This document shows positions 1 through 64,000 of a stretch of 64,000 nt of DNA, one piece after another. The translations under genes were made by a program, and so were the position numbers. The notes below the pieces were generated by a model, which did no database searches, had not been told where the DNA came from, and saw only the letters and a program-made list of their open reading frames with translations. The stretch covers positions 64,001 to 128,000 of IMG/VR virus record IMGVR_UViG_3300036791_001056. The stretch is one strand, 5' to 3'. Source of the DNA: a virus. How positions within the stretch are numbered: the first letter of the stretch is position 1; each line of letters opens with the position of its first letter.

Positions 1-1489
1 GTGTGCCGAGCTGGACCAGCCCGGTGCTTACTGCTGAGCCGCCAGCGACTAGCGCGGCCTCAGCCACGTTAAACGGGTTGCTCGACGTAGGTGACCCGTT
101 CAGCGACACGATCAGCGCAGCGAACGCTGAGGTGGCGGGAGGCGTGATCCCGGTAAAGGACACGAACGTCCACGTTCCCGCGCTCAGCGGGATGTTACTG
201 CCCGTGGAGGTGCTGATCGGGCTGCCGCCCGCTGTGAACCAGTTGACTTGGATGTGCGCGCCGTTCGCCCAGCCTCCGGGTGAGTTGACCCACGCTGACC
301 CGCTGTACGTGCTGTTCACGCTGACGGCCACCCGCTCAGAAACCGCCGCTGACGCACCTGCACTGGGTGTGACCAGCATCGATGAGTACGCGATCGCGTT
401 CACACCGGTCGCGAATGTGGGTGAAGATACCTGTGTGATGATCACGCCGCCAGCCCCTGCTGACCACGGCGCCAGGCCTGACTGAAAGCTCATGTTCGCG
501 TTCAGCGCGTTCGAGTAGAACGGCGATCCCACGTTCGTGGGATTGAACGCACCAGTCAGGTTGCTCAGCGCAATGTTGAGTGTTCCCGCCTCGGGCTGCG
601 ACAGCTCGTACTGCCGGCCCCGTGAGATCTCGATGCTGGCGACATCGTTCCCAGCCAGCGTGTACGAGGTAATGTCCGTCCACGCGGTGTCGGTGATCCC
701 AGTCGTCGCGTCGCCCGGGACAGCACCGAGAGCCAGCTCAGTCTTGATGACCGGGAAGTTCGGGTTGCCCGTCACTGGTGTGAACGTGGCCTGGCTGATG
801 CCTACCATCACTCCGGCGGCGTATGACGACGCGACGGTCCACGATCCGGTCACCGCTGTATTAGCTGCTACGGTCGCGTACGCGTTGGCTGCCCAGATCT
901 CCGCTGGTGCTGCTGCGCCGCTGCTGCCTTGCGAGTCTACCGTGAACGGCGCGCCGGGACCGGTTATGCTTGAGGTAACTGTGGCAGCCGCGAGCGAGAA
1001 GACGTAATCAGCTGTGCTCGTTGTGGCGGTCAGCGGAATGGACGTAACTGCGCCGTTAGTGCCCGAGCTGAATGTGGTAATGAAGTCGATCTGAGGCGCA
1101 TAGCCGTACGGCACACCTGAGAACTCGCTCAGCTGCCATGTGGCTGACGCGGTGTAGCCCTGCAGGGCGAATGACACCCATCCGTTCGCCGTTGCGGCGG
1201 GAATGGCCAGCGGGTTGCTGCACATCCAGATCGCGCAACGTGCCGCAGAGCCAGTGTTGCCCGAGTCACCGATCAGCTGCCACCAGTTGCCCTGCGAGTC
1301 AGCTACGCTGGATGCCGGCACAGTCCCAGCGAATCCCACGTCTTGCGCTGACGTGTTCCACACGCCGAACAAGATCAGCAGGTTGCCCTCAGCGTTTCCC
1401 GGCACCGTGGAGTACGGACCGATCCCGCTGACGTTGCCGTTGACGCCGAACCCGAATGGCGGCCAGTCACTCACGAGGGTCAGCGCCAC
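1..1489 (-). CDS. Minor tail protein (partial, runs off window edge)
   Basis: GTG at 1489 just after the tape measure stop. I read the frame as MALTLVSDWPPFGFG...WTDITSY...ISRGRQYELSQPEAGTLNIALSN; the WTDIT/RGRQ.EL..EAG motif is typical of actinophage tail proteins following tape measure. Absent from the ORF track, presumably because its stop lies outside the window. Confidence 0.75.
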   Translation of the reverse strand, partial: MALTLVSDWPPFGFGVNGNVSGIGPYSTVPGNAEGNLLILFGVWNTSAQDVGFAGTVPASSVADSQGNWWQLIGDSGNTGSAARCAIWMCSNPLAIPAATANGWVSFALQGYTASATWQLSEFSGVPYGYAPQIDFITTFSSGTNGAVTSIPLTATTSTADYVFSLAAATVTSSITGPGAPFTVDSQGSSGAAAPAEIWAANAYATVAANTAVTGSWTVASSYAAGVMVGISQATFTPVTGNPNFPVIKTELALGAVPGDATTGITDTAWTDITSYTLAGNDVASIEISRGRQYELSQPEAGTLNIALSNLTGAFNPTNVGSPFYSNALNANMSFQSGLAPWSAGAGGVIITQVSSPTFATGVNAIAYSSMLVTPSAGASAAVSERVAVSVNSTYSGSAWVNSPGGWANGAHIQVNWFTAGGSPISTSTGSNIPLSAGTWTFVSFTGITPPATSAFAALIVSLNGSPTSSNPFNVAEAALVAGGSAVSTGLVQLGT

Positions 1490-1492
1490 GAC

Positions 1493-4400
1493 TCAGAGCC
1501 CCAATCCCGGCTTCAGTGTCCCAGTGACCACGCCGCTGTTGCGGATGTTGTACCGGTACGACTCCTGCTTGACGAACGTGAAGAGCGCCTGTTCGTTGAT
1601 CTTACCATCCACCTTGATGGCTTGGTGAACGACCAGCACCTGGGGACCGGACATTGAGCCGGTGATCACTCCTGGCGGGACGGCCGTTGCCGGGCTGCCG
1701 GTCACGCTGACGCTGAGGCTGCCACCGCCACTGGTCAGCCCCATGTCACGCAGGTGCTGCAGGTGCTTTTCGTGCAAGATGTGCCAGTAGTGATCAAACT
1801 GCGCGACCAGCCGGCTCATCTGAGTCTCTACAATGTGTCTCATCGGGCCAAAGGAGTTCTGCAGCTGAGCGGTCAGTGACTGCGCCATCGCCTTCATCTG
1901 CGCCAGTACCCGGCCCGCGCTGCCGCTGATGCCGATGCGCAGCCCGTCCATCAGCCAGATGCCGGCCTGCGTGAACAGCTTAGACGGTGACCCGAAGCCG
2001 AAGAAGTGCTTAGCAGCTCCCCACAGGCTCGAGCCAACTGACTGGATCGCACTGGCAGCTGCGCCAGCCATGGAGGTAATGCCGTTGATGAGTCCCTGGA
2101 TGATGGCCCTGCCCGCGCTGAGCAGCAAAGTGCCAAACCCGCTGGCGATGGTCGTGATGATGTTGACAATGGCGTGGAACGCCGTGCTGGTGAGCGTCTT
2201 CATGTCATTGAAGGCCTTGCTCCAGTGCCCGGTGATTATGTCCAGGATCGTGCCCACTATCCCGAGCATGATGCTCAGCCCGCTCTGGATAGCGATCTTG
2301 ATCAAGTTAACCGCGGTCTGGACCACGCCCTTGATGATGTCCCACGCAGCGCGGAACAGGCCCTTCAGCACATCGAGCGCCGCGGTGGTGATCCCATTGA
2401 TCAGTCCCCAGGCAACCTTAGCAACCCCGCTGATCACGCCCCACACGTTCTTCCACATGCTCTCCAGCGCACCAGTGCCGCCGCGCAAGAAGCTCATGAT
2501 GCCGCTCCACGCGGTGGTGATTATGGCGTGGATTACCTTCCACGCCACCCGCATGACGGTGGCCATCTCTTGCGCGTGCGCTGACCACCACGGATCGAAG
2601 ATGCCCATGATCATGCTCTTGATGCCGCTGAACAGGCGCACCACCGGAGCGATGAGCGCGCCCCAGATCGGGTTCCACGCAGCTGGCACTGCCTTGGTCA
2701 GGTAACTGGCGACGGCGGTCCAAGCGACTTGCATGGCGTGCGGCAGAGAGTTCTTGAACCAGTCGAAGACCCCGTCCCACGCCGCCATGAACGCGTGCTC
2801 CACCTGCCCCCACAGGCCGGGCTTGCCGAGGTTGGCCACTGCTTGAGATGTGCTCGCCAGCTTATCGCGGATCCTGGTCAGGGGCTTCTCGCCCGCTGAC
2901 ACCGTCTCCCACAGCTTGGTGGCCTGCGCGGAGCTCAGGCCCATGGACTCGGCCCAGCCCACGAAGTGTGCCTCAGCGCTCTTACTGTTCTTGTCGATGG
3001 ACAGGAACATCTCCGCCACCTGCCGGCCGGCCACGATTGTCTGGGCGCTGTTCGGGCCGAACTTGATCAGCTTGTCCGCGAAGTCGGTGAGCGTCTTCTG
3101 CCCGCCGAGCGCCGTCAGCGTCGCCTGCGCCAGCGCGGGATTGAGGTCGCTCTGCAGCGTGTTGCCGAGCAGTGCTGCGTCTCGGCTGAGGTTGGACGCT
3201 CCGACGGTCGCCTGCATCGAGGCGTTGTACAGCTGCAGCAGCGGGTTCTTGGTAGTCCCAGCCCAGCGGCTCAGCGCCTGCAGGTTGGTGCTGGCCGGCC
3301 CGCCCGCCTCCTGCGCGAGCGCGCTGATCTCAGCCGCAGCGGCCTTGTTGCCGCCGGCCAGCGGGACCAGCGCGGACACGGCGTTCTTGACGAACTTCGT
3401 GAAGTTGCCCAGCCCGCCGCTGACCGCCTGCGCGCTGCGGAACGCGTCGAACGTCTGCTGGACGTTCTGGTAGACCGACTGGAACTGCTGCTGCAGCGTG
3501 ACGGCGCTGCCACCGAGCCCAGTCATGGCGGCGCCCGCGGTGCCAGCATTCTTAGCGAACGTCTGCAGTCCGGACGCCAGCGTGAGAATGGTGTCCACCG
3601 GCCCGGAGACGATCTTAGTGAATGAGTCCCACGCTGAGTTGATGCTCTGCATCGACTTCAGCTGACTGGACTCGCTCACCAGCAGGGCGTTCATGTCGCC
3701 GCCGATGGCACCGAGCTGCTGTCCCATTGCTTGATATCCGCTGATCAGCCCGTGAACCTGCTCCTTGTCAGCCGCCCAGACTTGACCTTGCTTAGTAAAC
3801 AAGTCAGACGCCTTAACGCCTGCAGTCTGCAGCAGCGCCAGTGCCTGGGGCATGCTGATGCCGTACGCCCTCTGCAGAGCGCCCACGTGCTGCAGCTCCA
3901 TCTGCAGCTTGCCACTCAGGTCAGCTTGGTTGTTAGCCAGCTCAGTGACGTTGCCGGTAGCAGTCTTCTGTGAGTACGCCAGCTCTTGCGTGTTCCGCGC
4001 CAGCGCAGAGACGGTGGTACCGAGCATGTTGAGGTTGCTGGCGGCCTCGACCGACTTGTTCAGCGAGCTGATCCACCGCTGCGTTGTGTCCGGCATCATG
4101 CCTAGGTACACGCCGACGCCGGCGATCGCGGCCGCCAGCAGCGTGAACCACACAACTGGCCCGCCCGGCAGCGCAGCGGCGAGCCCGGACAGCCCCTTGG
4201 CAAAGATCCCAGCCTTGGCGCCGCCCTCCGCGAATGACGTGCCCGCCTTAGCCGCTGCCTCCTCAGCGCTGACGGCTGACTTGCCGGTTCCCAGGAACGC
4301 CAGCGCCAGGTTAGCGGCTCCCTGCGCGCCGCCCTCCAGGTCCTTGGTGAGCGCGCTCAACCCCTCAGCGCTGCCCGTGGTCTTAGCGGCCAGGTCCTCG

Positions 4401-5929
4401 ATCGCGACGCCGCTCTTACTCGCCGCGGTGGCAAAGTTAGCGACGTCTTGAGCGCCCACGCCCAGCGCGGCTGCCGCGGCCTCAACCTCGGGTGCCTTGG
4501 AGACCAGCTTGGCCAGGTTCGCGTCCGAGACCTCAAACGCCTGTGCCATCTGGTAAGCGCCTGGCACGCCGTTGGCAATGTCAGCGGCGATGTTCCGCAG
4601 CGCGGGAGATGCACTGCCCATGTGCGCGATCTGGTCAGTGGTCGCGCCGAGGCCGCCTGCCAGCCGAGTCATTGCTGCATTCAGTGGCCCGATGTTGCCG
4701 AGCGCCTGAACCAGCACCATCGCGAAGTTCCGCAACTGCGTGACCGCCAGCCCACCCCACAGCGCGACGCCGTGCAGTGCGACAAACAGGGTGAGCAAGG
4801 GCTGCGGGATCCGGCCGATGATGGTCAGCACCTTGGACGCGGCTGCGAAGATCCCGAGCAAGATCTCCGCGATGTGCGTCTGCATCGCGGCCTGCCCGAC
4901 CTTCATCAGCACGCTGAACACGTTGCCGAGGATCTGCCCGAACAGCTGGAGGTCCTTGATGCCGGCCGCGAAGAACGCGGCCAGTCCCTTGCCCGTGGAC
5001 GCCTGCATGTGAACGGCCAGCCGCGCAAAGAGGTGATCCAGATACTGGCCCGTCTCAGCGATGAGCTTATTCAGCACGCCAGTGCTGTGGCTGGTCGCGT
5101 CCAGGTACTCGCCGAGCAGCTCGAACACCTGTGGGCGCACGGCGTCGCTGAGCGCCTGGAAGTTCCCAGTCAGCGGCTTGACGGTCGTGTTCAGCGCACT
5201 GCTGACGGTTGCAATGTTCTTAAACTGCTCGTAGACCTGCATGCCCGACTGGACAGCAGCGACTCCCCACGCCAGCAGCCCCGCCGTGGCGGTGAATACT
5301 GCTGGGATGAACACCGCCAGGAACTCCATGACAGCGTGCAGCACCAGCTCGATGCCAGATACAGTGCCCAATATGGGCAGTGAGCCGAAGATTCCGGCTG
5401 AGAGCTGGAAGTGCTTCGTCCAGAAGCTCGTGGCTTGCGCAGCGTGATTGGCAGACTGCGCGACCGCCTCTTGCGCCTTAGCGATCTTATTCATCGCACT
5501 GATGATCGCTGATGACTCATTGGTGTTGGCCTTGGCTGCCGCCGTCTCGGCAACTTGCGCTGCTGCCGCTCGGTACGCCTCGTCCTCGATGTGCCGAAGC
5601 GCGGCGGCCTGCGCCTCGAGCGCCATTGTGTCCGTTACTGCCGAGTCACGCTGGCGGTCCGTCTCGCGCACCGCGGCAGCCGTCGCCTCACTCAGGTGAG
5701 TCTCAGCGTCTGCCGTGTTCTGCGCAGCGTTCGCCGCGGCCTGCAGCGCCTCCTTGGCCTCGGCACCCGCCGTCAGCGTCTGCTCACCGAACTGCTGGAT
5801 GTCGTGCGTGGTCCGGTCCACCGCTACCTGAAGGCTGCGGAGAGCCTCGATGCAGTCATTAACCGGCCCGATGAGCTCTCGGACGTTTGCGATGAAGTCA
5901 ACGATGACGGGAGGCAGCTCACCGGCCAC
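1493..5929 (-). CDS. Tape measure protein
   Basis: 1478 aa, Ala-rich helical with periodic Trp/Phe repeats, C-terminal SPSKLF motif; lies downstream of the tail chaperones. Confidence 0.95.
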   Translation of the reverse strand: MAGELPPVIVDFIANVRELIGPVNDCIEALRSLQVAVDRTTHDIQQFGEQTLTAGAEAKEALQAAANAAQNTADAETHLSEATAAAVRETDRQRDSAVTDTMALEAQAAALRHIEDEAYRAAAAQVAETAAAKANTNESSAIISAMNKIAKAQEAVAQSANHAAQATSFWTKHFQLSAGIFGSLPILGTVSGIELVLHAVMEFLAVFIPAVFTATAGLLAWGVAAVQSGMQVYEQFKNIATVSSALNTTVKPLTGNFQALSDAVRPQVFELLGEYLDATSHSTGVLNKLIAETGQYLDHLFARLAVHMQASTGKGLAAFFAAGIKDLQLFGQILGNVFSVLMKVGQAAMQTHIAEILLGIFAAASKVLTIIGRIPQPLLTLFVALHGVALWGGLAVTQLRNFAMVLVQALGNIGPLNAAMTRLAGGLGATTDQIAHMGSASPALRNIAADIANGVPGAYQMAQAFEVSDANLAKLVSKAPEVEAAAAALGVGAQDVANFATAASKSGVAIEDLAAKTTGSAEGLSALTKDLEGGAQGAANLALAFLGTGKSAVSAEEAAAKAGTSFAEGGAKAGIFAKGLSGLAAALPGGPVVWFTLLAAAIAGVGVYLGMMPDTTQRWISSLNKSVEAASNLNMLGTTVSALARNTQELAYSQKTATGNVTELANNQADLSGKLQMELQHVGALQRAYGISMPQALALLQTAGVKASDLFTKQGQVWAADKEQVHGLISGYQAMGQQLGAIGGDMNALLVSESSQLKSMQSINSAWDSFTKIVSGPVDTILTLASGLQTFAKNAGTAGAAMTGLGGSAVTLQQQFQSVYQNVQQTFDAFRSAQAVSGGLGNFTKFVKNAVSALVPLAGGNKAAAAEISALAQEAGGPASTNLQALSRWAGTTKNPLLQLYNASMQATVGASNLSRDAALLGNTLQSDLNPALAQATLTALGGQKTLTDFADKLIKFGPNSAQTIVAGRQVAEMFLSIDKNSKSAEAHFVGWAESMGLSSAQATKLWETVSAGEKPLTRIRDKLASTSQAVANLGKPGLWGQVEHAFMAAWDGVFDWFKNSLPHAMQVAWTAVASYLTKAVPAAWNPIWGALIAPVVRLFSGIKSMIMGIFDPWWSAHAQEMATVMRVAWKVIHAIITTAWSGIMSFLRGGTGALESMWKNVWGVISGVAKVAWGLINGITTAALDVLKGLFRAAWDIIKGVVQTAVNLIKIAIQSGLSIMLGIVGTILDIITGHWSKAFNDMKTLTSTAFHAIVNIITTIASGFGTLLLSAGRAIIQGLINGITSMAGAAASAIQSVGSSLWGAAKHFFGFGSPSKLFTQAGIWLMDGLRIGISGSAGRVLAQMKAMAQSLTAQLQNSFGPMRHIVETQMSRLVAQFDHYWHILHEKHLQHLRDMGLTSGGGSLSVSVTGSPATAVPPGVITGSMSGPQVLVVHQAIKVDGKINEQALFTFVKQESYRYNIRNSGVVTGTLKPGLGL

Positions 5930-5949
5930 GAGTCACCTCCATCACCAGT

Positions 5950-5978
5950 TAGACATCATCTAGCGCTCGTGGTATAGT
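5950..5978 (+). promoter_or_regulatory. Sigma70-type promoter of antisense cassette (TAGACA-17-TATAGT)
   Basis: Matches the repeated cassette promoter; ATG at 5986 lies 7 nt downstream (leaderless 41-aa ORF 5986..6111). Confidence 0.75.
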
Positions 5979-6031
5979 AAGTCTCATGACGACCTGGGAA
6001 CCTACCGGCCGCGGCGGTCTCAGGGCGGCGA

Positions 6032-6103
6032 ACCGGGGTAGCTCAGCAGCAGAGCACCACCCGAACGCGGTGGAGGCCGGTGGTTCGAGTCCACCCCCCG
6101 GTG
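6032..6103 (+). tRNA. tRNA-like cloverleaf (degenerate; anticodon position reads AAC)
   Basis: Acceptor ACCGGGG/CCCCGGT, D stem GCTC/GAGC, anticodon stem CCACC/GGTGG with loop CGAACGC, T arm GGTGG-TTCGAGT-CCACC. Lacks D-loop GG, U33 and encoded CCA. Confidence 0.7.
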
Positions 6104-6493
6104 CGAGTTAGGTGGGCCGAGCGGCTCGGCCTGCCAAAGTGCCCGTACCTCATCCGGTGGTCAGCTGAGACATCAGCTGGCTCGCTGCGCGTGCATCACT
6201 GGCTCGCCCCGGATGATGAGCGCGCGTTCCACGATCATCCGTGGTGGTTCATCACGATCGTAGTGCGCGGTAACTACGCTGATCACAGTCCGGCGGGCGT
6301 TGATCACCTGCGCACCGGCTCTGTCCGGCTTCGGCGCGCGCTGCATCAGCACACCGTCGTCCCGGACGCGCGCGGCGCGTGGACCGTTGTGATTACCGGG
6401 CCTAAGTCACGCAGCTGGGGGTTCTGGCTGGGCGGCAAGTTCCGGAAGGCCAACAAGTGGTTTGCCACTTACGGTCATCATCCCTGCAGTTAA
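6080..6493 (+). CDS. Cupin-like protein
   Basis: HDHPW motif plus downstream H and W.F motifs, typical of small phage cupin-fold proteins; start uncertain. Confidence 0.7.
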   Translation: MVRVHPPVRVRWAERLGLPKCPYLIRWSAETSAGSLRVHHWLAPDDERAFHDHPWWFITIVVRGNYADHSPAGVDHLRTGSVRLRRALHQHTVVPDARGAWTVVITGPKSRSWGFWLGGKFRKANKWFATYGHHPCS

Positions 6494-6529
6494 TCACATC
6501 AACCCACTCATACACACAGGTGAAAGGAA

Positions 6530-6694
6530 GTGCGTAAGGTATGGCAAAGATGCGAGTGCCGGGTCAAGCACACAGACAAGAACGGGCGTCCCACCGCGTG
6601 CGATGAGCTGTTCTCGCAGCGCGGGTCAGATTACCGAGACTGCTTCTGGTGCTGGCTGAAGAATCATCCCACACCGGTCAAGCATCTCGGGTGA
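6530..6694 (+). CDS. Small Cys-rich hypothetical protein (54 aa)
   Basis: MRKVWQRCECRVKH...CDELF...CFWCWLK; GAAAGGA upstream but spacing is short. Confidence 0.45.
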   Translation: MRKVWQRCECRVKHTDKNGRPTACDELFSQRGSDYRDCFWCWLKNHPTPVKHLG

Positions 6695-6709
6695 TTGTTA
6701 GCGTGCTGG

Positions 6710-7144
6710 TCACAGTCCTGTGTACTGCCGGAACACCTTGATGGCTGCGTCTCGCGCTGCGCTGCTGTGCCGCCGGATGGCTGGCCTGACGTATGGGCGT
6801 GGTGGCAGGTGAGACCGGTGCCCGCGTCCCGTCCAGCCTCCGAGCTCTTGAATGCGGGCGTAAACGGTCGTGGGAGCCACCCGGGCGGTCCACTGGTACG
6901 GCCCGCTGGGGTACAGCCGAGTCCGCCGTACTGACCCGCGCAGGCGCCCGCTGATGAGTGACGGCGGATCTACGCCGCCCTGTGACGGCGTCTTAGTTCC
7001 CGCTGGGTGCGAGCTGCGGCTGAGCTCAGCCTTGATGGCGCGCTCACCGACCGCGCCCATCGTGATGGCCATCTGCCGCGTGGACTCGGCGGCGCGCGCC
7101 TGAACCTGTCGCAGCGCGGCCTCGAGCGCGTCGATGCTTGCCAT
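6710..7144 (-). CDS. HK97 gp10-like neck/tail completion protein
   Basis: SGRLRGSV, YARIQELGG and PPRPYVRPA motifs. Confidence 0.85.
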   Translation of the reverse strand: MASIDALEAALRQVQARAAESTRQMAITMGAVGERAIKAELSRSSHPAGTKTPSQGGVDPPSLISGRLRGSVRRTRLYPSGPYQWTARVAPTTVYARIQELGGWTGRGHRSHLPPRPYVRPAIRRHSSAARDAAIKVFRQYTGL

Positions 7145-7779
7145 CTACCCTCCCCGGCGCGCTGATCGCTGGGCATCGCGCGCCTTCTTAGCCTCTGCCT
7201 CATTCTGCGCCTGCTCGATCGCGGGCCACCACGTGACCGCGTCCAGTGACGCATTGTCGGTCATCTCCTCGGTGAACCCGTACATCTTCGCAAAGAACCG
7301 CTTAGTGAGCGTCTCCGGCGGCATGCTGGTGGGCAGGGGCAGGCTGTACTTCCCCTCGCTCAGGAAGAGACCGCGGAGTCGGACAGCATCCTGAGGTTTG
7401 GGGCCTGCATCACCTTCTCCAGCATAGGAGCGATGGTCTTCTCGAGCTCGTTGTAATCGTCGAGATCCAGCGCGTCGCCAAACGCGTCGCGGACGTGCTC
7501 GTGCCAGGCAGCCGAGCTGCCCACGCACTGCGGGCACGTGTGCTGGCTGGGCAGCGGGTCATCGAGCGACCACGCCTCCACGAGGCGCGCCAGCAGCGCG
7601 GTCTCCATGAGGGCGAGGATGCCGCCGCTGGCGGAGCCGTCAGCGGACGCGCGGATGACGTTCTGGACCGAGAACTTGTCCTTGGCCTTGAGAGCTGTGC
7701 GCAGCTCCACCGTTGCGCCGCTCGGCAGCGAAACTTCCATGTAATGTCCCATCTTGTTGAGGAGCAGCGTGACTCCCAT
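7145..7779 (-). CDS. Tail assembly chaperones G (7360..7779) and GT via programmed -1 frameshift
   Basis: Slippery heptamer C-CCA-AAC at 7402..7396; the -1 frame continues PQDAVRLRGLF to the stop at 7145; lies between tail tube and tape measure. Confidence 0.85.
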
Positions 7780-7791
7780 CAGCGCTCCTTG

Positions 7792-7855
7792 TTTACATCA
7801 GTGTAGGAGTGTGGTAGAGTTACTACTAGTTGGACAACTCCACAGAGGAACGGAG
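7792..7855 (+). promoter_or_regulatory. Cassette promoter TTTACA-17-TAGAGT plus AGGAACGGAG leader box
   Basis: Direct match to the repeated motif. Confidence 0.8.
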
Positions 7856-7861
7856 CCGAGG

Positions 7862-8206
7862 ATGACAACAGGCACGCAGACCCGCGAGGCAGGCATTAGG
7901 TGCGGGCACTGCAAGGGCCGGCACCAGAGCGTCGCAGCAGTTAAAGTCTGCTACGACACGCGGGACTGCATCTGGCAGATCCCAGCCGCTCCCGGGTACA
8001 TGACCGGAAGCTACAGTGTGGTCCAGTCCATCGATGAGGCGATCGCCGAAGCCGAAGACTTCGCGGCCCAGCAGGCCGGCGAGATCTGGGCCGAGAACGC
8101 CATCGAACGTCACTACGAGGGCTGGTACCGGATGCCCGACCGCGAGGAGGAGCTCGAGCGGCGGGCGGAGAGCAGCGGAACCCCCATCCCACTCGGTTTT
8201 TACTGA
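7862..8206 (+). CDS. Hypothetical Zn-finger protein
   Basis: Start reassigned to ATG 7862, downstream of the promoter; CGHC...H...C motif. Confidence 0.7.
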   Translation: MTTGTQTREAGIRCGHCKGRHQSVAAVKVCYDTRDCIWQIPAAPGYMTGSYSVVQSIDEAIAEAEDFAAQQAGEIWAENAIERHYEGWYRMPDREEELERRAESSGTPIPLGFY

Positions 8207-8220
8207 TCGGTCCCCACCCC

Positions 8221-8249
8221 AGTGCCCGCGCTCTCACAGCGCGGGCGCT
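8221..8249 (+). terminator. Hairpin terminator
   Basis: AGTGCCCGCGCT-CTCAC-AGCGCGGGCGCT immediately after the stop. Confidence 0.55.
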
Positions 8250-8254
8250 GCTGG

Positions 8255-8300
8255 TTTACATCACACCAGTGATGTGGTATGATTTAGATCAGGAACAGAG
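8255..8300 (+). promoter_or_regulatory. Cassette promoter TTTACA-17-TATGAT with perfect palindrome ACATCAC-N4-GTGATGT and AGGAACAGAG box
   Basis: Seen directly. Confidence 0.85.
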
Positions 8301-8332
8301 CAGAGGAGGCACCATAAGGGGAGAGGTGCGCA

Positions 8333-8572
8333 ATGAACATCACCATTAAGAACCGGAAGTGCCCGGACTGCGGGCGCACCTTCGATCACCAGTGGTCACG
8401 CTCGTGCCCAGCCTGCGCTGTCCAGCGCCAGCGTCACTCTAAAGAGTGGCGAGAGTTCTGCCGCGTGATGGGTGGCCCGTGGTGGGATGAGTTCGATGAG
8501 TGGCTGGCGGATCACGTCACCGCTGAGTGCAAGTGGTGCCAGCGCACGCTTAGTACGTCGGCACGTTGTTGA
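8333..8572 (+). CDS. Small Zn-ribbon protein
   Basis: CPDC...CPAC...CKWC; RBS GAGAGG. Confidence 0.65.
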   Translation: MNITIKNRKCPDCGRTFDHQWSRSCPACAVQRQRHSKEWREFCRVMGGPWWDEFDEWLADHVTAECKWCQRTLSTSARC

Positions 8573-9821
8573 TCAGCGTGATCGTCATCGGGCCGAGGCC
8601 GCCCGAGCCGCCCGCGTCGGTGACGTTGGCCACGCACTGGATCTCATCCTCGTAGCCCATGAGGACCGCGGTCCGGTTGGGCTTAGCCTTGATGTATCCC
8701 GCGACGGAGCTCGTGATGTTGCACTGGATGTTGGCCGTGCCTGCCAGCCCGTTGTTCAAGTTGACGGTCATCGTTGGCTGCGTGTTGTTGAGCATGTTCA
8801 GCAGTGCGGTCTCGTCCGTGGCCACGGTGTAGTGCAGCGTCGCGGTCGCGTCGAGCGAGCCCCGGCCGATGACGAACGGTGACTGCGTGCCCTGCGCCGT
8901 CCAGTAGACCTGCAGCTCGCGCTTGACGCTGAAGCTCCACTCACCGGCCTGCGTCATCGCGCTGCCGCCGATGTTGATGTTGGTCTGCCACGAGGGGACC
9001 GGGACCACGCTGGACGGCAGGTTGACAGGTGCCGTTGTGCCGCTGGCGGGCACGCTCAGCCAGCTGTTCCCGGACACCTTGACCTGGAAGAGCTGCTCAG
9101 TGTTGCCCGTCAGGTCCAGCTGGCTGACGCAGAGGTACGGGTATGACCGAGCACCGGTGACCGCGGTGATGCCGGTGTAGTCGGTCGCGCAGTGAACGGG
9201 CGGCTGGCCGGTGCCGAGCCACGAGCCGGTGTTGAGGATCGCAAAGCGGTGGGTGTACGGGCCGGTGACGGTGAACACGCTGCCCGCCACGTGGCTGAAC
9301 CGCAGCGGCGTGCTGGTGAAGTTGATCACCGATCCGGGCGCGGTGCCGCTCAGCACCACCACCTCGGCGATCGATCCCTGCCCGATCTGGACGATGCTGT
9401 TCGCCGAGTAGCCCGCGATTGATGACAGCGTGCCGGTGGTCGCGCCCGACACAGCGGTGCCGGTCAGCGTGGTCCCGTTCGCAGGCGATGTGCCCACGGT
9501 CGAGAGGTCACCAAAGGTGTTGTCGAAGAAGTACCCCTCAATGTCACCGTAAAACGGGCCACCGTACGAGAACGACGCGTCTTCCGGGCCCTGGATGAGG
9601 CTGTACACCTGAGCCATGCTGCCTCTGATGGCCGTGTCCAGCAACCAGTGAGGGGTGTCCTCTGGTTCATAGGTGCTCTTGTCCAAAGGGATTGTACTGG
9701 CCATGCCAGTAATCCCAGGATACGTATTAGGAAGATCTGCGTTTCCGGGCACTAGAGACCGCGTGAGTCCCAGAAACGTAAGATTGCTGGGATGCACCGC
9801 CAGCAATGATGCAGCAGTCAC
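8550..9821 (-). CDS. Major tail (tube) protein
   Basis: 423 aa, beta-rich Thr/Gly; upstream of the chaperones; C-terminal ITLIN motif. Confidence 0.85.
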   Translation of the reverse strand: MTAASLLAVHPSNLTFLGLTRSLVPGNADLPNTYPGITGMASTIPLDKSTYEPEDTPHWLLDTAIRGSMAQVYSLIQGPEDASFSYGGPFYGDIEGYFFDNTFGDLSTVGTSPANGTTLTGTAVSGATTGTLSSIAGYSANSIVQIGQGSIAEVVVLSGTAPGSVINFTSTPLRFSHVAGSVFTVTGPYTHRFAILNTGSWLGTGQPPVHCATDYTGITAVTGARSYPYLCVSQLDLTGNTEQLFQVKVSGNSWLSVPASGTTAPVNLPSSVVPVPSWQTNINIGGSAMTQAGEWSFSVKRELQVYWTAQGTQSPFVIGRGSLDATATLHYTVATDETALLNMLNNTQPTMTVNLNNGLAGTANIQCNITSSVAGYIKAKPNRTAVLMGYEDEIQCVANVTDAGGSGGLGPMTITLINNVPTY

Positions 9822-9856
9822 GGTTACCCGTCCTTCTTCGTGATATAATTATTAAT

Positions 9857-10732
9857 ATGCGGGTCGGATGCATTTACAGCTTGAATGATCCTGAGACTGA
9901 TGAGATCCGGTACATTGGCAAGACGATCCAGAACCCTGAAATCCGGTTTAAAAGACACATAACTGCTGCGGAACGTGAGGTAAACACTCATGTTCACCGC
10001 TGGATGCGAACGCTATCTGCGCCGCCCGTACTAGTTATCTTGGACACAGTGCTAGAAGATGAGCTAGACACCGCTGAGATTCACTGGATCGCTGTTATGC
10101 GGGCTAAAGGTGCTCGGCTCACCAACATAACGAGCGGTGGCGGCGGTCACCTAGGCGTAAAGCTGTCACCCGAGCACCGCGCTAAGATCAGCGCGGGCAA
10201 TCGCGGTAAGACGTACTCGCCTGAGGCACGGGCCAAGATGTCGGTTGCGCAGCAAGGGAAGATCATGTCACCCGAAGCGCGAGCTAAGATCAGCGCTGCG
10301 CTGACGGGACGGAAGTTTTCCGCAGAGACGAACCAGAAGCGCGCTGACGCGCAGCGCGGCCGGCCGCTGTCACCAGAGCGCCGGGCTAAGATAGCCGCTG
10401 CGCTGCGCGGAAGAGCGCCGTCACCGGAAACACTGATTAAGATCGCCGCTAAAAACCGGGGCCGGCATCACACACCAGAAGCGCGTGCCAAGATCGGCGC
10501 GGGCAATCGCGGGAAGATCATGTCACCGGAAGCCCGGGCTAAGATCTCTGCGGCAGTCCGCCAATCATACGCTGAAAACGGTACGCGAAAGTTGTCTGAA
10601 GAGCACAAGGCTAAGATCCGTGCGGCGAGAACAGGGCAAAAGCTATCAGAAGAGCACAAGGCTAAGATCAGCGCAGCAGCAGTCAAGCGCAGAGAGACTA
10701 CGCCTGCAGCGCTTCTACGAGAGAGACAGTGA
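9857..10732 (+). CDS. GIY-YIG homing endonuclease with NUMOD3 repeats
   Basis: CIYSL...RYIGKT N-terminus; about 10 SPE.RAKIS repeats; extended -10 TGATATAAT 7 nt before ATG 9857 (leaderless). Confidence 0.9.
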   Translation: MRVGCIYSLNDPETDEIRYIGKTIQNPEIRFKRHITAAEREVNTHVHRWMRTLSAPPVLVILDTVLEDELDTAEIHWIAVMRAKGARLTNITSGGGGHLGVKLSPEHRAKISAGNRGKTYSPEARAKMSVAQQGKIMSPEARAKISAALTGRKFSAETNQKRADAQRGRPLSPERRAKIAAALRGRAPSPETLIKIAAKNRGRHHTPEARAKIGAGNRGKIMSPEARAKISAAVRQSYAENGTRKLSEEHKAKIRAARTGQKLSEEHKAKISAAAVKRRETTPAALLRERQ

Positions 10733-11210
10733 TCTGCGCGTCATAGCGGTTGAACGCCTGATCGCTCAGGGCGCGCAGGTCGATCCGGTAACTCATCCGC
10801 TCGCCGATGTCCAGCAGCCACGACTGCTGCTCGGTGTACGGGTCCACGACGAGCGGGCGCTCGGGCGACGTCCGCAGAGTGAACATAATGGCGTCGACGA
10901 TCCCGGGAAAGAGCGTGTCGCTCGCCGGGTCGTCATCCTGCCCGAAGAACACCACCCACAGGTCCAGCGTGTGCTCGATGTTCTTCCACCCGCTCGGGGT
11001 GCCCGGCCCGGTGTTGCGCGGCACCGTCCCGACCTTGGTGCTGTCGCGCGACTCATCACCGGTGGCCGGCCACACGTACACCGTCGGCACCTCTGCCTCA
11101 ACGTTCGGGTCGGGCGGCGTGATGTACGCGGCGAGGTTCGGGATCCCGCCCGGGAGCGGCAGGCCGTTGAGCAGGCCCTGGATGTACACCTGCGCTGAGT
11201 TGATCGGCAC
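10698..11210 (-). CDS. Tail terminator-like protein
   Basis: Size and position immediately upstream of the tail tube gene. Confidence 0.6.
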   Translation of the reverse strand: MPINSAQVYIQGLLNGLPLPGGIPNLAAYITPPDPNVEAEVPTVYVWPATGDESRDSTKVGTVPRNTGPGTPSGWKNIEHTLDLWVVFFGQDDDPASDTLFPGIVDAIMFTLRTSPERPLVVDPYTEQQSWLLDIGERMSYRIDLRALSDQAFNRYDAQITVSLVEALQA

Positions 11211-11214
11211 AGTC

Positions 11215-11371
11215 TTACCTCTTAGGCCACGGCAGGACGTGGATCGCCAGCACGATGAGCCCGGCCGTCGTCAGCCCGGTCACGTCGAACCAGTGGCTGT
11301 GAACGGTAACGGCGGCGCCGTGAGCCAAGAACGTTGCCGTGAACAGTTACGATTACTGCGACTCCGAACAT
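11215..11371 (-). pseudogene. Small membrane protein with apparent 1-nt insertion
   Basis: ATG coupled to the upstream TGA gives MFGVAVIV; the hydrophobic continuation LFTATFLAHG...GLIVLAIHVLPWPKK is in the next frame. Confidence 0.45.
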
Positions 11372-12315
11372 CAGATCACCCGCCTGAACGGCGCGAGCAG
11401 CGCCTCTCCCTGCTTAATGAAGTCAGCTGGCTTAGCACTCCCGCCACCTGCGCCTCCCGGAATGCTCTGCACCGTGGTAGATGTGGCGCCCCGGGCGAGC
11501 GCCATTGCCGCGGCGAAGAGAATGCAGCCCCACGTGACCGACTGAGGGATGGTAGAGAACAGTGTTCCCGCCTGGTGAGCGTACGTGAGCGGCAGCGCGA
11601 GCGTCAGCGTGCCCGGCCCGGTCGTCACGCTCGTCTGCGTGACCGTGGCCACCTCTTGCTGCCCGCTGTCGAAGAACGTGCCAATGGCTCCGGTGACGTT
11701 GCTGAACGGCGTGGTGATGGCCCAAGCGGTGCAGTCATCTACCTGGATGGTTGTGTCGCCCGCGGTCGAGTTGACCGTCATCCCAGTGTGTGGCCACCCG
11801 TTGTAGTACTGCACCTGCAGGATGGTGCCCTGCCGGCCACTGCCCCAGTTGATGACGCCCGGCGCGACGATGATGGCTTGCCCGCCCTCAGCCGCATCAG
11901 ACGGCGCTGATGAGCCGTAGATGCCGAGCACCGGCACCTCCGGCTCGTACAGGCCCGTGGGAACGGTGATCCACTGGTGGGGCCACTGGTTAGCGGCAGC
12001 AGTCATCACGTTGACGATTCCTGTGACCGGCCATCTCGAGAGGATGATCCGCCCATTTCGTGACCCGACTTGAATGGTCGCGCGGAAGTTCGGCCCGCGG
12101 ACGATCTCGGTGTCCAGCGTCGCCCGCAGCAGCTGGTTGCAGTACTTATCCGCCTGGGCTGTGGCTCGTGCGCACAGGTTGGTCTGCTCGGCGATCCGCA
12201 TGGCCGGGGTCACGCCGCTCCCAGCTGGGATCGTGGACCAGCTGATGCCCGTTGGTGCGGTAATCAGCATCTCAGGGGTGATGTACGGTGACAGCGGGCC
12301 GGTAACTCCCGTCAT
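11371..12315 (-). CDS. Head-to-tail adaptor protein
   Basis: Start reassigned to ATG 12315 (MTGVTGPLSPYITPE); ADKYCNQ.L and C-terminal LLAPFRR motifs. Confidence 0.75.
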   Translation of the reverse strand: MTGVTGPLSPYITPEMLITAPTGISWSTIPAGSGVTPAMRIAEQTNLCARATAQADKYCNQLLRATLDTEIVRGPNFRATIQVGSRNGRIILSRWPVTGIVNVMTAAANQWPHQWITVPTGLYEPEVPVLGIYGSSAPSDAAEGGQAIIVAPGVINWGSGRQGTILQVQYYNGWPHTGMTVNSTAGDTTIQVDDCTAWAITTPFSNVTGAIGTFFDSGQQEVATVTQTSVTTGPGTLTLALPLTYAHQAGTLFSTIPQSVTWGCILFAAAMALARGATSTTVQSIPGGAGGGSAKPADFIKQGEALLAPFRRVI

Positions 12316-12320
12316 TGCAG

Positions 12321-12366
12321 TAGACACCGCCTTGCTGACGTGATATGATCTATACCAGGAACGGAG
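12321..12366 (+). promoter_or_regulatory. Cassette promoter TAGACA-17-TATGAT plus AGGAACGGAG
   Basis: Seen directly. Confidence 0.8.
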
Positions 12367-12378
12367 CAGAGAGCAGGA

Positions 12379-12597
12379 ATGAGCCCCGTGAACACTAAGG
12401 TCAAGATCCCGCGCGAGCTGCGACGGGTGCATAGAGTCGCGGTCGCGCAGGGCTGGACCGTTACGCTTACTGGTGGCGGGCACCACTGCTGGTGCTCCGC
12501 CACCGGTGCGCAGATCTTCACCGGCAGCACGCCGGGCGATCAGCGCAGCATCAAGAATCACATCGCCAAGCTGAGGCGCGCCGGGCTGCGTCTCTGA
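12379..12597 (+). CDS. HicA-like (dsRBD-fold) toxin homolog
   Basis: QGWTV..TGGGH...STPGD.R...N..AKLRRAG pattern; no HicB-like gene adjacent. Confidence 0.7.
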   Translation: MSPVNTKVKIPRELRRVHRVAVAQGWTVTLTGGGHHCWCSATGAQIFTGSTPGDQRSIKNHIAKLRRAGLRL

Positions 12598-13212
12598 TTA
12601 CGCGCGTCTCGCCGCCGGGACCGAGCGCTTAGGCTGCGTCACCTGCCGAGCAGGGCGCCGCGCAGGCGCAGCAGCGCTCGGCACCGGCGGTGGGCCTGAC
12701 CGCTCCTGATCATCGCTCTCAACGGTGGCCGGCACAGTCACAGCAGCTGCGGGCAGTGTGCGATCATCAGCATCAGGCACGGCTGGGACGCTGATCACCA
12801 GCCGAGCGCCGCACTCAGCGCAGAACTTGCTGCTCGGCACGTTCTCGTGACCGGCAGCGCACGCTATGGTGCCGTAATCAGCCGTGCGCTTGATCATCGG
12901 CTCGAGAAACTCGGCCACGGGCAGCCCGGCGATCTTCGCCAGCGCCAGCGCCATGATGTCCTCGCGGCTGCGGGTGGTGGACTTCTCCGCGTTGTCACGC
13001 GCCAAGTCCTCGTCGGGGGTGGTCGGCACGTCAGCGAGCGTACCCGACCACAGCGGGTCATTCGCGAGATACTCGCTGCACTGCGGGCAGTTGAGCGCCC
13101 AGATCTTAGCGGGTGCGCCGTGGCTGACGGGTCGGCTGTGCGGCTCGCCGCAGCCTCCGTGCGCCCGGCTTACAGCGACGCTCATTGCGTCACTGCGGCC
13201 ATACCTGATCAT
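12598..13212 (-). CDS. Zn-ribbon hypothetical protein of the virion operon
   Basis: GGCGEPH, CPQC and C..GH.N....KFC.ECG motifs; RBS AAGGAGG. Confidence 0.75.
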   Translation of the reverse strand: MIRYGRSDAMSVAVSRAHGGCGEPHSRPVSHGAPAKIWALNCPQCSEYLANDPLWSGTLADVPTTPDEDLARDNAEKSTTRSREDIMALALAKIAGLPVAEFLEPMIKRTADYGTIACAAGHENVPSSKFCAECGARLVISVPAVPDADDRTLPAAAVTVPATVESDDQERSGPPPVPSAAAPARRPARQVTQPKRSVPAARRA

Positions 13213-13257
13213 GAGTCAACTGCCTCCTTGTTGTGTGGTATAGTTCTATCTGTCTAA

Positions 13258-13330
13258 CCCAGCCCGGCCGAGCATGAGCATGAGCTGAGCGCAGCATGAG
13301 CGGAGTGGGGCGAAGCGTAGCTCAGTACCA
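13258..13330 (+). repeat. Period-5 NNAGC array (5' leader)
   Basis: CGAGC ATGAGC ATGAGC TGAGC GCAGC ... GAAGC GTAGC TCAGT, following the -10 TATAGT at 13239. Confidence 0.7.
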
Positions 13331-13362
13331 AACTGGTTTTACCTAAGGAATGAGGAACAGAG

Positions 13363-13710
13363 ATGACGATCGCACGTGAGCAGGTGAGCATGCCCGAGCT
13401 GCTGCCGGTGCCCGCTGAGCCCCTGAAGACGTGGAAGACGCGCCTGAATGCGCTGTTCCCCAAGTTCACCCCGAACTCGCGGGTCGAGATCGATTCCCAC
13501 CTCGTGGCGGTGCGCACGTACGCTGCGTGGGCTGAGGGATTCTGGAAGACGCAAGGTGAGATCGCTACCCTGCGGATCCGTGAGCAGCTGCGCGACGGCG
13601 AGTTCGGCACGGTGGGCGGCGTAGACGTCGTGCAGCGTCATCGGTACCCAGTTGATGGCCACTACGTGACACCTGGCGATCGCGATTACCTGAAGAGCGT
13701 AAAGGCGTAA
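13363..13710 (+). CDS. Hypothetical protein
   Basis: AGGAACAGAG box before ATG; plausible codon usage. Confidence 0.7.
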   Translation: MTIAREQVSMPELLPVPAEPLKTWKTRLNALFPKFTPNSRVEIDSHLVAVRTYAAWAEGFWKTQGEIATLRIREQLRDGEFGTVGGVDVVQRHRYPVDGHYVTPGDRDYLKSVKA

Positions 13711-13856
13711 AGACTAAGCGGAGCGGTGCGTAGCAGTGCTAAGCAGAGCTAAGCATTTTCCGCAGTTAAGCAGAGCTAAGCATAACCGAGCGAACCAGAG
13801 TTGAGTCGAGCAGTGCACAGCCCAGGAGCGCGGCGGCTCACGCAGCTGCCGCGCTC
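13708..13856 (+). repeat. Period-5 NNAGC array followed by hairpin (13826..13856)
   Basis: TAAGC GGAGC GGTGC GTAGC AGTGC TAAGC AGAGC TAAGC...; 13-bp stem follows. Confidence 0.75.
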
Positions 13857-14134
13857 ACCTCACTTTCCAAGAGGGTTAGCTCTCCGCACCGGTGGCACCG
13901 CGTCGTCCACGCCTGCCACAACCGAGAGCAGCTCACGCACCACCGGCCGGTCTTGGTGCCGAGCCGGTGCGACTGAGCGCTCACGAGCCCCGTCGATGCG
14001 TGCGCTGATCGCAGCAGCCGGCTCGCGTGATTGTCCTCGAGCGTGATGGTCCCGTTGGAGCTCGACCGCAGCGTCTGCCCGTCAGCTGTGGTGAAGCCCC
14101 TGCAGCCCGGGGGCAGTGTGAACGTCTGGCTCAT
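13838..14134 (-). CDS. Zn-ribbon hypothetical protein
   Basis: Start reassigned to ATG 14134 (MSQTFTLPPGC); CVSC...CHRCG. Confidence 0.7.
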   Translation of the reverse strand: MSQTFTLPPGCRGFTTADGQTLRSSSNGTITLEDNHASRLLRSAHASTGLVSAQSHRLGTKTGRWCVSCSRLWQAWTTRCHRCGELTLLESEVSAAAA

Positions 14135-14139
14135 GCGCC

Positions 14140-14433
14140 TTACCCATCTGTAGTGATGTGATAACTGGCCACAGTCGCCGCTGAGGCCACCGCGTAGATG
14201 TCCGCACCCGCGGCACCGGGCCGGTTGTCGTAGGTGACGCTGCCGCTGGCCGGAATGAATGCACCCGTTGATGTAGTGATCCCACTCGTGGCGGTGCCGC
14301 CGGGCGGCACCGCGCCGACGAAGAACCCGGTGGCGACGGTTCCCGCCACGAGCGTCAGCCGTGACGCTCCCGGCGGCAGCGCGCACACGAACGTCGCTGT
14401 GGTGCCTACCGCGCGCTGGCCGAGCGCCAGCAT
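14140..14433 (-). CDS. Small beta-rich virion protein (decoration-like)
   Basis: Thr/Ala/Gly-rich; resembles its two upstream neighbours. Confidence 0.7.
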   Translation of the reverse strand: MLALGQRAVGTTATFVCALPPGASRLTLVAGTVATGFFVGAVPPGGTATSGITTSTGAFIPASGSVTYDNRPGAAGADIYAVASAATVASYHITTDG

Positions 14434-14927
14434 CAGTACGTCCCGGTGCTGACGTTCACCGATGTGCCCAGTGAGGCGTTCACCAGCGCCAACGTCTCAC
14501 CGCTGGCGTGGGCGAACCGCGTGGCGGTGGTGAATACCACAGTGGTGCCGTTGGTGACCGAGCTGACCGCCAGCGTCTCCTGTGCGTTGCCGGTGCCGAG
14601 GGCAAGCACCTGCCCGGCTGAGAACCCGCTCGTCGCCGCTGAGTTGACGGTGCCGGCGCCCGCCGCCACCGCGTTGGTGAACGTGGTTGACGTGCCGGTC
14701 GTGCCCGGGGCGCACACGGCCCAGATCGCGGCCGGCGCCTTGGCCAGGTCGATGATCTGCCCCGGGTACAGGACGAAGCCGGTCGCGAACGTCACAGCTG
14801 AGCCGCCGAGGTACACGGGCTGCGTGCCGTTGTTGGCGATGAACGCGTTGGGCGTGCCGACCACCGCCGGGTTGTAGATCTGGACCGCTGCGGCGCTGAC
14901 CGCGACGCTGACGGGCTGTGCTGCCAT
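14433..14927 (-). CDS. Virion protein (decoration-like)
   Basis: Start ATG 14927 after AGGAG; NNGTQPVYLGGSAVT motif. Confidence 0.75.
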   Translation of the reverse strand: MAAQPVSVAVSAAAVQIYNPAVVGTPNAFIANNGTQPVYLGGSAVTFATGFVLYPGQIIDLAKAPAAIWAVCAPGTTGTSTTFTNAVAAGAGTVNSAATSGFSAGQVLALGTGNAQETLAVSSVTNGTTVVFTTATRFAHASGETLALVNASLGTSVNVSTGTY

Positions 14928-14985
14928 AAAGAGTCTCCTGATCGTGAGCGCGATCGGTTCCGTGAGTGATCTTAGCCGCGCTGGC

Positions 14986-15297
14986 TCAATCGATGGTCGA
15001 CCCGATGGTCGCCAGCCCGGCCACCACCGTCGCCGTGCCTGCTGTAGTGACGGCGTACAGGTTGATGGCCGTGCCCTGGAAGAGCAGCTGCTGGCTGACG
15101 AGCAGCGGGATGCCCGTCGAAGTGCTGACCGCGGTGCCGCCACCCACGTACACCGTGGCGGTTCCCAGGTTGGCCACCAGCACGTTCCGCAGTGTGCCGG
15201 TGAGCCCGCTCGCGGCGGTGTTGAAGATGGCGACGGTACCAGACGCTGTGCCCACGCTGGTGGTCTGGGTGCCCGGGCCGTTGGCGAAGATGGCCAT
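14986..15297 (-). CDS. Virion protein (decoration-like)
   Basis: Start ATG 15297 after GAAAGGA; NLGTATVYVGGG motif shared with neighbour. Confidence 0.75.
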   Translation of the reverse strand: MAIFANGPGTQTTSVGTASGTVAIFNTAASGLTGTLRNVLVANLGTATVYVGGGTAVSTSTGIPLLVSQQLLFQGTAINLYAVTTAGTATVVAGLATIGSTID

Positions 15298-15372
15298 CTG
15301 GCCGTCCTTTCGTGATCTGATTGTGGTATAATTACTTACAAGTAGAGGAACGTGGAACGGAGGGACCAGCGA

Positions 15373-15952
15373 GTGGGCTACAGCACCGACTTCACGGGTG
15401 AGGTTACCGTCACCCCGCCCCTGTCTGCCCAAGAGGCAGACTTCCTGCAGCGGTTCGCGGTCACCCGGCACTGCAGTCATCAGCCCAGCATGTACGCGGC
15501 GGCGCCGCGCCTCAGCCGTGCTGAGATCGCAGAGCTGAGCAGGCCCGCGGTGACGCACATGACCTCAGACTGCCCAGCACCGCGCAACACCAGCTGCGGC
15601 GGCGCCAGCGCCGGGGCTCTGGTGCCAGTGGGTGCCGGGCGGCTATGACAGCGTAGATGACGTGTGGCACACGATCAAGTGGGACGGCGGCGAGAAGTTC
15701 TATGAGTACACGGAGTGGCTGAAGTTCATCATCCAGCACTTTCTCATGCCCGGCGCTCAAGCGCTCACCGGCACCGGTCCCGTGATTCCCGGCGGCGCCG
15801 CGGACTCACTCAACCCAGCCGGGCACGCATTGACCGGCGTGATCGAGTGGCAGGGTGAGGAGAGCGATGACATGGGCCGGATCGTGGTCAGGGACAACGT
15901 CGTCATGACTCAAGTCGCGGGCCGGTCATACGGAGAGATCGCTGAGGTCTAA
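15373..15952 (+). pseudogene. Conserved phage protein split by a +1 frameshift
   Basis: MGYSTDFTGEVTVTPPLS in one frame; PGLWCQWVP...IKWDGGEKFYEYTEWL...GVIEWQGEESDD in the next (shift between 15563 and 15610). Promoter TATAAT at 15327 and AGGAACGTGGAACGGAG box upstream. Confidence 0.7.
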
Positions 15953-16059
15953 CTCAGCAGAACACAGCTGAGCATCAGCCGAGCCCAGCTTACCGTACCA
16001 AGGCAAAGCGTAGTCTGGCACAGCTCAGTGACCCGGGCAGGCGCGAGCCTGCCCGGGTC
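15950..16059 (+). repeat. Period-5 NNAGC array plus perfect 13-bp hairpin terminator (16030..16059)
   Basis: TCAGC AGAAC ACAGC TGAGC ... ACAGC TCAGT, then GACCCGGGCAGGC-GCGA-GCCTGCCCGGGTC. Confidence 0.75.
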
Positions 16060-16097
16060 TCTCTGCTTCATAAGAAGATATGGCTGCCTCAAGAGGT

Positions 16098-16913
16098 TTA
16101 GAGACCGAGAGCGGTGTAGAGTGGAGTGATGAAGGTACCGTTATCAATGGATGCGTGAGAGATGCGGTAAACGCGGTAACCACGCGCAACTAGCTCTGTA
16201 TCACGTTCTGAGTCACGGGCAGCACACTCAACACTCTTGTGATGGGCACCATCCACCTCAATGTCAAGACGAAGTGCCGGTACATATAGGTCTATCTCCC
16301 AGTTTGACGAGGTGTCGTGCGGGATGAATGGAACATCTGCAGTAATCAAGATGATGGCCACCACTGATTCATACGTAGTCAGTGGTCGTTCTTCTAGCAT
16401 CTTGAAGCTGTTGCGCAAGTTACCGCGCATCTCACGCCATGCTTGCTTCATGGCTGTTGACCGGCGGCCGGCGTATTTTGGATCCATCGTTACACGCTGA
16501 AGACCGGCAGCATGACGTTGACGGAAATTTTCGTCTGCTGCGAACTTCTCGCGCATAATCTCAGACTGCAACTCACGGCGGCCAGGCCGATTATTGACTT
16601 CGGTGGTTGCTGCCGAACGCCGCGCCTTAGTTCCGGGCTGAGCCTCTACCTCAGCACGATGCGCCCGGTATTCTGGGTCTTCCCAGCGCGCTTGCATCGC
16701 TGCTTGCCGCCGTTGATCAGATTCAGGTGTGTGAGTTTTTTGTGCTGCTTCTGACCGTTCTTCCGCGGTCATCCGCTGCTTGCTGGCGCGAACGCCGGCG
16801 GACACCTTCTTCCGGTATTCCGGATCTTGCGCCCGCCGGCGCATCGCTTCTGCTTGTCTTTCACGCCGTTCAGGCGTCCACCCTTTACTTGCGCCTGCTG
16901 ATGATCCTGGCAT
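16098..16913 (-). CDS. Free-standing Vsr/DUF559-like (PD-(D/E)xK) homing endonuclease
   Basis: C-terminal EIDLY...IEVDGAHH...RDSERD..L..RGYRVYRI; basic helical repeats at N-terminus; TGATATACT extended -10 just before ATG. Confidence 0.85.
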   Translation of the reverse strand: MPGSSAGASKGWTPERRERQAEAMRRRAQDPEYRKKVSAGVRASKQRMTAEERSEAAQKTHTPESDQRRQAAMQARWEDPEYRAHRAEVEAQPGTKARRSAATTEVNNRPGRRELQSEIMREKFAADENFRQRHAAGLQRVTMDPKYAGRRSTAMKQAWREMRGNLRNSFKMLEERPLTTYESVVAIILITADVPFIPHDTSSNWEIDLYVPALRLDIEVDGAHHKSVECAARDSERDTELVARGYRVYRISHASIDNGTFITPLYTALGL

Positions 16914-16942
16914 AACACCAGTATATCATAAGCTACAAGTTT

Positions 16943-17986
16943 TTAAGAAAATGGTGTTGTGTCTGACACCTGCAGCCCCTGGATGATGCCCGAGTAGAAC
17001 GGCGCGTATGCGACCAGCGCACCGTACATGAACAGGCTGTACCGGAAGCTCGCGTCGATGACCGGCCAGGCGATGGACACATAGTCCTGCACCATGGTCA
17101 TCTCCCAGGCGTTGGCCACGTTCGTCCACGTCTGGGGGAGCTGGTACGTCATCAGGATCGCGGTGCCCTGGGTCAGCCAGGGGTGCACCACGAGCTTCAG
17201 GATGCTGCGGGTGATCGGGTTCTGGAACTCGGACACCGCGGCGCCGACGCGCACGCCGGAGACGTCGGGCTGGTCCAGGAACAGCCGGTAGTTGGTAGCA
17301 GCGCCCTGGCTGATGACGTCCGTCGAGAGCCGCATGATGTCGCCGCCGTCGCCCACGAGCTCGCCCGGGTCAGCGCGGAACGCGCCCGGGTTCGTGAGGT
17401 TGGACTCCCACAGGGCGTCCAGCGCGGTGTAGATGGTGTTGTAGGAGAGGTGGGTGCCGGCGGACGGCTGGTAGTAGCCGCCCTGCCAGCCGGCCGGGTA
17501 CACCGTGGAGTTGGCGGACTTACCGGTCAGGACCGGGATCAGCCCCTCCATCCGGGTGTTGGCACCGGTGGTGGAGTCGGTGGTGGGTGGGTGAGTGGCG
17601 GGCGCCGCGAGCGTCAGCGGACCCTGGACGGTGAACCGCTGGCCGCCGACGCCCGTTGCGACCTTCCACAGCTGGCCGTTGGTCGGCGTCGCGGAGTTCT
17701 CCGAGACGTAGATGTTGTACTGCTGGGCGCCCGCGACCGGGACGATTGTGACGTCCACGACGTTGGTGGTCCCGACGGTCGTGATGTCCGAGGACACCGC
17801 GGAGGCGACGGTCTCACCGTAGTAGTTGGTAGCGGTGACGGCGACCACGAAGTGCGACGGCGAGCCGCCGATCACGGTCTCGTTGGAGCCCGCCGCGCGG
17901 AGGGTAGTGGTCGGAGCAGCCGGTGTCTGCAGCGTGGCGGATGAGCCCGCCAGCATCTGGTACTCCTCCCCCATCATCATTTCTTG
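16943..17986 (-). CDS. Major capsid protein, exon 2
   Basis: Begins CAA GAA ATG (QEMMMGEEY) after the intron terminal G; VHPWL.QGT and Y.AL..YAP motifs; spliced product 614 aa. Confidence 0.85.
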   Translation of the reverse strand, partial: QEMMMGEEYQMLAGSSATLQTPAAPTTTLRAAGSNETVIGGSPSHFVVAVTATNYYGETVASAVSSDITTVGTTNVVDVTIVPVAGAQQYNIYVSENSATPTNGQLWKVATGVGGQRFTVQGPLTLAAPATHPPTTDSTTGANTRMEGLIPVLTGKSANSTVYPAGWQGGYYQPSAGTHLSYNTIYTALDALWESNLTNPGAFRADPGELVGDGGDIMRLSTDVISQGAATNYRLFLDQPDVSGVRVGAAVSEFQNPITRSILKLVVHPWLTQGTAILMTYQLPQTWTNVANAWEMTMVQDYVSIAWPVIDASFRYSLFMYGALVAYAPFYSGIIQGLQVSDTTPFS

Positions 17987-18971
17987 CGTTATTTGTTACC
18001 GCCGGGAGAGAGGCGGGACACGTCATTTCTGCATGTCTCTGCAGCTTTACCATCGACTGCAGACCGGACTATATCATCACCTGCTGCGTCTGATGCGCAT
18101 TAGCTCGTTAAGCGCTTGAATCTGCGTTCCCTCGTTAAACACCGGTGACTGCTCACGCGGCAGCATCAACGATGATACACACTGATCAGCGTCATCAGCG
18201 ATGGATTGGTACCGGAATCTTACCACGTGATAACCAGCAACTTCAATGTCACACTGCCTGATTTTATCGCGCTCCGGACTATATCTCATGTTGTGAGACA
18301 CACCATCAGCTTCTATTACCAGCAAATGCTGAGCCAGCAAGATGTCTACGATGTACGTTCCATCCAAGACAACTGCCGGTGCTTCAAACGACAGTGAAGC
18401 TCGCTTAAGAGCTTCACGCAGCTCAACTTCAGCGGCAGGCACCTTGTCACCGCGCTCCCGTGCAGTGGCAATACGCCTAAGCCACGCTTCACGCTGCCGT
18501 TGTCGATGACCAGGACGATCCCAGTGATACAGTGGCTTTTCTGGGTCAGCCCAAATCCGCTGTACCATCTTAGACTGCTGCTCACGCCGTTCGGTGTTTT
18601 CCCACGTCTGACGTGTTACTGTGCGTGCCTTTTCGTGATTTTCCGGGTTAGCCCACCGATTCTCTCGGCCGACTCTTCCAGGATCGCGAACTACGACACC
18701 AGCATCAGCTAGCATCTTTCGCACTATCCGGTACTTTATACCGTACATAGCAGCAAGCTTGGTCACGCTACCGGCAGCTTCATAATCACGCTGAAGCTGA
18801 TTAACTGCTTGCAGGGCCTCGCGTGTAGTCTCTACGGAGTCCCCAGGCTCAGGGGTTCCCTCGGTGTTGTCCATGCAGTCATTCTAACACAAAGAATGAT
18901 GATCGGAGGATGTTCACCGATACAGCGAGGTTATTCGACGCGGGTCACCCCGCGAAGCCTCCAAGAATTTA
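17987..18971 (-). ncRNA. Group I self-splicing intron (985 nt) in the major capsid gene
   Basis: Exon1 ends CCTT; IGS TTCTTG-GAGG pairs with CCTT (P1, U.G) and with exon2 CAAGAA (P10). P3 CCTCGC/GCGAGG, R element GTAGAGACTAC, S element GATATAGTCC, terminal G at 17987. Confidence 0.92.
18077..18874 (-). CDS. Intron-encoded Vsr/DUF559-like homing endonuclease
   Basis: N-terminal HTH; YIVDIL...VIEADGVSH...RDKIRQ....AGYHVVRF; extended -10 TGTTAGAAT 6 nt before ATG. Confidence 0.88.
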   Translation of the reverse strand: MDNTEGTPEPGDSVETTREALQAVNQLQRDYEAAGSVTKLAAMYGIKYRIVRKMLADAGVVVRDPGRVGRENRWANPENHEKARTVTRQTWENTERREQQSKMVQRIWADPEKPLYHWDRPGHRQRQREAWLRRIATARERGDKVPAAEVELREALKRASLSFEAPAVVLDGTYIVDILLAQHLLVIEADGVSHNMRYSPERDKIRQCDIEVAGYHVVRFRYQSIADDADQCVSSLMLPREQSPVFNEGTQIQALNELMRIRRSR

Positions 18972-19772
18972 AAGGAGAATGAGTGATGCGAGAGCAGAGA
19001 CGTCCTCGAAGCCCTGGCCAGCGAACTGGCTCAGCCACGAGAGCGCCTCAGTGAGGCCGAAGAAGCGGTACGGCACCGCGATGTCGACCTCGGTCTGCGA
19101 TCCCGAGCCCGGCAGGTTCATCGGCCAGTTGGTCCCGGACATGGTGCTGGAAGACGTCACCAACTCGGGAATCGAGATGTCGATGACGCCCTGCCCGCCG
19201 GTCTGCGAGCCACTGACGCCGGTGAAGATCTTCGCCTGCCGCATGGTGCCCTGGCCAGCTGGCCGAGGGAACTTATTGCGAAAAACGGTATAAACAGGAT
19301 AAATCAGACGCGAAGGCGCAACCAGGTCAAACGGGACCAGCCCGTTCACGGTCCCGATGCCCAGGTTGCCCGCGGTGAAGCTCCTGACCAGGTCAGGAGT
19401 GACGCCGGGCAGTGAGGCGATGAGCTTCTGGATCGCCTCGGCAGGTGACGGCGTGCTCAGCGCGGTCTGCAGGAAGCCGCGCTGGCTGAGGAAGTCCGGG
19501 CTCATGCCCTTGACCACCGCTGGGCGGTCGGTCATGCCCTGGTAAACGGCGCTGCGCAGCTCGAGCGCTGCCTGCGCGGACTTCATCATGATCTGGCTGG
19601 GGTCAGTCAGCGGGGTGTTGATGCCCTCAGCGTAGGTGCAGCCCTTGACGAGGTTGGGCATGCGGGCCTTGATGACGTCGCCCGCCCTGCTAGCGTGCGC
19701 GGCGTCGGCCTGTGCCTCCCTCGCCGGCATGGTGAGGTCGAGCCCCGGGCTCGCCTCGAGAGTTGCCGCCAT
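18972..19772 (-). CDS. Major capsid protein, exon 1
   Basis: PFDL.AP..LIYP..T.FRNK.PR..G.G motif; follows the protease; ends LILL at the splice site. Confidence 0.85.
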
Positions 19773-19847
19773 AGCGGTCCCTTCGGTTCTCAGCGCGGAG
19801 CGCTGTGCTGCTTGTGTGAGTCATGAGAGGTGACGGTTCCTTCGGTA

Positions 19848-22800
19848 TCAACTGATTCCGCGGATCTTGAGGATCTCGCGCCAGGCAGCTTCCCGCTGCG
19901 CTGGGTATGGAGTGGTGCGCCAGTCGTGCTCCAACTCCATCAACCTCATGGCTTGAATGCGCTCCGCGCTCTCTGCCATGGTCGGCGCCGCCGGCGCCGA
20001 GGTCTGCATCTTCTGGATGGGCGCAGCGAGAGCCGCGCCCCGGTATGCGAACACAGCCGGGTCAGGCTGCGCGCTCAGCTGGCTGAGCGTCTTCGCCTGC
20101 TTCTTCAGCAGCTTGGCCTGCCGCCGCACGGTCGCCTGCAGCTCGGTGAGCTGCTCGGTAATGACGTCCGGTGCCGCCGCGGTGAGCTCTACACTCTTAG
20201 TCACCAGCTCACCGGTAACCTGCTCACCCTTGGTGAGCTGGCGCGGCACCGCCGGCATCTTCATGGTCTCCGGCGCCGCGTCGGGCTCCTTCTTGGCGCC
20301 CTCACCGTGCATGGGACAGATGTCAGGGAACGTTTGCTGGATGTGATCGTGGATCGCCTGCATCGCGGTGCGAGTGGTCTCGCGGCCCGCGTGAGAGTAG
20401 AACGTCCGGCCGGCCTTGGCGGCGACCACGTCGCTGATGGCCTTGCTCACCGCTGCTGACGCGCTGGGAACGCCGTTCGGAGTCCCGCTCCCCGGGCTCA
20501 TCGCGGCGTGGCCATCGCTGAGGAACGGGCGCTTGAACTGCGCCGCCTCGATCTCGCCCGAGGTGATCGGCGTCTGGTTCGGGCTTCCGTAAGCCGGAGA
20601 CGGCGCTGCGTGACCCGCGCTGATGTACGGCCGCTGGAATTGACCTGGCTGGCAAGCAGCGGGCGTCGGAGCAGTTCCCGGGCCCGGATTCGCGTCACCG
20701 AACGCCTTGTGCAGCTCCTCGTGCGCCTCCCACACGTCAGCGGGCACCGCGTGCTTCAGCGTGCTGGCGTGGTGACCGAGCTGCGCCGCGCGCGCTGCCT
20801 CGTGGTACGGCAGCGACGTGGCCATGTCCAGCGACTTGACCTGCCACTCCACCTCATTGATCTCAGCCGCGAGGCTGCGGTCCGGGTAGCACTTAACGAT
20901 CATCTCCGGGCTGAACGCGGCGCACGTCATGTCGTGCAAGACGCCCATCGTCATGGGAACGCCTGACTTGACGATGCGCGCCAGCGCCAGCGCCCCCGAC
21001 TCGCTCTTCAGCGCCGGCGCCTCCAGCGGTCCGGGTGCCTCATGGTCATCGTCCTGCATGTGCGCGTCATCCTCGAGCGCCTCAACCGCAGCGCCGTCGG
21101 GCTCGCGGTGCGCGGGAGCCTCCTCGGTGTGCATGCCCCGGGCGCTCGCCGCCTCAGCGGGCGACTCACTCTTCTCGATGAGCTCAGCGCTCACCTCAGC
21201 GCTCTCGCTCTTCTTGACGCCCGTCTTATCAGGCGTCTCGCCCACGCTGCCGCCGGCCGGAGCGCCGCAGCCGGGACAGAACCGGCTCTTACCCTTCATC
21301 GCGCCGCCGCACTTACCGCACGTGACCTTGCCCTTCAGCGCCTCAGCTGCCACGCTCTTCCTCACCCGCGTGCCGGACCCGCCGCAGTCCGGGCACTTCC
21401 GGTTACCGCCCATGATCTTACCGGCGCCTCTGCACGTCTTGCACTTCTTCCCGGCAGGCTTGAACGCCTTCTCAGCCGAGTCATCACTCACGCGGCGCGC
21501 CACGGCGCCGTCTCCGTCACCGTCCGCGTCGAAGAGCCCATCACCGTCGTGATCAGCGTCACCGCTGCCCTCCACCACGATCTTGGTCTCCTTCTCGCCC
21601 TTCTCAACCGGATCGCCAGCAGTTGCCGTGCTCTCAGCCTTCTCAGCCGAGTCATCAGCATCGCTGTCATCACTGCGATCAGCCACGCCGTTCACGTTGC
21701 CCGTGCCGCTGCAGTCCGGGCACTTCATGTGACCGTCACGGATCTTCCCGCCACCGTGGCACGTAGTGCACGTGCCGCCGATCTTCAGGACCTCAGCCTC
21801 ATCTGCCGTCTTAGCGGTGTCCGGTAGTGCTGCCACGAACTCGGGCCCCTTCTCGTGGGCGATGCGCTTAATGTTGGCCTGCAGCTGCTCGGTGGAGTAG
21901 TTGTCATCACCGGCGCGCCCCACCGACTGCCACGCGTCAGAGACGTCGCCCGGGCTGGTGATCGGGAATGACCGGTTGCGGCCGGCAAACGCCGAGCTGG
22001 GCAAGGTGGCGCGATCCACGCCGCCAGGATGCGTGTCCTCACCCACGTTGCCGGACTTGCGCTTGCCAATGATCCGCGCCAAGTCAGCCGGCGTGACGGC
22101 CACACTCACGTCCTCCGGCAGCTCGAGCGTCACCATCTTTTCTGCCACTGCTGCCGTCACACCGGCTCCTTTCCTCGTATAATCAGGCTTTGGGACGGCT
22201 CCCATGCCGTGAGTGTGGGCTAGCCCCCAGTCAACCAGCACACCGTCCCGCGTGACCGGCCGCAGCTGATGGTTCGTTACGGCCTCTTCTTGAGCGCGAT
22301 GCATCTCTTCGTGCATGGCTACGAGCTCATCTTTGCCAGACTTCTTCTTACCAGTCCTCCGGCCAATGCCCGGCAGCCCGGAGTGGTACGAGTCCATGTG
22401 AGCCCGGAGAGCACCGGCGCTCATCCGGTCAGCCGTCGGGTGATCATTCGGGATCGCGTCTCCGCCGATCTTCAGCCAGCCGTGCCGGAATGTGTCAGGA
22501 GTACCAGGAATGTGATGATCGTGGATGCTGTCCTTGGTAAGCACGCCGGTGCTGATCATCTTCTGGATGAACTCATCATTGCCCGTGATCTCACCGCTCA
22601 GCTCAGGTGACCCGTCCTTGGCCGCCTTCACGAGCTGAATGGCGCAGTTCTTGTTCGCGGGCCGGTCCACCAGGCTGATCTCCACGACCTGCCCGCCCTT
22701 GATGAGCCCGCCCCGGGCGCGCCCGTCGCGGACGATCTGCGGCCGCGCGATCCCGACCGAGTAGGCGCGCAGCGCTCCACCGAGGACCAGCTTCTGCGCG

Positions 22801-23102
22801 ATGGGCTCGATAATCTTGGACTTGACCCACGTGCCGCCGTCGCCGTCCACGTCCATGTCCACGCCGACGCCCGCCGGGTCCCGCTGGGCGTTGTGCTGCA
22901 CCCGGACGTTCGCCCCGTCGTTGAGCCAGTCGCGGATCGCCTTGGCCGCGAAGTCCGGGTCGATGATCTGCTCATCGCTGTCGAGCGCCCCGTCACTGGC
23001 CTTGCCGTACACGAGGACGTTGCCGTCGGCGTCCGTCTCAGCCTTGGCGATCGGGAAGCTGATGAACGTGAGCTCGCCGTCCGCTGTCAGGGTGGCTGCC
23101 AT
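19848..23102 (-). CDS. Prohead protease (HK97-type) fused to cargo inserts, CxxCxGxG Zn fingers and a scaffold-like C-terminus
   Basis: VYGKAS...D...Q.I, VRVQH, AYSVG and EISLVDRPAN motifs; DnaJ-like Cys repeats; coiled-coil C-terminus. Confidence 0.88.
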   Translation of the reverse strand: MAATLTADGELTFISFPIAKAETDADGNVLVYGKASDGALDSDEQIIDPDFAAKAIRDWLNDGANVRVQHNAQRDPAGVGVDMDVDGDGGTWVKSKIIEPIAQKLVLGGALRAYSVGIARPQIVRDGRARGGLIKGGQVVEISLVDRPANKNCAIQLVKAAKDGSPELSGEITGNDEFIQKMISTGVLTKDSIHDHHIPGTPDTFRHGWLKIGGDAIPNDHPTADRMSAGALRAHMDSYHSGLPGIGRRTGKKKSGKDELVAMHEEMHRAQEEAVTNHQLRPVTRDGVLVDWGLAHTHGMGAVPKPDYTRKGAGVTAAVAEKMVTLELPEDVSVAVTPADLARIIGKRKSGNVGEDTHPGGVDRATLPSSAFAGRNRSFPITSPGDVSDAWQSVGRAGDDNYSTEQLQANIKRIAHEKGPEFVAALPDTAKTADEAEVLKIGGTCTTCHGGGKIRDGHMKCPDCSGTGNVNGVADRSDDSDADDSAEKAESTATAGDPVEKGEKETKIVVEGSGDADHDGDGLFDADGDGDGAVARRVSDDSAEKAFKPAGKKCKTCRGAGKIMGGNRKCPDCGGSGTRVRKSVAAEALKGKVTCGKCGGAMKGKSRFCPGCGAPAGGSVGETPDKTGVKKSESAEVSAELIEKSESPAEAASARGMHTEEAPAHREPDGAAVEALEDDAHMQDDDHEAPGPLEAPALKSESGALALARIVKSGVPMTMGVLHDMTCAAFSPEMIVKCYPDRSLAAEINEVEWQVKSLDMATSLPYHEAARAAQLGHHASTLKHAVPADVWEAHEELHKAFGDANPGPGTAPTPAACQPGQFQRPYISAGHAAPSPAYGSPNQTPITSGEIEAAQFKRPFLSDGHAAMSPGSGTPNGVPSASAAVSKAISDVVAAKAGRTFYSHAGRETTRTAMQAIHDHIQQTFPDICPMHGEGAKKEPDAAPETMKMPAVPRQLTKGEQVTGELVTKSVELTAAAPDVITEQLTELQATVRRQAKLLKKQAKTLSQLSAQPDPAVFAYRGAALAAPIQKMQTSAPAAPTMAESAERIQAMRLMELEHDWRTTPYPAQREAAWREILKIRGIS

Positions 23103-23128
23103 AGGTGTCCTCTGGTATAGTTTGGCTG

Positions 23129-23464
23129 GTGAGTTCTAAGTCAGCGCACCGGAAGAGACGTCACCAGCACAAGAAGCGCATAGCTCAAGTGATCACTGAT
23201 CACGCTCCCACGCTGCCTATGGACGTGATGCGCAGGCGCAGCAGCGCTGAGCGCGCCCCAGCGCTGCTGCAGCAGCTCGCTGACGTCATGAACGCGTGTG
23301 AAGCGTCCGGTGTGCTGATCAAGCCCGCCCATGGGGCCATCCTCACCCAGTTTGGCTATCTATTCTGGCTGCAGCACGATCACGTAGGCGACGGCGGGAG
23401 CTGGCAGGTGCGCACCCGCCGGCTGACTGAGCTGGCACTGCCTGATGATGACGATCTTACTTAA
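23129..23464 (+). CDS. Hypothetical protein (antisense, leaderless)
   Basis: TGGTATAGT 7 nt before GTG 23129. Confidence 0.6.
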   Translation: MSSKSAHRKRRHQHKKRIAQVITDHAPTLPMDVMRRRSSAERAPALLQQLADVMNACEASGVLIKPAHGAILTQFGYLFWLQHDHVGDGGSWQVRTRRLTELALPDDDDLT

Positions 23465-23467
23465 AAC

Positions 23468-23836
23468 TCACCCAGCGTGCTGAGCGCGCAGTGACTCCCA
23501 CTCACCTACGGCCTTGGCCGCTGCGGCGCGAACCTCGGGCGTGACCTTGCCCCGCCCGCTAGCCCAGCGCTTCACCGATCCTACAGCGGTGGCAATGGCC
23601 TGTGACTCGCTCATCCCGCCTCGGATGAGCGCGTGAGCGATGTTCTGAATGTAAGCGGGCAGCTGGTCAGACTTACTGCCCCAGAGCCCGTGCGTGCCGA
23701 GCGGGCGGTGCGTGGTGCTGAGCTCGGGCGTCTCGGCTGACTTAACGACGGCGCCCTCATCTGGCCACTCAGATGTGGTCAAGATCTCACCCGGGTCATC
23801 TGAGTACGGGTTGCCGGGCGCGTCGCGGGTGGTCAC
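23468..23836 (-). CDS. Small head-region protein
   Basis: LPAYIQNIAHAL...SQAIATAV..VKRWASG motif; translationally coupled to the upstream gene. Confidence 0.75.
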   Translation of the reverse strand: MTTRDAPGNPYSDDPGEILTTSEWPDEGAVVKSAETPELSTTHRPLGTHGLWGSKSDQLPAYIQNIAHALIRGGMSESQAIATAVGSVKRWASGRGKVTPEVRAAAAKAVGEWESLRAQHAG

Positions 23837-26800
23837 GAGATCACCTCATTCGTGCGGCTGGGCAGCAGATGCATCACGAGATCACCGAACACCCGCGCTG
23901 GCCGGCGCGGGTTCATCTTCATGGTGTACTCGCTCCACAGCTCGGCGGCTAGCTCGAAGTCATCACTGGCTCCGTACTTCGATACCCTCTCACTGATCGC
24001 GCGCTTATTGGCACTCACCCAGTCACCGCGCAGATAATAGTTGCGCTGTGGGCGCGAGATCCCGATCGCGGCCGCCACTTGCTCCCAGATGTGCCAGTAT
24101 GCCTCATTATTGCCACTGGTAAGCAGCTCCCTCAGCTGAAAGTCCACACCGTGCCCGAACTCGTGCGCCAGCGTCTGGTCCACGGCGCTGTGCCCGGGAT
24201 CTGCGCCCGACCACCAGCCCGACTCGTTGTTGTACCTGCTCGCCTGCTCACGCCGCTCCCGGTTGGCTGGGAACGCCAGCTTGGTGCTGACGGTGATCGC
24301 GCGCGACGCTAGCTGATGCGTCGCCAGTGTCGTGGAGCGCCCGCTGCCGAGCCTGGTGCTAACGGTAATGCTAGTCCGCGCCACGAGGTTCGGGACGTAC
24401 CGGCCCTGCCAAGCGGTAGCGTGGTTGATGGTCTTCCGGATGGCGTTCCGGGTGTCATTGTTGGGTGAGATGCTCGGCGGGACCGTCAGCAGCTCGTAAC
24501 CCTTGAATCGTGCCCAGTCAGGAATAACATCGAGCGGCTTAGGCACAGCAGAGCTGAGCGCAGCCGCAATCGCTGCTCGCACCTCAGCGTCACGAGCCTC
24601 CTGGTAACGCAGCACATCAGCGCGCAAGCTAACGATCCGCCGCGTGAGCTCAGGCGCGCCAGCTTGATCAGCGCGGTGACCAGCCACCGTAAGGTGCGTG
24701 TCAACCACGCCGAACTGGTCACGCACCAAGCTAAGCCCAACCTGCCCCAGTGTGTTCAGCGCGCGGCTCAGATCAGCTCGGCGCGGGTCGCCTGCTGCCT
24801 CAAACTCGCGCGACACGTCATTGATCAGCTGCTCGAGCGAGTCGTGCAGCTGGCTCATCGTTGGTACGGGAGTGCTGGGCGCAGCCGGGCGCGGCAGTTC
24901 AGCTGGTGCCGGGGCAGTGGGCGCCGCTGGCGGCAGCGGCGCAGCAGGTGTGCCTGGCTGCTGAAGACTGCTCAGTGCCTGGTGCAGCTGGTCAATGTGA
25001 GTGGCCGACTGCTCATCATCTGCGCGGCCGTGGGCCTGGGACAGCGCGCTCAGCGCACCCGCGTGATCGCCAGCAGCGAGCCGCTCTTGCGCCTGCAGCA
25101 GCTTATCTTGAACGTTAGGCTGCGCACTAGCGGTCAGCATGTGCATGTTGTGATACAGCACCACTGCTTGGGACGCCTCTTGCCGCGATGTGAAGTGCCC
25201 GAGGACAGTGGACTTGCCCATGATCGGTGACGTGTACTTGATCTTATAGCCCGGGTCACCCGGCTCTCTCTTCAAGTCCCGGCCGATGACGTGTCCCGAC
25301 GGCGCCACCGTCTTGCCACCGTGAGTCTGCCGCCGCGCCTCTTGATACCTCCCGCAGGGAGGCCGCACGCAGATGTAGCCGTGGATGTAGCCCTCGGGAC
25401 CGACCTTCAGCAGGTCTGCGATGCGGATCTTAATCTTCCCGCCAGTGGTGCGCGCAGCAAACGATACCGGCTCCCACTCCGCCTTATTCGCTGAGCTCGC
25501 TCCCTGGTGCACCTGGAACGAGTGGGCCTGGAACCACGGATCAGCCGCGTTGTCTGACGGCGCGAACCCGATGTACGCCTTCACCGGCCGGCGCTCTTGC
25601 CGGTACGCCAGCGCCCGGTGATGCCCGTCGATGACCACATCTCTCTGGTTTCCCGGGACGCGGACGAGGATGACCGGGTTGACGTCCTGCCCGCCGCTGC
25701 GGATGCGCTCAGCGAAGCGCGCCACGCGCTGCCGCTGGTGATGCGCCGCCCACGAGTTCTCTGAGTCCCAGTCAATAGCGGTGAGCGGAACGTTGACCGG
25801 GCCCACCCAGCGCAGCTGCCGGACCCACGCGATTCCCTTGGGCTCGTAATTCGCGAGGAGCTGCTGGTAGATGTGCTCAGCATCCACGGGCGTCTGGTCA
25901 CGCAGGTCAGCAGCGCTCTTTTCGACGTTGACGCTTGACCCCGCGTCAGCGCCCGTCAAGCTCACGTAGATCACGTTGCCCAACCGCCGGTCGACCCGGA
26001 ATGACGAGCCTCTCGGCAGAATGAGCTCGCTCTCGCTCGCCTTACCGTGAATCATGTGCTGGCCGGCTGGTGTGGTTATGACCAAGATCACCGGTGTGCC
26101 GCCGATCGCAGCCGGCCCGATCGCTGGGTCCATGCCCGCTGACCGCTGCTCACCAAACCGCCTAGCCATCGCTGGGTTGGTAGTAACAGAGGTGTACGCC
26201 AGCTCGCGGAACGTCTTACCGGGAGTCAGCGCATCACTGGCGGCCTGATGCACCGCCAGCCCGCGGTAGAACGTTCCCTGCTCACTCGCCGTGGACAGCG
26301 CCAGCGCCTCATCGGTCTCTCTGACGAACGGCACGTCACTCTTACCAGCGCGCAGCTCGGAGTTGATCATGCTGTTGCCGCGCGGGTCGATGTACGCATC
26401 AACTGCGTGATCCAGCTGAGCACGCTTACCAGAGCTGACATTAGTGACAGCCAATGACGGCGCTAGCACGCTCTTCAGCTTTACCGGCTTAACCACCGGC
26501 TTGAACTCGTTGTGATACTGCGCCAAGAAGCGCAGTGCGATCTCTTCAGACGGCGCGTCGGCCGCGATCTTCCCATCGTAAAATGACTTAGTGCTGCTGA
26601 ACGGGCGGCGCCTCACGCTCGCCACTACTACGCCGCTCGGCACATGCTTAACCTGATCACCGTCAATGCGCAGGTCACCAGCATTAATGTGACCCAGCTC
26701 TTCCAGCGCGCTCTTACCGAGAACTGCCTTGGTTCCGTCATCAAACGTAACTCGCACCTGATCATCACGTCGCCCAGTGATGATCCCGTGCCCACGCTCT

Positions 26801-26970
26801 GGGTGAGTGATCTCATCGCCGCGCTTCCCGCACGGTGGCCTCACGCACACCCAGCCGTGAACGTAGCCCTCCGAGCCCACCTTGATCATGTCAGCTAGCT
26901 GCGGAAGATTGAGCGAGACTGCTGCACTACCGGTCACGCGGGGCACATGCTGCCAGCTCAGCGTGACCAT
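23833..26970 (-). CDS. Head-region polyprotein: ADP-ribosyltransferase + ParB-like + zincin metallopeptidase
   Basis: ART: INSELR, FYRG, YTSVT, ESELILPRG. ParB-like: VIDGHHRALA. Zincin: HEFGH...SKYGASDDFELAAE. Two KVG.EGY.HG..CVRPPCG tags. Confidence 0.85.
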   Translation of the reverse strand: MVTLSWQHVPRVTGSAAVSLNLPQLADMIKVGSEGYVHGWVCVRPPCGKRGDEITHPERGHGIITGRRDDQVRVTFDDGTKAVLGKSALEELGHINAGDLRIDGDQVKHVPSGVVVASVRRRPFSSTKSFYDGKIAADAPSEEIALRFLAQYHNEFKPVVKPVKLKSVLAPSLAVTNVSSGKRAQLDHAVDAYIDPRGNSMINSELRAGKSDVPFVRETDEALALSTASEQGTFYRGLAVHQAASDALTPGKTFRELAYTSVTTNPAMARRFGEQRSAGMDPAIGPAAIGGTPVILVITTPAGQHMIHGKASESELILPRGSSFRVDRRLGNVIYVSLTGADAGSSVNVEKSAADLRDQTPVDAEHIYQQLLANYEPKGIAWVRQLRWVGPVNVPLTAIDWDSENSWAAHHQRQRVARFAERIRSGGQDVNPVILVRVPGNQRDVVIDGHHRALAYRQERRPVKAYIGFAPSDNAADPWFQAHSFQVHQGASSANKAEWEPVSFAARTTGGKIKIRIADLLKVGPEGYIHGYICVRPPCGRYQEARRQTHGGKTVAPSGHVIGRDLKREPGDPGYKIKYTSPIMGKSTVLGHFTSRQEASQAVVLYHNMHMLTASAQPNVQDKLLQAQERLAAGDHAGALSALSQAHGRADDEQSATHIDQLHQALSSLQQPGTPAAPLPPAAPTAPAPAELPRPAAPSTPVPTMSQLHDSLEQLINDVSREFEAAGDPRRADLSRALNTLGQVGLSLVRDQFGVVDTHLTVAGHRADQAGAPELTRRIVSLRADVLRYQEARDAEVRAAIAAALSSAVPKPLDVIPDWARFKGYELLTVPPSISPNNDTRNAIRKTINHATAWQGRYVPNLVARTSITVSTRLGSGRSTTLATHQLASRAITVSTKLAFPANRERREQASRYNNESGWWSGADPGHSAVDQTLAHEFGHGVDFQLRELLTSGNNEAYWHIWEQVAAAIGISRPQRNYYLRGDWVSANKRAISERVSKYGASDDFELAAELWSEYTMKMNPRRPARVFGDLVMHLLPSRTNEVIS

Positions 26971-26980
26971 CGCAGTTTCC

Positions 26981-27124
26981 TTACTGAGAGTCGTCCTCTG
27001 GGCCGCCCTGATCGTGTGACGTGTCGATGCCCGCCTCCGCTGCCGCCGCGTTCAAGTCACGCAGCCAGTTCTGGTTGCCCGGGTCGTCATCGATGTTGCC
27101 GATATCGATTGGCTGCTCACTCAC
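26981..27124 (-). CDS. 47-aa acidic peptide
   Basis: GTGA overlap with the upstream stop; MSEQPIDIGNIDDDPGNQNWLRDL...; fills the gap to the next gene's RBS. Confidence 0.6.
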   Translation of the reverse strand: MSEQPIDIGNIDDDPGNQNWLRDLNAAAAEAGIDTSHDQGGPEDDSQ

Positions 27125-30100
27125 GCTGCGCTCGTCACCTTCGTGTTGTCACTGCTGATCTGAGAGTTCCGCGTGATGATCTCACCCTTGACCTTGACGT
27201 CATTCCGCAGCGTAGACTCGCCGCGCCAGTGCGCGAACACCTGATCAGGCTGGATGCTCTGCTCGAGCCGGGCGAAGTCAGTGGCCGGCTGCACAGGTGA
27301 TCCCCGGAGAAATGCTGTGGATCTAGTCGCTGCCTTAGCATCGGTGAACCGCTTAATGAACGCCTTAGCGGTGCTTGATCCCTTGGGCTCAGCCCACGAG
27401 GACAGCAGCCGCGCGCTGGCGCGCCAGCTGCGCCCCTCTCGGTCAGCGCTCAAGATGTTCCGCGCGTAGTCACCGTACACGTACCGGACGACCTTCAGCG
27501 GCCGATCGTGCTGACCGGTCTCCTTGAGCACCTGATCAGTGTAGTGCTGCTGCGCCCGCGCGGACCAGTAGCTCAGTGCGTCTCGCCGGCGCTGCGCTGC
27601 CTCAGGTGACGTGTCTGAGTAGCCGTACCGCGCCTCATCACCATGAAGAAAGTCGTGAGTGTCGTGACGGCCGGCGAAGTCAGTAACACGCAGCAATGGT
27701 GGCTCAGTCATCGCCATGCTGCGTGTGTACTTACCAATCACAGTGTCAGCGTCATTTCCTGAGAAAGACCAGCGGCTGATCTGGCTGGCTACCTCAGCTG
27801 CCACCGCCCGGGCCGCGTTATCGGGCACACCAGCAGCCGCCACGGCGCGCGTGATAAAGTTGCGCTTAAGCTGCGCTAGGCGCGCGCTCCGGTCCTTCTT
27901 GTCGTGAACCAGCTTGTCAGTCTCATCATTCTCAGGGAATGACAAGTTGGTCATCCCGATGAGCTGCTTAATGTGCTGCGCCGCGTCAGGTGCCGCGGCG
28001 CCGGGAACGACTTGCCCGCTCAAGTGCTCGTCAAAGCCGCCTACCAGCGCCTTCCGGGTGCCTGACGTGAAGTCACCCGCCACGAACGGCGATGATGTGT
28101 CAGCGGCTGCCACCTGGTCACGCACCGCCTGCAGCCGGTCACGGATGACCCGCAGCGCGGCGATCCCAGCAGGCGGGATGGGCTCTGACCGGAAGCCAAA
28201 CTCATTCGGCTGCTTGTTCTCAATCGCCCAGTCTACCCGCCGCAGATCATCACCGATAACTCGCACGATCTCAGCGGGCGCATGCTCACCAGGTAGTGGC
28301 TCCCGCGGGTACAGCGCGGCGTCATCACGCCGCAGCGTCTTACCCGCGTTACCAGCACTAACTACTGGTGACTGGTATGACGACACGCCGGGAACAGTTC
28401 TGGCGGCTTGATCGATGCTCTGCAGCTCGTCAGCGATCTGAGTCGCGTCGAGCTGCGTGTGAGAGATCACGCGCTGGGGCGCAGCCGGGACGTGAGGTGC
28501 AGGCGGCGCTGCTGGCTCAACGCGCTCAGCTTCACGTGCTACCTCACCCGGCGCAAGACTTAGCTTATCAGTTGATACCCAGACTTGTTTCTTGCCACCG
28601 TCCCACTTAACGTAAAAGCCACCACTCGTTGGGTAACTCGTTATCGTTCCGGTCTTCTTCCCAGCAGAAACACGATCCCCTGAGCGGAACGCAGTTGCTT
28701 CACCAGCCGTCACGGTGCTCACATCAGCTGGTGTCGCTGGCTCAGCGCGCTCTGCCTCGCGCCGCGCCAGGTCAGCCTCCCACTCTGCCGTGCTGGCGAA
28801 TCCTCCGGCCGCGCGCTCCCGCGCTGCCGCAGCGCGGCGCTGCCCACTGCGCTGGATCGCCCGCTTCAGGTTCTGCGCATCTGGCGAGTCCAGGCCGATG
28901 TTGTCACGCGCTGCCTCATAACCTCGGCGCAGCGCCTCGTGCTCATCATCAGTAGGAACGTAGCCGGGCAGGCGGGTGCGGCCTGAGATGACGTGCGCCG
29001 CCGCTACGTCTCCTTGCCACTCACCGCGCTGATCCAGCAGGTCAGCGTGCGTCCGCGCGAATGACTCATACCAGCTCGGAGTGTGCGGCTCGTGATCTTC
29101 ACTGGCGTTCTCTTCCGCGGCCGTCATCAAGTCACGTTCGTACGGTGACATGTGCTCCCGGCTCGCCAGCTCCGTCCACAGCTGCTCGTTCGGGTCGGGC
29201 TCCGGCTCGGACTCGATGCCTAGAATCGCATCATTAACGTGCTTAATGTGACTCGCTAGCGCGCCGTCACCCGCGTCCTCAGCTCGGTTCTTCGCCAGCC
29301 GCAAGTCTTGCGCGGCACTCAAGGCAGCGCCCGCGGCAAAGTGCTGGCGAGCGCTCTCGAGGTGCTGCTTAACGTCAGCGGGCGCGTCTTGCTCAGCCAG
29401 CTTGCTGATGTTGTGGTACAGCGGGATGGCGTCGAACGCTTGCTGCGCAGTGTCATACCGAGCGGGCAACTTCTCGCGCACCGCTACACCCGCTGCGTCA
29501 GTCTTATAATGGATGGCTGAGTACTTGCCGTCCGCGTCCTTACTCGGCACCTTGCCGATCTTCACGCCGGCGTGTGACACGGTTCCCTTGCGCTTATCCA
29601 CCTCGGCCTGAGCGTACCTCGGCCCGCAGGGAGGCCGCACGCAGATGTAGCCGTGGATGTAGCCTTCCGGTCCCACCTTAATAAGATCAGCCAATGCCAC
29701 ACGCTTCTTAACTGACCGCGCTGTCCCAGCAGGCGGCACGCCAAGAGACCCGCCGCGCAGGTCTTGCCCGCTCGGCTGAGTGCCGCCGTGCCCACCCGGC
29801 GGCCAGTAACCGTCCATACCCTGTGGTCCCTGCGGGAACGCAGCGTGCGGTCGCTGGGCCGCAACGCGGCCAGAACTCGGGAGCGCGTCGTCGTGGCTCT
29901 CAGGGAGGTCGGCAGTCGACCGCGGCTGATTACCTGCGCCGTCCCAGCGCGGAGGCTCAGCACCCGGCGTGAAGCCTGGGACTCCGCCCGGAACCGGCGG
30001 CATCTGCATCGCGCCGCCGCCAGCTGCCGGGGGGCTCTGCGGCTGCTGATCCTCCCAGATCTCCTCACCGCTCAGGTCTACGGTGCGGCGCAGCTGCTTC

Positions 30101-30183
30101 TCAGCGTGATCAGCATCACGCAGCGCTTGACGGCTGACCACCCGCGGGCTGAAGTCTGCCATGCGGTTGGCCAGCGTGCTCAC
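27121..30183 (-). CDS. Head-region polyprotein with SH3/KOW-like module and putative C-terminal ART-like domain
   Basis: KVGPEGYIHGYICVRPPCG tag; GDRV...GTI......YVKWDG module; C-terminal VVRY / LSSW / GEII spacing resembles R-S-E ARTs (tentative). Confidence 0.75.
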   Translation of the reverse strand: MSTLANRMADFSPRVVSRQALRDADHAEKQLRRTVDLSGEEIWEDQQPQSPPAAGGGAMQMPPVPGGVPGFTPGAEPPRWDGAGNQPRSTADLPESHDDALPSSGRVAAQRPHAAFPQGPQGMDGYWPPGGHGGTQPSGQDLRGGSLGVPPAGTARSVKKRVALADLIKVGPEGYIHGYICVRPPCGPRYAQAEVDKRKGTVSHAGVKIGKVPSKDADGKYSAIHYKTDAAGVAVREKLPARYDTAQQAFDAIPLYHNISKLAEQDAPADVKQHLESARQHFAAGAALSAAQDLRLAKNRAEDAGDGALASHIKHVNDAILGIESEPEPDPNEQLWTELASREHMSPYERDLMTAAEENASEDHEPHTPSWYESFARTHADLLDQRGEWQGDVAAAHVISGRTRLPGYVPTDDEHEALRRGYEAARDNIGLDSPDAQNLKRAIQRSGQRRAAAARERAAGGFASTAEWEADLARREAERAEPATPADVSTVTAGEATAFRSGDRVSAGKKTGTITSYPTSGGFYVKWDGGKKQVWVSTDKLSLAPGEVAREAERVEPAAPPAPHVPAAPQRVISHTQLDATQIADELQSIDQAARTVPGVSSYQSPVVSAGNAGKTLRRDDAALYPREPLPGEHAPAEIVRVIGDDLRRVDWAIENKQPNEFGFRSEPIPPAGIAALRVIRDRLQAVRDQVAAADTSSPFVAGDFTSGTRKALVGGFDEHLSGQVVPGAAAPDAAQHIKQLIGMTNLSFPENDETDKLVHDKKDRSARLAQLKRNFITRAVAAAGVPDNAARAVAAEVASQISRWSFSGNDADTVIGKYTRSMAMTEPPLLRVTDFAGRHDTHDFLHGDEARYGYSDTSPEAAQRRRDALSYWSARAQQHYTDQVLKETGQHDRPLKVVRYVYGDYARNILSADREGRSWRASARLLSSWAEPKGSSTAKAFIKRFTDAKAATRSTAFLRGSPVQPATDFARLEQSIQPDQVFAHWRGESTLRNDVKVKGEIITRNSQISSDNTKVTSAA

Positions 30184-33100
30184 GTCATCACCGCACTCTT
30201 GGGCATCGCTGTCATGTATGCGATAGTAACGCCTCGCTGTGAATCACGATGAACTGCGGTCAAGTGCAGCGGCTGATCTCTGTCGAGGATCAGCTCCCGC
30301 TCTTCTGGTGAGTCTGAGAACGGCTGCGCCCAGACAGCAGGTGTACCCTTTGGCACAGTGATGTGCAGAACTGTCTTATTCTCACGACCCACATCATATG
30401 CGCCTGACGTAAGTGACGTCGAGGAGAACCCATGATCCGCGATCACATCACCCGGTGACAGATCACGCAGCGCCTGCTCATCATCCAGCTCACGATGCAC
30501 GATTACAGCAGCAGGCAGTGGCTGCATCGCTGATGACAGATGCTCACTCATCTCTCGGGAGTGAGCATCAATGTTGCCACTCCGCAGCCCATCATTAATG
30601 TCCTGGTAGCCGTTGCCAATGTAACCAGTGATGGCCCCGACCTGCGCAGGTGTGTACGTGAACGCACGACTCAACTTACGGCCAAAGGCACGTGCCTCTG
30701 CTGCGCTGGTAATCTCACTAGCATTAACTGTGCCTGTTACCCGTGACCACTCACCGTGAGCATCACGGGGCTCAAGTGAGTCGAATCGCTTTTCAACGGC
30801 AGCGCTACTCACCGGAACAAGCCACGGCTCACCGTCACGCAGCTCGATGATCACGTCACCTGAGCTCAGCTCACCGGGCTGCGCATCAGCTGGTTCTGCG
30901 GCAGCAGCACTCTTCGCCACGCTCTCGTACCGCGCGTGCCCCGTTGCCTCCTGCGCCGCGCGGAAGTCAGCCTCGCTGAAGCCGTACTCACCGAGCCGGT
31001 TCATCTTGGACACTGCCTTGGACGCGAAGTCCGGGTAGTGCCAGACGGTCACGCGCTGGCTCTGCATGTCCACAACCTGGACAATCAGCGCGGGCCGCAA
31101 GTTCGCGCTCGCCACCGCGGCGCGCTTGCGCTCGATCTCCTCACGCTTGATTGCCGTCTTCAGGTTCTGAGCGTTGCTGTTGAGCGTCTTCAGCTCGCCG
31201 CCGTAGTCACCGATCTTAAAGTCCAGCGGCGTCTGCCGCGACATCCAGCCGCCCGTCGCTGAGATCGGCTCGTACGTCACGCCGAGCTGCTGCTCGAGCA
31301 GGTGCGCACCGTGAGCAGCGAACAGCTGCTCGAACGTGTCACCAATCTCAGACTTGCCCATCGGGCTGCCCGTGACCGGGTTGACGAACTGAGTGGGCGT
31401 CTGGACGGGATCGCGCTGGCCCTTCCAGCGCTTGGACGGAACGGCGCCTGCTGTCCACTCACCGCGCGCATTACGCAGCTCAGCTGGGTCGAACTTCTTC
31501 TCAGCCCGGCCATACCACCGGTCGCAGACGTGATCCGCGTCGATGTGCCCGCGGACGAGGGTGCACTTACCGTGCTCATCATCTACGTCGCTCGGCCGGT
31601 ACATGACGCAGCTGGCGCAGCGCTGGCTGGCGCGCCGGTCTGCCTGCCGGTAGTCAACCGTGCCTGGGCTGAGCAGCTCGGCCTTCTGGCACTTGATGAA
31701 CAGCCCCGTGACGAGCTGCTTCTGGACGGGTCCCGCCGTCTCGAGAGCGCGCCGGACGCGCTTCGGGTGCTCACGCAGCTCCGGCCGGATCGCCGGGTTG
31801 TCCCTCAGCTCGCGCGGGTCCCACCAGGCGATGGCCTCGGGCTCCTCATTGTCCGGGTCGTCGGGGTTAGCGCCCTTAGCGCGGTCGAGAATCGGTACAT
31901 CAGACTCCCGGCCCACGCTGAGCACGTGCCCTCGGTACGGTCCCTCACCGGTCTCCCAGGTCCCGGTGACGCTGCCAGCCGGCACGGGAAGTCCAGTTTC
32001 CTCACCCCACTCGCGCCGGGCCGCCTCCTCCACGCTCTCACCGGGGTCCTCGGGCCGGCCGCCGGGGAACTCCCAGTACCCACCCGCGGGATCATCCTCA
32101 TTGTGGGCGCGCTGGATCATCAGGACCCGGCCCGTGTCACGAGCCCGCACCGCCAGACCTCCGGCCACGAAGCCGTCTGCCGTCAGCGGCGCAGCAACTG
32201 ACGCAAAATCGGACTTAGAGACAGACCACCTATCTGCGCTATCATACGCTGTTTCACCGTGGCGCTGCAACTGTGACTTGACTGCCGTTACTGCTGAGCC
32301 ACGCGGCATCGGCACCGGGTTAAAGCCCGGCAGTGGCGGCGCGGTAATGTGACTGAGATCGATGCCAAACGCGCTGCCCGGCACCAGGGCGCACCTACAG
32401 CGCGGATGCCCGGGCGGGCCCTCCCGGCCGTCCGGGAACAGCCCCGTGACCGGAACGGCACCCGCCGCCTCATTGCCGCGGCAGATCTTGCAGACGCGCT
32501 CATCCGGCGCGACCAGCCACTCCTTGGTGTCGATCCCGTCATCGCGGTACCGGTCCAGCGTGCCGCACGTAACCGCTCGAGCGAGCTCCGTCTGCGCGAT
32601 CATCTCCGCGCGCTCTGGTACAGTCAATAGGTCCTGGATGCGGCGGGCCAGCTCACCCACGCTCTGCCCCTCGGCGAGCGCCCCGGCGATCTCCCGCGCC
32701 AGGTCATCCAGCCCCGTCTGAGAGACGGACTGGATGGTGTTGACGCCCCACTGCTGCAGCAGCTGCTGCAGGCGCGGCCCATCAGCCACCAGCGCGGCCG
32801 CGTCGAAGTCACCGGGCTCCCAGCCGCCCCAGTCAGGCACCTCGGCGGTGGCGGCGATCTCCGGCGTGGCGATCCCGGCGATGACGTGCTCAGCCGAGAC
32901 GGTGCCGAGGGCGTACCCCTCGGTCCAGAGCTGCCCGAAGACGCGCCGCAGCGCGGCGGCGATCAGCTCGCTGATGTGCTGCGCCGCCCACTGCGCGGTG
33001 GCGCGGATCACGCCGCCGAAGAACTGGCTGATGAACTCGCGCACAGCCGTCATCGCTGATGCGAAGGCGCCCTGGATCTTGGGCGCGTAGATCTTCACCA

Positions 33101-36100
33101 GGTCGAGGTCACGCAGCCAGCCGGGCCAGCTCGGCTCAGCCTTTGCTACCCACTCGTACTCAGCAGGAGCGAGGCGAAAGGTGCGCACCTTCGCGACGCT
33201 GACGGCCTCATCAGCGGTCAGCCCCTCCGCCATGCTTCTCGCGATGTCACCCAGCGCGGTGTTCGGGATGAAGCACGCCGTCCACGTCGTGACGGGCCGG
33301 CCCTTGCGCAGGTGCCGCGCCAGCGCCTCGAACTCCGCGCTGGCGCGCTTATCCATGTCAGGCACGCTGACCTTGGCGGCGCTGGCGCGCTCGCGGTTAG
33401 CGGTGACGGCAGCCGCGTGACCCGGCGTGGGTGCACCCGCGCGGCTCGGCTTGGCGCCCGCCGGTGAGGCAGAGGCGGGAGCAGCCAGCGCTGCCTGCCG
33501 CTCCTGCATCGTCTGGTCGTGGGCCTCTTGAGCGCGCTGCTCTTGCTGCACTCCTGCGGCGGTGCTGCTGACCGTCTGCGTGGTCTGAGCGTTGGTGCCA
33601 GCGGTCTGAGCGCGAGTCTGCTCCGTCTGCGCCTGCGTCTGCTCGGTGCCCGCTTGGGTCTGCGCCGTCTGCGCCACCGTCTGAGCGATGCCAGCGTGCG
33701 TTGCCGCGGTGCCCGCCTGCGTCTGAGCGATCTGCGCCTGCGTCTGCGCCGACTGCTGCGCGGTGCTCTCGACCGAGTTCGCGATGCCCATGTGCGTCTG
33801 CGCCGTCTGCGCCTGAGTGCGCTCTGTGCCGGCCTGTGTCTGAGCCAGCTGCGCCTGAGACTGCGCCACCGCGTTCTGCGCCTGCTGCACCGCCGTCGAG
33901 AGCGGCACCGGCCCGTTGGGCGTGACGATGAGCGGCTCGCTGGACTCCTCGAGGCCGTACGGCTGCAGGTTGAGCTCTTGCCGGCACTCGTCGATGGTCC
34001 GCAGCCCGTTCTGCATCTGCTGGACCAGCACGCCGGTGAGCGCGTCCTGGTCCTCCTCTTGCTGCAGCCCCTCGAAGGTGAACTGCATGTCGTCCTGCTG
34101 GCAGATCACCTGCAAGACCGCGTTGAAAATGTCCGAGAGGAACTTCAGCAGCGGCGTGACGCCCGTGTCCTCGCTGCGGTCGTGCGACTGCTTCGCCATC
34201 TGGTTCTGCGCACCGGACGAGTGCGACGAGCTGCGCCCCGGCGTGAACCCGATCTCCAGCGGCGTCACCCCGAACGCTGAGCAGACCTCGCTGATGAGCA
34301 GCTGGTCCAGCTCGTCCGCGGTGGTGATCGGGCGCTGCGGCTCGATCTTGCTGTTCGGTGGTAGGACGATGATCTTCTGCTTCCACGCCGGGTCGCCCGC
34401 GATGGCGTTCAGCGCGTCCTGCAGCTCGCGCAGCTGGTTCGGAGTCATCGCCGTGTCGCCCGGGATGACGTATGCGGCTGGCACGGTGGACTCCGAGAAG
34501 AATTCGTACTGGTACCCCTGCTTCTGCAGGCCCGTCATGATCGGGATCAGGGCGCGCTCTACCGGCGGGAAGCCGTACGGCGTCCACGTCCGCGGGACCA
34601 TCGGGACGTACAGCAGCTGGTCGCCGCGGAACTCAGCCAGCTGCCGGCCCTTCAGCCCGCTCTCCTCGATGTCATCATCAAACATCATGGTCATGAGGTC
34701 CGAGCGCGGCACGCCGTAGAGATACTGCTGATAGGCCACGCAGTTCCCTGACCATACGGGATGCCCGTTTCGCCGGGCATAAATCACACCGTTAGGCACA
34801 GTAACGCAGTAAACGCGTCCTGAGTACTGCACCTCTCTTACGCGACTTGCCGGGTAACCAGTTGTGCGAACATACATCCGGTAGCAGCCGTCACCAGAAG
34901 CTCGCACCGATGACGAGTAGCCGAGCTTCTGGATGATCTCTTGGAAGTCATCTGCCATCTGTGTGCTTGAGGTCGCAACAGCGTACTGGGCAGCTCCACT
35001 TCGCTGAGCCTGCGGCCGGCTCTTACTGTACCGGACCTCAGCACCGTCACCCAAGCAGTAGTACCGCCAGAAGATCTCAAGCTGCCGCTTCGGCATCTCA
35101 AGAATCTCTGCTGGCGCGAACTTATCCTTAGCATAACCAAACTGATGGAGATAGCGCCACAGCGCCTTCGCTCGGATCGCCCAGCCAGCCAGCTGCCCGT
35201 TCGTCACATGGTGCTTAACGCCAAAGATCTCGCTGATCAGCCGGCCAAACTCTGCAGCTCCCTTACCATTCTCAGTCTGGCAAATCATAAAGTTGTAGCC
35301 GTTTTTAACGGGATCGTGACTCAGTGAGCCCTCAGACAGGTACATCCCCATGAAGGCAGCATACTGGTCACCTGTCATTGAGATAGGCTCATCATGCCGC
35401 GGGTTATGCCGCCTGCAGCCACACTCGGGTGAGCACCTCCGCGCATAATGCACAGCACCAGTATAGTTAATTTTTACCAGGTTAGCGCGGACTGGGACAG
35501 CTGGTCCATAACTCACGTGCACTGGCTGGTTGTCATCAGCCCACGTGAACGTTTGCCCGGCTGGGGTAAACGTCACGTCACGAAGTTCCCGGCCAGTCCA
35601 TACGCTCGTGGCAACAAGACCAACAGCGGCTGCGTGCACACCCCGTGCTTCACGCCGATGCTCATACTCTAGAAGATGCTGAGCCGGCAGCAACCACTCA
35701 CGCCGTGCTGTAGTATGACTCCGAGTAAGCTGACCTCTATCATCACGGTATGTGCTTGACCTTACCCAGCCTTCAGGACCGGTAGTCGTCAGCACACGGT
35801 GATCTGGCGTTACGAGAGAGTCGGTACCCCGGCCATAGAAGTGAACCATTGGCCCACTGTACGGGTAGTCAACATACGCAACTGGCTGCTGCCACTCAAA
35901 TTCTCCGTTACTGGATCGAGTCGCTACCTCTTCATCATGCTTAAGATCACGGAATAGCTTCCAGCCACTACGAGTGAGAATCTCAGTGTCATCACTGTAG
36001 CACGGCGGGCGCGGCGTGCCACCGTGGAGGTTGAGCAGCGGCCGGATGGTGGGCCCGTTGATGAGCATGAAGTTCTCGAGGTCTGAGCCCAGCACGCCCT

Positions 36101-36776
36101 GGCCCGCGCCCTTGCCCCACGTCGGGATCATGAGGATGGACAGCGCGTCGAAGACCAAGATCTCCTCGATCATCGCGGAGATCCACGTCGCGTAGCTGAA
36201 GTAGTTGCGGTCCGGCCGGTTAAAGAACTTCAGTGCCTTGGCCCGGCGCTTACCAAAGTCGGCCTGCAGCGCCGGTGAGCTCTGGTACGCCTTCTGCGCC
36301 TCAGCGGTGGGGGTAATGTCCCACTCGATGCCTCGGACCTGATTCTTCCGGAACTCGATGCACGATCGGGCGATCGAGTAGACGTCAGCCAGCTTCTGGA
36401 GGGTGCTGAAGCTGACGAGCTTCAGGCCCTCCTGCCCCGGCTGCCCCGTCGGCAGGTTCCAGCCCGGCTCGTACTGGTACCGCCGCGGCACGGGCCTCTC
36501 GGCACCCGGCGGCGGGGTGTCCACGCCGGTCGGCAAGATCGGTGTGAACGGTGAGAACGCGCCCGCGGTGAAGTCCTCCGTCGGGCGCGGCAGGTACGGC
36601 CCGTACAGCGCGCGGTAACCCAGCCCCTCATTCCCGAGCTGCATCGCCAGCGGCGAGAACCGGCCGGTGCTCTGCCCCGGCAGCGCCAGCCCGCTCGATC
36701 CCTGCGGGCCGGGAGTCGGCCGTGCGCCCCCCGGGATGGTCAGGGCACCCCTCAAGATCGCGCCGCGTGATGCCAT
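30180..36776 (-). CDS. Portal protein (intein) fused to MuF, Nudix, Cys4 module, PD-(D/E)xK-like nuclease and ADP-ribosyltransferase
   Basis: Portal: PYGFPPVE, AFGVTP.EIG, TIDECR..L.L.P. MuF: AEMIAQTE...HPRCRC. Nudix: WEFPGG...GES.EEAARREWGEETG. Nuclease-like: PLDF...GELKT. ART: INDGLR/FSSTS/EERELIL. Confidence 0.92.
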   Translation of the reverse strand: MASRGAILRGALTIPGGARPTPGPQGSSGLALPGQSTGRFSPLAMQLGNEGLGYRALYGPYLPRPTEDFTAGAFSPFTPILPTGVDTPPPGAERPVPRRYQYEPGWNLPTGQPGQEGLKLVSFSTLQKLADVYSIARSCIEFRKNQVRGIEWDITPTAEAQKAYQSSPALQADFGKRRAKALKFFNRPDRNYFSYATWISAMIEEILVFDALSILMIPTWGKGAGQGVLGSDLENFMLINGPTIRPLLNLHGGTPRPPCYSDDTEILTRSGWKLFRDLKHDEEVATRSSNGEFEWQQPVAYVDYPYSGPMVHFYGRGTDSLVTPDHRVLTTTGPEGWVRSSTYRDDRGQLTRSHTTARREWLLPAQHLLEYEHRREARGVHAAAVGLVATSVWTGRELRDVTFTPAGQTFTWADDNQPVHVSYGPAVPVRANLVKINYTGAVHYARRCSPECGCRRHNPRHDEPISMTGDQYAAFMGMYLSEGSLSHDPVKNGYNFMICQTENGKGAAEFGRLISEIFGVKHHVTNGQLAGWAIRAKALWRYLHQFGYAKDKFAPAEILEMPKRQLEIFWRYYCLGDGAEVRYSKSRPQAQRSGAAQYAVATSSTQMADDFQEIIQKLGYSSSVRASGDGCYRMYVRTTGYPASRVREVQYSGRVYCVTVPNGVIYARRNGHPVWSGNCVAYQQYLYGVPRSDLMTMMFDDDIEESGLKGRQLAEFRGDQLLYVPMVPRTWTPYGFPPVERALIPIMTGLQKQGYQYEFFSESTVPAAYVIPGDTAMTPNQLRELQDALNAIAGDPAWKQKIIVLPPNSKIEPQRPITTADELDQLLISEVCSAFGVTPLEIGFTPGRSSSHSSGAQNQMAKQSHDRSEDTGVTPLLKFLSDIFNAVLQVICQQDDMQFTFEGLQQEEDQDALTGVLVQQMQNGLRTIDECRQELNLQPYGLEESSEPLIVTPNGPVPLSTAVQQAQNAVAQSQAQLAQTQAGTERTQAQTAQTHMGIANSVESTAQQSAQTQAQIAQTQAGTAATHAGIAQTVAQTAQTQAGTEQTQAQTEQTRAQTAGTNAQTTQTVSSTAAGVQQEQRAQEAHDQTMQERQAALAAPASASPAGAKPSRAGAPTPGHAAAVTANRERASAAKVSVPDMDKRASAEFEALARHLRKGRPVTTWTACFIPNTALGDIARSMAEGLTADEAVSVAKVRTFRLAPAEYEWVAKAEPSWPGWLRDLDLVKIYAPKIQGAFASAMTAVREFISQFFGGVIRATAQWAAQHISELIAAALRRVFGQLWTEGYALGTVSAEHVIAGIATPEIAATAEVPDWGGWEPGDFDAAALVADGPRLQQLLQQWGVNTIQSVSQTGLDDLAREIAGALAEGQSVGELARRIQDLLTVPERAEMIAQTELARAVTCGTLDRYRDDGIDTKEWLVAPDERVCKICRGNEAAGAVPVTGLFPDGREGPPGHPRCRCALVPGSAFGIDLSHITAPPLPGFNPVPMPRGSAVTAVKSQLQRHGETAYDSADRWSVSKSDFASVAAPLTADGFVAGGLAVRARDTGRVLMIQRAHNEDDPAGGYWEFPGGRPEDPGESVEEAARREWGEETGLPVPAGSVTGTWETGEGPYRGHVLSVGRESDVPILDRAKGANPDDPDNEEPEAIAWWDPRELRDNPAIRPELREHPKRVRRALETAGPVQKQLVTGLFIKCQKAELLSPGTVDYRQADRRASQRCASCVMYRPSDVDDEHGKCTLVRGHIDADHVCDRWYGRAEKKFDPAELRNARGEWTAGAVPSKRWKGQRDPVQTPTQFVNPVTGSPMGKSEIGDTFEQLFAAHGAHLLEQQLGVTYEPISATGGWMSRQTPLDFKIGDYGGELKTLNSNAQNLKTAIKREEIERKRAAVASANLRPALIVQVVDMQSQRVTVWHYPDFASKAVSKMNRLGEYGFSEADFRAAQEATGHARYESVAKSAAAAEPADAQPGELSSGDVIIELRDGEPWLVPVSSAAVEKRFDSLEPRDAHGEWSRVTGTVNASEITSAAEARAFGRKLSRAFTYTPAQVGAITGYIGNGYQDINDGLRSGNIDAHSREMSEHLSSAMQPLPAAVIVHRELDDEQALRDLSPGDVIADHGFSSTSLTSGAYDVGRENKTVLHITVPKGTPAVWAQPFSDSPEERELILDRDQPLHLTAVHRDSQRGVTIAYMTAMPKSAVMT
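34743..36002 (-). mobile_element. Intein (420 aa) with LAGLIDADG-like endonuclease in portal
   Basis: PP|CYSDDTEILT.SGW, VTPDH, MGMYLSEGS, YCLGDG, VYCVTVP...WSGN|C; lower GC than flanks. Confidence 0.92.
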
Positions 36777-36952
36777 GACGGCGCCTCCTGAAAGGTGCGA
36801 TGTTCAGATGTTTTTTCAGCGGTGAGAACTGCTTAAGCTGGCGGCCGGCGCAGTGACGTGACTGGCCGGTTGATCCTCTGGTCGTCTGAGGTCTCGATAA
36901 TGACGGTACTCCCAGAGTTATTGCGGACGGTGCCGGTGTTCCTATAGTGAGG

Positions 36953-37618
36953 CTACTCACCCTTTGGAGTGGAGTTTCGCGCTGCTCCACCTTCACGCGC
37001 CACACTCATCAATGTTGAGTAACGGCCCACGCCAGCACGCAGCGCTTGCTGATACCGCTTACGCTCAGCAGGCGTTAGCGCGGCGATCTCTGCCTGCTGC
37101 CGTGCGTATTCATCACGACCAGCGGTGCGCTCCGGCGCCACCTCACCTAGTGTGCTGATGCCAATGCCTAGCGCACGCTTATGCCCCTTGCCCTCATCTC
37201 GTGCACGGAAGTACGCCTCACGTCCCGCTGGCTGCAGACTGCGCACCTCATCCGAGTTGACTTGATCAGCAGCTCGCGGACTGTCGCGCCACGTGCGCTT
37301 ATTAGTACCGTGGGGAGGGTTGGTCACCTTAGCCATCGCTGAGCTGTGCGGGATGTTTGCGTCGCGCAGCCGGTTATACCGCTTGCGCTGCTGGGGAGTG
37401 AGCGCATCAACTTCACTCTCACCCAAGCCAGCTCCCACGTGGACCCACTCACCGTGAGGCCCGCGCGGCTCAGCCGGGTTGAACCGCTTCACAGCATCAG
37501 GCTCAGCCGCCGCCTTGAAAACCAGCGCCGGATCGAAGATGCGCAGCGCCAGGTGCGCGCGGATCTCGTTCCGCCGCCGCTCCAGCTCAGCGCTATACTC
37601 AAACTCGTCACTCAGCAT
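36953..37618 (-). CDS. Head-region cargo protein
   Basis: Start reassigned to ATG 37618 after AGGAG; KRFNPAEPRGPHGEW tag; three ALTP...Y..R repeats. Confidence 0.75.
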   Translation of the reverse strand: MLSDEFEYSAELERRRNEIRAHLALRIFDPALVFKAAAEPDAVKRFNPAEPRGPHGEWVHVGAGLGESEVDALTPQQRKRYNRLRDANIPHSSAMAKVTNPPHGTNKRTWRDSPRAADQVNSDEVRSLQPAGREAYFRARDEGKGHKRALGIGISTLGEVAPERTAGRDEYARQQAEIAALTPAERKRYQQALRAGVGRYSTLMSVAREGGAARNSTPKGE

Positions 37619-40019
37619 CCGCGTCTCCTGACTTGTACGCCGTAGGATAACCGCGCGACTCACCAACGCCTGCGCTGGCCTGCCCCCGGAGGTACCCGCT
37701 CTTCGCCTGCCACATCGCCGAGTCGTGCCCGAAGCCCGCGCCGCGCGCCGCATCATAGTCAGCGCGCTGCTCGGCAGTGAGCGCGGCGCGCTCCTGCTCA
37801 GCCGGGCTCAGCGTTGGTGCAACGGCGCTGCCCGGCGCCGGTGCCGGTGTGGGTTCAGGCGCATGACTAGGCACCGTTGGCGCGGCAGGCGCTTCTCCAC
37901 GAGGAGCAGTACGCGGTCCTGACCCGTCGTGCCGGACGTCCAGGGCCTTCAGCAACCCGTTCTCGCCAGTGATTCGCTGATATGGAATCCCCTTGGCGTC
38001 GAGCGCCTGCGCGTACTGCTCCACGCGCTCAGCGTTACGCTCGTCTGAGGTATTCCGCGCCATGATGCTGCTGCCGTTGTAGTGGCTAACCGAGACACCG
38101 TGCTCACCGCCGCTGACCTCGTAACCGGCGTAGTAAGTACGCCAGCCCCTGACCATCTGGCTGCCGGTGGACGTAACCGGCTTGTGGCCCGCCGCGGTGA
38201 GCGCAGCACGCACCCGGCGTGCGTTCACGTCGCCCGCGATCAGGCGCTTGGCCTGCTCGACGTTGGCAGCGTGCCGCTCGGCCGGCGCCTTATCACGCAC
38301 GCCGGCTTCACCACTCGCGGTCAATTCGATGGTGCGGTTTCCGAGACTGAGCTTACCGTACCCGCCGCCGAGGTCTTGCCGAGTGTCCACCATTCCCAAG
38401 AACTTACCCTTGGCATCCGTGATGTGACTGGCGAGCACTTGATACGGTCGCACCTTGGCACCGTACTTAGCCTGCTGCTTGGTCGGGTACTGGTGCCGCG
38501 TCAGCTCGCTCGGTTCACTGTGCCGCAGATCAGCCGGGCTGATGAGTACCTGCTTCACCTTGGGCGCCTTCGGCGGCTTAAGCTTACCACCGCTCGGCGG
38601 CGTAGGAGCGTGGCTTGGCTCGGGCAGCGGTGCTCCTGGTGGAGCAGGAGCGTGTGGCGCAGCTGCCGCCAGATCCTGTGGCGCAGGAGCTGCAGCCGCT
38701 TGATTGCGCCTGAACAGCTCGGCAATCTCAGGATCAGCCGCACGCCGCCGCCAGACATTTCGCGTCGGCTCATTCAGGTCACTCCAGGCACGCGTAGGTT
38801 CTGGTCGGCCAATGCCGCTCTGAGCCCGGGTGCGCATCGTGGACTCATACATGTCTCGCGCGATTTGCTCATTCACACTACCAGTATCTGGCACCTTGTC
38901 CGGCACCGGCACGCCGCCCGCGAGCTCCGTCGCGATGCCCTTGGCGGTCTCACCCGCCGCGGTACCCACGTTCGTGCGGGTCGTGGCGCGGTCGATGTGC
39001 GTGATGGCGGCGTCAAGGTGCGTCTTAGCATCCTCAAGCCGGCCTTCCTCAACGGCCTGGCCCGCCTTGCGGAAGTCGCGCCCCGCGGTCATGTACCGCG
39101 AGTTGGCGCTGCCCTGCGCGCGGCTGGCCGCGGTCTCGCGGTCCATCGTGTCCGCCAGGTCACTGAGTCCCCGCATCCAGCGGCCGTGCTGGTCACGAGG
39201 CTCGGCCGGGTTATACTTCCAGCGCTTCTCGATCATCTCGGCGTCGCCTCCAGCTCCGTTCCTGGAGTCAACTATATCACTCAGCCCCAGGCGCTGGCTA
39301 GCTGCTGCCCAGATCAGCTCCCGGCGCTCATCGAGCGTCGCCTCCAGGACCAGGCTCTTGCTGACTTTTGGGACCGGAGTCACGATGACCTCCGGCACCG
39401 CGCTCTTGGCAGCGATGAGCGCCGCCTCCTGCTGGCGCAGCTCCTTGATCCGGGCCTGGAGCTGCGCGATCTGCGCGTTCACCTGCGCTAGCTGCTTGGC
39501 GCGGCTCGGCGTGGACTTGCTCGGCTTCGCTGAGGTGGCGCTGCCCTGCCCAGTCGCCCGCGTCGCGGTTCCGGTGGCGCCCGCTGCCCCGGCCGGCTTG
39601 CCGCCGCCGGTCACGGACGTGCCCCGGCCGGTCGATGCGCCCGCGGTGGCCGCGACGAGCCGAGCCTTCTGCGCCTCGAGCGACGAGAGCTGGGTGGTCA
39701 GCGCGCTGATCTGCGCGCGGATGCCGCGCAGCTGCTGCAGCTTAGGTGAGCCCGGCTGCTGCCCACTCCCAGGCGGGCGCTTACCCTGCTTGGGCTGCTT
39801 CTGCTTCTTGGACTTCTTGGGCTGCTTCTGCTGTGCGGGTGGCTGCTGGCCACCACCCGCCGGTGCGAACTGCCCGCCGGTCGCTGCTCCGGCGGGCTGG
39901 TGGTACGGGTCAGCCTTGGTGATGACGTCGGGCACCGGCGGAAGTCCCCAGCTCGCGACCGCCGCCTCGCGGATGCGCTGCCGCTCGGCCGCGATCGTGC
40001 TGAACAGGCTAGCCGTCAC
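37608..40019 (-). CDS. Head-region cargo polyprotein
   Basis: Start GTG 40019 after GAGGAGG; tags KADPYHQPAG..GGQF and KYNPAEPRDQHGRW; coiled coils. Confidence 0.8.
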   Translation of the reverse strand: MTASLFSTIAAERQRIREAAVASWGLPPVPDVITKADPYHQPAGAATGGQFAPAGGGQQPPAQQKQPKKSKKQKQPKQGKRPPGSGQQPGSPKLQQLRGIRAQISALTTQLSSLEAQKARLVAATAGASTGRGTSVTGGGKPAGAAGATGTATRATGQGSATSAKPSKSTPSRAKQLAQVNAQIAQLQARIKELRQQEAALIAAKSAVPEVIVTPVPKVSKSLVLEATLDERRELIWAAASQRLGLSDIVDSRNGAGGDAEMIEKRWKYNPAEPRDQHGRWMRGLSDLADTMDRETAASRAQGSANSRYMTAGRDFRKAGQAVEEGRLEDAKTHLDAAITHIDRATTRTNVGTAAGETAKGIATELAGGVPVPDKVPDTGSVNEQIARDMYESTMRTRAQSGIGRPEPTRAWSDLNEPTRNVWRRRAADPEIAELFRRNQAAAAPAPQDLAAAAPHAPAPPGAPLPEPSHAPTPPSGGKLKPPKAPKVKQVLISPADLRHSEPSELTRHQYPTKQQAKYGAKVRPYQVLASHITDAKGKFLGMVDTRQDLGGGYGKLSLGNRTIELTASGEAGVRDKAPAERHAANVEQAKRLIAGDVNARRVRAALTAAGHKPVTSTGSQMVRGWRTYYAGYEVSGGEHGVSVSHYNGSSIMARNTSDERNAERVEQYAQALDAKGIPYQRITGENGLLKALDVRHDGSGPRTAPRGEAPAAPTVPSHAPEPTPAPAPGSAVAPTLSPAEQERAALTAEQRADYDAARGAGFGHDSAMWQAKSGYLRGQASAGVGESRGYPTAYKSGDADAE

Positions 40020-40275
40020 CGGCGTCCTCCTCGTCAAGGTCGTTCTCGTAAGCCTCTTCCGGCCACGTGATGTCGGCCTCGTCCCAGTCACCGTCGGGCC
40101 AGTACTCAGCCTCTATAATAGAGCCGTCCGGGTGCCACGCGACGCGCTTGACCCGGCGGCAGGCGCGCAGGTGGATCCCGCCGCAGTGCAGGCACGGGCG
40201 CTGCCGGCCCTCTGCCTTGCCCTCGAAGATCAGCCGCGCCGCCGCCCGCTCGTCGGGCGTGAGCCTGTCTGCCAC
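40009..40275 (-). CDS. Small Zn-binding protein
   Basis: CLHCGGIH.RAC; RBS AGGAG; coupled to the downstream gene. Confidence 0.7.
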   Translation of the reverse strand: MADRLTPDERAAARLIFEGKAEGRQRPCLHCGGIHLRACRRVKRVAWHPDGSIIEAEYWPDGDWDEADITWPEEAYENDLDEEDAGDG

Positions 40276-40289
40276 TCTAACGCTCCTGG

Positions 40290-40334
40290 TTTACATCAGC
40301 CGGCCGGTGTGATATGATCTATACAGGAACGGAG
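40290..40334 (+). promoter_or_regulatory. Cassette promoter TTTACA-17-TATGAT plus AGGAACGGAG
   Basis: Seen directly. Confidence 0.85.
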
Positions 40335-40350
40335 CAGGTGGAGGAACCAG

Positions 40351-41202
40351 ATGCAGTCGTACTCAGCACTCAACCGCGTGAATCAGTGCCGATGCAGCCA
40401 CACGTGGGGTGACCATTACCGCCACAACGGCGCCAACGGGTGCTACGGCAGCACGTCAGGCCTCAAGTGCCCGTGCAGCCGGTGGCGCGGGCAGCTCACG
40501 ACCCTCAAGAAGATCAGCACCACCGAGTACCGCAACCGGCTGACCTCTGTGTCGCACCGGCCGAGCATCATGTGCTGGGAGGCGGTATTCGAGACGTTCG
40601 GTGTCTCTTACATCCCGGAACCAGGCAAGGGCAAGCACGCTGGTGAGATCGCCCACGCCCTCACCACGCAAGGCTACCTGGTGCAGCGCAACTGGCTCCG
40701 GGACGTCATGCCCGCCGTCACCCAAGACAGCGCGTACACGCTGGCGCACTTCACGGCCACGCACCTGGCGGGTGACTGGCTGGTGTTCACCGCGAGTCAC
40801 GTGATCGCGCTGCGGGACGGGTTCATCACTGACACCGTAGGCGCCAGTAAAACGGTCGCGCGCCGCATCGAATCGGTGTACTCGGTGATCCGCGTTGACA
40901 AGCCACGCCAAGGCAACCCGTACTGCGCCGTGATCAAGTGGCTGGAGTCGAATGAGGGTACCACCTGGTCACATCACACGCACCGGTACATTGAGCACGC
41001 TGCCCGAGGGCTCGGTGGCACGATGCTGGCGTCGTTGAAGGTTGAGATTCACGAGGACGGGAGCCTGGGAGACACGGGCCTGCGCATGCACTGGGAGACG
41101 AGCCAGATCAGCCCGATCATGAAGTGTGACTGTGCTGACGTGGCGGTGTTCGGGCACTGGCCCCACTGCCGGCTGAGTGAGACCAAGAAGGTGACCACGT
41201 GA
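40351..41202 (+). CDS. Zn-finger plus papain-like (Cys-His-Asp) domain protein
   Basis: CRC.H...H...C....C.C; CWEA...SHVIALRDG.ITD. Confidence 0.6.
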   Translation: MQSYSALNRVNQCRCSHTWGDHYRHNGANGCYGSTSGLKCPCSRWRGQLTTLKKISTTEYRNRLTSVSHRPSIMCWEAVFETFGVSYIPEPGKGKHAGEIAHALTTQGYLVQRNWLRDVMPAVTQDSAYTLAHFTATHLAGDWLVFTASHVIALRDGFITDTVGASKTVARRIESVYSVIRVDKPRQGNPYCAVIKWLESNEGTTWSHHTHRYIEHAARGLGGTMLASLKVEIHEDGSLGDTGLRMHWETSQISPIMKCDCADVAVFGHWPHCRLSETKKVTT

Positions 41203-41684
41203 GCACTGAGGATTCTCTCCGCGCGTGGGCCGCGCGCTGCGCAGCCTCACCGTTCATCTCACCCGCGGAGCGCGCCGCCTGGCTCGTAATCGCCGAGCGC
41301 GGCGCTGAGTGGCCCGTCGCGCGTCATCCTGACGGCCGGCCCCGGCGCGGTGGGCCCCTGATGATGCAGAAGCTCTGCTTCCGGAACGCCGCGCTGACCG
41401 CGTTCGGCTGCACCGCGTTCGACCCGGCCGGTGCGCACTACGCCGAGGGATTCGCGCAGGGCACCGCCGGGCTGTGGTTCCATCACGCCTGGGTAGTCAG
41501 CTCGGCAGGTGAGGTGATCGAGCGGACGTGGGAGACGCCCGGTGACCGGTACGTCGGCGTGATCCTCACCCGGCGCGAGTTCACCCACGGCTGGGGCGGC
41601 TGCCAGCTCAGCACGTGGCCGATCGGCATCTCACTGGCGCCCGTCAGCGCAGAGGGAGAGACTCATGACGCACATGGCAGCTGA
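41199..41684 (+). CDS. Transglutaminase/papain-fold-like protein
   Basis: CFRNA...YAEGFA...HHAWV...VIERTW. Confidence 0.65.
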   Translation: MSTEDSLRAWAARCAASPFISPAERAAWLVIAERGAEWPVARHPDGRPRRGGPLMMQKLCFRNAALTAFGCTAFDPAGAHYAEGFAQGTAGLWFHHAWVVSSAGEVIERTWETPGDRYVGVILTRREFTHGWGGCQLSTWPIGISLAPVSAEGETHDAHGS

Positions 41685-42729
41685 GGTCATCGCGCAGCAC
41701 GCGCAGCTGGTCGATGACTGGCGGCACCCGCGCCTCACGCTGACGCGGTACATCGAGGCGTTCGCGGAGGACGCGCGGCGCAGGCGCGGCTCAAGCATCG
41801 TTAACACCATGTTCTACCCGCTGTTCAGCGACCCGGCGCGCGACTTCGAGCGCTGGGTCCGGCTGGTCGGGAAGGACCTGTTCAGCGCGTGCACCTTCCA
41901 AGTCACGACCGAGATGTGCCGCGCAGTCACAGCTATCTACCAGAAGAGCACCGAGAAGACCACGCGCATCAGCGTGGCCGAGCTGCCCACCGTGGGTGAT
42001 GACCTGCCAGCTGAGAGCGGGTTCGCCTGGCTGGATGAGCCGCCCGCTATGATCGACCGCCGGGGCAAGGTCACCCGTGATCGCGCCGTCAGCTGGTGCG
42101 TGACCGCGGTCCCGAACACCATCAACGGTGACACGTGCACCGGGCTGCGCGTCATTCTCTGGGCTGACATCACCGTGGATGATGATTACACCGCTGAGTG
42201 GCGCCCAGGCATCAAGAACCGGTCAGAGCGTGAGATCGGCCGGCTGCAGCTCCAGCACTGCTACGCGCTGCCCCTGGACACGGACTTGACGTGGAGCAGC
42301 GATCACGTGCCCACAGCCGACAACAGCATCGCCTGGCTGCACGCGATGTTCATGCTCCTCGGCACGGAGATCCCGGCGACTCACCGCGCGATCATCCCGG
42401 CATCTGTCCAGGGCAGCGTTAAGAGGCGCGTCAAGCATCCTGCTGTCACTGTCGTGACCCTGCGGCGGGTCGCAGCACGTCCTGATGACCCGGGCACTGA
42501 ACATCATCGTGAGGTTGACTGGCGGTACCGTTGGGTGGTCCAGGGCCATCACCGGCACATCGAGTCATATGAGGGCCAGAGTCATCACGCGACTCCCACG
42601 CTCAGTGACCGGGGAACCTGCGCTGTCTGCCAGGCGCGCATCACGTGGATCCGCCCGCACATCAAGGGTGCGGATGATCTACCCATGAAGCCGAGCTCCG
42701 GGCACGTGGTGTACCGGCTGAGGAGGTAA
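41665..42729 (+). CDS. Hypothetical phage protein
   Basis: C-terminal W.YRW.V.GH...WIRPHIKG..D.P motif, which I recognise from actinophage proteins. Confidence 0.75.
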   Translation: MTHMAAEVIAQHAQLVDDWRHPRLTLTRYIEAFAEDARRRRGSSIVNTMFYPLFSDPARDFERWVRLVGKDLFSACTFQVTTEMCRAVTAIYQKSTEKTTRISVAELPTVGDDLPAESGFAWLDEPPAMIDRRGKVTRDRAVSWCVTAVPNTINGDTCTGLRVILWADITVDDDYTAEWRPGIKNRSEREIGRLQLQHCYALPLDTDLTWSSDHVPTADNSIAWLHAMFMLLGTEIPATHRAIIPASVQGSVKRRVKHPAVTVVTLRRVAARPDDPGTEHHREVDWRYRWVVQGHHRHIESYEGQSHHATPTLSDRGTCAVCQARITWIRPHIKGADDLPMKPSSGHVVYRLRR

Positions 42730-43016
42730 TGATCGTGACGTATTACGCTGTGCTGCCTGAGCTGTTCCCGGCGTGGGCTTGGGTAACTGAGGAAGACGCG
42801 CTGGGCATCACCGCGGTACTGGTGAGCAATGAGGTGCTGACCGCTGACGGGCACCAGACGCGAGCGGGATCATCATTCGCGGTGGTAGCCGGGATAGTCA
42901 TGGCGCCCGCTCCCAACATGCGCCGGCTGTACGTGTCAGCTGCGTCACTCAGCCGGATCACGGCTGCCGCGCGCTGGCCGCACGTCCAGTGGCACCATGC
43001 CCACTCGCCGCACTGA
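42729..43016 (+). CDS. Hypothetical protein
   Basis: TAATG coupling and RBS GAGGAGG. Confidence 0.55.
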   Translation: MIVTYYAVLPELFPAWAWVTEEDALGITAVLVSNEVLTADGHQTRAGSSFAVVAGIVMAPAPNMRRLYVSAASLSRITAAARWPHVQWHHAHSPH

Positions 43017-43023
43017 GCACCCG

Positions 43024-43052
43024 TTTACATTGTCTACCGCGTGTGGTATGAT
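43024..43052 (+). promoter_or_regulatory. Cassette promoter TTTACA-17-TATGAT (leaderless ATG at 43060)
   Basis: Seen directly. Confidence 0.8.
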
Positions 43053-43059
43053 CTAGACC

Positions 43060-43314
43060 ATGAGGATGAACCAGCGGGCAGCGGTGCTCGCGGACATCAC
43101 CGGGGCAGCGGGCTGGTACCGGTACGTCCTGACGTTCTACGCCCGCGAGCTGTGGCGCAGCCTACCGGGGCCGTGGTACGTGAAGATCGCGCTGATCATC
43201 GCGTGCCAGCTGATCCCGGGACCGGGCGACGAGATCGCGCTCATCGCGCTCGCCGCGTGGGCGCGCCGCAGGAAGAGCCGGAAGGAGCGTGATGCGCGTG
43301 CTGAACGTCAGTGA
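43060..43314 (+). CDS. Small membrane protein
   Basis: Hydrophobic segment with IPGPGDE. Confidence 0.6.
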   Translation: MRMNQRAAVLADITGAAGWYRYVLTFYARELWRSLPGPWYVKIALIIACQLIPGPGDEIALIALAAWARRRKSRKERDARAERQ

Positions 43315-43633
43315 TGAGGTGGCGCTCACGATCATCCGGGAGCGGTCGCACCTGCTGATCACCCCGGCCGAGCTGGCGCGGCGCACCGGTCGCACCCGGG
43401 GCGCGATCAGCAACTGGCAGAACCGCCGGCCGGACTTCACCGAGCTCACCGTGGCCGCCAACCTGACGAGCACCACGATCTACTGGTGGCCCGCCGTCCG
43501 GGAGTGGCTCACAGCTCAGCGCATTCCGTTCGGAGAGCCGTGCGAGCGCACCGGCCGGCACTGCTTGAGCTGCGGCTCGGGCATTCAGCTCGGCGAGCTC
43601 ATCGAGCGCATCGAGCGCATCGAGCGCATCTAG
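43289..43633 (+). CDS. HTH DNA-binding protein with C-terminal Zn finger
   Basis: PAELARRTGRTRGAISNW..R.PDF helix-turn-helix; HCLSCG. Confidence 0.75.
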   Translation: MMRVLNVSDEVALTIIRERSHLLITPAELARRTGRTRGAISNWQNRRPDFTELTVAANLTSTTIYWWPAVREWLTAQRIPFGEPCERTGRHCLSCGSGIQLGELIERIERIERI

Positions 43634-43942
43634 CTCACGCGGCCGCCTAAGCGCGGCCAGCACCGGTTCCGGCACTTCCAGCAGGAGGACTGCCAGGCAG
43701 CGCTGCGGGCGCTCGGCCGGAACACTACGTTCACGGGAGTTTTCGAGGCGGCGGGAGGCGCATGATGAGCAAGATTGAGATCTGGCTGGCCTGGTACCGG
43801 TACCGGCGTGACCAGGCGCACTGCTTGTGGCTGCGCGCGACCGGCCGATGCCCAAGCTGTGGGCAGCGGCGAGGGCAGCATAAGTTCGGCTGTGTGCGCC
43901 GCTCCGGGCGCGGCGCGCAGCTCTTCGTGAACGGGATCTGAG

Positions 43943-44377
43943 ATGCTGCGCATGGGAGTCACAGGTGCGACAGGCGGCTGCACCCCGTGGCAAGCCGCCC
44001 AGCTGCGCAGCCTGCTCATGAGCTTTACCCCGAGCGAGGTGCACCACGGAGACTGCATCGGGGTGGACGCACTGAGTCACGCCATTGCCATAGAGCTGCG
44101 TGACTGCAGCACCACTGGTAGCCCGCGCGTTCACATCCACCCACCTGAGGACAGTAAGCAGCGCGCGTTCTGCCAGTATTACGACGTCATGCACCCGCTG
44201 CAGCCGTACCTGGTGCGTGACCGTGAGATCGCAGCGTGCGACCTGCTCGTGGCGGTGCCGCACTCTCGCCAGGAGCAGCTGCGGTCAGGAACGTGGGCCA
44301 CGGTGCGCTACGCCCGGGGACTTAAGTACCCGCTCATCATCCGCATCAACCCGGACGAGACCGTCGAGTTCGGCTGA
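43943..44377 (+). CDS. SLOG-family (DprA/DUF2493-like) Rossmann protein
   Basis: GVTG..., VHHGDCIGVD, IHPP, RD.EI, SGTWATVRYA. Confidence 0.8.
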   Translation: MLRMGVTGATGGCTPWQAAQLRSLLMSFTPSEVHHGDCIGVDALSHAIAIELRDCSTTGSPRVHIHPPEDSKQRAFCQYYDVMHPLQPYLVRDREIAACDLLVAVPHSRQEQLRSGTWATVRYARGLKYPLIIRINPDETVEFG

Positions 44378-44385
44378 AGAACGGA

Positions 44386-45045
44386 GTGTTAATGATGTTC
44401 AGCGAGAGCGTGACCAGCCGGCTGGTTAACTGGAAGTTCGAGTCTGCTGAGCGGCTGATGCGCACTGAGCGGGAGCAAGAGCCGGGTAAGTATGAGGGAG
44501 ATGAGTGGGACACCGTCACAGCGCTCGCGCAGACGCTCGGGAACTCGGGCTGGTTCTCCGGATCGCTCAGTGACGTCGTTCGCGCAGCGGTGGCGTGGCT
44601 GATACAGCAGCCGCTGAACGCACCAGACGATGACTCTTCCGGCAGTGAGGTCGTGACCGACTTGCTCGCAGCTGATGTCGCGCGGCGCGTTGCCCGCGAG
44701 TGCCTGGTCATCGGTGTACCGGACATTGAGCACTGGCCCGTTAACGCCAGTTCGAACTGTTGCTGTCGCGCTGGCAACAGCGGCATCGTCTGCGGTGCGT
44801 TAACTTATCGTGATTATGGAAGTGGTGAGCTGTTCACGGCAACGTGTGAGGCTGAGCTCAGCGGGCACACGCTCGCTGAGTTGCGCCAGAGCATCATCCG
44901 GCACCTGTGCAGCACCTCTCACGTCCGAGATCCATACGTGTCAGGTGGTACGTTCATGCTGAGCAGCACACCCCGTGACACCTTCAGACAGTCCGAGCCT
45001 GATCAGCCGGGCAGTGTGAGTGCACCACCGGCCGCATCATTCTGA
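44386..45045 (+). CDS. Hypothetical protein
   Basis: ORF downstream of a GAACGGAG box; exact start uncertain. Confidence 0.55.
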   Translation: MLMMFSESVTSRLVNWKFESAERLMRTEREQEPGKYEGDEWDTVTALAQTLGNSGWFSGSLSDVVRAAVAWLIQQPLNAPDDDSSGSEVVTDLLAADVARRVARECLVIGVPDIEHWPVNASSNCCCRAGNSGIVCGALTYRDYGSGELFTATCEAELSGHTLAELRQSIIRHLCSTSHVRDPYVSGGTFMLSSTPRDTFRQSEPDQPGSVSAPPAASF

Positions 45046-45319
45046 GCATCTCTCAGCCAAGCGTAACTTAGTTAAGATGAGTGAAGACAAGCAAAACCGA
45101 GATCAGCGACAGCAAAGACAAGTGCAAGCCTAGCTTACTCAGTGATTAGCTAAGCGCAGCGCAGTTAAGATCGGCGCAGTTAAGATCGATTAAGATCAGC
45201 AAAGCAAAGCTCAGCGCGACCAAGCTGAGACCAGCACGGCAGCAGAGCCTGATAAAGCGAAGATAAGATCAGCAGAGTGCTCAGCGCAGCGCGGCGTAGT
45301 CACGCCGCGCTGCTGAGCA
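45043..45319 (+). repeat. Long period-5 NNAG(C/A/T) array ending in hairpin (45278..45319)
   Basis: Roughly 45 units by eye, e.g. TAAGC GCAGC GCAGT TAAGA TCGGC GCAGT TAAGA TCGAT TAAGA TCAGC AAAGC AAAGC. Confidence 0.85.
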
Positions 45320-45328
45320 TCTGAGCAG

Positions 45329-45937
45329 CTAGGGTGCTGGCGGAGTGGGCTGCTCGACCGGGGTACCCGGGGTGATGACCAGGCTCGCCGCGGTGCCCGC
45401 GACCACGTCTACGCTGATGCTGCCACTGATGTTGTTCGGGTCCGTGGCGGTGACCACGACTCCCACCGCCGGGCTGCCCGCGATCACGGTGCACGTCAGG
45501 GTGTCCGTTGAGACGCTGAGCGTGACGGCGCTCGAGGCATCGCCACCGTTGAGCGCCGCCCCCCAGGTGAGCGTGTCAGCGGTGGGGTTGCCCTTGGAGT
45601 CCTCGGGCTCGACAACGAGATCGACCTGCTGGGTGTCGGTAAGCTGCATGACGCCATCCTTTGTGATGAGAGGTGAGCGCGCACCGGTCGACTGATCCAC
45701 TGGCGCGCTGGGAGTGATCCGCAGTGCCGTCGCAAACCCGCGGTCTAGCGTGAACTCGAACAGGTTGGTGAGAATCGCCACGGTCCGAGCCAGGTCACGG
45801 ATCGCCGCGTCACCGGTGCCGGGCTGGGTGACTATGCTCGCCACCCGCACTGCCTCAGTGAGCGCCAGCTCCCTCTTGCTCTGCTCTGCCGTCAACGGCT
45901 GCTCCTCGCGGTCGGGGTTTAGTATATAGCGAAGCAT
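45329..45937 (-). CDS. Virion protein with Ig-like C-terminal domain
   Basis: MQLTDTQQV.L...D.KGN...W...G...VT...VV.G pattern. Confidence 0.65.
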   Translation of the reverse strand: MLRYILNPDREEQPLTAEQSKRELALTEAVRVASIVTQPGTGDAAIRDLARTVAILTNLFEFTLDRGFATALRITPSAPVDQSTGARSPLITKDGVMQLTDTQQVDLVVEPEDSKGNPTADTLTWGAALNGGDASSAVTLSVSTDTLTCTVIAGSPAVGVVVTATDPNNISGSISVDVVAGTAASLVITPGTPVEQPTPPAP

Positions 45938-45965
45938 CAGTCAGCACACCCGGACAAGGTGCACG

Positions 45966-46274
45966 TCACGGCAACAGAGGTGAGTTTTGCTCAATCATGG
46001 GGTCCGCTGTCCTCTTCAGTGCCTCGTTATGCGCGGCGCACGCTGCCTCAGCGAGTTCGGGCGTGTCCATCATCCCGATCACGGTGTCGGCCTTCCAGTC
46101 ATCTTCTCCGCCCGTCCGGGCGTAAATGGTGCGGCCGAGAGACCGGCCGGTGCGCCATGAAAGCGCAGTGAGATCAGTGGCTACGACCCTCATCCTCTCA
46201 GGAAACTCGGACGGCGCCTCCACCATCAGCCGCTTCAGGTCTCGAGGACAACTGGTGAGCCGCACTTGGGGCAC
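45966..46274 (-). CDS. Hypothetical protein
   Basis: WRTGRSLGRTIYA...IGMMDTPELA motif; true start probably downstream of 46274. Confidence 0.6.
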   Translation of the reverse strand: MPQVRLTSCPRDLKRLMVEAPSEFPERMRVVATDLTALSWRTGRSLGRTIYARTGGEDDWKADTVIGMMDTPELAEAACAAHNEALKRTADPMIEQNSPLLP

Positions 46275-48556
46275 GTCAAGCGCGGCTGCTTAGTGGCTGG
46301 GTCAATGCTGACGAATGGGTGCTGGCAGCTCTCGCACCGGGTGACCCCGTACGCCGCCAAGAACGACCCGCCGATGAGGTCCTTCAGGGCTGAGATGGCC
46401 CAGACACACGCGTCAATCCGGTCTGGTGACTCCCCGTCCATGGGAGTCCACGCACAGTTATGGACAAGGATCCCATTTGCAAAATACTCATGCTGCCCGG
46501 TCACCGTAATGTTGTACACCGCGCTTGGCACCGCGTTCACCTGGACGGAGTGGACCGTGCTTTCGGCCACACTCACGTGAGCAAAACGCTGCGCGAACTC
46601 CTGTTGAGATGAACTCTTGATCACACTCAACACACTGGACCGTGATTTCTCGCTGCTTACGCCGTTGCCATGCATCAGTGCTCTTCTGCTTCTGCTGGTC
46701 TCCCCGGTATGCGTACATACCAGTGACTCGCTCAGATTTATGGTGAGAGATGTGATCATGGCGTGACAATAGCATGAGATTGCTGATGTCATTATTGTCG
46801 GGGTCGTGATCGATGTGGTGCACGTGATGCCCGTTGGGTATGGGACCGTGATATTCTTCCCAGACGTCGCGATGGAGAAGTTTAGCGCCCCGTGACCGTG
46901 ATGTGATCCAGTACGTGCCGTTCCACTTGTAATACCGCTCACCGTTGCGCTCGATGAATGGGAACGCTGATTTTCGGCTGCGACGGGACTTCCGGCTTTC
47001 ATGCACCTTGTAATCTTAGCACCAGGAACCAGCGCACCAGCGGGAACAAAGCCACTTCCCGGGCTGAACACTGGGTGATCAGGTGTGCACGTGATGGTGT
47101 CGCCGTTTTTTGCTGTGATTGTTACGGTCCGGCGAATGCCTGTAAAGCCAGAGTGCGTGACTGGCCGCCAGCCAGCTCTCGTCATTACCAAGTCACGGCA
47201 CGTTACCTGCTCAATGGGAATCTCACCACGCATGGTTGTTATTGCTGTCCCAGCGATCAAGCACATCTGGTCCTCAAGATACGGGAACGTGCCCACGTGG
47301 CTGATGCGGCGCTGCTCATACAACGATGAGATCGGCTCCGCGCGGATGGCCTTGCCGCGCGTGGCGCGCACCGCCTGGAACGGGATGTTCGGGTCCACCG
47401 TCTTCAGCAACGTCCCGATGAAGTCCCCGCCGTTGTTGACCTCCGCGACGACGCGGTCTGCCTTGAACTCATGGTACACCGCGATGACCCTCTTCATCGC
47501 CTCCATGGGTGTGGCGCGCAGCGTGAAGTCACCAAGCACGTAGCCGCGGCCGTTCTTAGCCGCACCGGCCACGATGACGCCAGTCTGGGCGCTGGCCTCG
47601 CCGTCAGTGACTGCCGGGTCCACCCCGACGACGACGCGGATGAGGTCGGGCACCAGTGCCGGGTCGGTGACGCGGGTCTCTTCGAACCAGTCGCGCTGCC
47701 ACAGCGCGCCCGGCACATCATCCAAGATCTCGGCCTCGAGCTCTTGCCGGCCGAGGCGCGTGCCCAGCAGCGGCGCGATGACGTTCTCCTGGTACTCCTT
47801 CGTCAAGTTCTCGATGTTGTCCATCGTCCGGCCGCGCGTGATCATCGTGGTCGTGCGCTGGAGAATGCCCATCCGTGATGGGTCCGGGTCACTCGTGCGC
47901 AGCAGCGCGACCGGGCGCGGCGTCGTGGCTATGACCACCTGCGTGCGGTAGTCCTCGTCCCAGCCGGTCTTCTTAGGCAGCCGCAGCGTGATGACCAGGT
48001 TGCTCCACGTGGTGTCTGCCACGAGCCCCTTGTGCGCGTCCTGCCAGAACGCGGCCTCGTCCGCCCAGGCAAAGTGGAACTGCGGCCCGCGCAGCCGCCA
48101 CGGCTTCTCAGCCGAGAAGGACTTGAACCCAGACCCGTTGGCGAGCCGCACCTCACCGAGCGTGCGGTTGTACCCGTCGTCCTCCGAGTGGTTCCGGAAC
48201 TCGTCACGGTTGAAGCACGCGATGAGTCCGCTCTCGCCCTCGAGCATGGTGTCACGGGTGTCAGCAAAGGTCTTCCCGACCAGCGCAATGCGCGCTCCCG
48301 GGTAGTCACGCGCCTTCTGCGCTGCCCACTCGGCGGCAGTGCGCGACTTCCCCCAGCCTCTTCCAGCGAGAATGCACCACACGAACCACGTACCCGGCGG
48401 AGCCAGCTGCTCCGGTCGCGCGATCTCGCGCCAGGGACGCTTGATGAGCCCGTCTTCCAAGTCGCGCACCCGCTTGATCTCCTGCTGCAGCTCGCGCAGG
48501 CGCCGCAGGCGCTCGAGGCGCAGCCCGGCGAGGGAGTCCGCGGTCTTGGCTGCCAT
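46235..48556 (-). CDS. terL: Terminase large subunit (intein-containing)
   Basis: Walker A AGRGWGKS, LRGPQF..AWADE, TTP, VGVDPA, E.NNGG, SPDRIDA. Confidence 0.95.
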   Translation of the reverse strand: MAAKTADSLAGLRLERLRRLRELQQEIKRVRDLEDGLIKRPWREIARPEQLAPPGTWFVWCILAGRGWGKSRTAAEWAAQKARDYPGARIALVGKTFADTRDTMLEGESGLIACFNRDEFRNHSEDDGYNRTLGEVRLANGSGFKSFSAEKPWRLRGPQFHFAWADEAAFWQDAHKGLVADTTWSNLVITLRLPKKTGWDEDYRTQVVIATTPRPVALLRTSDPDPSRMGILQRTTTMITRGRTMDNIENLTKEYQENVIAPLLGTRLGRQELEAEILDDVPGALWQRDWFEETRVTDPALVPDLIRVVVGVDPAVTDGEASAQTGVIVAGAAKNGRGYVLGDFTLRATPMEAMKRVIAVYHEFKADRVVAEVNNGGDFIGTLLKTVDPNIPFQAVRATRGKAIRAEPISSLYEQRRISHVGTFPYLEDQMCLIAGTAITTMRGEIPIEQVTCRDLVMTRAGWRPVTHSGFTGIRRTVTITAKNGDTITCTPDHPVFSPGSGFVPAGALVPGAKITRCMKAGSPVAAENQRSHSSSATVSGITSGTARTGSHHGHGALNFSIATSGKNITVPYPTGITCTTSITTPTIMTSAISCYCHAMITSLTINLSESLVCTHTGETSRSRRALMHGNGVSSEKSRSSVLSVIKSSSQQEFAQRFAHVSVAESTVHSVQVNAVPSAVYNITVTGQHEYFANGILVHNCAWTPMDGESPDRIDACVWAISALKDLIGGSFLAAYGVTRCESCQHPFVSIDPATKQPRLTCPKCGSPVVLET
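46457..47263 (-). mobile_element. Intein (269 aa) in the TerL nuclease domain
   Basis: DQM|CLIAGTAITT...TPDHP...VYNITV...EYFANGILVHN|C. Confidence 0.92.
46488..47006 (-). CDS. HNH endonuclease in an alternate frame nested inside the intein
   Basis: LHRDVWEEYHGPIP.GHHVHHIDHDPDNNDISNL.L...H; C-terminal CVEC...FCSREC; extended -10 TGCTAAGAT 6 nt before GTG. Confidence 0.88.
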   Translation of the reverse strand: MHESRKSRRSRKSAFPFIERNGERYYKWNGTYWITSRSRGAKLLHRDVWEEYHGPIPNGHHVHHIDHDPDNNDISNLMLLSRHDHISHHKSERVTGMYAYRGDQQKQKSTDAWQRRKQREITVQCVECDQEFISTGVRAAFCSRECGRKHGPLRPGERGAKRGVQHYGDRAA

Positions 48557-48563
48557 GGTCTTG

Positions 48564-48609
48564 TTTACACCAGCGCATCGATGTGGTAGAGTAGTACCAA
48601 GGAACAGGA
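48564..48609 (+). promoter_or_regulatory. Cassette promoter TTTACA-17-TAGAGT plus AGGAACAGGA
   Basis: Seen directly; abuts the terL start on the opposite strand. Confidence 0.8.
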
Positions 48610-48625
48610 ATGAGAGGAGCCTGAG

Positions 48626-48898
48626 ATGCCGAGCTCACCCACCGAGGTGATCATCAGTGACGAGTATCAGGTCGTGGAGTTCCGTGCCCAGATGACAGCT
48701 GATGGCTTCACGAACCGCGAGACCGGCCCAGTCAGTAGTGGTCACTTTCCCGTGCTCACCGATCAGTCACCTGATGGCGACCCGCCTGATGTCGCGCGGC
48801 ACCGCGCCATGGTTTACGCCGACACCTGCAGCAGGTCAGTTCTCGGAACAGTCACGTACCGCGTCCGCCGGGTCCAGGTCTACACGGTTGAGTGGTGA
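48626..48898 (+). CDS. Hypothetical protein
   Basis: RBS GAGGAG; first gene of the cassette. Confidence 0.65.
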   Translation: MPSSPTEVIISDEYQVVEFRAQMTADGFTNRETGPVSSGHFPVLTDQSPDGDPPDVARHRAMVYADTCSRSVLGTVTYRVRRVQVYTVEW

Positions 48899-48904
48899 CG
48901 AAAG

Positions 48905-49141
48905 ATGTTTGTGAGTGAAGACGGTCGCTGGCGAGTCAGCACGATCTCACTCAACGGCCGGGAGCGCGTGCGGGTCGAGTGCAGCAACATCGCAGACGCG
49001 CCCGTTCACGGGGACGGCGCACACCGCACGGGCATCATCAGCGGGCCGGGCGGCTGGTACTGGGTAGCGGACCTGGCCGGCCCGGCGGACGTTGAGCGGT
49101 ACGTGCCGCTCGTTAGCTTGAGGGAGATCAGCAATGGGTAA
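48905..49141 (+). CDS. Hypothetical protein
   Basis: Tight operon spacing. Confidence 0.6.
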   Translation: MFVSEDGRWRVSTISLNGRERVRVECSNIADAPVHGDGAHRTGIISGPGGWYWVADLAGPADVERYVPLVSLREISNG

Positions 49142-49586
49142 GCAAACGCACGGTGACCCGCTCACTGGCGGCGGGCTCGATCTGCGCGACCTGGTGTTCC
49201 GGGCGCTGGATCACGCCCGCGAGAACGGTCACGAGGAGTTCCTGCACCTGCCCGCCGCTGAGGTGGCGAATGATCTTCGTGAGTACGACTGGGACCTGGA
49301 GAATGATGACCCGGCCGAGCTCACGCCGCTGGTCACCGAGTGGCGCAGGCGGCACGGCATCATCATCACAGAAGATGAGCTGGTGACTGACGTTGCCGTC
49401 ATTGACTTTCCCATCACGCTGCGTGTCACGCTCACCGCTGGCCAGCTGCGCCGGTACCAGCACTATCACGGGCTGACCAGCGGCAGCCCGCGCACCCACG
49501 TTGAGAGCTACATCCGGTCAGCACTGTACAGCAGTCACGAGTCATTCGATGAGGATGACATTACCATCACTATGGAGGAATCATGA
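49134..49586 (+). CDS. Hypothetical acidic protein
   Basis: RBS GGAG; overlaps both neighbours. Confidence 0.65.
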   Translation: MGKQTHGDPLTGGGLDLRDLVFRALDHARENGHEEFLHLPAAEVANDLREYDWDLENDDPAELTPLVTEWRRRHGIIITEDELVTDVAVIDFPITLRVTLTAGQLRRYQHYHGLTSGSPRTHVESYIRSALYSSHESFDEDDITITMEES

Positions 49587-50032
49587 AGAAGATCGCAGGA
49601 GCCATCACGCTCGGGGCGGTCAGCGCGGCCGTCCTGCTCGCCAGTCCCGGCACCAGCTCCGCGGCGACCGCGCCGCCGGTGCACGACAAGGTCAAGGGCT
49701 GCGCGCCGCTGGCGCGCACGCTGCATCACTGGTGGCCGCCACTGCTGCGGGCGCAGCCGGTCAGTGACCCGGATCTCGAGCTGTACCCGTGGCAGCCCGC
49801 GGCCAGCGCGATCGGCAGCTACATCAGCGACCCGGCGGTGGGCCAGTGGCTGCCGCAGTGGATCGCAGAGGCGGCGGGCGCCGTCAGCACGCTGGGCATC
49901 CGGGTGGGACCGTACCCGGAGGTGCCGCAGGCCGTTCACAACGGAGCGGTGCGCGACCTGGCGCAGGCGTTCGGCCACATGCACTACTGGTGCCCGGCGT
50001 CGATCCCAGCAAGGTGGGTGACGCCTAAGTGA
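49583..50032 (+). CDS. Secreted protein
   Basis: MKKIAGAITLGAVSAAVLLA signal peptide; RBS GGAGG. Confidence 0.7.
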   Translation: MKKIAGAITLGAVSAAVLLASPGTSSAATAPPVHDKVKGCAPLARTLHHWWPPLLRAQPVSDPDLELYPWQPAASAIGSYISDPAVGQWLPQWIAEAAGAVSTLGIRVGPYPEVPQAVHNGAVRDLAQAFGHMHYWCPASIPARWVTPK

Positions 50033-50327
50033 GGCCGCGCACGGTGGAAGAGATCATCACCACGCCGACGACCTAGCTGCGCGGTTCGAGGAAGACAGCC
50101 TTGGCCCTGGCCGTGTGGTCGACGGCGCTTCGCTTCGTCAGGTGCGCGTGGCTTTCGAGTCGAAAGCCCGTGCTGAGCGTGACCTGGCCGACGCGGTGAC
50201 CGTCGCCCGAGCCGAAAGGCACTCGTGTGCTGCGATCGGAGCTATGGTCGGCACTTCCGAGGAAGCGGCACGCCAGCGTTATGGCGTGCATCTCCCCGGC
50301 GTCAGCTACCCAGAGCCCAGCCAGTGA
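50029..50327 (+). pseudogene. HTH/antitoxin-like protein with apparent 1-nt deletion near 50058
   Basis: PRTVEEII in one frame; HADDLAARFE...AV..AR..S.AAIGAMVGTS.EAARQRYG in the next. Confidence 0.6.
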
Positions 50328-50418
50328 TCGTGCATCTTAGTTTTGTGTGATATAGTTATAACTAGCTAGCAGGAGCACAAAACAAGCAGATGCTCCTCAG
50401 ACACAGAAAGGCGCACCT

Positions 50419-50742
50419 ATGCGCAACGGGCAGGTAACCAGCCCAGATGCTCCCCGCGTCGCCCCGGTCGTGTACATCGATCTAGACATCGTTCCATTTG
50501 AGTACATGACCGATGATGAGTTGCGTGATCAAGCAGCGCGCGCTTGCACGATCGAGGCGTACCCGAGCCTCAAGGCATTGTTGCTCACTCTACGCGGCCC
50601 CGGTGGCAACGGCACCATTCCGGTCTACCGCATCGAAGGCCCACTCAATCACATCATCAGGTGGTTGGTCGCCCAGTACGGCGCCGGCACCACCAGCGAG
50701 TCGGTTGAGTTTTTCGCTGACCAGATGTGCTTGGCTAAGTAA
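50419..50742 (+). CDS. Hypothetical protein
   Basis: TGATATAGT promoter at about 50348-50356; RBS GAAAGG. Confidence 0.65.
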   Translation: MRNGQVTSPDAPRVAPVVYIDLDIVPFEYMTDDELRDQAARACTIEAYPSLKALLLTLRGPGGNGTIPVYRIEGPLNHIIRWLVAQYGAGTTSESVEFFADQMCLAK

Positions 50743-50749
50743 ACCAAGC

Positions 50750-50796
50750 CGCGCGAGCGCCGGTGATTACGGTCTACCGGCGCTTACGCGTTTTTT
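50750..50796 (+). terminator. Intrinsic terminator
   Basis: Long stem followed by TTTTTT. Confidence 0.75.
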
Positions 50797-51315
50797 CTAG
50801 CCCCCAGTGCCGAGCCGGTGATCACGCAGCTCAGCCTCGAGCCGCGCGATCTCCGCATCTACGCTGTCGATGGTCAGTACCTCGGTGCGCGTCGGCGCAT
50901 TGAGGCCGAGCAGCTTGGCGCGCTGCTCCTTGATCTTCAGGATCCGGTCCACGACCTCCAGCACGAAGCGATCATCGTTGAGCGGCTCGCCATCATCGTC
51001 ACGGATGATGCGCCCGTTGTTGACCAGCACGTGAGATGCCCGCAACTCCACCCAGCAGGCGCGCTCCAGCTCATCGAGCGATACCAGCTCGAGGACGCGC
51101 TGCTCGTCGCGCGCCACTCGGATCGTCGTCGCCAGCCCACGGCGGATCGCCGCGGCCGCGCGCTCCGGGTTGCCGCTCAGGCCGAGCTGGTCCGCGATCT
51201 CCTCGAGCGACCAGCCCAGCGCGCGCAGCCTCACGGCGTACGCGTCGCGCTGGACGCCCTTCTTGAAGATGCGGCTGCCCCGGGCCGGGACGGGCAAGAG
51301 GATGTCTTCAGGCAT
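50797..51315 (-). CDS. Terminase small subunit (HTH)
   Basis: LR..GWS..EIA.QLG; DRILKI.EQRAKLLGLNAP motif; upstream of terL on the same strand. Confidence 0.8.
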   Translation of the reverse strand: MPEDILLPVPARGSRIFKKGVQRDAYAVRLRALGWSLEEIADQLGLSGNPERAAAAIRRGLATTIRVARDEQRVLELVSLDELERACWVELRASHVLVNNGRIIRDDDGEPLNDDRFVLEVVDRILKIKEQRAKLLGLNAPTRTEVLTIDSVDAEIARLEAELRDHRLGTGG

Positions 51316-51320
51316 GCTTG

Positions 51321-51349
51321 TTTACACCAGCGCTTCGATGTGATAGAGT
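51321..51349 (+). promoter_or_regulatory. Cassette promoter TTTACA-17-TAGAGT (leaderless ATG at 51357)
   Basis: Seen directly. Confidence 0.8.
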
Positions 51350-51356
51350 TTATTAC

Positions 51357-51770
51357 ATGAAGGAGTACAAGTTCCGCCGGTACGCCGCGGGCGTCAGCGC
51401 GGTCCGGCAGGGAAACCGCGCCGCACCGGTCAAGCGCGGCTGGTGGGCGTTCCCAGCCGGCTGGGAAAAGCACGCGGGCAACGTGCCCGCTGGTGTCGCA
51501 CGCCGCTGGCACACGCTCATCGTGCCGGCTGACGCGCTGATTTTCGTGGGCTGGGACCGCCGGGGCGTGCTGCACCGTGACGGGTTCTTCAACGTGGGCC
51601 CGTGGCAGTACATGAGCGTGGAGGACGCGATGCTGGGCTTCGAGCGCATACGCGCCCATACCCTCAGCATCGTCATCACTCAGCCGCAGTGGCGGGGCTT
51701 CCTGCTGCGCAAGGCCTTCGACGCTGATCACCTGCAGTGCTTCATCCCTGCCGCTGTGAACGTGCGGTGA
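51357..51770 (+). CDS. Hypothetical protein
   Basis: Start reassigned to 51357 from promoter position. Confidence 0.65.
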   Translation: MKEYKFRRYAAGVSAVRQGNRAAPVKRGWWAFPAGWEKHAGNVPAGVARRWHTLIVPADALIFVGWDRRGVLHRDGFFNVGPWQYMSVEDAMLGFERIRAHTLSIVITQPQWRGFLLRKAFDADHLQCFIPAAVNVR

Positions 51771-51776
51771 TCGTTG

Positions 51777-51827
51777 TTTACACCAGCACTTCGATGTGAT
51801 AGACTAACTATAGGAAAAGGAACAGAG
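51777..51827 (+). promoter_or_regulatory. Cassette promoter TTTACA-17-TAGACT plus AGGAACAGAG
   Basis: Near-identical to the 51321 and 48564 copies. Confidence 0.8.
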
Positions 51828-51980
51828 CAGAGGATCACACATGCAGCCACTCAAGCCTGAGCACGCGGACCGGATATCTAGCCAGATCACACTGACCGCG
51901 GTGAGCAGCGTAACTGGGACGTGCGTCAGCGCGGCATGCGCTAACCCAGCGGTCGCGATCGTCACGATCAGGAGGCCCCA

Positions 51981-52304
51981 GTGATCGGGAACCACAACCG
52001 GTCCGGCAGCCGCGTTACCGCCAGCGGGACCACTGAGGAGTGGCGCCGCAACGGCTGGCGCCGCGAGGGGCACTGCAACCGCTGCGACAACGGGCTGTTC
52101 CACAACCGGCGCCGGCGCGGCGCCGGAGGCGAGCACCCCAGCGGCGTCAGCCTCGCCGCGAATGATCCCTCCCGCATCGACAACATCTGGGAAGATGAGA
52201 TCGCTCCCGGCGAGAAAGCCGGCCTACGCCGCCGGGTTCGCGCCCGCGGTCGCGCTGAGGTGCGCCGCGTCATTCGTGAGGAGACTGCTCATGGAACTGG
52301 ATGA
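51981..52304 (+). CDS. Arg-rich hypothetical protein
   Basis: RBS AGGAGG; GTGA overlap with a 47-aa ORF at 51841..51984. Confidence 0.55.
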   Translation: MIGNHNRSGSRVTASGTTEEWRRNGWRREGHCNRCDNGLFHNRRRRGAGGEHPSGVSLAANDPSRIDNIWEDEIAPGEKAGLRRRVRARGRAEVRRVIREETAHGTG

Positions 52305-52596
52305 GCTCATCAGTGCAGAAGACGGGATCGTAATGACTGAGTCGCAGCGGTGACGAGTGAGCATGATGCACTTTGAGATCAAGCGCTGTGGCCGGATCGG
52401 CTACATGGTGTACATGGTGATGGACAGCGGGCCACTGAGCCGGCTGCCTGACGGCCTGCCAGTAGACGCAGCCATCACGAGGCGGGGAGCTCAACGGCTC
52501 GTTAAGAGGCGTCAGCGGCGGCTGCAGCGGGCGCGGGGGATGGAATGAACATTCTACGTCACACGAGCTGCGCGGTAACTGAGCAAGGAGTTAACC

Positions 52597-52947
52597 ATGT
52601 TCTACTGCGATCCCTGCGCCGTCCGGCGCGGCTGGCCCCAGACGATCTTTCGCAGTGATGGGCACTGTGAGTGCTGTGGTCACGCCCGTGAGTGCTCAGA
52701 CCTGCCGAGCAAGTACCTGCCACTGCCGCCCCGAGAGGTCCGAGAGGGACAGCTCTTCACCTACGTGAACTACCCGGATGGACACCTGCGCATCATCCGG
52801 CTCGTGCGCAGCGGTCGCGTTTACCACGCTGACGCGCTGGTGCCGGGCGCGCGCTGGGACCGGTACTTTAACATCGCGCAGGTTGACTGGCGCGTCACCG
52901 CTTGGGTGGCAGCCAGCGGGGCCGAGGCACCTAAGGAGCAGCCGTGA
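52597..52947 (+). CDS. Zn-finger hypothetical protein
   Basis: MFYCDPC....GWP....S.G.CECCG...C; RBS AAGGAG. Confidence 0.75.
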   Translation: MFYCDPCAVRRGWPQTIFRSDGHCECCGHARECSDLPSKYLPLPPREVREGQLFTYVNYPDGHLRIIRLVRSGRVYHADALVPGARWDRYFNIAQVDWRVTAWVAASGAEAPKEQP

Positions 52948-53496
52948 GCGAGATGCGCGGGAAGACCCCGGCGGTCATCCTCATCGACCCCGAAGTACCC
53001 GCACAACGGTGGCGGCGTATTCCGCGACGCCGCGTGCTGGGGAGTACCCCAGCTGTGGATCACTGGTGCGCGGCTGAGGGCTGAGTTCGCTCGGAAGGGC
53101 CGGATCACCCGCGAGGAGCGCATGAAGGCGCTCGTGCGGGAGACCGACCTGTTCTGGTGCGACCGGCCGTTCGACGAGTTCCCGCGCGGGACCACGTTCA
53201 TCGGCGTGGAGGTGCTGCCGAACGCTGAGGTGCTGACGCTCGGCTGGGAGCACCCGGAAGACGCGGTGTACGTCTTTGGCCCGGAGGACGGCAACTTGCC
53301 GAAGGCAGTGCGCCTGCAGTGCCACCGGTTCATCATCTTGCCCACCCGCATCTGCCTGAACTTGCAGGTGGCGGCCGGGATGGTGCTCGGGCACCGCATG
53401 CTGGACCGCATGGCGCGCGGCATCGAGCCCGCCCGCGGCGCGTATGACATGATGGCTGATGATCGCGGCTTCGCGGACCCGGGAGATGACTGGTGA
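52944..53496 (+). pseudogene. SpoU/TrmH-family RNA methyltransferase with +1 C in the run 52988-52991
   Basis: VILID(P)KYPHN.G...R.AAC.G; HPE.AVYVFGPEDG.L; CLNL.VAA. Confidence 0.8.
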
Positions 53497-53801
53497 CTGA
53501 TAATCTGTCTTACCGCTCACCCAGCCTGCGTCTGGCAGTCAGCGTGCGCTGTAAGCAAGTTCAGGCGCCGCCCTGGCACGATCTCTGGGAGATCACAATG
53601 GACGAGACCTCACTCACCGAGCTGTCTGCTGAGCTGCTGCAGCTACCCGAGCCGCTAACGCCTCGAATGCACCAGCTGCGCCGCCTCATTGAGAGCGTGA
53701 TCGCCAAGAACTTGAGCACTCACCCAGCTAACTGGGAGCACGGCCTGCATCCAGCCACCTTGCGCAATCAAGAGAGTGATCAGGTGCCGACCAGCACGTG
53801 A
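53493..53801 (+). CDS. Hypothetical protein
   Basis: GTGA coupling. Confidence 0.55.
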   Translation: MTDNLSYRSPSLRLAVSVRCKQVQAPPWHDLWEITMDETSLTELSAELLQLPEPLTPRMHQLRRLIESVIAKNLSTHPANWEHGLHPATLRNQESDQVPTST

Positions 53802-54115
53802 GTGTCGTTGCCCGCGCTGTCCAGCCACGTGAACTCACCGTGCCGCCCGACAGGGCGGTGCATGCGGCAGCCCACGCAGTACGTGGCGCCGTAGAAGCCC
53901 GGCTGCCGCGCGTAGGTCTCGCACAGTGGCAGTGCCATCGTGGTAACGGCGCCGCACTCTGGATCATGATGAACATACGCGCGGTATACCGGCCGCACGA
54001 ATCCCTTCTCAACCTCTTCCGGCGAGAGCACGAGGTACGCGTCGTGCTGGTGAATCGGCTCGGTGTCGACACCGTGGCCCAGCCGCGGGTCACTCGGATC
54101 AGTGATGAGCGTCAC
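53780..54115 (-). CDS. Zn-binding hypothetical protein
   Basis: Start GTG 54115 after AAGGAG; GFVRP.YR.YVH...CG..TTM...ETYAR.P.FYGATYC..C..H. Confidence 0.75.
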   Translation of the reverse strand: MTLITDPSDPRLGHGVDTEPIHQHDAYLVLSPEEVEKGFVRPVYRAYVHHDPECGAVTTMALPLCETYARQPGFYGATYCVGCRMHRPVGRHGEFTWLDSAGNDTHVLVGT

Positions 54116-54134
54116 GACCCACTCCTTTAGTTCT

Positions 54135-54187
54135 GTTGCACCAGCGCGGCGATGTGGTAGAATAACTATTAGGAACGTGGAACGGAG
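54135..54187 (+). promoter_or_regulatory. Cassette promoter GTTGCA-17-TAGAAT plus AGGAACGTGGAACGGAG
   Basis: Seen directly. Confidence 0.75.
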
Positions 54188-54194
54188 CATCACC

Positions 54195-54671
54195 ATGAGC
54201 GCGCTGGATGACTGGGCAGGCGGGCAGCCTTGCGAGCGGCACGATCTGCCGTACTGCGGTGGCTGCCGCGAGCTGGCTGGGATTAAGCGCAGTGCCGACG
54301 GCACCCTCGGCTGGCAGAGTGACTGCGCCGTCCAGCTGTTCGCTGACCTCACGCAGGTCAGTTACGATGATGCGGTCGATACGCTGCGCGCGGTGGGCTT
54401 CCGGCCCAAGCACGGCACTCCCATCGATGGAGTCCGCACCGCGCTCACCGCGGCGGGCCAGCACGTCACCGAGATCCGGCTCCACTACATCACGGCGACG
54501 CAGCTCTCACACACCGGCCGCCGGTTCTTCGTAGTCGGCTGGAAGGGCAAGGCCTGTCACACGTGGCCACTCATCGCCGGGCGCGCTCCCCGCGCTCTGC
54601 AGCCGCCGTTCAGGTACCGGATCTTCGAGGTAACAGCTCAAGAGCCAGAAGGAGCATCATCAGATGACTGA
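54195..54671 (+). CDS. Zn-finger plus papain-like peptidase candidate
   Basis: CERH....CGGC; SDCAV......VSY....; CHTW. Confidence 0.55.
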   Translation: MSALDDWAGGQPCERHDLPYCGGCRELAGIKRSADGTLGWQSDCAVQLFADLTQVSYDDAVDTLRAVGFRPKHGTPIDGVRTALTAAGQHVTEIRLHYITATQLSHTGRRFFVVGWKGKACHTWPLIAGRAPRALQPPFRYRIFEVTAQEPEGASSDD

Positions 54672-54924
54672 CCGCCGGGTGCGGCTCGCCGCAGCCATTA
54701 CCGACACTTCGCCTGAAGAGCTCATCAGTGCCATCATGGTGGAGTACCAAGATGAGGCGGTGCTCACCATCGCGAGCGCACTCAAGCGTGACCGAGGAGT
54801 TGCTGACGCTACTGGCGCCCAGTCTCAGCTGGCGACCGCGCTGAGCGCCGCCAGCGAGAGCATCTGCCGAGAGCTGCGTGAGATCACTTGCCAGCTGAAG
54901 CGGTACAATGACTACCGCAGGTGA
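54664..54924 (+). CDS. Hypothetical protein
   Basis: RBS AAGGAG; overlaps the upstream gene. Confidence 0.55.
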   Translation: MTDRRVRLAAAITDTSPEELISAIMVEYQDEAVLTIASALKRDRGVADATGAQSQLATALSAASESICRELREITCQLKRYNDYRR

Positions 54925-54929
54925 CTCTG

Positions 54930-54981
54930 TTTACATCGTAGTCACGATGTGATAGAGTACTACTAGGAATCAGGAACGGAG
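54930..54981 (+). promoter_or_regulatory. Cassette promoter TTTACA-17-TAGAGT with perfect palindrome ACATCGT-N4-ACGATGT and AGGAACGGAG
   Basis: Seen directly. Confidence 0.85.
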
Positions 54982-54986
54982 GAAGC

Positions 54987-55289
54987 ATGATCCAGCGCAT
55001 CACCACCCGCGAGCAGCTCATCGAGCTGCACCAGCGCCTGCAGCTGCGCGATGACTGGCACGAGCCTGACGAGCGCGAAGTCAGCGCCCGCGTCCGTGGC
55101 GGCAGCTTTGACAACGCCGGTTACTGGGGCACTGAGATGATCACTCAAACATTCAATGGTGTCACCGTCAAGCACAGTGTGCGATCAATGGAAATGTGGG
55201 TCACCGTTACTGTGAACGGGCAGCCCACCGCTGAGGTCAACCTCGCAACGCTGTTCGCCTTCGCCTGCGGCACTTATGACGGGGAGTAG
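54987..55289 (+). CDS. Hypothetical protein
   Basis: DWHEPDE..V.A...G.SFDNAG.W...NLATLFA.A motif. Confidence 0.75.
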   Translation: MIQRITTREQLIELHQRLQLRDDWHEPDEREVSARVRGGSFDNAGYWGTEMITQTFNGVTVKHSVRSMEMWVTVTVNGQPTAEVNLATLFAFACGTYDGE

Positions 55290-55463
55290 GCCAAGTGGAC
55301 CGCAGCATTAAGATTCACTTCATGAACGGTGAGAGCACGATCATCATCGTCACAAACGTTAAGATCGGTGAGGACGGAATCATCCGGTTCGTTCGCATCA
55401 TCAACAGCAAGTGGTGCGAGGTGCTCGCCGCGCCACGCGAGAGCGTCAGGAGCTGGGGCTGAT

Positions 55464-55772
55464 ATGAGCGCTCGCCAGCAGTATGAAGAACTGCTCAAGG
55501 CGTTGAGCCGTGGCCAGACCGCTGAAGAGGCGCTGCGTGAGCTGCAAATCAAGAGGCATAAGAAGCTCATCACCAAGAAGACTTGGCTCTTGGTGCTGGT
55601 CAGCACCATCACACAGTTCTGGTGGGCGCAACTCGTGGTCTGGGGCCTGAGCATGCTAAGTGTAAGCACGGGCATCTGGCCCATCTGGCTGATCATGGAG
55701 GGCGTCAGCAGCATGCTCGTCGCAACAGTCACACTCGGCATGATGTACGCGGTGCGAGACACGAGGGGATGA
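55464..55772 (+). CDS. Membrane protein
   Basis: Start ATG 55464; two hydrophobic helices. Confidence 0.6.
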   Translation: MSARQQYEELLKALSRGQTAEEALRELQIKRHKKLITKKTWLLVLVSTITQFWWAQLVVWGLSMLSVSTGIWPIWLIMEGVSSMLVATVTLGMMYAVRDTRG

Positions 55773-56350
55773 AGATGACTGAAGACACCGGCCACTCGTG
55801 GCCATTCCGCCAGGCAGAGCACGGCAGCTGGACTGAGCTCTTCCAGGCTGACTGCGACCGCAACGCCGGCATGCCGATAGAGCTCATCTCAGCTGAGGTC
55901 TACGCTCAGCGCGAGGGCATGACGCGCGAGGCTCACATCATCCGGGTCCTCCGCGCTGACCGCGAGCGGCGGCAGGCAGAGGCACAGCTGGTGAGTGACC
56001 GCGTGCTGCTCGACGGCGTCATCGACTCGGCCCGCGCGGCCGAGATGACCGTCGTGGAGTACATCACGTCTGACCAGTTCTTGCCCAAGTGCACCAGCCG
56101 CCCGCGCCGCACGTGGGACATCAGCCCGGACTTCCTCGCTCAGCTGCTCACACGGGTCGAGGAGCGCCAGCGCACCGCCATCGTCACAGCACCAGCGTGT
56201 GCTGGCTCTGGCCAGCCGTGGTCCGGCAAGATCTACCCCATGTGCCCAGTGTGCGAACATAGCTGGGAAGACTTGAACGTAATGAAGCCCAAGATCAGTC
56301 AAGTGATTGAGAGCTGGTGGGTAGGTAATGTTCCTGCTCACGCCGACTAA
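55769..56350 (+). CDS. Hypothetical protein with C-terminal Zn motif
   Basis: ATGA coupling; CAGSG...CPVC...H. Confidence 0.6.
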   Translation: MKMTEDTGHSWPFRQAEHGSWTELFQADCDRNAGMPIELISAEVYAQREGMTREAHIIRVLRADRERRQAEAQLVSDRVLLDGVIDSARAAEMTVVEYITSDQFLPKCTSRPRRTWDISPDFLAQLLTRVEERQRTAIVTAPACAGSGQPWSGKIYPMCPVCEHSWEDLNVMKPKISQVIESWWVGNVPAHAD

Positions 56351-56451
56351 GAAGCCGGCACAGCACAACACAGCACTGCGCAGCAGAGAACAGATCAGCA
56401 CAGCAGACCGCAGCTCAGCGTGAGCGGCTAGCAAGTGCTAGCCGCTCACGC
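56348..56451 (+). repeat. Period-5 NNAGC array plus long inverted-repeat hairpin (56418..56451)
   Basis: GAAGC CGGC ACAGC ACAAC ACAGC ACTGC GCAGC ... GCAGC TCAGC; GCGTGAGCGGCTAGCA/TGCTAGCCGCTCACGC. Confidence 0.75.
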
Positions 56452-56457
56452 GCTGTC

Positions 56458-56781
56458 TTACGGGTTGATGGTCAGCGCCACGTCCTGCAGCACCGGCACC
56501 GTCGGGCTGTCGGTGATCTTCACCCACACCAGCCACGTGCCCTGCGCCAAGATCACTCCGCCGTTGGCCGGGCCCACGAGGCACTGCGCCCAGTACGCTG
56601 GGCCGGGGAACGTGGCCCACGAGCCGGTGGTCCACGCTGCCGGCTCCACGTTCGGCAGCGCGGCGGTGGTGAACGCGAACTGCACTTGATCGCTGGTGGG
56701 ATCATACCCGGCAGGCGACTTGACGATGATCTGCACCTGCAGGTAGTCGGTCGACAGCGCTGACTGGGTCACACTGATCAC
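56458..56781 (-). CDS. Small virion protein
   Basis: RBS GAGGAGG; DPT...V.FAF...W..G.W...LVGP...G...VWVKITDSP..PV. Confidence 0.7.
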   Translation of the reverse strand: MISVTQSALSTDYLQVQIIVKSPAGYDPTSDQVQFAFTTAALPNVEPAAWTTGSWATFPGPAYWAQCLVGPANGGVILAQGTWLVWVKITDSPTVPVLQDVALTINP

Positions 56782-56791
56782 CACTGCCTCC

Positions 56792-58591
56792 TCATCTCGC
56801 TCCGCTGACTCCCCACGTGCCGCGCGCCCGGAGACCTTGATCAGCGACCTCCCACGTCCCACCCGCGCCCCGGACGTCCCACGTGAGCCGCGCTCCGCTG
56901 ATGACCCACGAGATGCGCCTCACCGGCGCCCCCGTCGCAGGCGCAGCCAGCAAGCGGCGCTGCCGGTGCAGGTACAGGCCCCGCGCCCGGCGATGCCGGT
57001 GAGCCGGCGGCGGGGCGAGCGGTCCCGGCTGGCCAATGTTGAACAGCGGAACCAGCAGCAAGTGGCCCCTGCGGTGCCTGGGGACCTCTCGGGCCGGCGA
57101 TCGCCGCCGGTGCTGCTGAGCCAGCAGGCACGGGACCGCCGGTGAGAGCGGCGGCACCCAGAGCAGGCGCCGGCTGCTGCGCCGCTGCGGCAGCTGCTGG
57201 CGATGACGATGAAGATGAAGCGCTGGGGCCGGTGCGGTGCCGGCTGGCTGAGCGCTGGGTACCCACAGCACGTGACCGTGCCGGCGCCGCCAGCGCCCGC
57301 CCCGGTGATGACGGCTGAGTGAGGTGATTAGCGGTCCGAGCGTTACCGGCGCCGGCGGCGGGACTATATAGAGATGCCCGCGCCGGTGGCGCAGCGGGAC
57401 GGGTCGCGCGCTGCGGTGCCGGTGGCTGAGCGTTACCGGCGGCGCTTGAGCGTGCTGGAAGCTCGGCGTGACCGGGAGCAGAGGCCGCGCTCGCCGGTGA
57501 TGCCAGACCGCTAGCCGGCTGAGCCGCCGCCGGTGGCTGGGAGTGAGCTCAGCGGGCGGCACCGGGCTCTGCTCGGGAAACCACAGCAGCGTCGTGCGGC
57601 GCCTAGCGTGACGATCAGCGCTCTCATGGAACCGCGCGCGCTGCCGGATGAGCGTGGGCGGCAGTGCCTGCGCGTGCTGGAGCGCTACCGGCGCCCAGAA
57701 GACGTGAGCGCGCCGGTGCCGTGGGCCGACGCGCCCCGGCCGGCGCCGGTGCTGCGGTGCAAGCAGCGGGGGCGCGGTGGGCTGCTGAGGTGAGAACTCC
57801 ACCAGCGTGCTGCGGCGGCGCGAATGCCGGCTCCGCCCGAGCCAGCCCCGCTGGTGCTGAGCGCTGAGCGCTGGGACCGGCACCACAGCTGGCACAGCCA
57901 CCGCGGTGACTCCCGGCTGCCACTGCGCCGGGAACGCCATAGGTGACTGGAAGCCTGGTGGGATGAGCAGCTGGGTCGACGCGGCAGCTGTGACCTGCGC
58001 CGGCCCGACGAGGACATCGAGCCAGAAGTTGGCCGAGTTGTCATCAGTCGCCGGGAAGTCCGCCGTCGGGTCAGCGCTGGCGGTGTCGAACGATCCCTGG
58101 TACGAGTTGGTGAACGGCGCCGGGTTGGTGCCCGCGAACGAGATCGGTGCCGAGTACACGTTGAGGGGGCCGTTGACGATGCCACCAAGGTACGGCGCCC
58201 CGGTGCCACCCTCATTACCGAACTGTGTGTGGGTGTCGTTGAAGTTGTTGACGAGCCCCACGACCGCCTTGTACGGCGTGTTCTGCGTCAAGGCGAACGG
58301 CGTAGCCAGCGGGACGTACGTCCACTGCCCGACGACGGCAGCTGCCGTGCTCGCGCTGGTGTCGCTGCCCTGGTACGTGCCGGTCGTGGCTGCGGTGATC
58401 TGCCACAGCGCGAACGCCGCGCTGGCTGACTGCGCCGAGTCCGAGCGCCAGATGTAGTAGCCGTACAGGAACTGCCCCGGCTGCGTCACTGAGAATGACA
58501 TGCCGGCGACGAAGTTGCCCGTGAACGTAATGGATGACACGGGACCCGTGGCCCCGTTCCCGTTCACCCCGAAGGCGCTGTACTGCGTCAC
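56792..58591 (-). CDS. DUF4082-like domain protein with Arg/His/Pro-rich repeat tail
   Basis: G.SFSV...GY..W...GQW.YVPL.TP..L...FP.....ANFWLDV; C-terminal HRRR...W.P repeats. Confidence 0.7.
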   Translation of the reverse strand: MTQYSAFGVNGNGATGPVSSITFTGNFVAGMSFSVTQPGQFLYGYYIWRSDSAQSASAAFALWQITAATTGTYQGSDTSASTAAAVVGQWTYVPLATPFALTQNTPYKAVVGLVNNFNDTHTQFGNEGGTGAPYLGGIVNGPLNVYSAPISFAGTNPAPFTNSYQGSFDTASADPTADFPATDDNSANFWLDVLVGPAQVTAAASTQLLIPPGFQSPMAFPAQWQPGVTAVAVPAVVPVPALSAQHQRGWLGRSRHSRRRSTLVEFSPQQPTAPPLLAPQHRRRPGRVGPRHRRAHVFWAPVALQHAQALPPTLIRQRARFHESADRHARRRTTLLWFPEQSPVPPAELTPSHRRRLSRLAVWHHRRARPLLPVTPSFQHAQAPPVTLSHRHRSARPVPLRHRRGHLYIVPPPAPVTLGPLITSLSRHHRGGRWRRRHGHVLWVPSAQPAGTAPAPALHLHRHRQQLPQRRSSRRLLWVPPLSPAVPCLLAQQHRRRSPAREVPRHRRGHLLLVPLFNIGQPGPLAPPPAHRHRRARGLYLHRQRRLLAAPATGAPVRRISWVISGARLTWDVRGAGGTWEVADQGLRARGTWGVSGAR

Positions 58592-58653
58592 GGCCGTCTC
58601 CTATGTGGCTGGCCGCGCCGGCCTACGTGCGCACCTCCGCTGCTCTGCCCGCC

Positions 58654-59250
58654 TTAGCACACCTGGAAGATCAAGAACTGGTCACACTGGATCGCGCCGA
58701 ACGCGGCGGACAGCGTCGCGCGCAGCCCGATGGCCGTCGCCGCGGTATACGTGTTGAACGCCGTGACGGTTTCCGGCATGTTCAAGAAGGTGTTGTTCGC
58801 GGTGCCCACAGTTCCCGCGTTGGAGCCCACCGCGGTCGGCAGCTCCATGCTGCCGCCGACCGACAGGGTGTTGCCCGATGAGCCGATGGCCAGCACCCGC
58901 AGCACCACCTCCATCGTCCACCCGATGCCGGTCAGCGAGCCGGTGCCGAGGGTCAGCGCGCCCGTCGTCGTCAGCGTGGTAGCGAGGGTGCCTGACGCAC
59001 CGCACGCCAAGAACGTGGTCAGGTTAGACGTGGTGCCGCCGGTGTTGATCGTGCCACCGGCCTTGATGTACAGCGTCATGCCGGGATAGAACTGCGTGCC
59101 GTTGTACTGCGCGGGGAGAACGAAGTCTTGGGTGGTTGGCGCCTGCGGGCTGATCGTGGCAGTGGTCGCTGACGCCGACAGCGCGGCGCCGTTCGTGGTC
59201 TGCCACGGCACGCCACCGTTCAGCAGGTTAGCCCAGCTCTGGAACGCCAC
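58654..59250 (-). CDS. Virion structural protein
   Basis: Thr/Gly-rich beta protein. Confidence 0.65.
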   Translation of the reverse strand: MAFQSWANLLNGGVPWQTTNGAALSASATTATISPQAPTTQDFVLPAQYNGTQFYPGMTLYIKAGGTINTGGTTSNLTTFLACGASGTLATTLTTTGALTLGTGSLTGIGWTMEVVLRVLAIGSSGNTLSVGGSMELPTAVGSNAGTVGTANNTFLNMPETVTAFNTYTAATAIGLRATLSAAFGAIQCDQFLIFQVC

Positions 59251-59299
59251 GTTAACTCACCGCCCCTCCCCCGTCCGGTTCTTCTGCCCGCTCTAACCT

Positions 59300-59773
59300 T
59301 TACTCTTCCCACTCGGTCGTGATCACGTACGACATGCCCGCCGGCAGCGCGTTCGCTCGGTTGACGAACGCGAATCCCACCGTGGCGGCTGGGACGCTCG
59401 CCGGTGCGAAGTCCTCTGGGATCTCCCACGGCCAGTCACCACCCGACTGGCTGTTGAACGCCATGCTGAACGCATCGGTGCCGTTGAGCGTCGGCGCGGC
59501 GGCCCAGCCCGAGATCAGGTTGTTGGCCGATGAGGCAAACGCCGGGTTGAGCTTGAAGTTCGTCACGTTAGCCGGGGTGGTGCTCGAGCCGGTGCTCGTG
59601 ACGTTGATGCCGACCTGCAGCTGCTGGCTGGACGGCGCTGATGTGCCGGCGATCGTGCCGAGAGTCACCCGGCGCAGCCGGATGCCGACGGTGGCCGAGT
59701 AGCCGACCCACGCGAAGGCAGAGCCTGATGACAGAGCTGCCGCTGACGTGAGCGTGGCGACGTAACGTGCCAT
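59300..59773 (-). CDS. Virion structural protein
   Basis: Start ATG 59773 after GAAAGG; C-terminal EWEE. Confidence 0.65.
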   Translation of the reverse strand: MARYVATLTSAAALSSGSAFAWVGYSATVGIRLRRVTLGTIAGTSAPSSQQLQVGINVTSTGSSTTPANVTNFKLNPAFASSANNLISGWAAAPTLNGTDAFSMAFNSQSGGDWPWEIPEDFAPASVPAATVGFAFVNRANALPAGMSYVITTEWEE

Positions 59774-59933
59774 GAGTGGGCTGCCTTTCGCTGGTGCAGA
59801 ACGACTCTGCCAGTTTTCCGAGCATGCAAAAGGCCGTGAGCAGGTTAAGATGCTCACGGCCTGATGCTGTGCTTAGCTATATTACGCTTTAATTTTCTGA
59901 GCTCAGCCTTCGCGGCCTGGCTGTGCCTGTGAC

Positions 59934-60251
59934 TCAGTGCTGAGCAGCCTCCAGCGGAGAGCTGAACCGCTCGATAGCAGCGGTCACACGATCACGCATG
60001 CCCATGATGAAGGCATCCGTGTCAGTGCTCACCGGCGCTGAGCCCACGAGCGCATCACTCTTGAGAGAGAAGCGCTGGTCCAGGCGGACAGCAGCAGCGA
60101 GCTCTGTGGCCCACCGTGGGTCGGCATCGCTGTGCGCGTCGCGCCAGCCCGCCGCTGAGTCAGCGACTCCCCAGCCGATGAGCGCGGCTACGCTGATGGC
60201 CAAGATGATGATCATGACGATGAGTGCGGTGATCATGCTCGGCACACCCAC
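59934..60251 (-). CDS. Membrane protein
   Basis: Single N-terminal hydrophobic helix. Confidence 0.55.
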   Translation of the reverse strand: MGVPSMITALIVMIIILAISVAALIGWGVADSAAGWRDAHSDADPRWATELAAAVRLDQRFSLKSDALVGSAPVSTDTDAFIMGMRDRVTAAIERFSSPLEAAQH

Positions 60252-61063
60252 GCCGCGAAGGTGTCGCCCGCGCCGGTGAACTTAGCGACCGCGTTCTCAG
60301 CGTTCACCATGGGATTGAAGATGTATCCCGGCACCACCTCGCCGAGGATCTGCCAGTACCCGCTGGCGCCGCTCGGGTTGTAGGCGTACTGGTTCCCGCC
60401 GGACTCGCACTCAGCGATGGCAGCGGCGCTCCACGCGGCCCAGCGCGGGCCGCGTGCTGCCTCCCAGAGCTGCTCGAGCTGGCCAAATGACAGGCGCCCG
60501 CTGAGACCTCCTGAGGCAGCCGGAATGCCCGCTCCGGACCCACCACGTGGAGTCCGGTGAGAGCCGTAAGACCGGTAGCTCACCGTGACCTCAGCTCGGT
60601 GCCGGTACGCAGCCGGCAGGGCCGTCGAGCAGGCCGCCGGGATGACCAGGCGCTCACCCACCATGATGAAGTCCGGGTTGGCGCCGATGGTGCGCTCGTT
60701 CCAGCGGAAGATGCCCGGCCAGCACCCGGCGGCGCCGTAGACGCGGCGGCTGATGACGCTGAGCGTGTCGCCTCGCGCGACCGTGACTGCGCTGGGGCGC
60801 CACGCTGCCGGGCGCCGGGGCAGCTGGCCGGCTGAGTGGGTGAGCGCGCCGCGCTCCGTGATCCCGCGCGCCGTCATCACGCTCGCTGCGCTAGCGGTGA
60901 CTGACTGGCTGCTGGCGCTGCTGGTTGATGCGAACAGCGTGACCACGAGGGCGATAGCGGCGCTGGCGAGCGTCAGCGCGACGCACGAACCAGCGATGAC
61001 TGCTTGCTGCTTGCTGCTGCGTGACTTATCAACGTGTGTGCCGTGATAGGTCCGATGAGACAT
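60233..61063 (-). CDS. Membrane-anchored LysM + lytic transglycosylase protein
   Basis: TM helix; LysM V.RGDTLS.IS...W..I...N...NPD.I.VG..L.IP; IAECESGGN..A.N...ASGYWQI; start ATG 61063 after AAGGA. Confidence 0.88.
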   Translation of the reverse strand: MSHRTYHGTHVDKSRSSKQQAVIAGSCVALTLASAAIALVVTLFASTSSASSQSVTASAASVMTARGITERGALTHSAGQLPRRPAAWRPSAVTVARGDTLSVISRRVYGAAGCWPGIFRWNERTIGANPDFIMVGERLVIPAACSTALPAAYRHRAEVTVSYRSYGSHRTPRGGSGAGIPAASGGLSGRLSFGQLEQLWEAARGPRWAAWSAAAIAECESGGNQYAYNPSGASGYWQILGEVVPGYIFNPMVNAENAVAKFTGAGDTFAAWVCRA

Positions 61064-61368
61064 GTGGCTGTCCTTGGCCTGCACCGAGGCATCACGCCGC
61101 CGGTGCTCCTTCGCCGCTGATGGCGTGGGTCCGCGATCTTCGCGGAAGCGGTCGTGTGACCAGCGGGTTCAGGGCTGGCCGACCGCGCGCCGGGCGCTGT
61201 CGGGCTCCAAGGTGGCAGCGAGAGACACGTCTCGTACTGGCTTCAGTATATCACATTAGTGAGAACTGCCAACCGGTGCTGGAGCTGTTATCTGACAGTA
61301 ACCCAGCAGCGGCCGGCTGGCCAGCGGTTTGAGAAAAATTATCTCAAGTTGAGCTGAGACCTGCCAAG

Positions 61369-61608
61369 TCACCCATCCAGCCAGTTCCACACGGTGCCGT
61401 ACTCCGGGTGACCGTGAACACACTCGAGATCAGCCAGTGATGACCAGAATGACGTAGACCGGTACGTGGTCAGCCAGCGCACCGCTACGGTGCCGTCAGA
61501 GAACACGACTCCCTCAAACTGCGCCTCATCAGGCGGATTCGTGACGCCCTGCTCGTAATACTCAGCTGGTGGGCTCGGCCGCAGCACCTCAAACCGGCGG
61601 ATCATCAC
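61369..61608 (-). CDS. Hypothetical protein
   Basis: EGVVFSDGTVAVRW....ST.......VHGH motif. Confidence 0.75.
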   Translation of the reverse strand: MMIRRFEVLRPSPPAEYYEQGVTNPPDEAQFEGVVFSDGTVAVRWLTTYRSTSFWSSLADLECVHGHPEYGTVWNWLDG

Positions 61609-61849
61609 CTATCCAAGTGTGACAGCTGCCGCAGTACCGCTCGCGGACGTCATTATGATTATAACTAGTCTTACCGCAGCGTAGGCACGTTATGCTCAAG
61701 CTCACAGGTGCCGTGTTGAACGCTTGAACGTGCAGCTCAGTGAGCTCATCATTCACGCCGAACTGATGATCATCAGCCACTTGGCTCGTGTCCAGCAGCC
61801 TCACCGGGCCTTGGTCACTGGCTAGCTGCCAGCGAGAGCAGATCTTCAC
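61589..61849 (-). CDS. Zn-ribbon protein
   Basis: SITC.RCG.TSYN.NDV.ERYCG.CH. Confidence 0.7.
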   Translation of the reverse strand: MKICSRWQLASDQGPVRLLDTSQVADDHQFGVNDELTELHVQAFNTAPVSLSITCLRCGKTSYNHNDVRERYCGSCHTWIGDDPPV

Positions 61850-61895
61850 CGCGCGTCTTACCCCCAGCCAATGCCACTCACGTGATGCTCTCCTC

Positions 61896-62528
61896 TCAGC
61901 AACTCAGCTCGAAGCACGTTCCCGGACCGTCCCACTCTTGTGCCGGCAGTGGGTCATCTCGGGGCGCTGACACGATCCACGCACCGTTCTGCGGGGCGAA
62001 CGGCATGGACACAGACTCTTGGATGCCGCCCGCCTCATTGGGATCGAACCACGTCCAGGGGTAGTACTCCGGCGGCGGCCCGTAACCCAGCGGGTTGCCG
62101 AAGAACGCCTGCCCGGCCCACGAGTCACTGCACGTCACGACCTGCAGCCGGACGTTGTCCGCCACATTGTGATCGTACAGGCACAGGGTACCACCGTCAT
62201 ACGCCACCTTCAGGTGGAACATGCCCTTGTAAGCACCGGACGTGATCTGCACCTGCTGCCAGAGGAAGTTCGCACCGCTCTGGCACCACCACAGCACCAC
62301 GTCCGTGCCCGAGCCGCCGGTGCCGCCGCCTGTGGGGTCCGCTAGGCAATAGTTAGTATCAGTCGTCCAGTACCACGGCGCCCAGCCTGAGCTGGCACGG
62401 GCACTGGGAGCGGCGCCTGCCGCCAGCAGGCCTGCAGCCGTCAGCGCAGCGGCGGTGAGGCCCAGCCGCCTGGGGAGGTTCATCAGCATGCTCCCTAAAG
62501 TTCTTGCGAGATTTTCCTCTGATGTCAC
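61896..62528 (-). CDS. Secreted ricin-B (beta-trefoil) lectin-like protein
   Basis: Signal peptide; repeated CL.D...V.L..C.....W and QEW motifs; start may be about 62489. Confidence 0.7.
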   Translation of the reverse strand: MTSEENLARTLGSMLMNLPRRLGLTAAALTAAGLLAAGAAPSARASSGWAPWYWTTDTNYCLADPTGGGTGGSGTDVVLWWCQSGANFLWQQVQITSGAYKGMFHLKVAYDGGTLCLYDHNVADNVRLQVVTCSDSWAGQAFFGNPLGYGPPPEYYPWTWFDPNEAGGIQESVSMPFAPQNGAWIVSAPRDDPLPAQEWDGPGTCFELSC

Positions 62529-62569
62529 TGACAGGTACTCCTCCGTTTATCAGTGCATGCCGCTGCTCT

Positions 62570-62908
62570 TTACGCGGCCTCGAGGACACTGGCGATGGCT
62601 CGGTAGGCACGGATCAGCTGCTCCGCGCGGTAGACTCGGACGTGGCGCCGCCGGCTGCCGCTCGGGCGCTTCCCGGCTGGCGTCATGCCCACCAGGTTCA
62701 CGAGCTGGCGGACTTGCGCCTCATCCAGATCGGGCGGCCCAAGCAGCCGCGCGGCGTCAGCCACCGTCCAGAACCGCTCGTCATCCACGGCCACCACCGT
62801 CAGGGTGCGGGTAGCGTAGCCGCGCTTCTTCTCAGCTTGATTCTCGGTCAGGATAATGCTCGTCATTGCTTGGTTCCTGTTCTTGCCGTGAGGCTCGTCC
62901 CTTCCCAA
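62570..62908 (-). CDS. HTH DNA-binding protein
   Basis: WTVADAARLL.PP....QVR.L......PAGKR....RVY. Confidence 0.7.
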   Translation of the reverse strand: MGRDEPHGKNRNQAMTSIILTENQAEKKRGYATRTLTVVAVDDERFWTVADAARLLGPPDLDEAQVRQLVNLVGMTPAGKRPSGSRRRHVRVYRAEQLIRAYRAIASVLEAA

Positions 62909-63015
62909 GTGGCCACTGCCGAGCCCATCGCCGCCGCTCGTGGATCAGCCGCGAGCTGCGATTCATCATGCTAGCTATTTTACCAGCTTGATAAGGATTT
63001 CCCTAACTTCAGTGA

Positions 63016-63279
63016 TCACCAAGTTCGGTCCCACGCCCGCTGCCAGCTCCGTGCCACGATGTCAAACGCATCTCGTGAGATGACTGACCCGCTCCACTCC
63101 ACCCGAAGCGCAGCAGGATGCGCTACCAGCACGATAGTGGGATCATCGAGCCACGGATGCTCCACCAGCTCATCATACGGCTCATTGTCATGCAGCAGCA
63201 ATACGGCGCGCGCCTCGCGCTTCTTACCCGGCGGGCAGTAAGCAGTGATCTTACCGGAACGACTCGTCAGCCCACTCAC
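63016..63279 (-). CDS. Hypothetical protein
   Basis: RBS GAGGAGG; operon spacing. Confidence 0.6.
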   Translation of the reverse strand: MSGLTSRSGKITAYCPPGKKREARAVLLLHDNEPYDELVEHPWLDDPTIVLVAHPAALRVEWSGSVISRDAFDIVARSWQRAWDRTW

Positions 63280-63283
63280 CTCC

Positions 63284-63928
63284 TCACCTGGCTAATGATG
63301 CCGGCAGCTCTGGCAGGCCGAGCACGCCGTCCTGCCAGAGCAGCTCGAGATGAGCGGTAAACGAGCTGTATGTGATCTCTGCCGCTGGCCGCCGGCCCTC
63401 ATCATCACGACAGCCGGGGTTAACACACCTTACGACGCCGTGCAGCGGCCAGTACCGCAGCGTGAACCCAGCGCAGAACGGGCACGGCCGCTCCCGCTCA
63501 CCGGGCTGCCGGGGCAGCCGGATGATACTGCTGGCCTCTCCGAGGACGCGCGCCGCCTGCCCGCACCACCTCTCCAGCCACCGCGCGGCGTCCAGCGCGC
63601 GCTGGGTGCCCGCTGCCTCAGCCAGCGCCAGGATGCTGCGCAGCGCGATGCCGGTGTTCTTATCGCTGGTCCCGCGGTCACGGATGGGCAAGCTGAGCGC
63701 TCCGCGCAGGGACCTCTCGACGTACCGGGCCTCTCGCCGCAGCTCGAAGACCAAGTTGGCCGCCGCGGGACTCCACGGCGGCCGAGGGCCGGGCGGCGTG
63801 AACACGCCACCACTGCCCCGGGCTGGCCACGCCGTCAGTGCCAGCTCGAGCCGTGCGTGCATCTTCACGCTCTGCTCAACCGCCGTCCGGAGCCGGTCGC
63901 GGCAGCTGGCGTCCAGGGTGTAGGGCAC
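63284..63928 (-). CDS. Zn-ribbon transcription-regulator-like phage protein
   Basis: PPW..AAA, CPFC...L......VRC.NPGC.D; TGATACAGT 6 nt before GTG. Confidence 0.7.
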   Translation of the reverse strand: MPYTLDASCRDRLRTAVEQSVKMHARLELALTAWPARGSGGVFTPPGPRPPWSPAAANLVFELRREARYVERSLRGALSLPIRDRGTSDKNTGIALRSILALAEAAGTQRALDAARWLERWCGQAARVLGEASSIIRLPRQPGERERPCPFCAGFTLRYWPLHGVVRCVNPGCRDDEGRRPAAEITYSSFTAHLELLWQDGVLGLPELPASLAR

Positions 63929-64000
63929 AGAGTTACTGTATCACATTAACGCTTATGCCTGTGCTAGTCTCGTCTTCGCTATTTGGATGTCCGTGACGGT

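Follow-up and report, generated by a model that had tools for sequence, protein, structure and literature searches.

Seven multi-enzyme head-region proteins of an uncultured phage share lysine joints and two families of tags at module borders

The window, the whole stretch of 64,000 nucleotides analysed here, belongs to the 146,953-bp genome of an uncultured phage in which 20 kb of the head-gene region code for seven multi-enzyme proteins. Their ORFs (gA-gG, n = 7) all lie on the minus strand and occupy 19848-40091, between terminase and the capsid gene as the original prediction had placed them. In the features given below, a slash marks a predicted cut, h stands for a hydrophobic residue, and the tags are the short peptides that had been predicted to follow a lysine at the start of many cargo modules.

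46235-48556: terminase, flanking the cargo block
37608-40091, minus strand: gA, 827 aa
about 39864-39920, minus strand: gA N-terminus, K and a tag2-like motif (regex on translations)
39177-39227, minus strand: K and tag1 of gA, preceded in order by a K/P-rich basic stretch, a coiled coil and AAK/SA, and followed by the C-terminal part
36953-37756, minus strand: gB, small protein, likely start ATG 37618; a helix, then AVK and RFNPAEPRGPHGEW (tag1, 37445-37489), then a helical part
30180-36776, minus strand: gC, 2198 aa
33777-34706 and 36003-36776, minus strand: gC portal (phrog_2662, E=1.9e-62), followed by a Q/A/T-rich linker to MuF
34707-36002, minus strand: gC LAGLIDADG intein, splitting the portal
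about 32367-33149, minus strand: gC MuF (PF04233, E=1.2e-11)
31773-32189, minus strand: gC Nudix (E=8.6e-19)
31500-31739, minus strand: gC Cys4 module, weakly HiPIP-like (E=0.00098)
31455-31499, minus strand: first tag1 of gC, heading a possible PD-(D/E)xK module
30912-31454, minus strand: the possible PD-(D/E)xK module of gC, residues 1775-1955, a lead only (Atlas score 0.89)
30747-30791, minus strand: second tag1 of gC, heading an ADP-ribosyltransferase
30183-30746, minus strand: gC ADP-ribosyltransferase (ART; E=8.7e-19)
27121-30183, minus strand: gD, 1020 aa, N-terminus disordered
29680-29712, minus strand: gD leader strand, directly before K169
29650-29679, minus strand: gD K169 and tag3, with a small beta/helical domain
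27124-28053, minus strand: long C-terminal part of gD, common to the relatives P0018, P0019 and P0039
23833-26970, minus strand: gE, 1045 aa
26854-26883, minus strand: gE leader, K30 and tag3 (regex on translations)
about 25936-26403, minus strand: gE ART, weak (E=4.7e-5, just short of the Pfam cut-off)
residue 351, minus strand: gE VEK351/S joint, preceding the ParB/Srx-like module
25483-25917, minus strand: gE ParB/Srx-like module, ending ..ANK496
25408-25446, minus strand: second leader of gE, followed by K522 and tag3 (25378-25407)
24961-25344, minus strand: gE beta/helical domain
23836-24663, minus strand: gE C-terminal putative zincin with HEFGH
23468-23836, minus strand: gF, 122 aa; leader ending VVK and SAETPELSTTHRPLGTHGLW, then a small helical module
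19848-23102, minus strand: gG, 1084 aa
22626-23102, minus strand: gG assemblin-fold prohead serine protease (H70, S115), ending at IQLVK159/A
22473-22532, minus strand: gG decayed tag3, KDSIHDHHIPGTPDTFRHGW, heading an inserted module
21798-22022, minus strand: gG conserved GGVDR..RSFPI domain
about 21258-21770, minus strand: gG DnaJ-type Zn ribbons
20634-21005, minus strand: gG helical domain
19851-20171, minus strand: gG coiled coil and C-terminal helical hairpin, scaffold-like
18969-19772 and 16943-17980, minus strand: major capsid protein, split (overall 16943-19772)
18077-18874: DUF559 endonuclease gene between the two capsid protein pieces

We read the block as a probable array of polyvalent proteins of the capsid-cargo kind, consisting of a portal(intein)-MuF fusion that continues into Nudix, Cys4, a possible nuclease and ART, a protease-Zn-ribbon-scaffold fusion and five mosaics. 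About twenty modules are carried on the seven polypeptides: two or three ARTs, Nudix, ParB/Srx-like, zincin, Cys4, Zn ribbons and others. At least two disparate activities are found in each of two chains, with Nudix and ART beside portal/MuF in gC and a weak ART, a ParB/Srx-like module and a putative zincin in gE. Association with head domains is seen in the fused portal and MuF of gC and in the position of all seven genes between the terminase and capsid genes. The portal, MuF and protease fusions agree with the prediction of multi-domain head-module proteins, and within its domain list Nudix and the gC ART stood. The ParB-like assignment rests on fold (PadC, sulfiredoxin and SerK, prob 1.0) together with weak HMM matches, and the zincin on HEFGH and weak Foldseek matches to PPEP and lethal-factor-type peptidases (prob 0.5-0.66), with no match in the Pfam search. 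The gE ART is weak, the Cys4 module weakly HiPIP-like and the PD-(D/E)xK nuclease an Atlas lead only. A third ART, considered for the gD C-terminus from an R..SxS..E-like pattern, was not confirmed. No significant family was found in Pfam and NCBIfam for gD, gA, gB, gF and most gG segments. P0043 contains the helical module of gF within its chain, and P0037, a portal-MuF protein, ends with it (70% and 53% identity).

The prohead protease that had been expected is present at the N-terminus of gG. In the AF2 model, residues 10-149 have a pLDDT of 74-94 and match T4 gp21 (5jbl; Foldseek E=6.9e-5, prob 1.0, TM 0.62-0.67) as well as herpesvirus assemblins, the KSHV protease with prob 0.96. All 67 homologs keep H70, S115 and K159. 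By their position we read H70 and S115 as the probable catalytic His and Ser, and K159 lies in a low-pLDDT linker directly after the protease domain. TIGR01543 aligned over almost its full length (E=0.017; 15 bits, where the cut-off is 59), PF14550 gave E=0.14, and PF04586 gave no match up to E=1. Since these values fall below the curated Pfam S78 and TIGR01543 thresholds, the gG protease is a distant member by fold. In the N-terminal part of the capsid protein, an h-x-K64/[SA] sequence (IMMK64/SA) is kept in three homologs and is a candidate for maturation cleavage, sharing the h-x-K/[SA] pattern of the cargo joints.

A regex on the translations of the seven genes recovered the motifs where they had been predicted. 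K(R/K)(F/W)..(N/D)xxExRxxxG(E/R)W (tag1) occurs at 39177-39227, 37445-37489, 31455-31499 and 30747-30791, KVG(P/S)EGY(I/V)HG (tag3) at 29650-29679, 26854-26883 and 25378-25407, and KADPYHQ..GGQF in gA at about 39864-39920 instead of the earlier 39861-39917. None of 2000 residue shuffles reproduced either tag1 or tag3, and when all 146,953 bp of the genome were scanned in six frames, the tags proved confined to the seven genes. The h-x-K-[SA]-x motif was seen 27 times against 9.3 expected, a count reached by 0 of 2000 shuffles. Lysine makes up 4% of the cargo proteins and 2.1% of the remaining proteome; per lysine, the motif, which was defined post hoc, is 2.8 times commoner than in the remaining proteome (p=3.6e-4).

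The tags are real and sit at module starts, but the four distinguished earlier collapse to two families. Tag4 is a decayed tag3, P0046 having LLK-VGPKGYVHGWLKIGGDAI at that position, and tag2 can most likely be counted as a tag1 variant, an assignment made by eye through an intermediate form, P0101, which starts MFNPAEPRVAAGSATAGQW. The consensus is [FYW]-N-P-x-[QE]-P-R-D-x-x-G-[RK]-W for tag1/2 and V-G-P-x-G-Y-[IV]-H-G-W-[IV]-x-V-G for tag3/4. A conserved leader strand (..K-h-K-h-x-h-A-D-L-h-K/), overlooked in the original prediction, precedes many joints and stands ahead of K both at N-termini and within chains. In gD and gE, 42 identical bases lie beneath GYIHGYICVRPPCG, and the codon is shared at 16 of 23 identical residues. 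Autocleavage of tag1 at Asn-Pro was set aside, as the copies in the window carry D-P and D-S there.

Lysines had been predicted to mark domain boundaries, and in relatives of these proteins modules begin and end exactly at h-x-K. One lysine site of the gG protease itself, FPIAK/AETD, falls in strand 11-23 of the modelled protease domain and is probably not a joint because it lies inside the fold. Several h-x-K-[SA] sites of gG (K20, K34, K54, K94 and K799) lie within folded or conserved domains; the short motif alone therefore does not define a cut.

As to the borders, gE has 33 mosaic relatives that share just 6-52% of its length. BLASTP matches limited to the ParB-like module run from gE residues 339-351 to residues 496-497. 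The module stands directly after h-x-K/ in most of 21 rows and ends with ..NK in 18 of the 21, after which unrelated sequence follows (tag1, tag3, Nudix, Cys4 and others). Similarly, in P0033, P0035, P0037 and P0041 the MuF end (..CRC..), read by eye, is followed by h-G-K and then by a differing module. Natural N-termini also coincide with the residue after K. In P0052, P0060, P0100 and P0101, a gA-type tag, basic stretch and coiled-coil module is fused N-terminal to the protease; this module of roughly 200 aa ends ..ADLLE-K/AATLTGSGE, and the gG protease starts M-AATLTADGE, where these relatives have K/AATLT. Three of the four N-terminal modules open with tag1 or tag2 at residues 2-4, and stand-alone proteins elsewhere also start with a tag, for example MFNPDQPRDDHGRW. 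In gG homologs, module inserts are present or absent at fixed places.

Joints are invariant in sequence and predicted to be disordered. In gE, K522 and G524-G540 are invariant (alignment A4), and pLDDT is below 50 at 489-542 and up to 360, which includes K351, with neighbouring domains at 80-96. Compared globally with lysine positions, the BLAST match ends gave only a weakly positive result (ends 0.29 and starts 0.32, each against 0.25 expected), and the module-specific border comparisons were relied on instead. In the GenBank phage collection, tblastn found no cultured carrier of the ParB-tag3 module and a near-identity DNA search with gC no match; portal relatives there are distant, all below 30% identity, and the portal-MuF fusion of Arthrobacter phage Sonali has no tags. 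A search for related loci with whole gE found none, and one with the gG protease domain gave two truncated relatives.

The original prediction spoke of a combinatorial toolkit of injected effectors; its tags are general phage motifs, found in thousands of phage proteins, and no private set. Searched against 1.84 billion proteins, the tag1 profile matched 3,852 representative protein clusters (E<=1e-3); a protein can hold as many as 9 copies, at a median spacing of 252 aa. Tag1 has portal, MuF or protease domains on one side and effector domains on the other. The upstream domain (n = 65) was portal in 15, MuF in 9 and S78 protease in 2, and downstream are found ARTs, zeta toxin, PBECR nuclease, topoisomerase IB and Nudix. 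Elsewhere, Gly-rich linkers and dozens of unrelated folds follow it. Since they head modules in hundreds of other phages, the tags are not placed at random relative to domain borders, and the original prediction passes the refuting check it had set itself on this point.

Lysine stands at -3 or -2 of 52% of tag1 copies, and about half of the copies elsewhere have no Lys ahead. The choice is consistent within a protein, as in P0164 (7/7) and P0167 (0/5), and [DE]-L precedes about a third of tag3 copies. Within contigs, the residue before the tags was concordant in 121 of 136 pairs, also across both tag types, which 0 of 5000 shuffles reached. A gG-like protease turned up solely at loci where K precedes the tags (20 loci). 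In five [DE]L-type records, of which three are complete, the search found no gG-like, S78, S78_2, ClpP or S49 protease, a weak negative because the Pfam S78 model misses gG too, up to E=1. Shared descent and the duplication of modules confound both the within-contig concordance and the link of the protease to K. The residue before the tags is lineage-specific, K accompanying the gG-type protease. Tag and Lys are separable elements, because about half of the other lineages lack the Lys before tag1 and the searched [DE]L-type records lack a gG-like protease. As about half of the tag1 copies elsewhere have no Lys ahead and the [DE]L-type phages searched have no recognisable prohead protease, the tags must serve some role independent of a Lys cut.

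Phage T4 carries Alt and the internal proteins IPI-III, which include an ADP-ribosyltransferase, in its head and injects them, an experimental precedent for head-borne enzymes. Its capsid targeting sequence is a short N-terminal peptide upstream of a cut and is removed by the prohead protease gp21, an assemblin-fold enzyme that cuts after Glu (L/I-x-E). The gG protease model matches gp21 and shares this fold, but the joint is h-x-K, and the tags lie downstream of the predicted Lys cut and would remain on the cargo, the leader strand alone being lost. This strand could fill the part of the targeting sequence. Unlike T4 cargo, that of the window is arranged in long polyproteins, some fused to portal or scaffold. 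Encapsulin cargo-loading peptides, which are short, mostly C-terminal and combined with a flexible linker, address enzymes to the interior of an HK97-fold shell. The tags are unrelated to them in sequence and may resemble them as short conserved address peptides.

The HK97 protease gp4 cuts the gp5 delta domain at K103/S104 (PMC10275583), that is, after a Lys before a small residue and in an unstructured stretch, to which the candidate h-x-K/[SA] site in the capsid N-terminal part corresponds. Both gp4 and gG have an assemblin-fold His/Ser serine protease, whereas that of gG continues into about 900 more residues, among them cargo modules and a scaffold-like end, and its putative substrates include some twenty non-structural modules. 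In temperate phages, MuF polymorphic toxins (Jamet et al. 2017, PMC5576092) combine a MuF head domain with variable C-terminal toxins or effectors such as ARTs; searching the paper for terms turned up nothing on cleavage, linkers or motifs. The gC layout of MuF and C-terminal effectors (Nudix..ART) is similar, but its MuF is not N-terminal and follows a fused portal, after which come five modules with tags.

The idea of packaged and processed cargo is not new in kind. Iyer, Burroughs, Anand, de Souza and Aravind proposed in 2017 (PMC5512222) that polyvalent proteins with ART, DdrB-like ParB, Nudix and zincin in one chain, fused to or near MuF/portal, are packaged, injected and cut into units. 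There, processing is mainly credited to zincin modules, assemblin-like peptidases are rare C-terminal domains, and term searches of the text found no mention of joint motifs. The window likewise has many unrelated enzyme domains per chain, fused to or beside MuF/portal; it differs by a protease placed at the N-terminus of a scaffold fusion and by joints that consist of Lys, two widespread tags and a leader. Word searches of the literature with both tag sequences gave nothing relevant, and descriptions of the two tag families, of exact h-x-K borders, of a lineage-specific pre-tag residue or of disordered invariant joints were not found in the literature searched.

We consider it probable, at roughly 0.6, that the block is a polyvalent cargo array whose joints are cut after Lys by the gG protease in the prohead and whose enzymes are packaged and injected. 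The gC chain would enter the prohead anchored to the portal, which is a 12-mer in known tailed phages, and the gG chain as a protease-scaffold protein; the other five chains would presumably enter without an anchor domain. Each joint would have up to three parts, namely an optional amphipathic leader strand, a hydrophobic-x-Lys site and a tag heading the next module. The gG serine protease would cut after Lys in the prohead in the manner of HK97 gp4, first freeing itself at K159 and then separating the modules, each of which would start with a tag or its native N-terminus. Trapped with the DNA, the freed enzymes would reach the host alongside it. Cleavage after Lys by the head protease appears well supported comparatively, and we infer packaging, cleavage, ejection and a tag partner. 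Our best guess, by analogy, is that the tag would be a docking peptide that folds on a prohead partner, like the T4 capsid-targeting sequence or an encapsulin cargo-loading peptide. More tentatively, both tag families may be general capsid cargo-loading peptides of tailed phages, with a lineage-specific protease site that would expose a disordered N-terminal address for docking to a conserved prohead partner.

The joints could instead be recombination linkers in which leader and tag homology serves module swapping and the chains stay intact, like the pre-toxin regions of polymorphic toxins. The 42 identical bases of gD and gE, the 16 of 23 shared codons, the extremely mosaic architectures and the gG inserts that come and go at fixed places all favour such linkers, which we nevertheless think unlikely. 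The tags are kept as protein in thousands of distant phages with different DNA, so selection on the tag peptide itself is needed, and Lys retention, natural N-termini at K/ and the occurrence of K-type joints with one protease family are left unexplained; recombination is in any case compatible with cleavage by the gG protease, as a side effect. Processing by the gE zincin, before packaging or after injection and with the prohead protease uninvolved, was argued from P1 DdrB in PMC5512222, and an HExxH zincin ends gE and many relatives. It is quite unlikely here: the zincin occurs in just 1 of 7 proteins, the Lys joint also ends the protease domain (invariant K159) and occurs in the N-terminal part of the capsid protein, and K-type joints co-occur with the gG-type protease.

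It is distinctly improbable that the tags are primed-side protease recognition or structural caps with no addressing role, the Lys being possibly an ordinary linker residue. Beta-rich sequence (..IxVG..) does always follow tag3, and K is common in the cargo proteins (4% vs 2.1%). Caps are hard to square with a tag and flanks predicted to be disordered ahead of a confident next domain, and with the Gly-rich linkers and dozens of unrelated folds after tag1. A protease site with at least 10 invariant residues on its primed side would be unusual, and the tags are present in the searched [DE]L-type phages without a recognisable protease. That the cargo proteins are cytoplasmic late or early enzymes merely placed in the head operon, and not virion components, is highly improbable. 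Five of the seven have no recognised structural domain, but two chains are covalently fused to portal and protease-scaffold, the same modules are found free, portal-fused and protease-fused among relatives, and in many phages tag1 follows portal, MuF or protease domains.

For how phages beyond T4 may address proteins to the capsid interior and how giant polyvalent proteins may become working enzymes, the window and its relatives yield a concrete grammar of leader strand, h-x-Lys, tag and module. The tag1 profile covers 3,852 clusters, and therefore an N-terminomics or tag-reporter result from any cultivable carrier would bear on very many phage proteins. Should the grammar prove right, it would permit automatic delimitation in metagenomes of cargo modules, of which many are probably anti-defence or host-takeover enzymes, and there would be a handle for loading chosen proteins into phage heads in laboratory strains. 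If the tags are indeed cargo-loading peptides, thousands of phages would share one modular load-and-release route for injected enzymes, and any protein would be packageable by adding leader-K-tag.

The window spans bases 64001-128000 of the source record of this phage, which is 146,953 bp long with ~64% G+C and is rated complete, and no close relative was found among GenBank phages. On the minus strand, the terminase gene is followed, after a few plus-strand genes, by the seven head-region genes gA to gG (40091 down to 19848). The capsid gene comes next, and the tape measure gene lies beyond it. The features surrounding the block are as follows.

46235-48556, minus strand: terminase gene, intein-bearing (Intein_splicing, Hint_2)
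18969-19772 and 16943-17980, minus strand: major capsid gene in two pieces, matching two halves of phrog_13692
18077-18874, minus strand: DUF559/Vsr-like endonuclease gene between the capsid pieces
16098-16913: further DUF559-type gene, next in order

Since an endonuclease gene separates its two pieces, the capsid gene is likely interrupted by an intron with a homing endonuclease. Capsid introns have a precedent in Cluster J mycobacteriophages (PMC3706429). The related locus L003 has the same split layout.

The gC protein (2198 aa) runs from a portal domain through MuF, Nudix, a Cys4 module and a further module to an ADP-ribosyltransferase (ART). Its portal is interrupted by a LAGLIDADG intein of ~430 aa (34707-36002, minus strand), with Cys as first residue and SGN followed by C at its end. 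The Cys4 module (31500-31739, minus strand; ..CGTCVMF..C.LV.G.I....VCDRWE) is recurrent and weakly HiPIP-like (E=0.00098); it forms a separate cargo module in many relatives, including the proteins P0025, P0030, P0035, P0036 and P0037, often directly before tag1, one of the short motif families found at module starts. gE (1045 aa) comprises a weak ART, a ParB/sulfiredoxin-fold module (Foldseek matches to PadC, Srx and SerK, each with probability 1.0), a beta/helical domain and a C-terminal HEFGH zincin. No significant Pfam or NCBIfam family was obtained for gA, gB, gD or gF. Behind the N-terminal tag of gA (39400-39860, minus strand) the chain is first very basic and K/P-rich and then forms a coiled coil rich in Ser, Thr and Ala. 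This module is free in gA and fused ahead of the protease at the N-termini of P0052, P0060, P0100 and P0101, and could serve in DNA binding or as a scaffold-like spacer.

gG (1084 aa) begins with a protease domain, the AlphaFold model of which (residues 10-149, pLDDT 74-94) matches the T4 gp21 head protease (5jbl, E=6.9e-5, probability 1.0) and also herpesvirus assemblins. H70 and S115 are invariant among 67 homologs, and the HK97 proheadase model TIGR01543 aligned nearly full length with a score far under its cut-off. Further along are a small inserted module and a conserved domain, then DnaJ-type zinc ribbons, a helical domain and a coiled coil, and last a confidently modelled C-terminal helical hairpin; this end is read as a putative scaffold part.

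The original prediction, a lysine site, short tag and effector repeated across the block, listed motifs that are all present where it had placed them. Neither tag1 nor tag3 occurred in 2000 residue shuffles, and the joint pattern h-x-K-[SA]-x (h, hydrophobic) had a count of 27, with 9.3 expected. When all six frames of the complete genome were scanned, the tags were confined to the seven genes. An H-G-(x)-[WY] core is present in 7/7 proteins and ~6x rarer per residue in the remaining proteome. The four tags, originally considered distinct, reduce to two families. Tag4 is a decayed tag3, the gG site reading KDSIHDHHIPGTPDTFRHGWLKIGGDAI where the close homolog P0046 has LLK-VGPKGYVHGWLKIGGDAI. 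Read by eye, tag2 is most likely a variant of tag1: K-ADPYHQPAGAATGGQF of gA reappears as the extreme N-terminus of P0060 (MDPNHVAAGDPTGGQF), and P0101 (MFNPAEPRVAAGSATAGQW) is read as a form intermediate between the two.

The predicted placement of lysines at domain boundaries is supported by the ends of ParB-like modules, the N-termini of gG homologs and K159 of gG. The gE family is a textbook mosaic, each of 33 relatives sharing just 6-52% of gE length. BLASTP matches limited to the ParB-like module begin at gE residues 339-351 and stop at 496-497; the module ends in NK in 18/21 copies with unrelated sequence after it, and most copies are preceded by h-x-K/ (the slash marking the proposed cut). 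By eye, P0033, P0035, P0037 and P0041 have G-K/ and a differing module after the MuF end. Four gG homologs carry an extra N-terminal module of ~200 aa ending in ADLLE-K/AATLTGSGE, and gG of this phage starts M-AATLTADGE; cleavage behind this Lys would restore the natural protease N-terminus. K159, which directly follows the protease fold, is invariant, and the next residue is Ala/Ser in 60/61 sequences. The capsid protein has h-x-K64/[SA], kept in its three homologs; the HK97 maturation cut is at K103/S104, within an unstructured stretch (PMC10275583). The gG and capsid proteins both start MAATL(T/E) (19848-19860 and 19758-19772, minus strand), and in fused relatives the joint Lys is likewise followed by AATLT.

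Missed by the original prediction was an amphipathic leader strand, (G)K-h-K-h-x-h-A-[DE]-L-h-K/, which is conserved ahead of many joints (22 matches in the family vs one elsewhere among the genome's ORFs). It precedes tag3 and ParB modules, both at protein N-termini and within chains. The gE model is confident for the ParB module (361-488), the post-tag3 domain (543-670) and the zincin; residues 489-542, containing K496, the leader, K522 and the tag, have pLDDT <50, as does the stretch up to 360 holding K351. Since the alignment has a single invariant block, K522 and G524-G540, and this block has low pLDDT, the modelled joint is typical of a peptide that acts by being bound or cleaved.

In IMG/VR, 56 cases of tag3 follow K and 31 follow [DE]-L. 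The type is concordant within contigs (121/136 pairs; 0/5000 shuffles as high), and contigs carrying both tags have the same type before both; in the window, K precedes 7/7 copies. A gG-like protease was detectable in K-type loci only (20 loci, 29-87% identity), and none was found in five [DE]L-type records, including three complete ones; no protease was identified in the [DE]L-type records searched. This would fit a protease that co-evolved with its sites, with shared descent as a confounder.

We consider the block an array of polyvalent head-cargo proteins whose joints carry conserved tags (probability about 0.85). Inside the prohead, the gG protease would cleave the cargo chains on the C-terminal side of the joint lysines, a step to which we lean slightly. 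A docking or loading role for the tags is more speculative and in our judgment less likely than not. These weights are restrained because a global test of BLAST match ends against lysines was weakly positive, some h-x-K-[SA] sites sit within folds, and half of the tag1 copies elsewhere lack the Lys. The joints may also assist module shuffling, since 42 identical bases lie beneath the tag of gD and gE. Alternatively, the zincin may process the chains, as was put forward in 2017 for polyvalent proteins (PMC5512222).

Degenerate DNA patterns located tag1 in at least 120 IMG/VR stretches and tag3 in 89, with up to a dozen tag3 copies per contig. A 32-position profile from 93 tag1 copies, searched against 1.84 billion proteins, matched 3,852 representative proteins at E<=1e-3 and 538 at E<=1e-10, with up to 8-9 stretches per protein and a median spacing of 252 residues, about one domain, in the best 150 of the 3,852. 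Upstream of tag1 were portal (15/65), MuF (9/65) and S78 protease (2/65) domains; downstream were ARTs, zeta toxin, PBECR nuclease, topoisomerase IB, Nudix, RNase T and further MuF. A Gly-rich stretch usually comes after tag1. Several stand-alone proteins start with tag1. The 95.7-kb contig IMGVR_UViG_3300047576_000046 (loci L141, L150, L153, L168, L174 and L200; 60.8-95.7 kb) has a cargo array far larger than that of the window, with at least 12 tag3 joints over ~35 kb. On the MAG contig GCA_017886315.1, the position just behind the protease-scaffold gene, at which the capsid gene was expected, is taken by a small gene (L212:14387-15115, plus strand) for a tag3 cargo with DVVK-VGPKGYIHGWIHVG.

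The block shares its theme with polyvalent proteins (PMC5512222), the packaged enzymes of T4 (Alt and internal proteins) and MuF toxins, and this theme is known. A literature word search across 8 million papers for either tag motif returned nothing relevant, and term searches of the polyvalent-protein (PMC5512222) and MuF-toxin (PMC5576092) papers gave no mention of joint motifs. Undescribed, as far as could be found, are the grammar of the joints and how widely the two tags occur; the tags are general phage motifs.

Follow-up and report, generated by a model that had tools for sequence, protein, structure and literature searches.

The large terminase gene (terL) of an uncultured phage raises the question of how one stretch of DNA can encode an intein and, in another reading frame of the same bases, a complete HNH nuclease, and whether the two form one mobile element. 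The window analysed here is a stretch of 64,000 nucleotides, covering positions 64,001 to 128,000 of IMG/VR record IMGVR_UViG_3300036791_001056. The genome of the source phage has 147 kb, and the window copy stems from a single metagenome assembly. The locus had been singled out from the bare sequence, without database searches, as a dual-coded mobile element with an embedded promoter. The observation behind this sequence-only reading was confirmed, while its interpretation was supported in part.

The terL gene and its intein

The terL ORF including the intein is located on the minus strand at 46235..48556 and encodes 773 aa in a frame that is open throughout. It matches the Pfam families Terminase_6N (E 1e-11), Terminase_6C (E 6e-11) and Intein_splicing. 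A megablast search with terL against GenBank phages returned zero matches. The class-1 intein spans 46457..47263 (minus strand, 269 aa) with the junctions FPYLEDQM / C...VHN / CAWTPM. Its class-1 residues are C1, T60-x-x-H63 and H268-N269, followed by the extein Cys+1; Cys1, T60, H63 and the terminal Asn (N269) are invariant columns among 43 aligned inteins. Protein splicing is predicted from these intact catalytic residues and from the essential role of TerL.

AlphaFold models an N-terminal splicing lobe at residues 1 to ~92 (46988..47263, minus strand; pLDDT 93-99) and a C-terminal lobe at residues ~231-269 (46457..46573, minus strand; pLDDT 96-98), the latter ending in HN before the extein Cys+1. 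With Foldseek, this Hint/mini-intein fold matches the DnaX mini-intein, gp41-1 and the RecA splicing domain (E 1e-6 to 1e-5, TMt 0.82-0.89). The middle (46574..46987, minus strand), noticed from the sequence as open, Ser/Thr-rich and without a recognisable domain, holds no Pfam domain and is modelled as unstructured (pLDDT 45-66 overall, ~45-50 at residues 100-225). On these models, the intein frame folds as a mini-intein flanking about 130 disordered residues, which represent the read-through of the HNH gene.

A nested HNH endonuclease gene

The nested ORF is located at 46488..47006 on the same minus strand, in frame +2 (-1) relative to the intein. It starts with GTG, ends with TGA and encodes 172 aa. 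The match to HNH_3 (PF13392) has an E-value of 2e-16 and 59.6 bits (cut-off 24.8; 62.9 bits in the genome scan), and the ORF also matches phrog_15471 (E 5e-26). Endonuclease_7 was absent from the Pfam scan of the window element at E-values up to 0.01. The Pfam match positions place the HNH catalytic core at residues 42-85 (46752..46883, minus strand; pLDDT 90-98). The Zn finger proposed for the C-terminus is recovered as a zinc ribbon, CxxC-x13-CxxxC (46569..46634, minus strand; pLDDT 85-92). Across 64 sequences, the columns of H63, H64, N72, N76 and H85 do not vary; the window HNH keeps all five as well as the family-invariant H45 and the zinc-ribbon cysteines C125, C128, C142 and C146, whose columns are invariant or nearly so.

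The nearest solved relative is I-HmuI (PDB 1u3e), found by sequence-profile search (E 7e-5). The same structure is the top Foldseek match of the multi-domain HNH model, as a weak hit (E 0.06, probability 0.90, TM 0.33). The mean pLDDT of the nested HNH is 79.5, and AlphaFold predictions for both frames show the HNH frame ordered exactly where the intein frame is disordered. By profile match and conserved residues, the nested ORF is a complete HNH_3/I-HmuI-like endonuclease with a zinc ribbon, with predicted nuclease activity.

Distribution of the nested layout

The nested layout is present in 44 of 58 non-redundant IMG/VR relatives of the HNH, in frame +2 for 42 of the 44. These relatives occupy inteins at no fewer than eight TerL sites, and the same layout is found in MAG contigs of many phyla. 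Among 45 host ORFs, Pfam identified Intein_splicing in 39, Terminase_6N in 35 and Terminase_3 in 9; for two relatives (L136, L138), the surrounding ORF is methylase-like. A tblastn search of the HNH against GenBank phages yielded nothing at E 1e-5, and relaxing the threshold to E 1 provided leads to cultured phages. The cultured Acinetobacter phage Highwayman carries a nested HNH that is unannotated, its record giving only 'terminase large subunit'. Free-standing relatives adjoin terL in Pseudomonas phage PAE1, Lactobacillus phage CL2 and Salmonella phage Shemara, where they are placed between terL and the portal gene.

The sequence-only reading had named in-frame homologs as evidence against dual coding; an in-frame HNH was found in none of 113 loci (80 on viral contigs, 33 on genome contigs). 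Longer proteins with the HNH fused in frame were likewise not found, which is weak evidence. Three long open frames considered as in-frame inteins (L119, L147, L137) were rejected and correspond to free-standing multi-ribbon or tandem HNH genes. The origin of the window copy in one metagenome assembly could suggest that two compensating indels mask an ordinary in-frame HNH intein. Given that no in-frame form turned up among these loci and that the layout recurs across 44 non-redundant viral contigs, MAG contigs from many phyla and one cultured phage genome, such an assembly artefact is barely credible.

Selection on the two frames

The comparison of dN/dS in both frames that had been suggested for homologous inteins gave a clear separation. 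Over the overlap, ten related pairs have values of 0.08-0.22 in the HNH frame versus 1.07-1.73 in the intein frame, and their nucleotide changes cluster at HNH third codon positions. The best relatives of the window copy are 44-47% identical, so these figures describe the family and not the window copy itself. Dual coding, with about 170 codons kept free of stops in two frames, is real, and it is in the HNH frame that purifying selection acts on the protein across the family.

The 13 free-standing relatives have 2-17 stops (mean 8.5) in the frame equivalent to that of the intein, which is open in none of them. They are the better control compared to a synonymous-codon permutation of single ORFs, a weak test with P-values from 0.002 to 0.64. 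When the HNH protein was re-coded with phage codon usage, the intein frame stayed open in 7% of trials. For the window copy alone, an open intein frame is only moderately improbable (P 0.07-0.11).

Initiation of the nested gene

An extended -10-like motif, TGcTAAGAT (TGCTAAGAT), lies inside intein codons at 47013..47021 (minus strand), six nt upstream of the HNH GTG and at the position originally reported. The TAA within it (47016..47018) is an HNH-frame stop four codons before the GTG and opens the HNH frame. The TGnTAnnnT-N6-start geometry is found at five genuine gene starts of the phage genome, four of them other than the HNH GTG. It had been ascribed to three other endonuclease genes, which is correct for two DUF559/Vsr-like nucleases, but the third gene matches only a DNA-binding-protein PHROG. 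The geometry is not confined to endonuclease genes, as a C5 methylase gene shares it and the other free-standing HNH of the genome lacks it.

Among the relatives, this promoter-like geometry is repeated at the nested starts of L058 and L060, and in L033 without the TG. The motif in relatives partly overlaps the conserved intein residues G-D-(T/I)-L and could therefore be a by-product. The proposal of an embedded leaderless promoter is thus favored by the recurrent geometry and weakened by this overlap. On such circumstantial grounds, a putative leaderless promoter within the intein codons is plausible, at about even odds.

A convincing Shine-Dalgarno sequence was not found upstream of the window HNH GTG. 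In the family, an SD-like motif precedes 24 of 43 nested ORFs versus 11% of control positions, and TANNNT is found 5-8 nt upstream in 6 of 43 versus 4%. Most relatives have a Shine-Dalgarno sequence and an ATG at the nested start.

The -1 position of the HNH frame in 42 of 44 elements would also be expected if a programmed -1 ribosomal frameshift produced an N-extein/intein-N/HNH fusion protein. This is very improbable in view of the HNH-frame stop ahead of the GTG and of the separate initiation signals in most relatives; moreover, an X-XXY-YYZ slippery heptamer was not found by eye between that stop and the HNH core. The frame bias is more simply explained by the free-standing relatives, as the equivalent frame has half the stops of the other one (8.5 vs 16.3).

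Initiation also bears on whether the HNH is a fossil, i.e., a once free-standing gene that entered the intein and has since fallen silent, leaving a mini-intein with a long linker. The lack of a clear Shine-Dalgarno sequence and of a relative close enough for a selection test of the window copy would fit a fossil, and an open intein frame could be maintained by selection on terL without any other constraint. Selection on terL gives the HNH frame no protection, yet its 172 codons and all invariant catalytic and zinc residues are intact, the dN/dS of the HNH frame is low across the family, and nested starts carry initiation signals more often than control positions do. A fossil is consequently considered unlikely.

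Proposed mobility of the element

The mobility originally proposed for the element fits a presence/absence polymorphism. The TerL of L003/L004 is 81% identical to that of the window and is intein-less, with FPYLEDQM-CGWTPG reading straight across the M|C site. The element is also foreign in base composition, with a GC3 of 0.56 in the HNH ORF and 0.54 in the N-terminal part of the intein compared to 0.88 in the extein. In a quick tree with SH-aLRT support, HNH clades track the TerL insertion site. At depth, a Mantel comparison of splicing-domain identity with HNH identity, used to probe whether the composite arose once, gave no significant correlation (rho 0.09) and so lends a single origin no support. 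The sporadic distribution, the foreign composition and the clades tracking the insertion site fit a mobile element.

The same observations speak against a domesticated packaging helper, that is, a terminase-associated zinc-ribbon HNH that aids DNA end cleavage and has no role in homing. The position of the free-standing genes in PAE1, CL2 and Shemara would be in line with such a helper, as would the zinc-ribbon HNH nickases beside terminase genes that are described in PMC3592412. An HNH of this family is, however, absent from the 93%-complete genome (G002) of the relative with the intein-less, 81%-identical TerL, so the lineage can do without it. A packaging helper is quite unlikely.

Comparison with known systems

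Out-of-frame intein endonucleases have been reported in 2025-26 (bioRxiv 10.1101/2025.01.02.630785; bioRxiv 10.64898/2026.09.14.751524). The first report resembles the present case in that phage inteins, often in terL, carry a same-strand nuclease ORF in another frame between the splicing blocks, with an in-frame middle predicted to be unstructured. It proposes an origin by a free-standing nuclease gene invading the intein. Its nuclease is endonuclease VII-like and in 'frame 3', whereas that of the window is HNH_3/I-HmuI-like with a zinc ribbon; in its survey, HNH is listed only as an in-frame domain. The present family is far larger; it extends over many phyla and uses eight or more insertion sites in TerL.

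The cyanobacterial dnaX intein (Phillips, DeSimone & Gogarten, 10.64898/2026.09.14.751524) similarly has a same-strand +2 ORF over a disordered middle, a low dN/dS in the nuclease frame and a raised one in the intein frame, and a Shine-Dalgarno sequence before the nested start. It differs in its cellular host, its gene (dnaX) and its nuclease, which is LAGLIDADG and not HNH.

A third case is the ShiLan insertion, an out-of-frame HNH in a mycobacteriophage DNA methylase (Arsenault et al., Genes 2025, PMC11855218). As in the window, the HNH is overprinted in an essential-looking ORF with a GTG start and no recognisable ribosome-binding site, and leaderless initiation was proposed. Since splicing domains are lacking in ShiLan, its insert remains part of the protein, whereas the window element has a complete intein that would remove it. 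I-HmuI shares the HNH_3 catalytic core but is intron-encoded, and the terL-side relatives are stand-alone genes; the window HNH lies out of frame within an intein and has a zinc ribbon at its C-terminus.

The element belongs to the known type of out-of-frame intein nucleases, and its large family is uncatalogued so far. The novelty suggested by the sequence-only reading was overstated, since all three reports describe such out-of-frame nucleases.

Proposed mechanism

The locus is probably best read as a mobile intein in terL with a nested, separately translated homing nuclease. In this reading, we infer splicing, cleavage and its specificity, homing, and how and when the nuclease is expressed. 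It would be a two-part selfish element, composed of a class-1 mini-intein and an HNH_3 endonuclease gene. The mini-intein would excise from the TerL precursor by protein splicing, and the phage would retain a working terminase. The HNH gene would be written in the -1 frame over the linker that joins both splicing lobes, and a ribosome on terL would read it as a stop-free, unstructured linker.

Translation of the nuclease would start independently at the GTG at 47006, in the window phage probably on a leaderless transcript driven by the intein-embedded TGcTAAGAT, and in most relatives from a Shine-Dalgarno sequence on the terL mRNA. That this would uncouple the nuclease from late terminase synthesis, as the sequence-only reading supposed, is conjecture. 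During co-infection, the nuclease may nick or cut an intein-less terL near ...GACCAGATG|TGYG..., and recombinational repair would then carry the intein and the nuclease gene over to the cleaved allele (homing). Once inserted, the intein would destroy the target site in its own genome.

At the level of the family, clades that track the terL site, together with free-standing forms interspersed among nested ones, would mean repeated capture or escape. A joint reading, tentative and at somewhat less than even odds, would describe a large, cross-phylum, uncatalogued family of terL inteins with an I-HmuI-like zinc-ribbon HNH almost always in the -1 frame. Free-standing genes targeting terL would have been repeatedly captured by, or have escaped from, mini-inteins; out-of-frame nesting would be the usual state of HNH in terminase inteins, and the leaderless promoter would be found in the sub-clade of the window.

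Implications and further observations

Since gene callers accept a single frame on each strand, they miss nested nucleases, and inteins with out-of-frame nucleases get mistaken for decaying or mini-inteins. Another ORF nested on the same strand, in the portal mega-ORF (33397..34587), gave no family match and was set aside.

The family provides a natural series for how inteins gain nucleases (the 'splicing first' model), spanning free-standing terL-side genes, nested genes at many terL sites and methylase-nested forms. It also offers a case of overlapping genes in which about 170 codons are under two-frame constraint, each frame being folded where the other is disordered. Compact, site-specific HNH nickases for conserved terminase motifs could serve as reagents, and HNH nickases are markers of phage-to-phage gene flow.

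Nested HNH frame in the terminase intein

The source record comprises 146,953 bp (complete per CheckV, GC ~64%), and the window, its bases 64001-128000, covers the phage structural and packaging module. The large terminase (TerL) is encoded on the minus strand by an ORF of 773 aa (46235..48556) that matches the Pfam families Terminase_6N, Terminase_6C and Intein_splicing. The intein occupies TerL residues 432-700 (46457..47263, minus strand), with Cys1 in CLIAGT, block B TPDH and a terminal VHN followed by the extein Cys. Nested in it on the same strand is an ORF of 172 codons with a GTG start (47006..46488), in frame +2 (-1) relative to the intein, that matches HNH_3 (PF13392, E 2e-16) in Pfam and phrog_15471 'HNH endonuclease' (E 5e-26) in PHROGs. 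All residues that are invariant in the 64-sequence family alignment, namely the H-N-H catalytic set and the CxxC...CxxxC zinc ribbon, are present. The initial observation of a terminase intein with a complete HNH ORF in another frame is thus borne out. GC is 0.49-0.57 across the intein versus ~0.65 in the flanks. For GC3, the values are 0.56 (HNH ORF) and 0.54 (N-terminal part of the intein) versus 0.88 (extein). The insert as a whole is foreign in composition.

Structures were predicted from a 43-sequence alignment for the intein and the 64-sequence alignment for HNH. In the intein frame, residues 1-92 and 231-269 are predicted to be well folded (pLDDT 93-99) and residues 100-225 poorly folded (pLDDT about 45-50). 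The best structural matches are mini-inteins, i.e. the DnaX mini-intein, gp41-1 and the RecA splicing domain (TMt 0.82-0.89). In the HNH frame, the core (residues 11-95, pLDDT 85-98) and the ribbon (residues 120-150, pLDDT 85-92) are predicted with confidence; the poorly folded part is the tail (residues 151-172). The best structural match is I-HmuI, with a profile E of 7e-5 and a Foldseek probability of 0.90 but an E of 0.06. With HNH residue i placed approximately at intein residue i+86, the folded parts of one frame fall on unfolded parts of the other, and it is the disordered HNH tail that overlaps the folded C-terminal splicing lobe.

Selection on the two frames

Ten pairs of related nested elements were compared over the overlap region. 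Changes are concentrated at third codon positions of the HNH frame (e.g. 6/7/21 by position for one pair, L072 and L095). Over the same bases, dN/dS is 0.08-0.22 in the HNH frame versus 1.07-1.73 in the intein frame, so that the nuclease is the conserved protein and the intein frame is merely stop-free. This supports the dual coding proposed in the sequence-only reading. For the window alone, the probability of an open frame with codons re-drawn is 0.07-0.11, a modest figure. In 13 of the 14 free-standing clusters described below, the intein-equivalent frame contains 2-17 stops (mean 8.5), which identifies the open frame as an acquired property. The other frame of the same relatives contains about twice as many (mean 16.3). 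This difference offers a simple explanation for the strong preference of nested forms for +2, and a single origin is not required.

A family of nested HNH elements

Relatives were collected by searching IMG/VR with the HNH alignment, and the best 80 of 231 were examined. Together with L002, L012, L013 and the window, they form 58 clusters at 98% identity, of which 44 are nested within a longer ORF on the same strand and 14 are free-standing. The +2 frame is used in 42 of the 44 nested forms and the +1 frame in two (L043, L097). Every nested ORF is located in an intein, with Cys1, TxxH and the terminal Asn aligned; it starts 147-288 nt into the intein and in most elements stops 31-82 nt before the intein end. 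Among 45 host ORFs, 39 match Intein_splicing, 35 Terminase_6N and 9 Terminase_3. Three host ORFs also match LAGLIDADG_3. The nested out-of-frame HNH in a terL intein is a family and not a one-off.

At least eight TerL insertion positions are occupied, including Walker B (...W|C...N|CDELAAW) and several around the HDD and D..RY motifs of the nuclease domain. The LEDQM|C site of the window is shared by L033. Two viral contigs (L035, L040) carry TerL ORFs of ~1070 aa with two inteins, one at Walker B with a nested HNH and a second at an HDDF|C site. Nested forms are also found on MAG contigs of Elusimicrobia, Gemmatimonas, Aquiluna, Deltaproteobacteria, Sedimentisphaerales, Terriglobia, Chloroflexi and others; the closest relative found (L117, 47% identity) is on an Elusimicrobia contig. 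A cultured carrier is Acinetobacter phage vB_AbaM_Highwayman (OZ038341.1, 10078..12360), where a CDS of 760 aa annotated as 'terminase large subunit' harbours an intein (…NHYIDA|C…VHN|CRYAIEK) with a +2 HNH frame of 225 codons that is absent from the annotation. Highwayman thus provides a cultured model for the family. No in-frame fusion of HNH and intein was seen among the viral and MAG contigs examined or in a search of longer proteins.

Mobility and target site

The TerL alleles of two viral contigs (L003, L004; 81% identical) lack exactly the intein segment (FPYLEDQM-CGWTPG). No HNH of the window's family was found in the 93%-complete genome carrying this intein-less terL; hence the lineage has no need of the nuclease, which is gained or lost together with the intein. 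Clades of the HNH track the insertion site in a quick maximum-likelihood tree, with SH-aLRT support of 99 for the Walker-B clade and 91 for the LEDQM clade. Further site-matched clades are HDDxVDA and HGH(A), and free-standing genes are scattered among the clades. Such a match would be expected of a nuclease specific for its own insertion site. Free-standing relatives adjoin terL in Pseudomonas phage PAE1, Lactobacillus phage CL2 and Salmonella phage Shemara, a position suggesting that the nested HNH derives from stand-alone nuclease genes that target terL. The composite of intein and HNH may have arisen once or many times; a Mantel test of splicing-domain identity against HNH identity gave a rho of 0.09, which is not significant.

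Start signals of the nested HNH

An SD-like motif, often AGGAGG or GGAGG, is located 4-12 nt upstream of 24 of 43 nested ORFs; within these inteins, 11% of control positions have one. As a group, nested ORFs have start signals of their own. Upstream of the window's nested ORF no SD-like motif is found; TGcTAAGAT is followed by six nt and the GTG. GGAGG-type sites are the usual start signal for most other genes of the phage. The arrangement TGNTANNNT-N6-RTG occurs five times in the window (1.08 expected) and nine times in the whole genome; in five of these nine, the RTG is the first start codon of an ORF that is at least 170 aa long.

Besides the nested HNH, these five include two minus-strand DUF559/Vsr-like endonuclease ORFs lacking a Shine-Dalgarno sequence, 16098..16913 (TGaTATACT) and 18077..18874 (TGtTAGAAT, with an additional HTH domain), each with the motif six nt before the start. 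Both are located within a lower-GC stretch and have the look of homing-type nuclease genes that are free-standing and have leaderless transcripts. The fourth, a 214-aa ORF (63284..63928, minus strand; TGaTACAGT-N6-GTG), matches phrog_1568 'DNA binding protein' (E 2e-7) and has no Pfam match. Of the three other endonuclease genes to which this geometry had been attributed, the two DUF559/Vsr-like ones stand, but 63284..63928 is not demonstrably an endonuclease. The fifth is a C-5 cytosine DNA methylase of 603 aa outside the window (G000:C1:30342..32153, plus strand; TGgTATGAT six nt before the start), so the leaderless geometry is shared by a few accessory genes and is not confined to nucleases. 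A second, free-standing HNH_3 gene of 182 aa (G000:C1:36675..37223, plus strand, outside the window) starts directly after a tRNA 3'-end-like sequence (GGTTCGAACCCCG), and the -10/N6 geometry is absent at its start.

The same extended -10 and spacing are found at the nested ATG of L058 and L060, and TANNNT at that spacing in L033. In these relatives the motif partly coincides with G-D-(T/I)-L, residues that are conserved in the intein; the window retains it despite different residues (G-A-K-I). A promoter function of the motif is plausible: the chances are about even that a leaderless internal promoter drives the window's nested HNH. Alternatively, the HNH may arise from the terL mRNA by weak internal initiation. 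Separate expression may also uncouple the nuclease from late terminase synthesis, as the sequence-only reading proposed. Production via a -1 frameshift from the intein frame is unlikely, given a TAA in the HNH frame four codons upstream of the nested GTG and SD plus ATG at nested starts of relatives; no slippery heptamer was seen.

Relation to known systems

Out-of-frame intein nucleases are already known, though recent. Gosselin, Arsenault and Gogarten (bioRxiv 10.1101/2025.01.02.630785) describe actinophage intein nucleases on the opposite strand or out of frame, many of the inteins being in terL; the out-of-frame type is endonuclease VII-like and HNH is listed as an in-frame domain only, in contrast to the out-of-frame HNH of the window. 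The dnaX intein with a +2-frame LAGLIDADG (Phillips et al., bioRxiv 10.64898/2026.09.14.751524) has the same dN/dS signature as the terL HNH family. Arsenault et al. (PMC11855218) report a methylase without an intein that holds an HNH in another frame, starting at GTG, for which leaderless initiation was proposed. Literature searches on out-of-frame, overlapping or nested intein nucleases found no report of an HNH_3 with zinc ribbon out of frame in an intein, nor of a terL family with this size, breadth of hosts and distribution over multiple sites. This large family deserves a census.

HNH relatives on two further MAG contigs (L136, Prevotellaceae; L138, Proteobacteria) are nested +2 in ORFs with DNA-methyltransferase-like motifs (...SHNT(Q/M)KPV...) and without an intein junction, similar to the insertion published for the ShiLan methylase.

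Other features of the window

A mega-ORF of 2198 aa in the head region (30180..36776, minus strand) has two Pfam matches at E up to 0.001, to NUDIX (residues 1543-1662) and, at residues 2029-2186, to an ADP-ribosyltransferase exoenzyme domain. No intein family was matched at this threshold, and the same-strand ORF nested in it (33397..34587) has no match. Two genes downstream of terL, a non-coding gap (45000..45300) shows a GC of ~0.50 and a strong A-over-T skew of 0.25-0.41.
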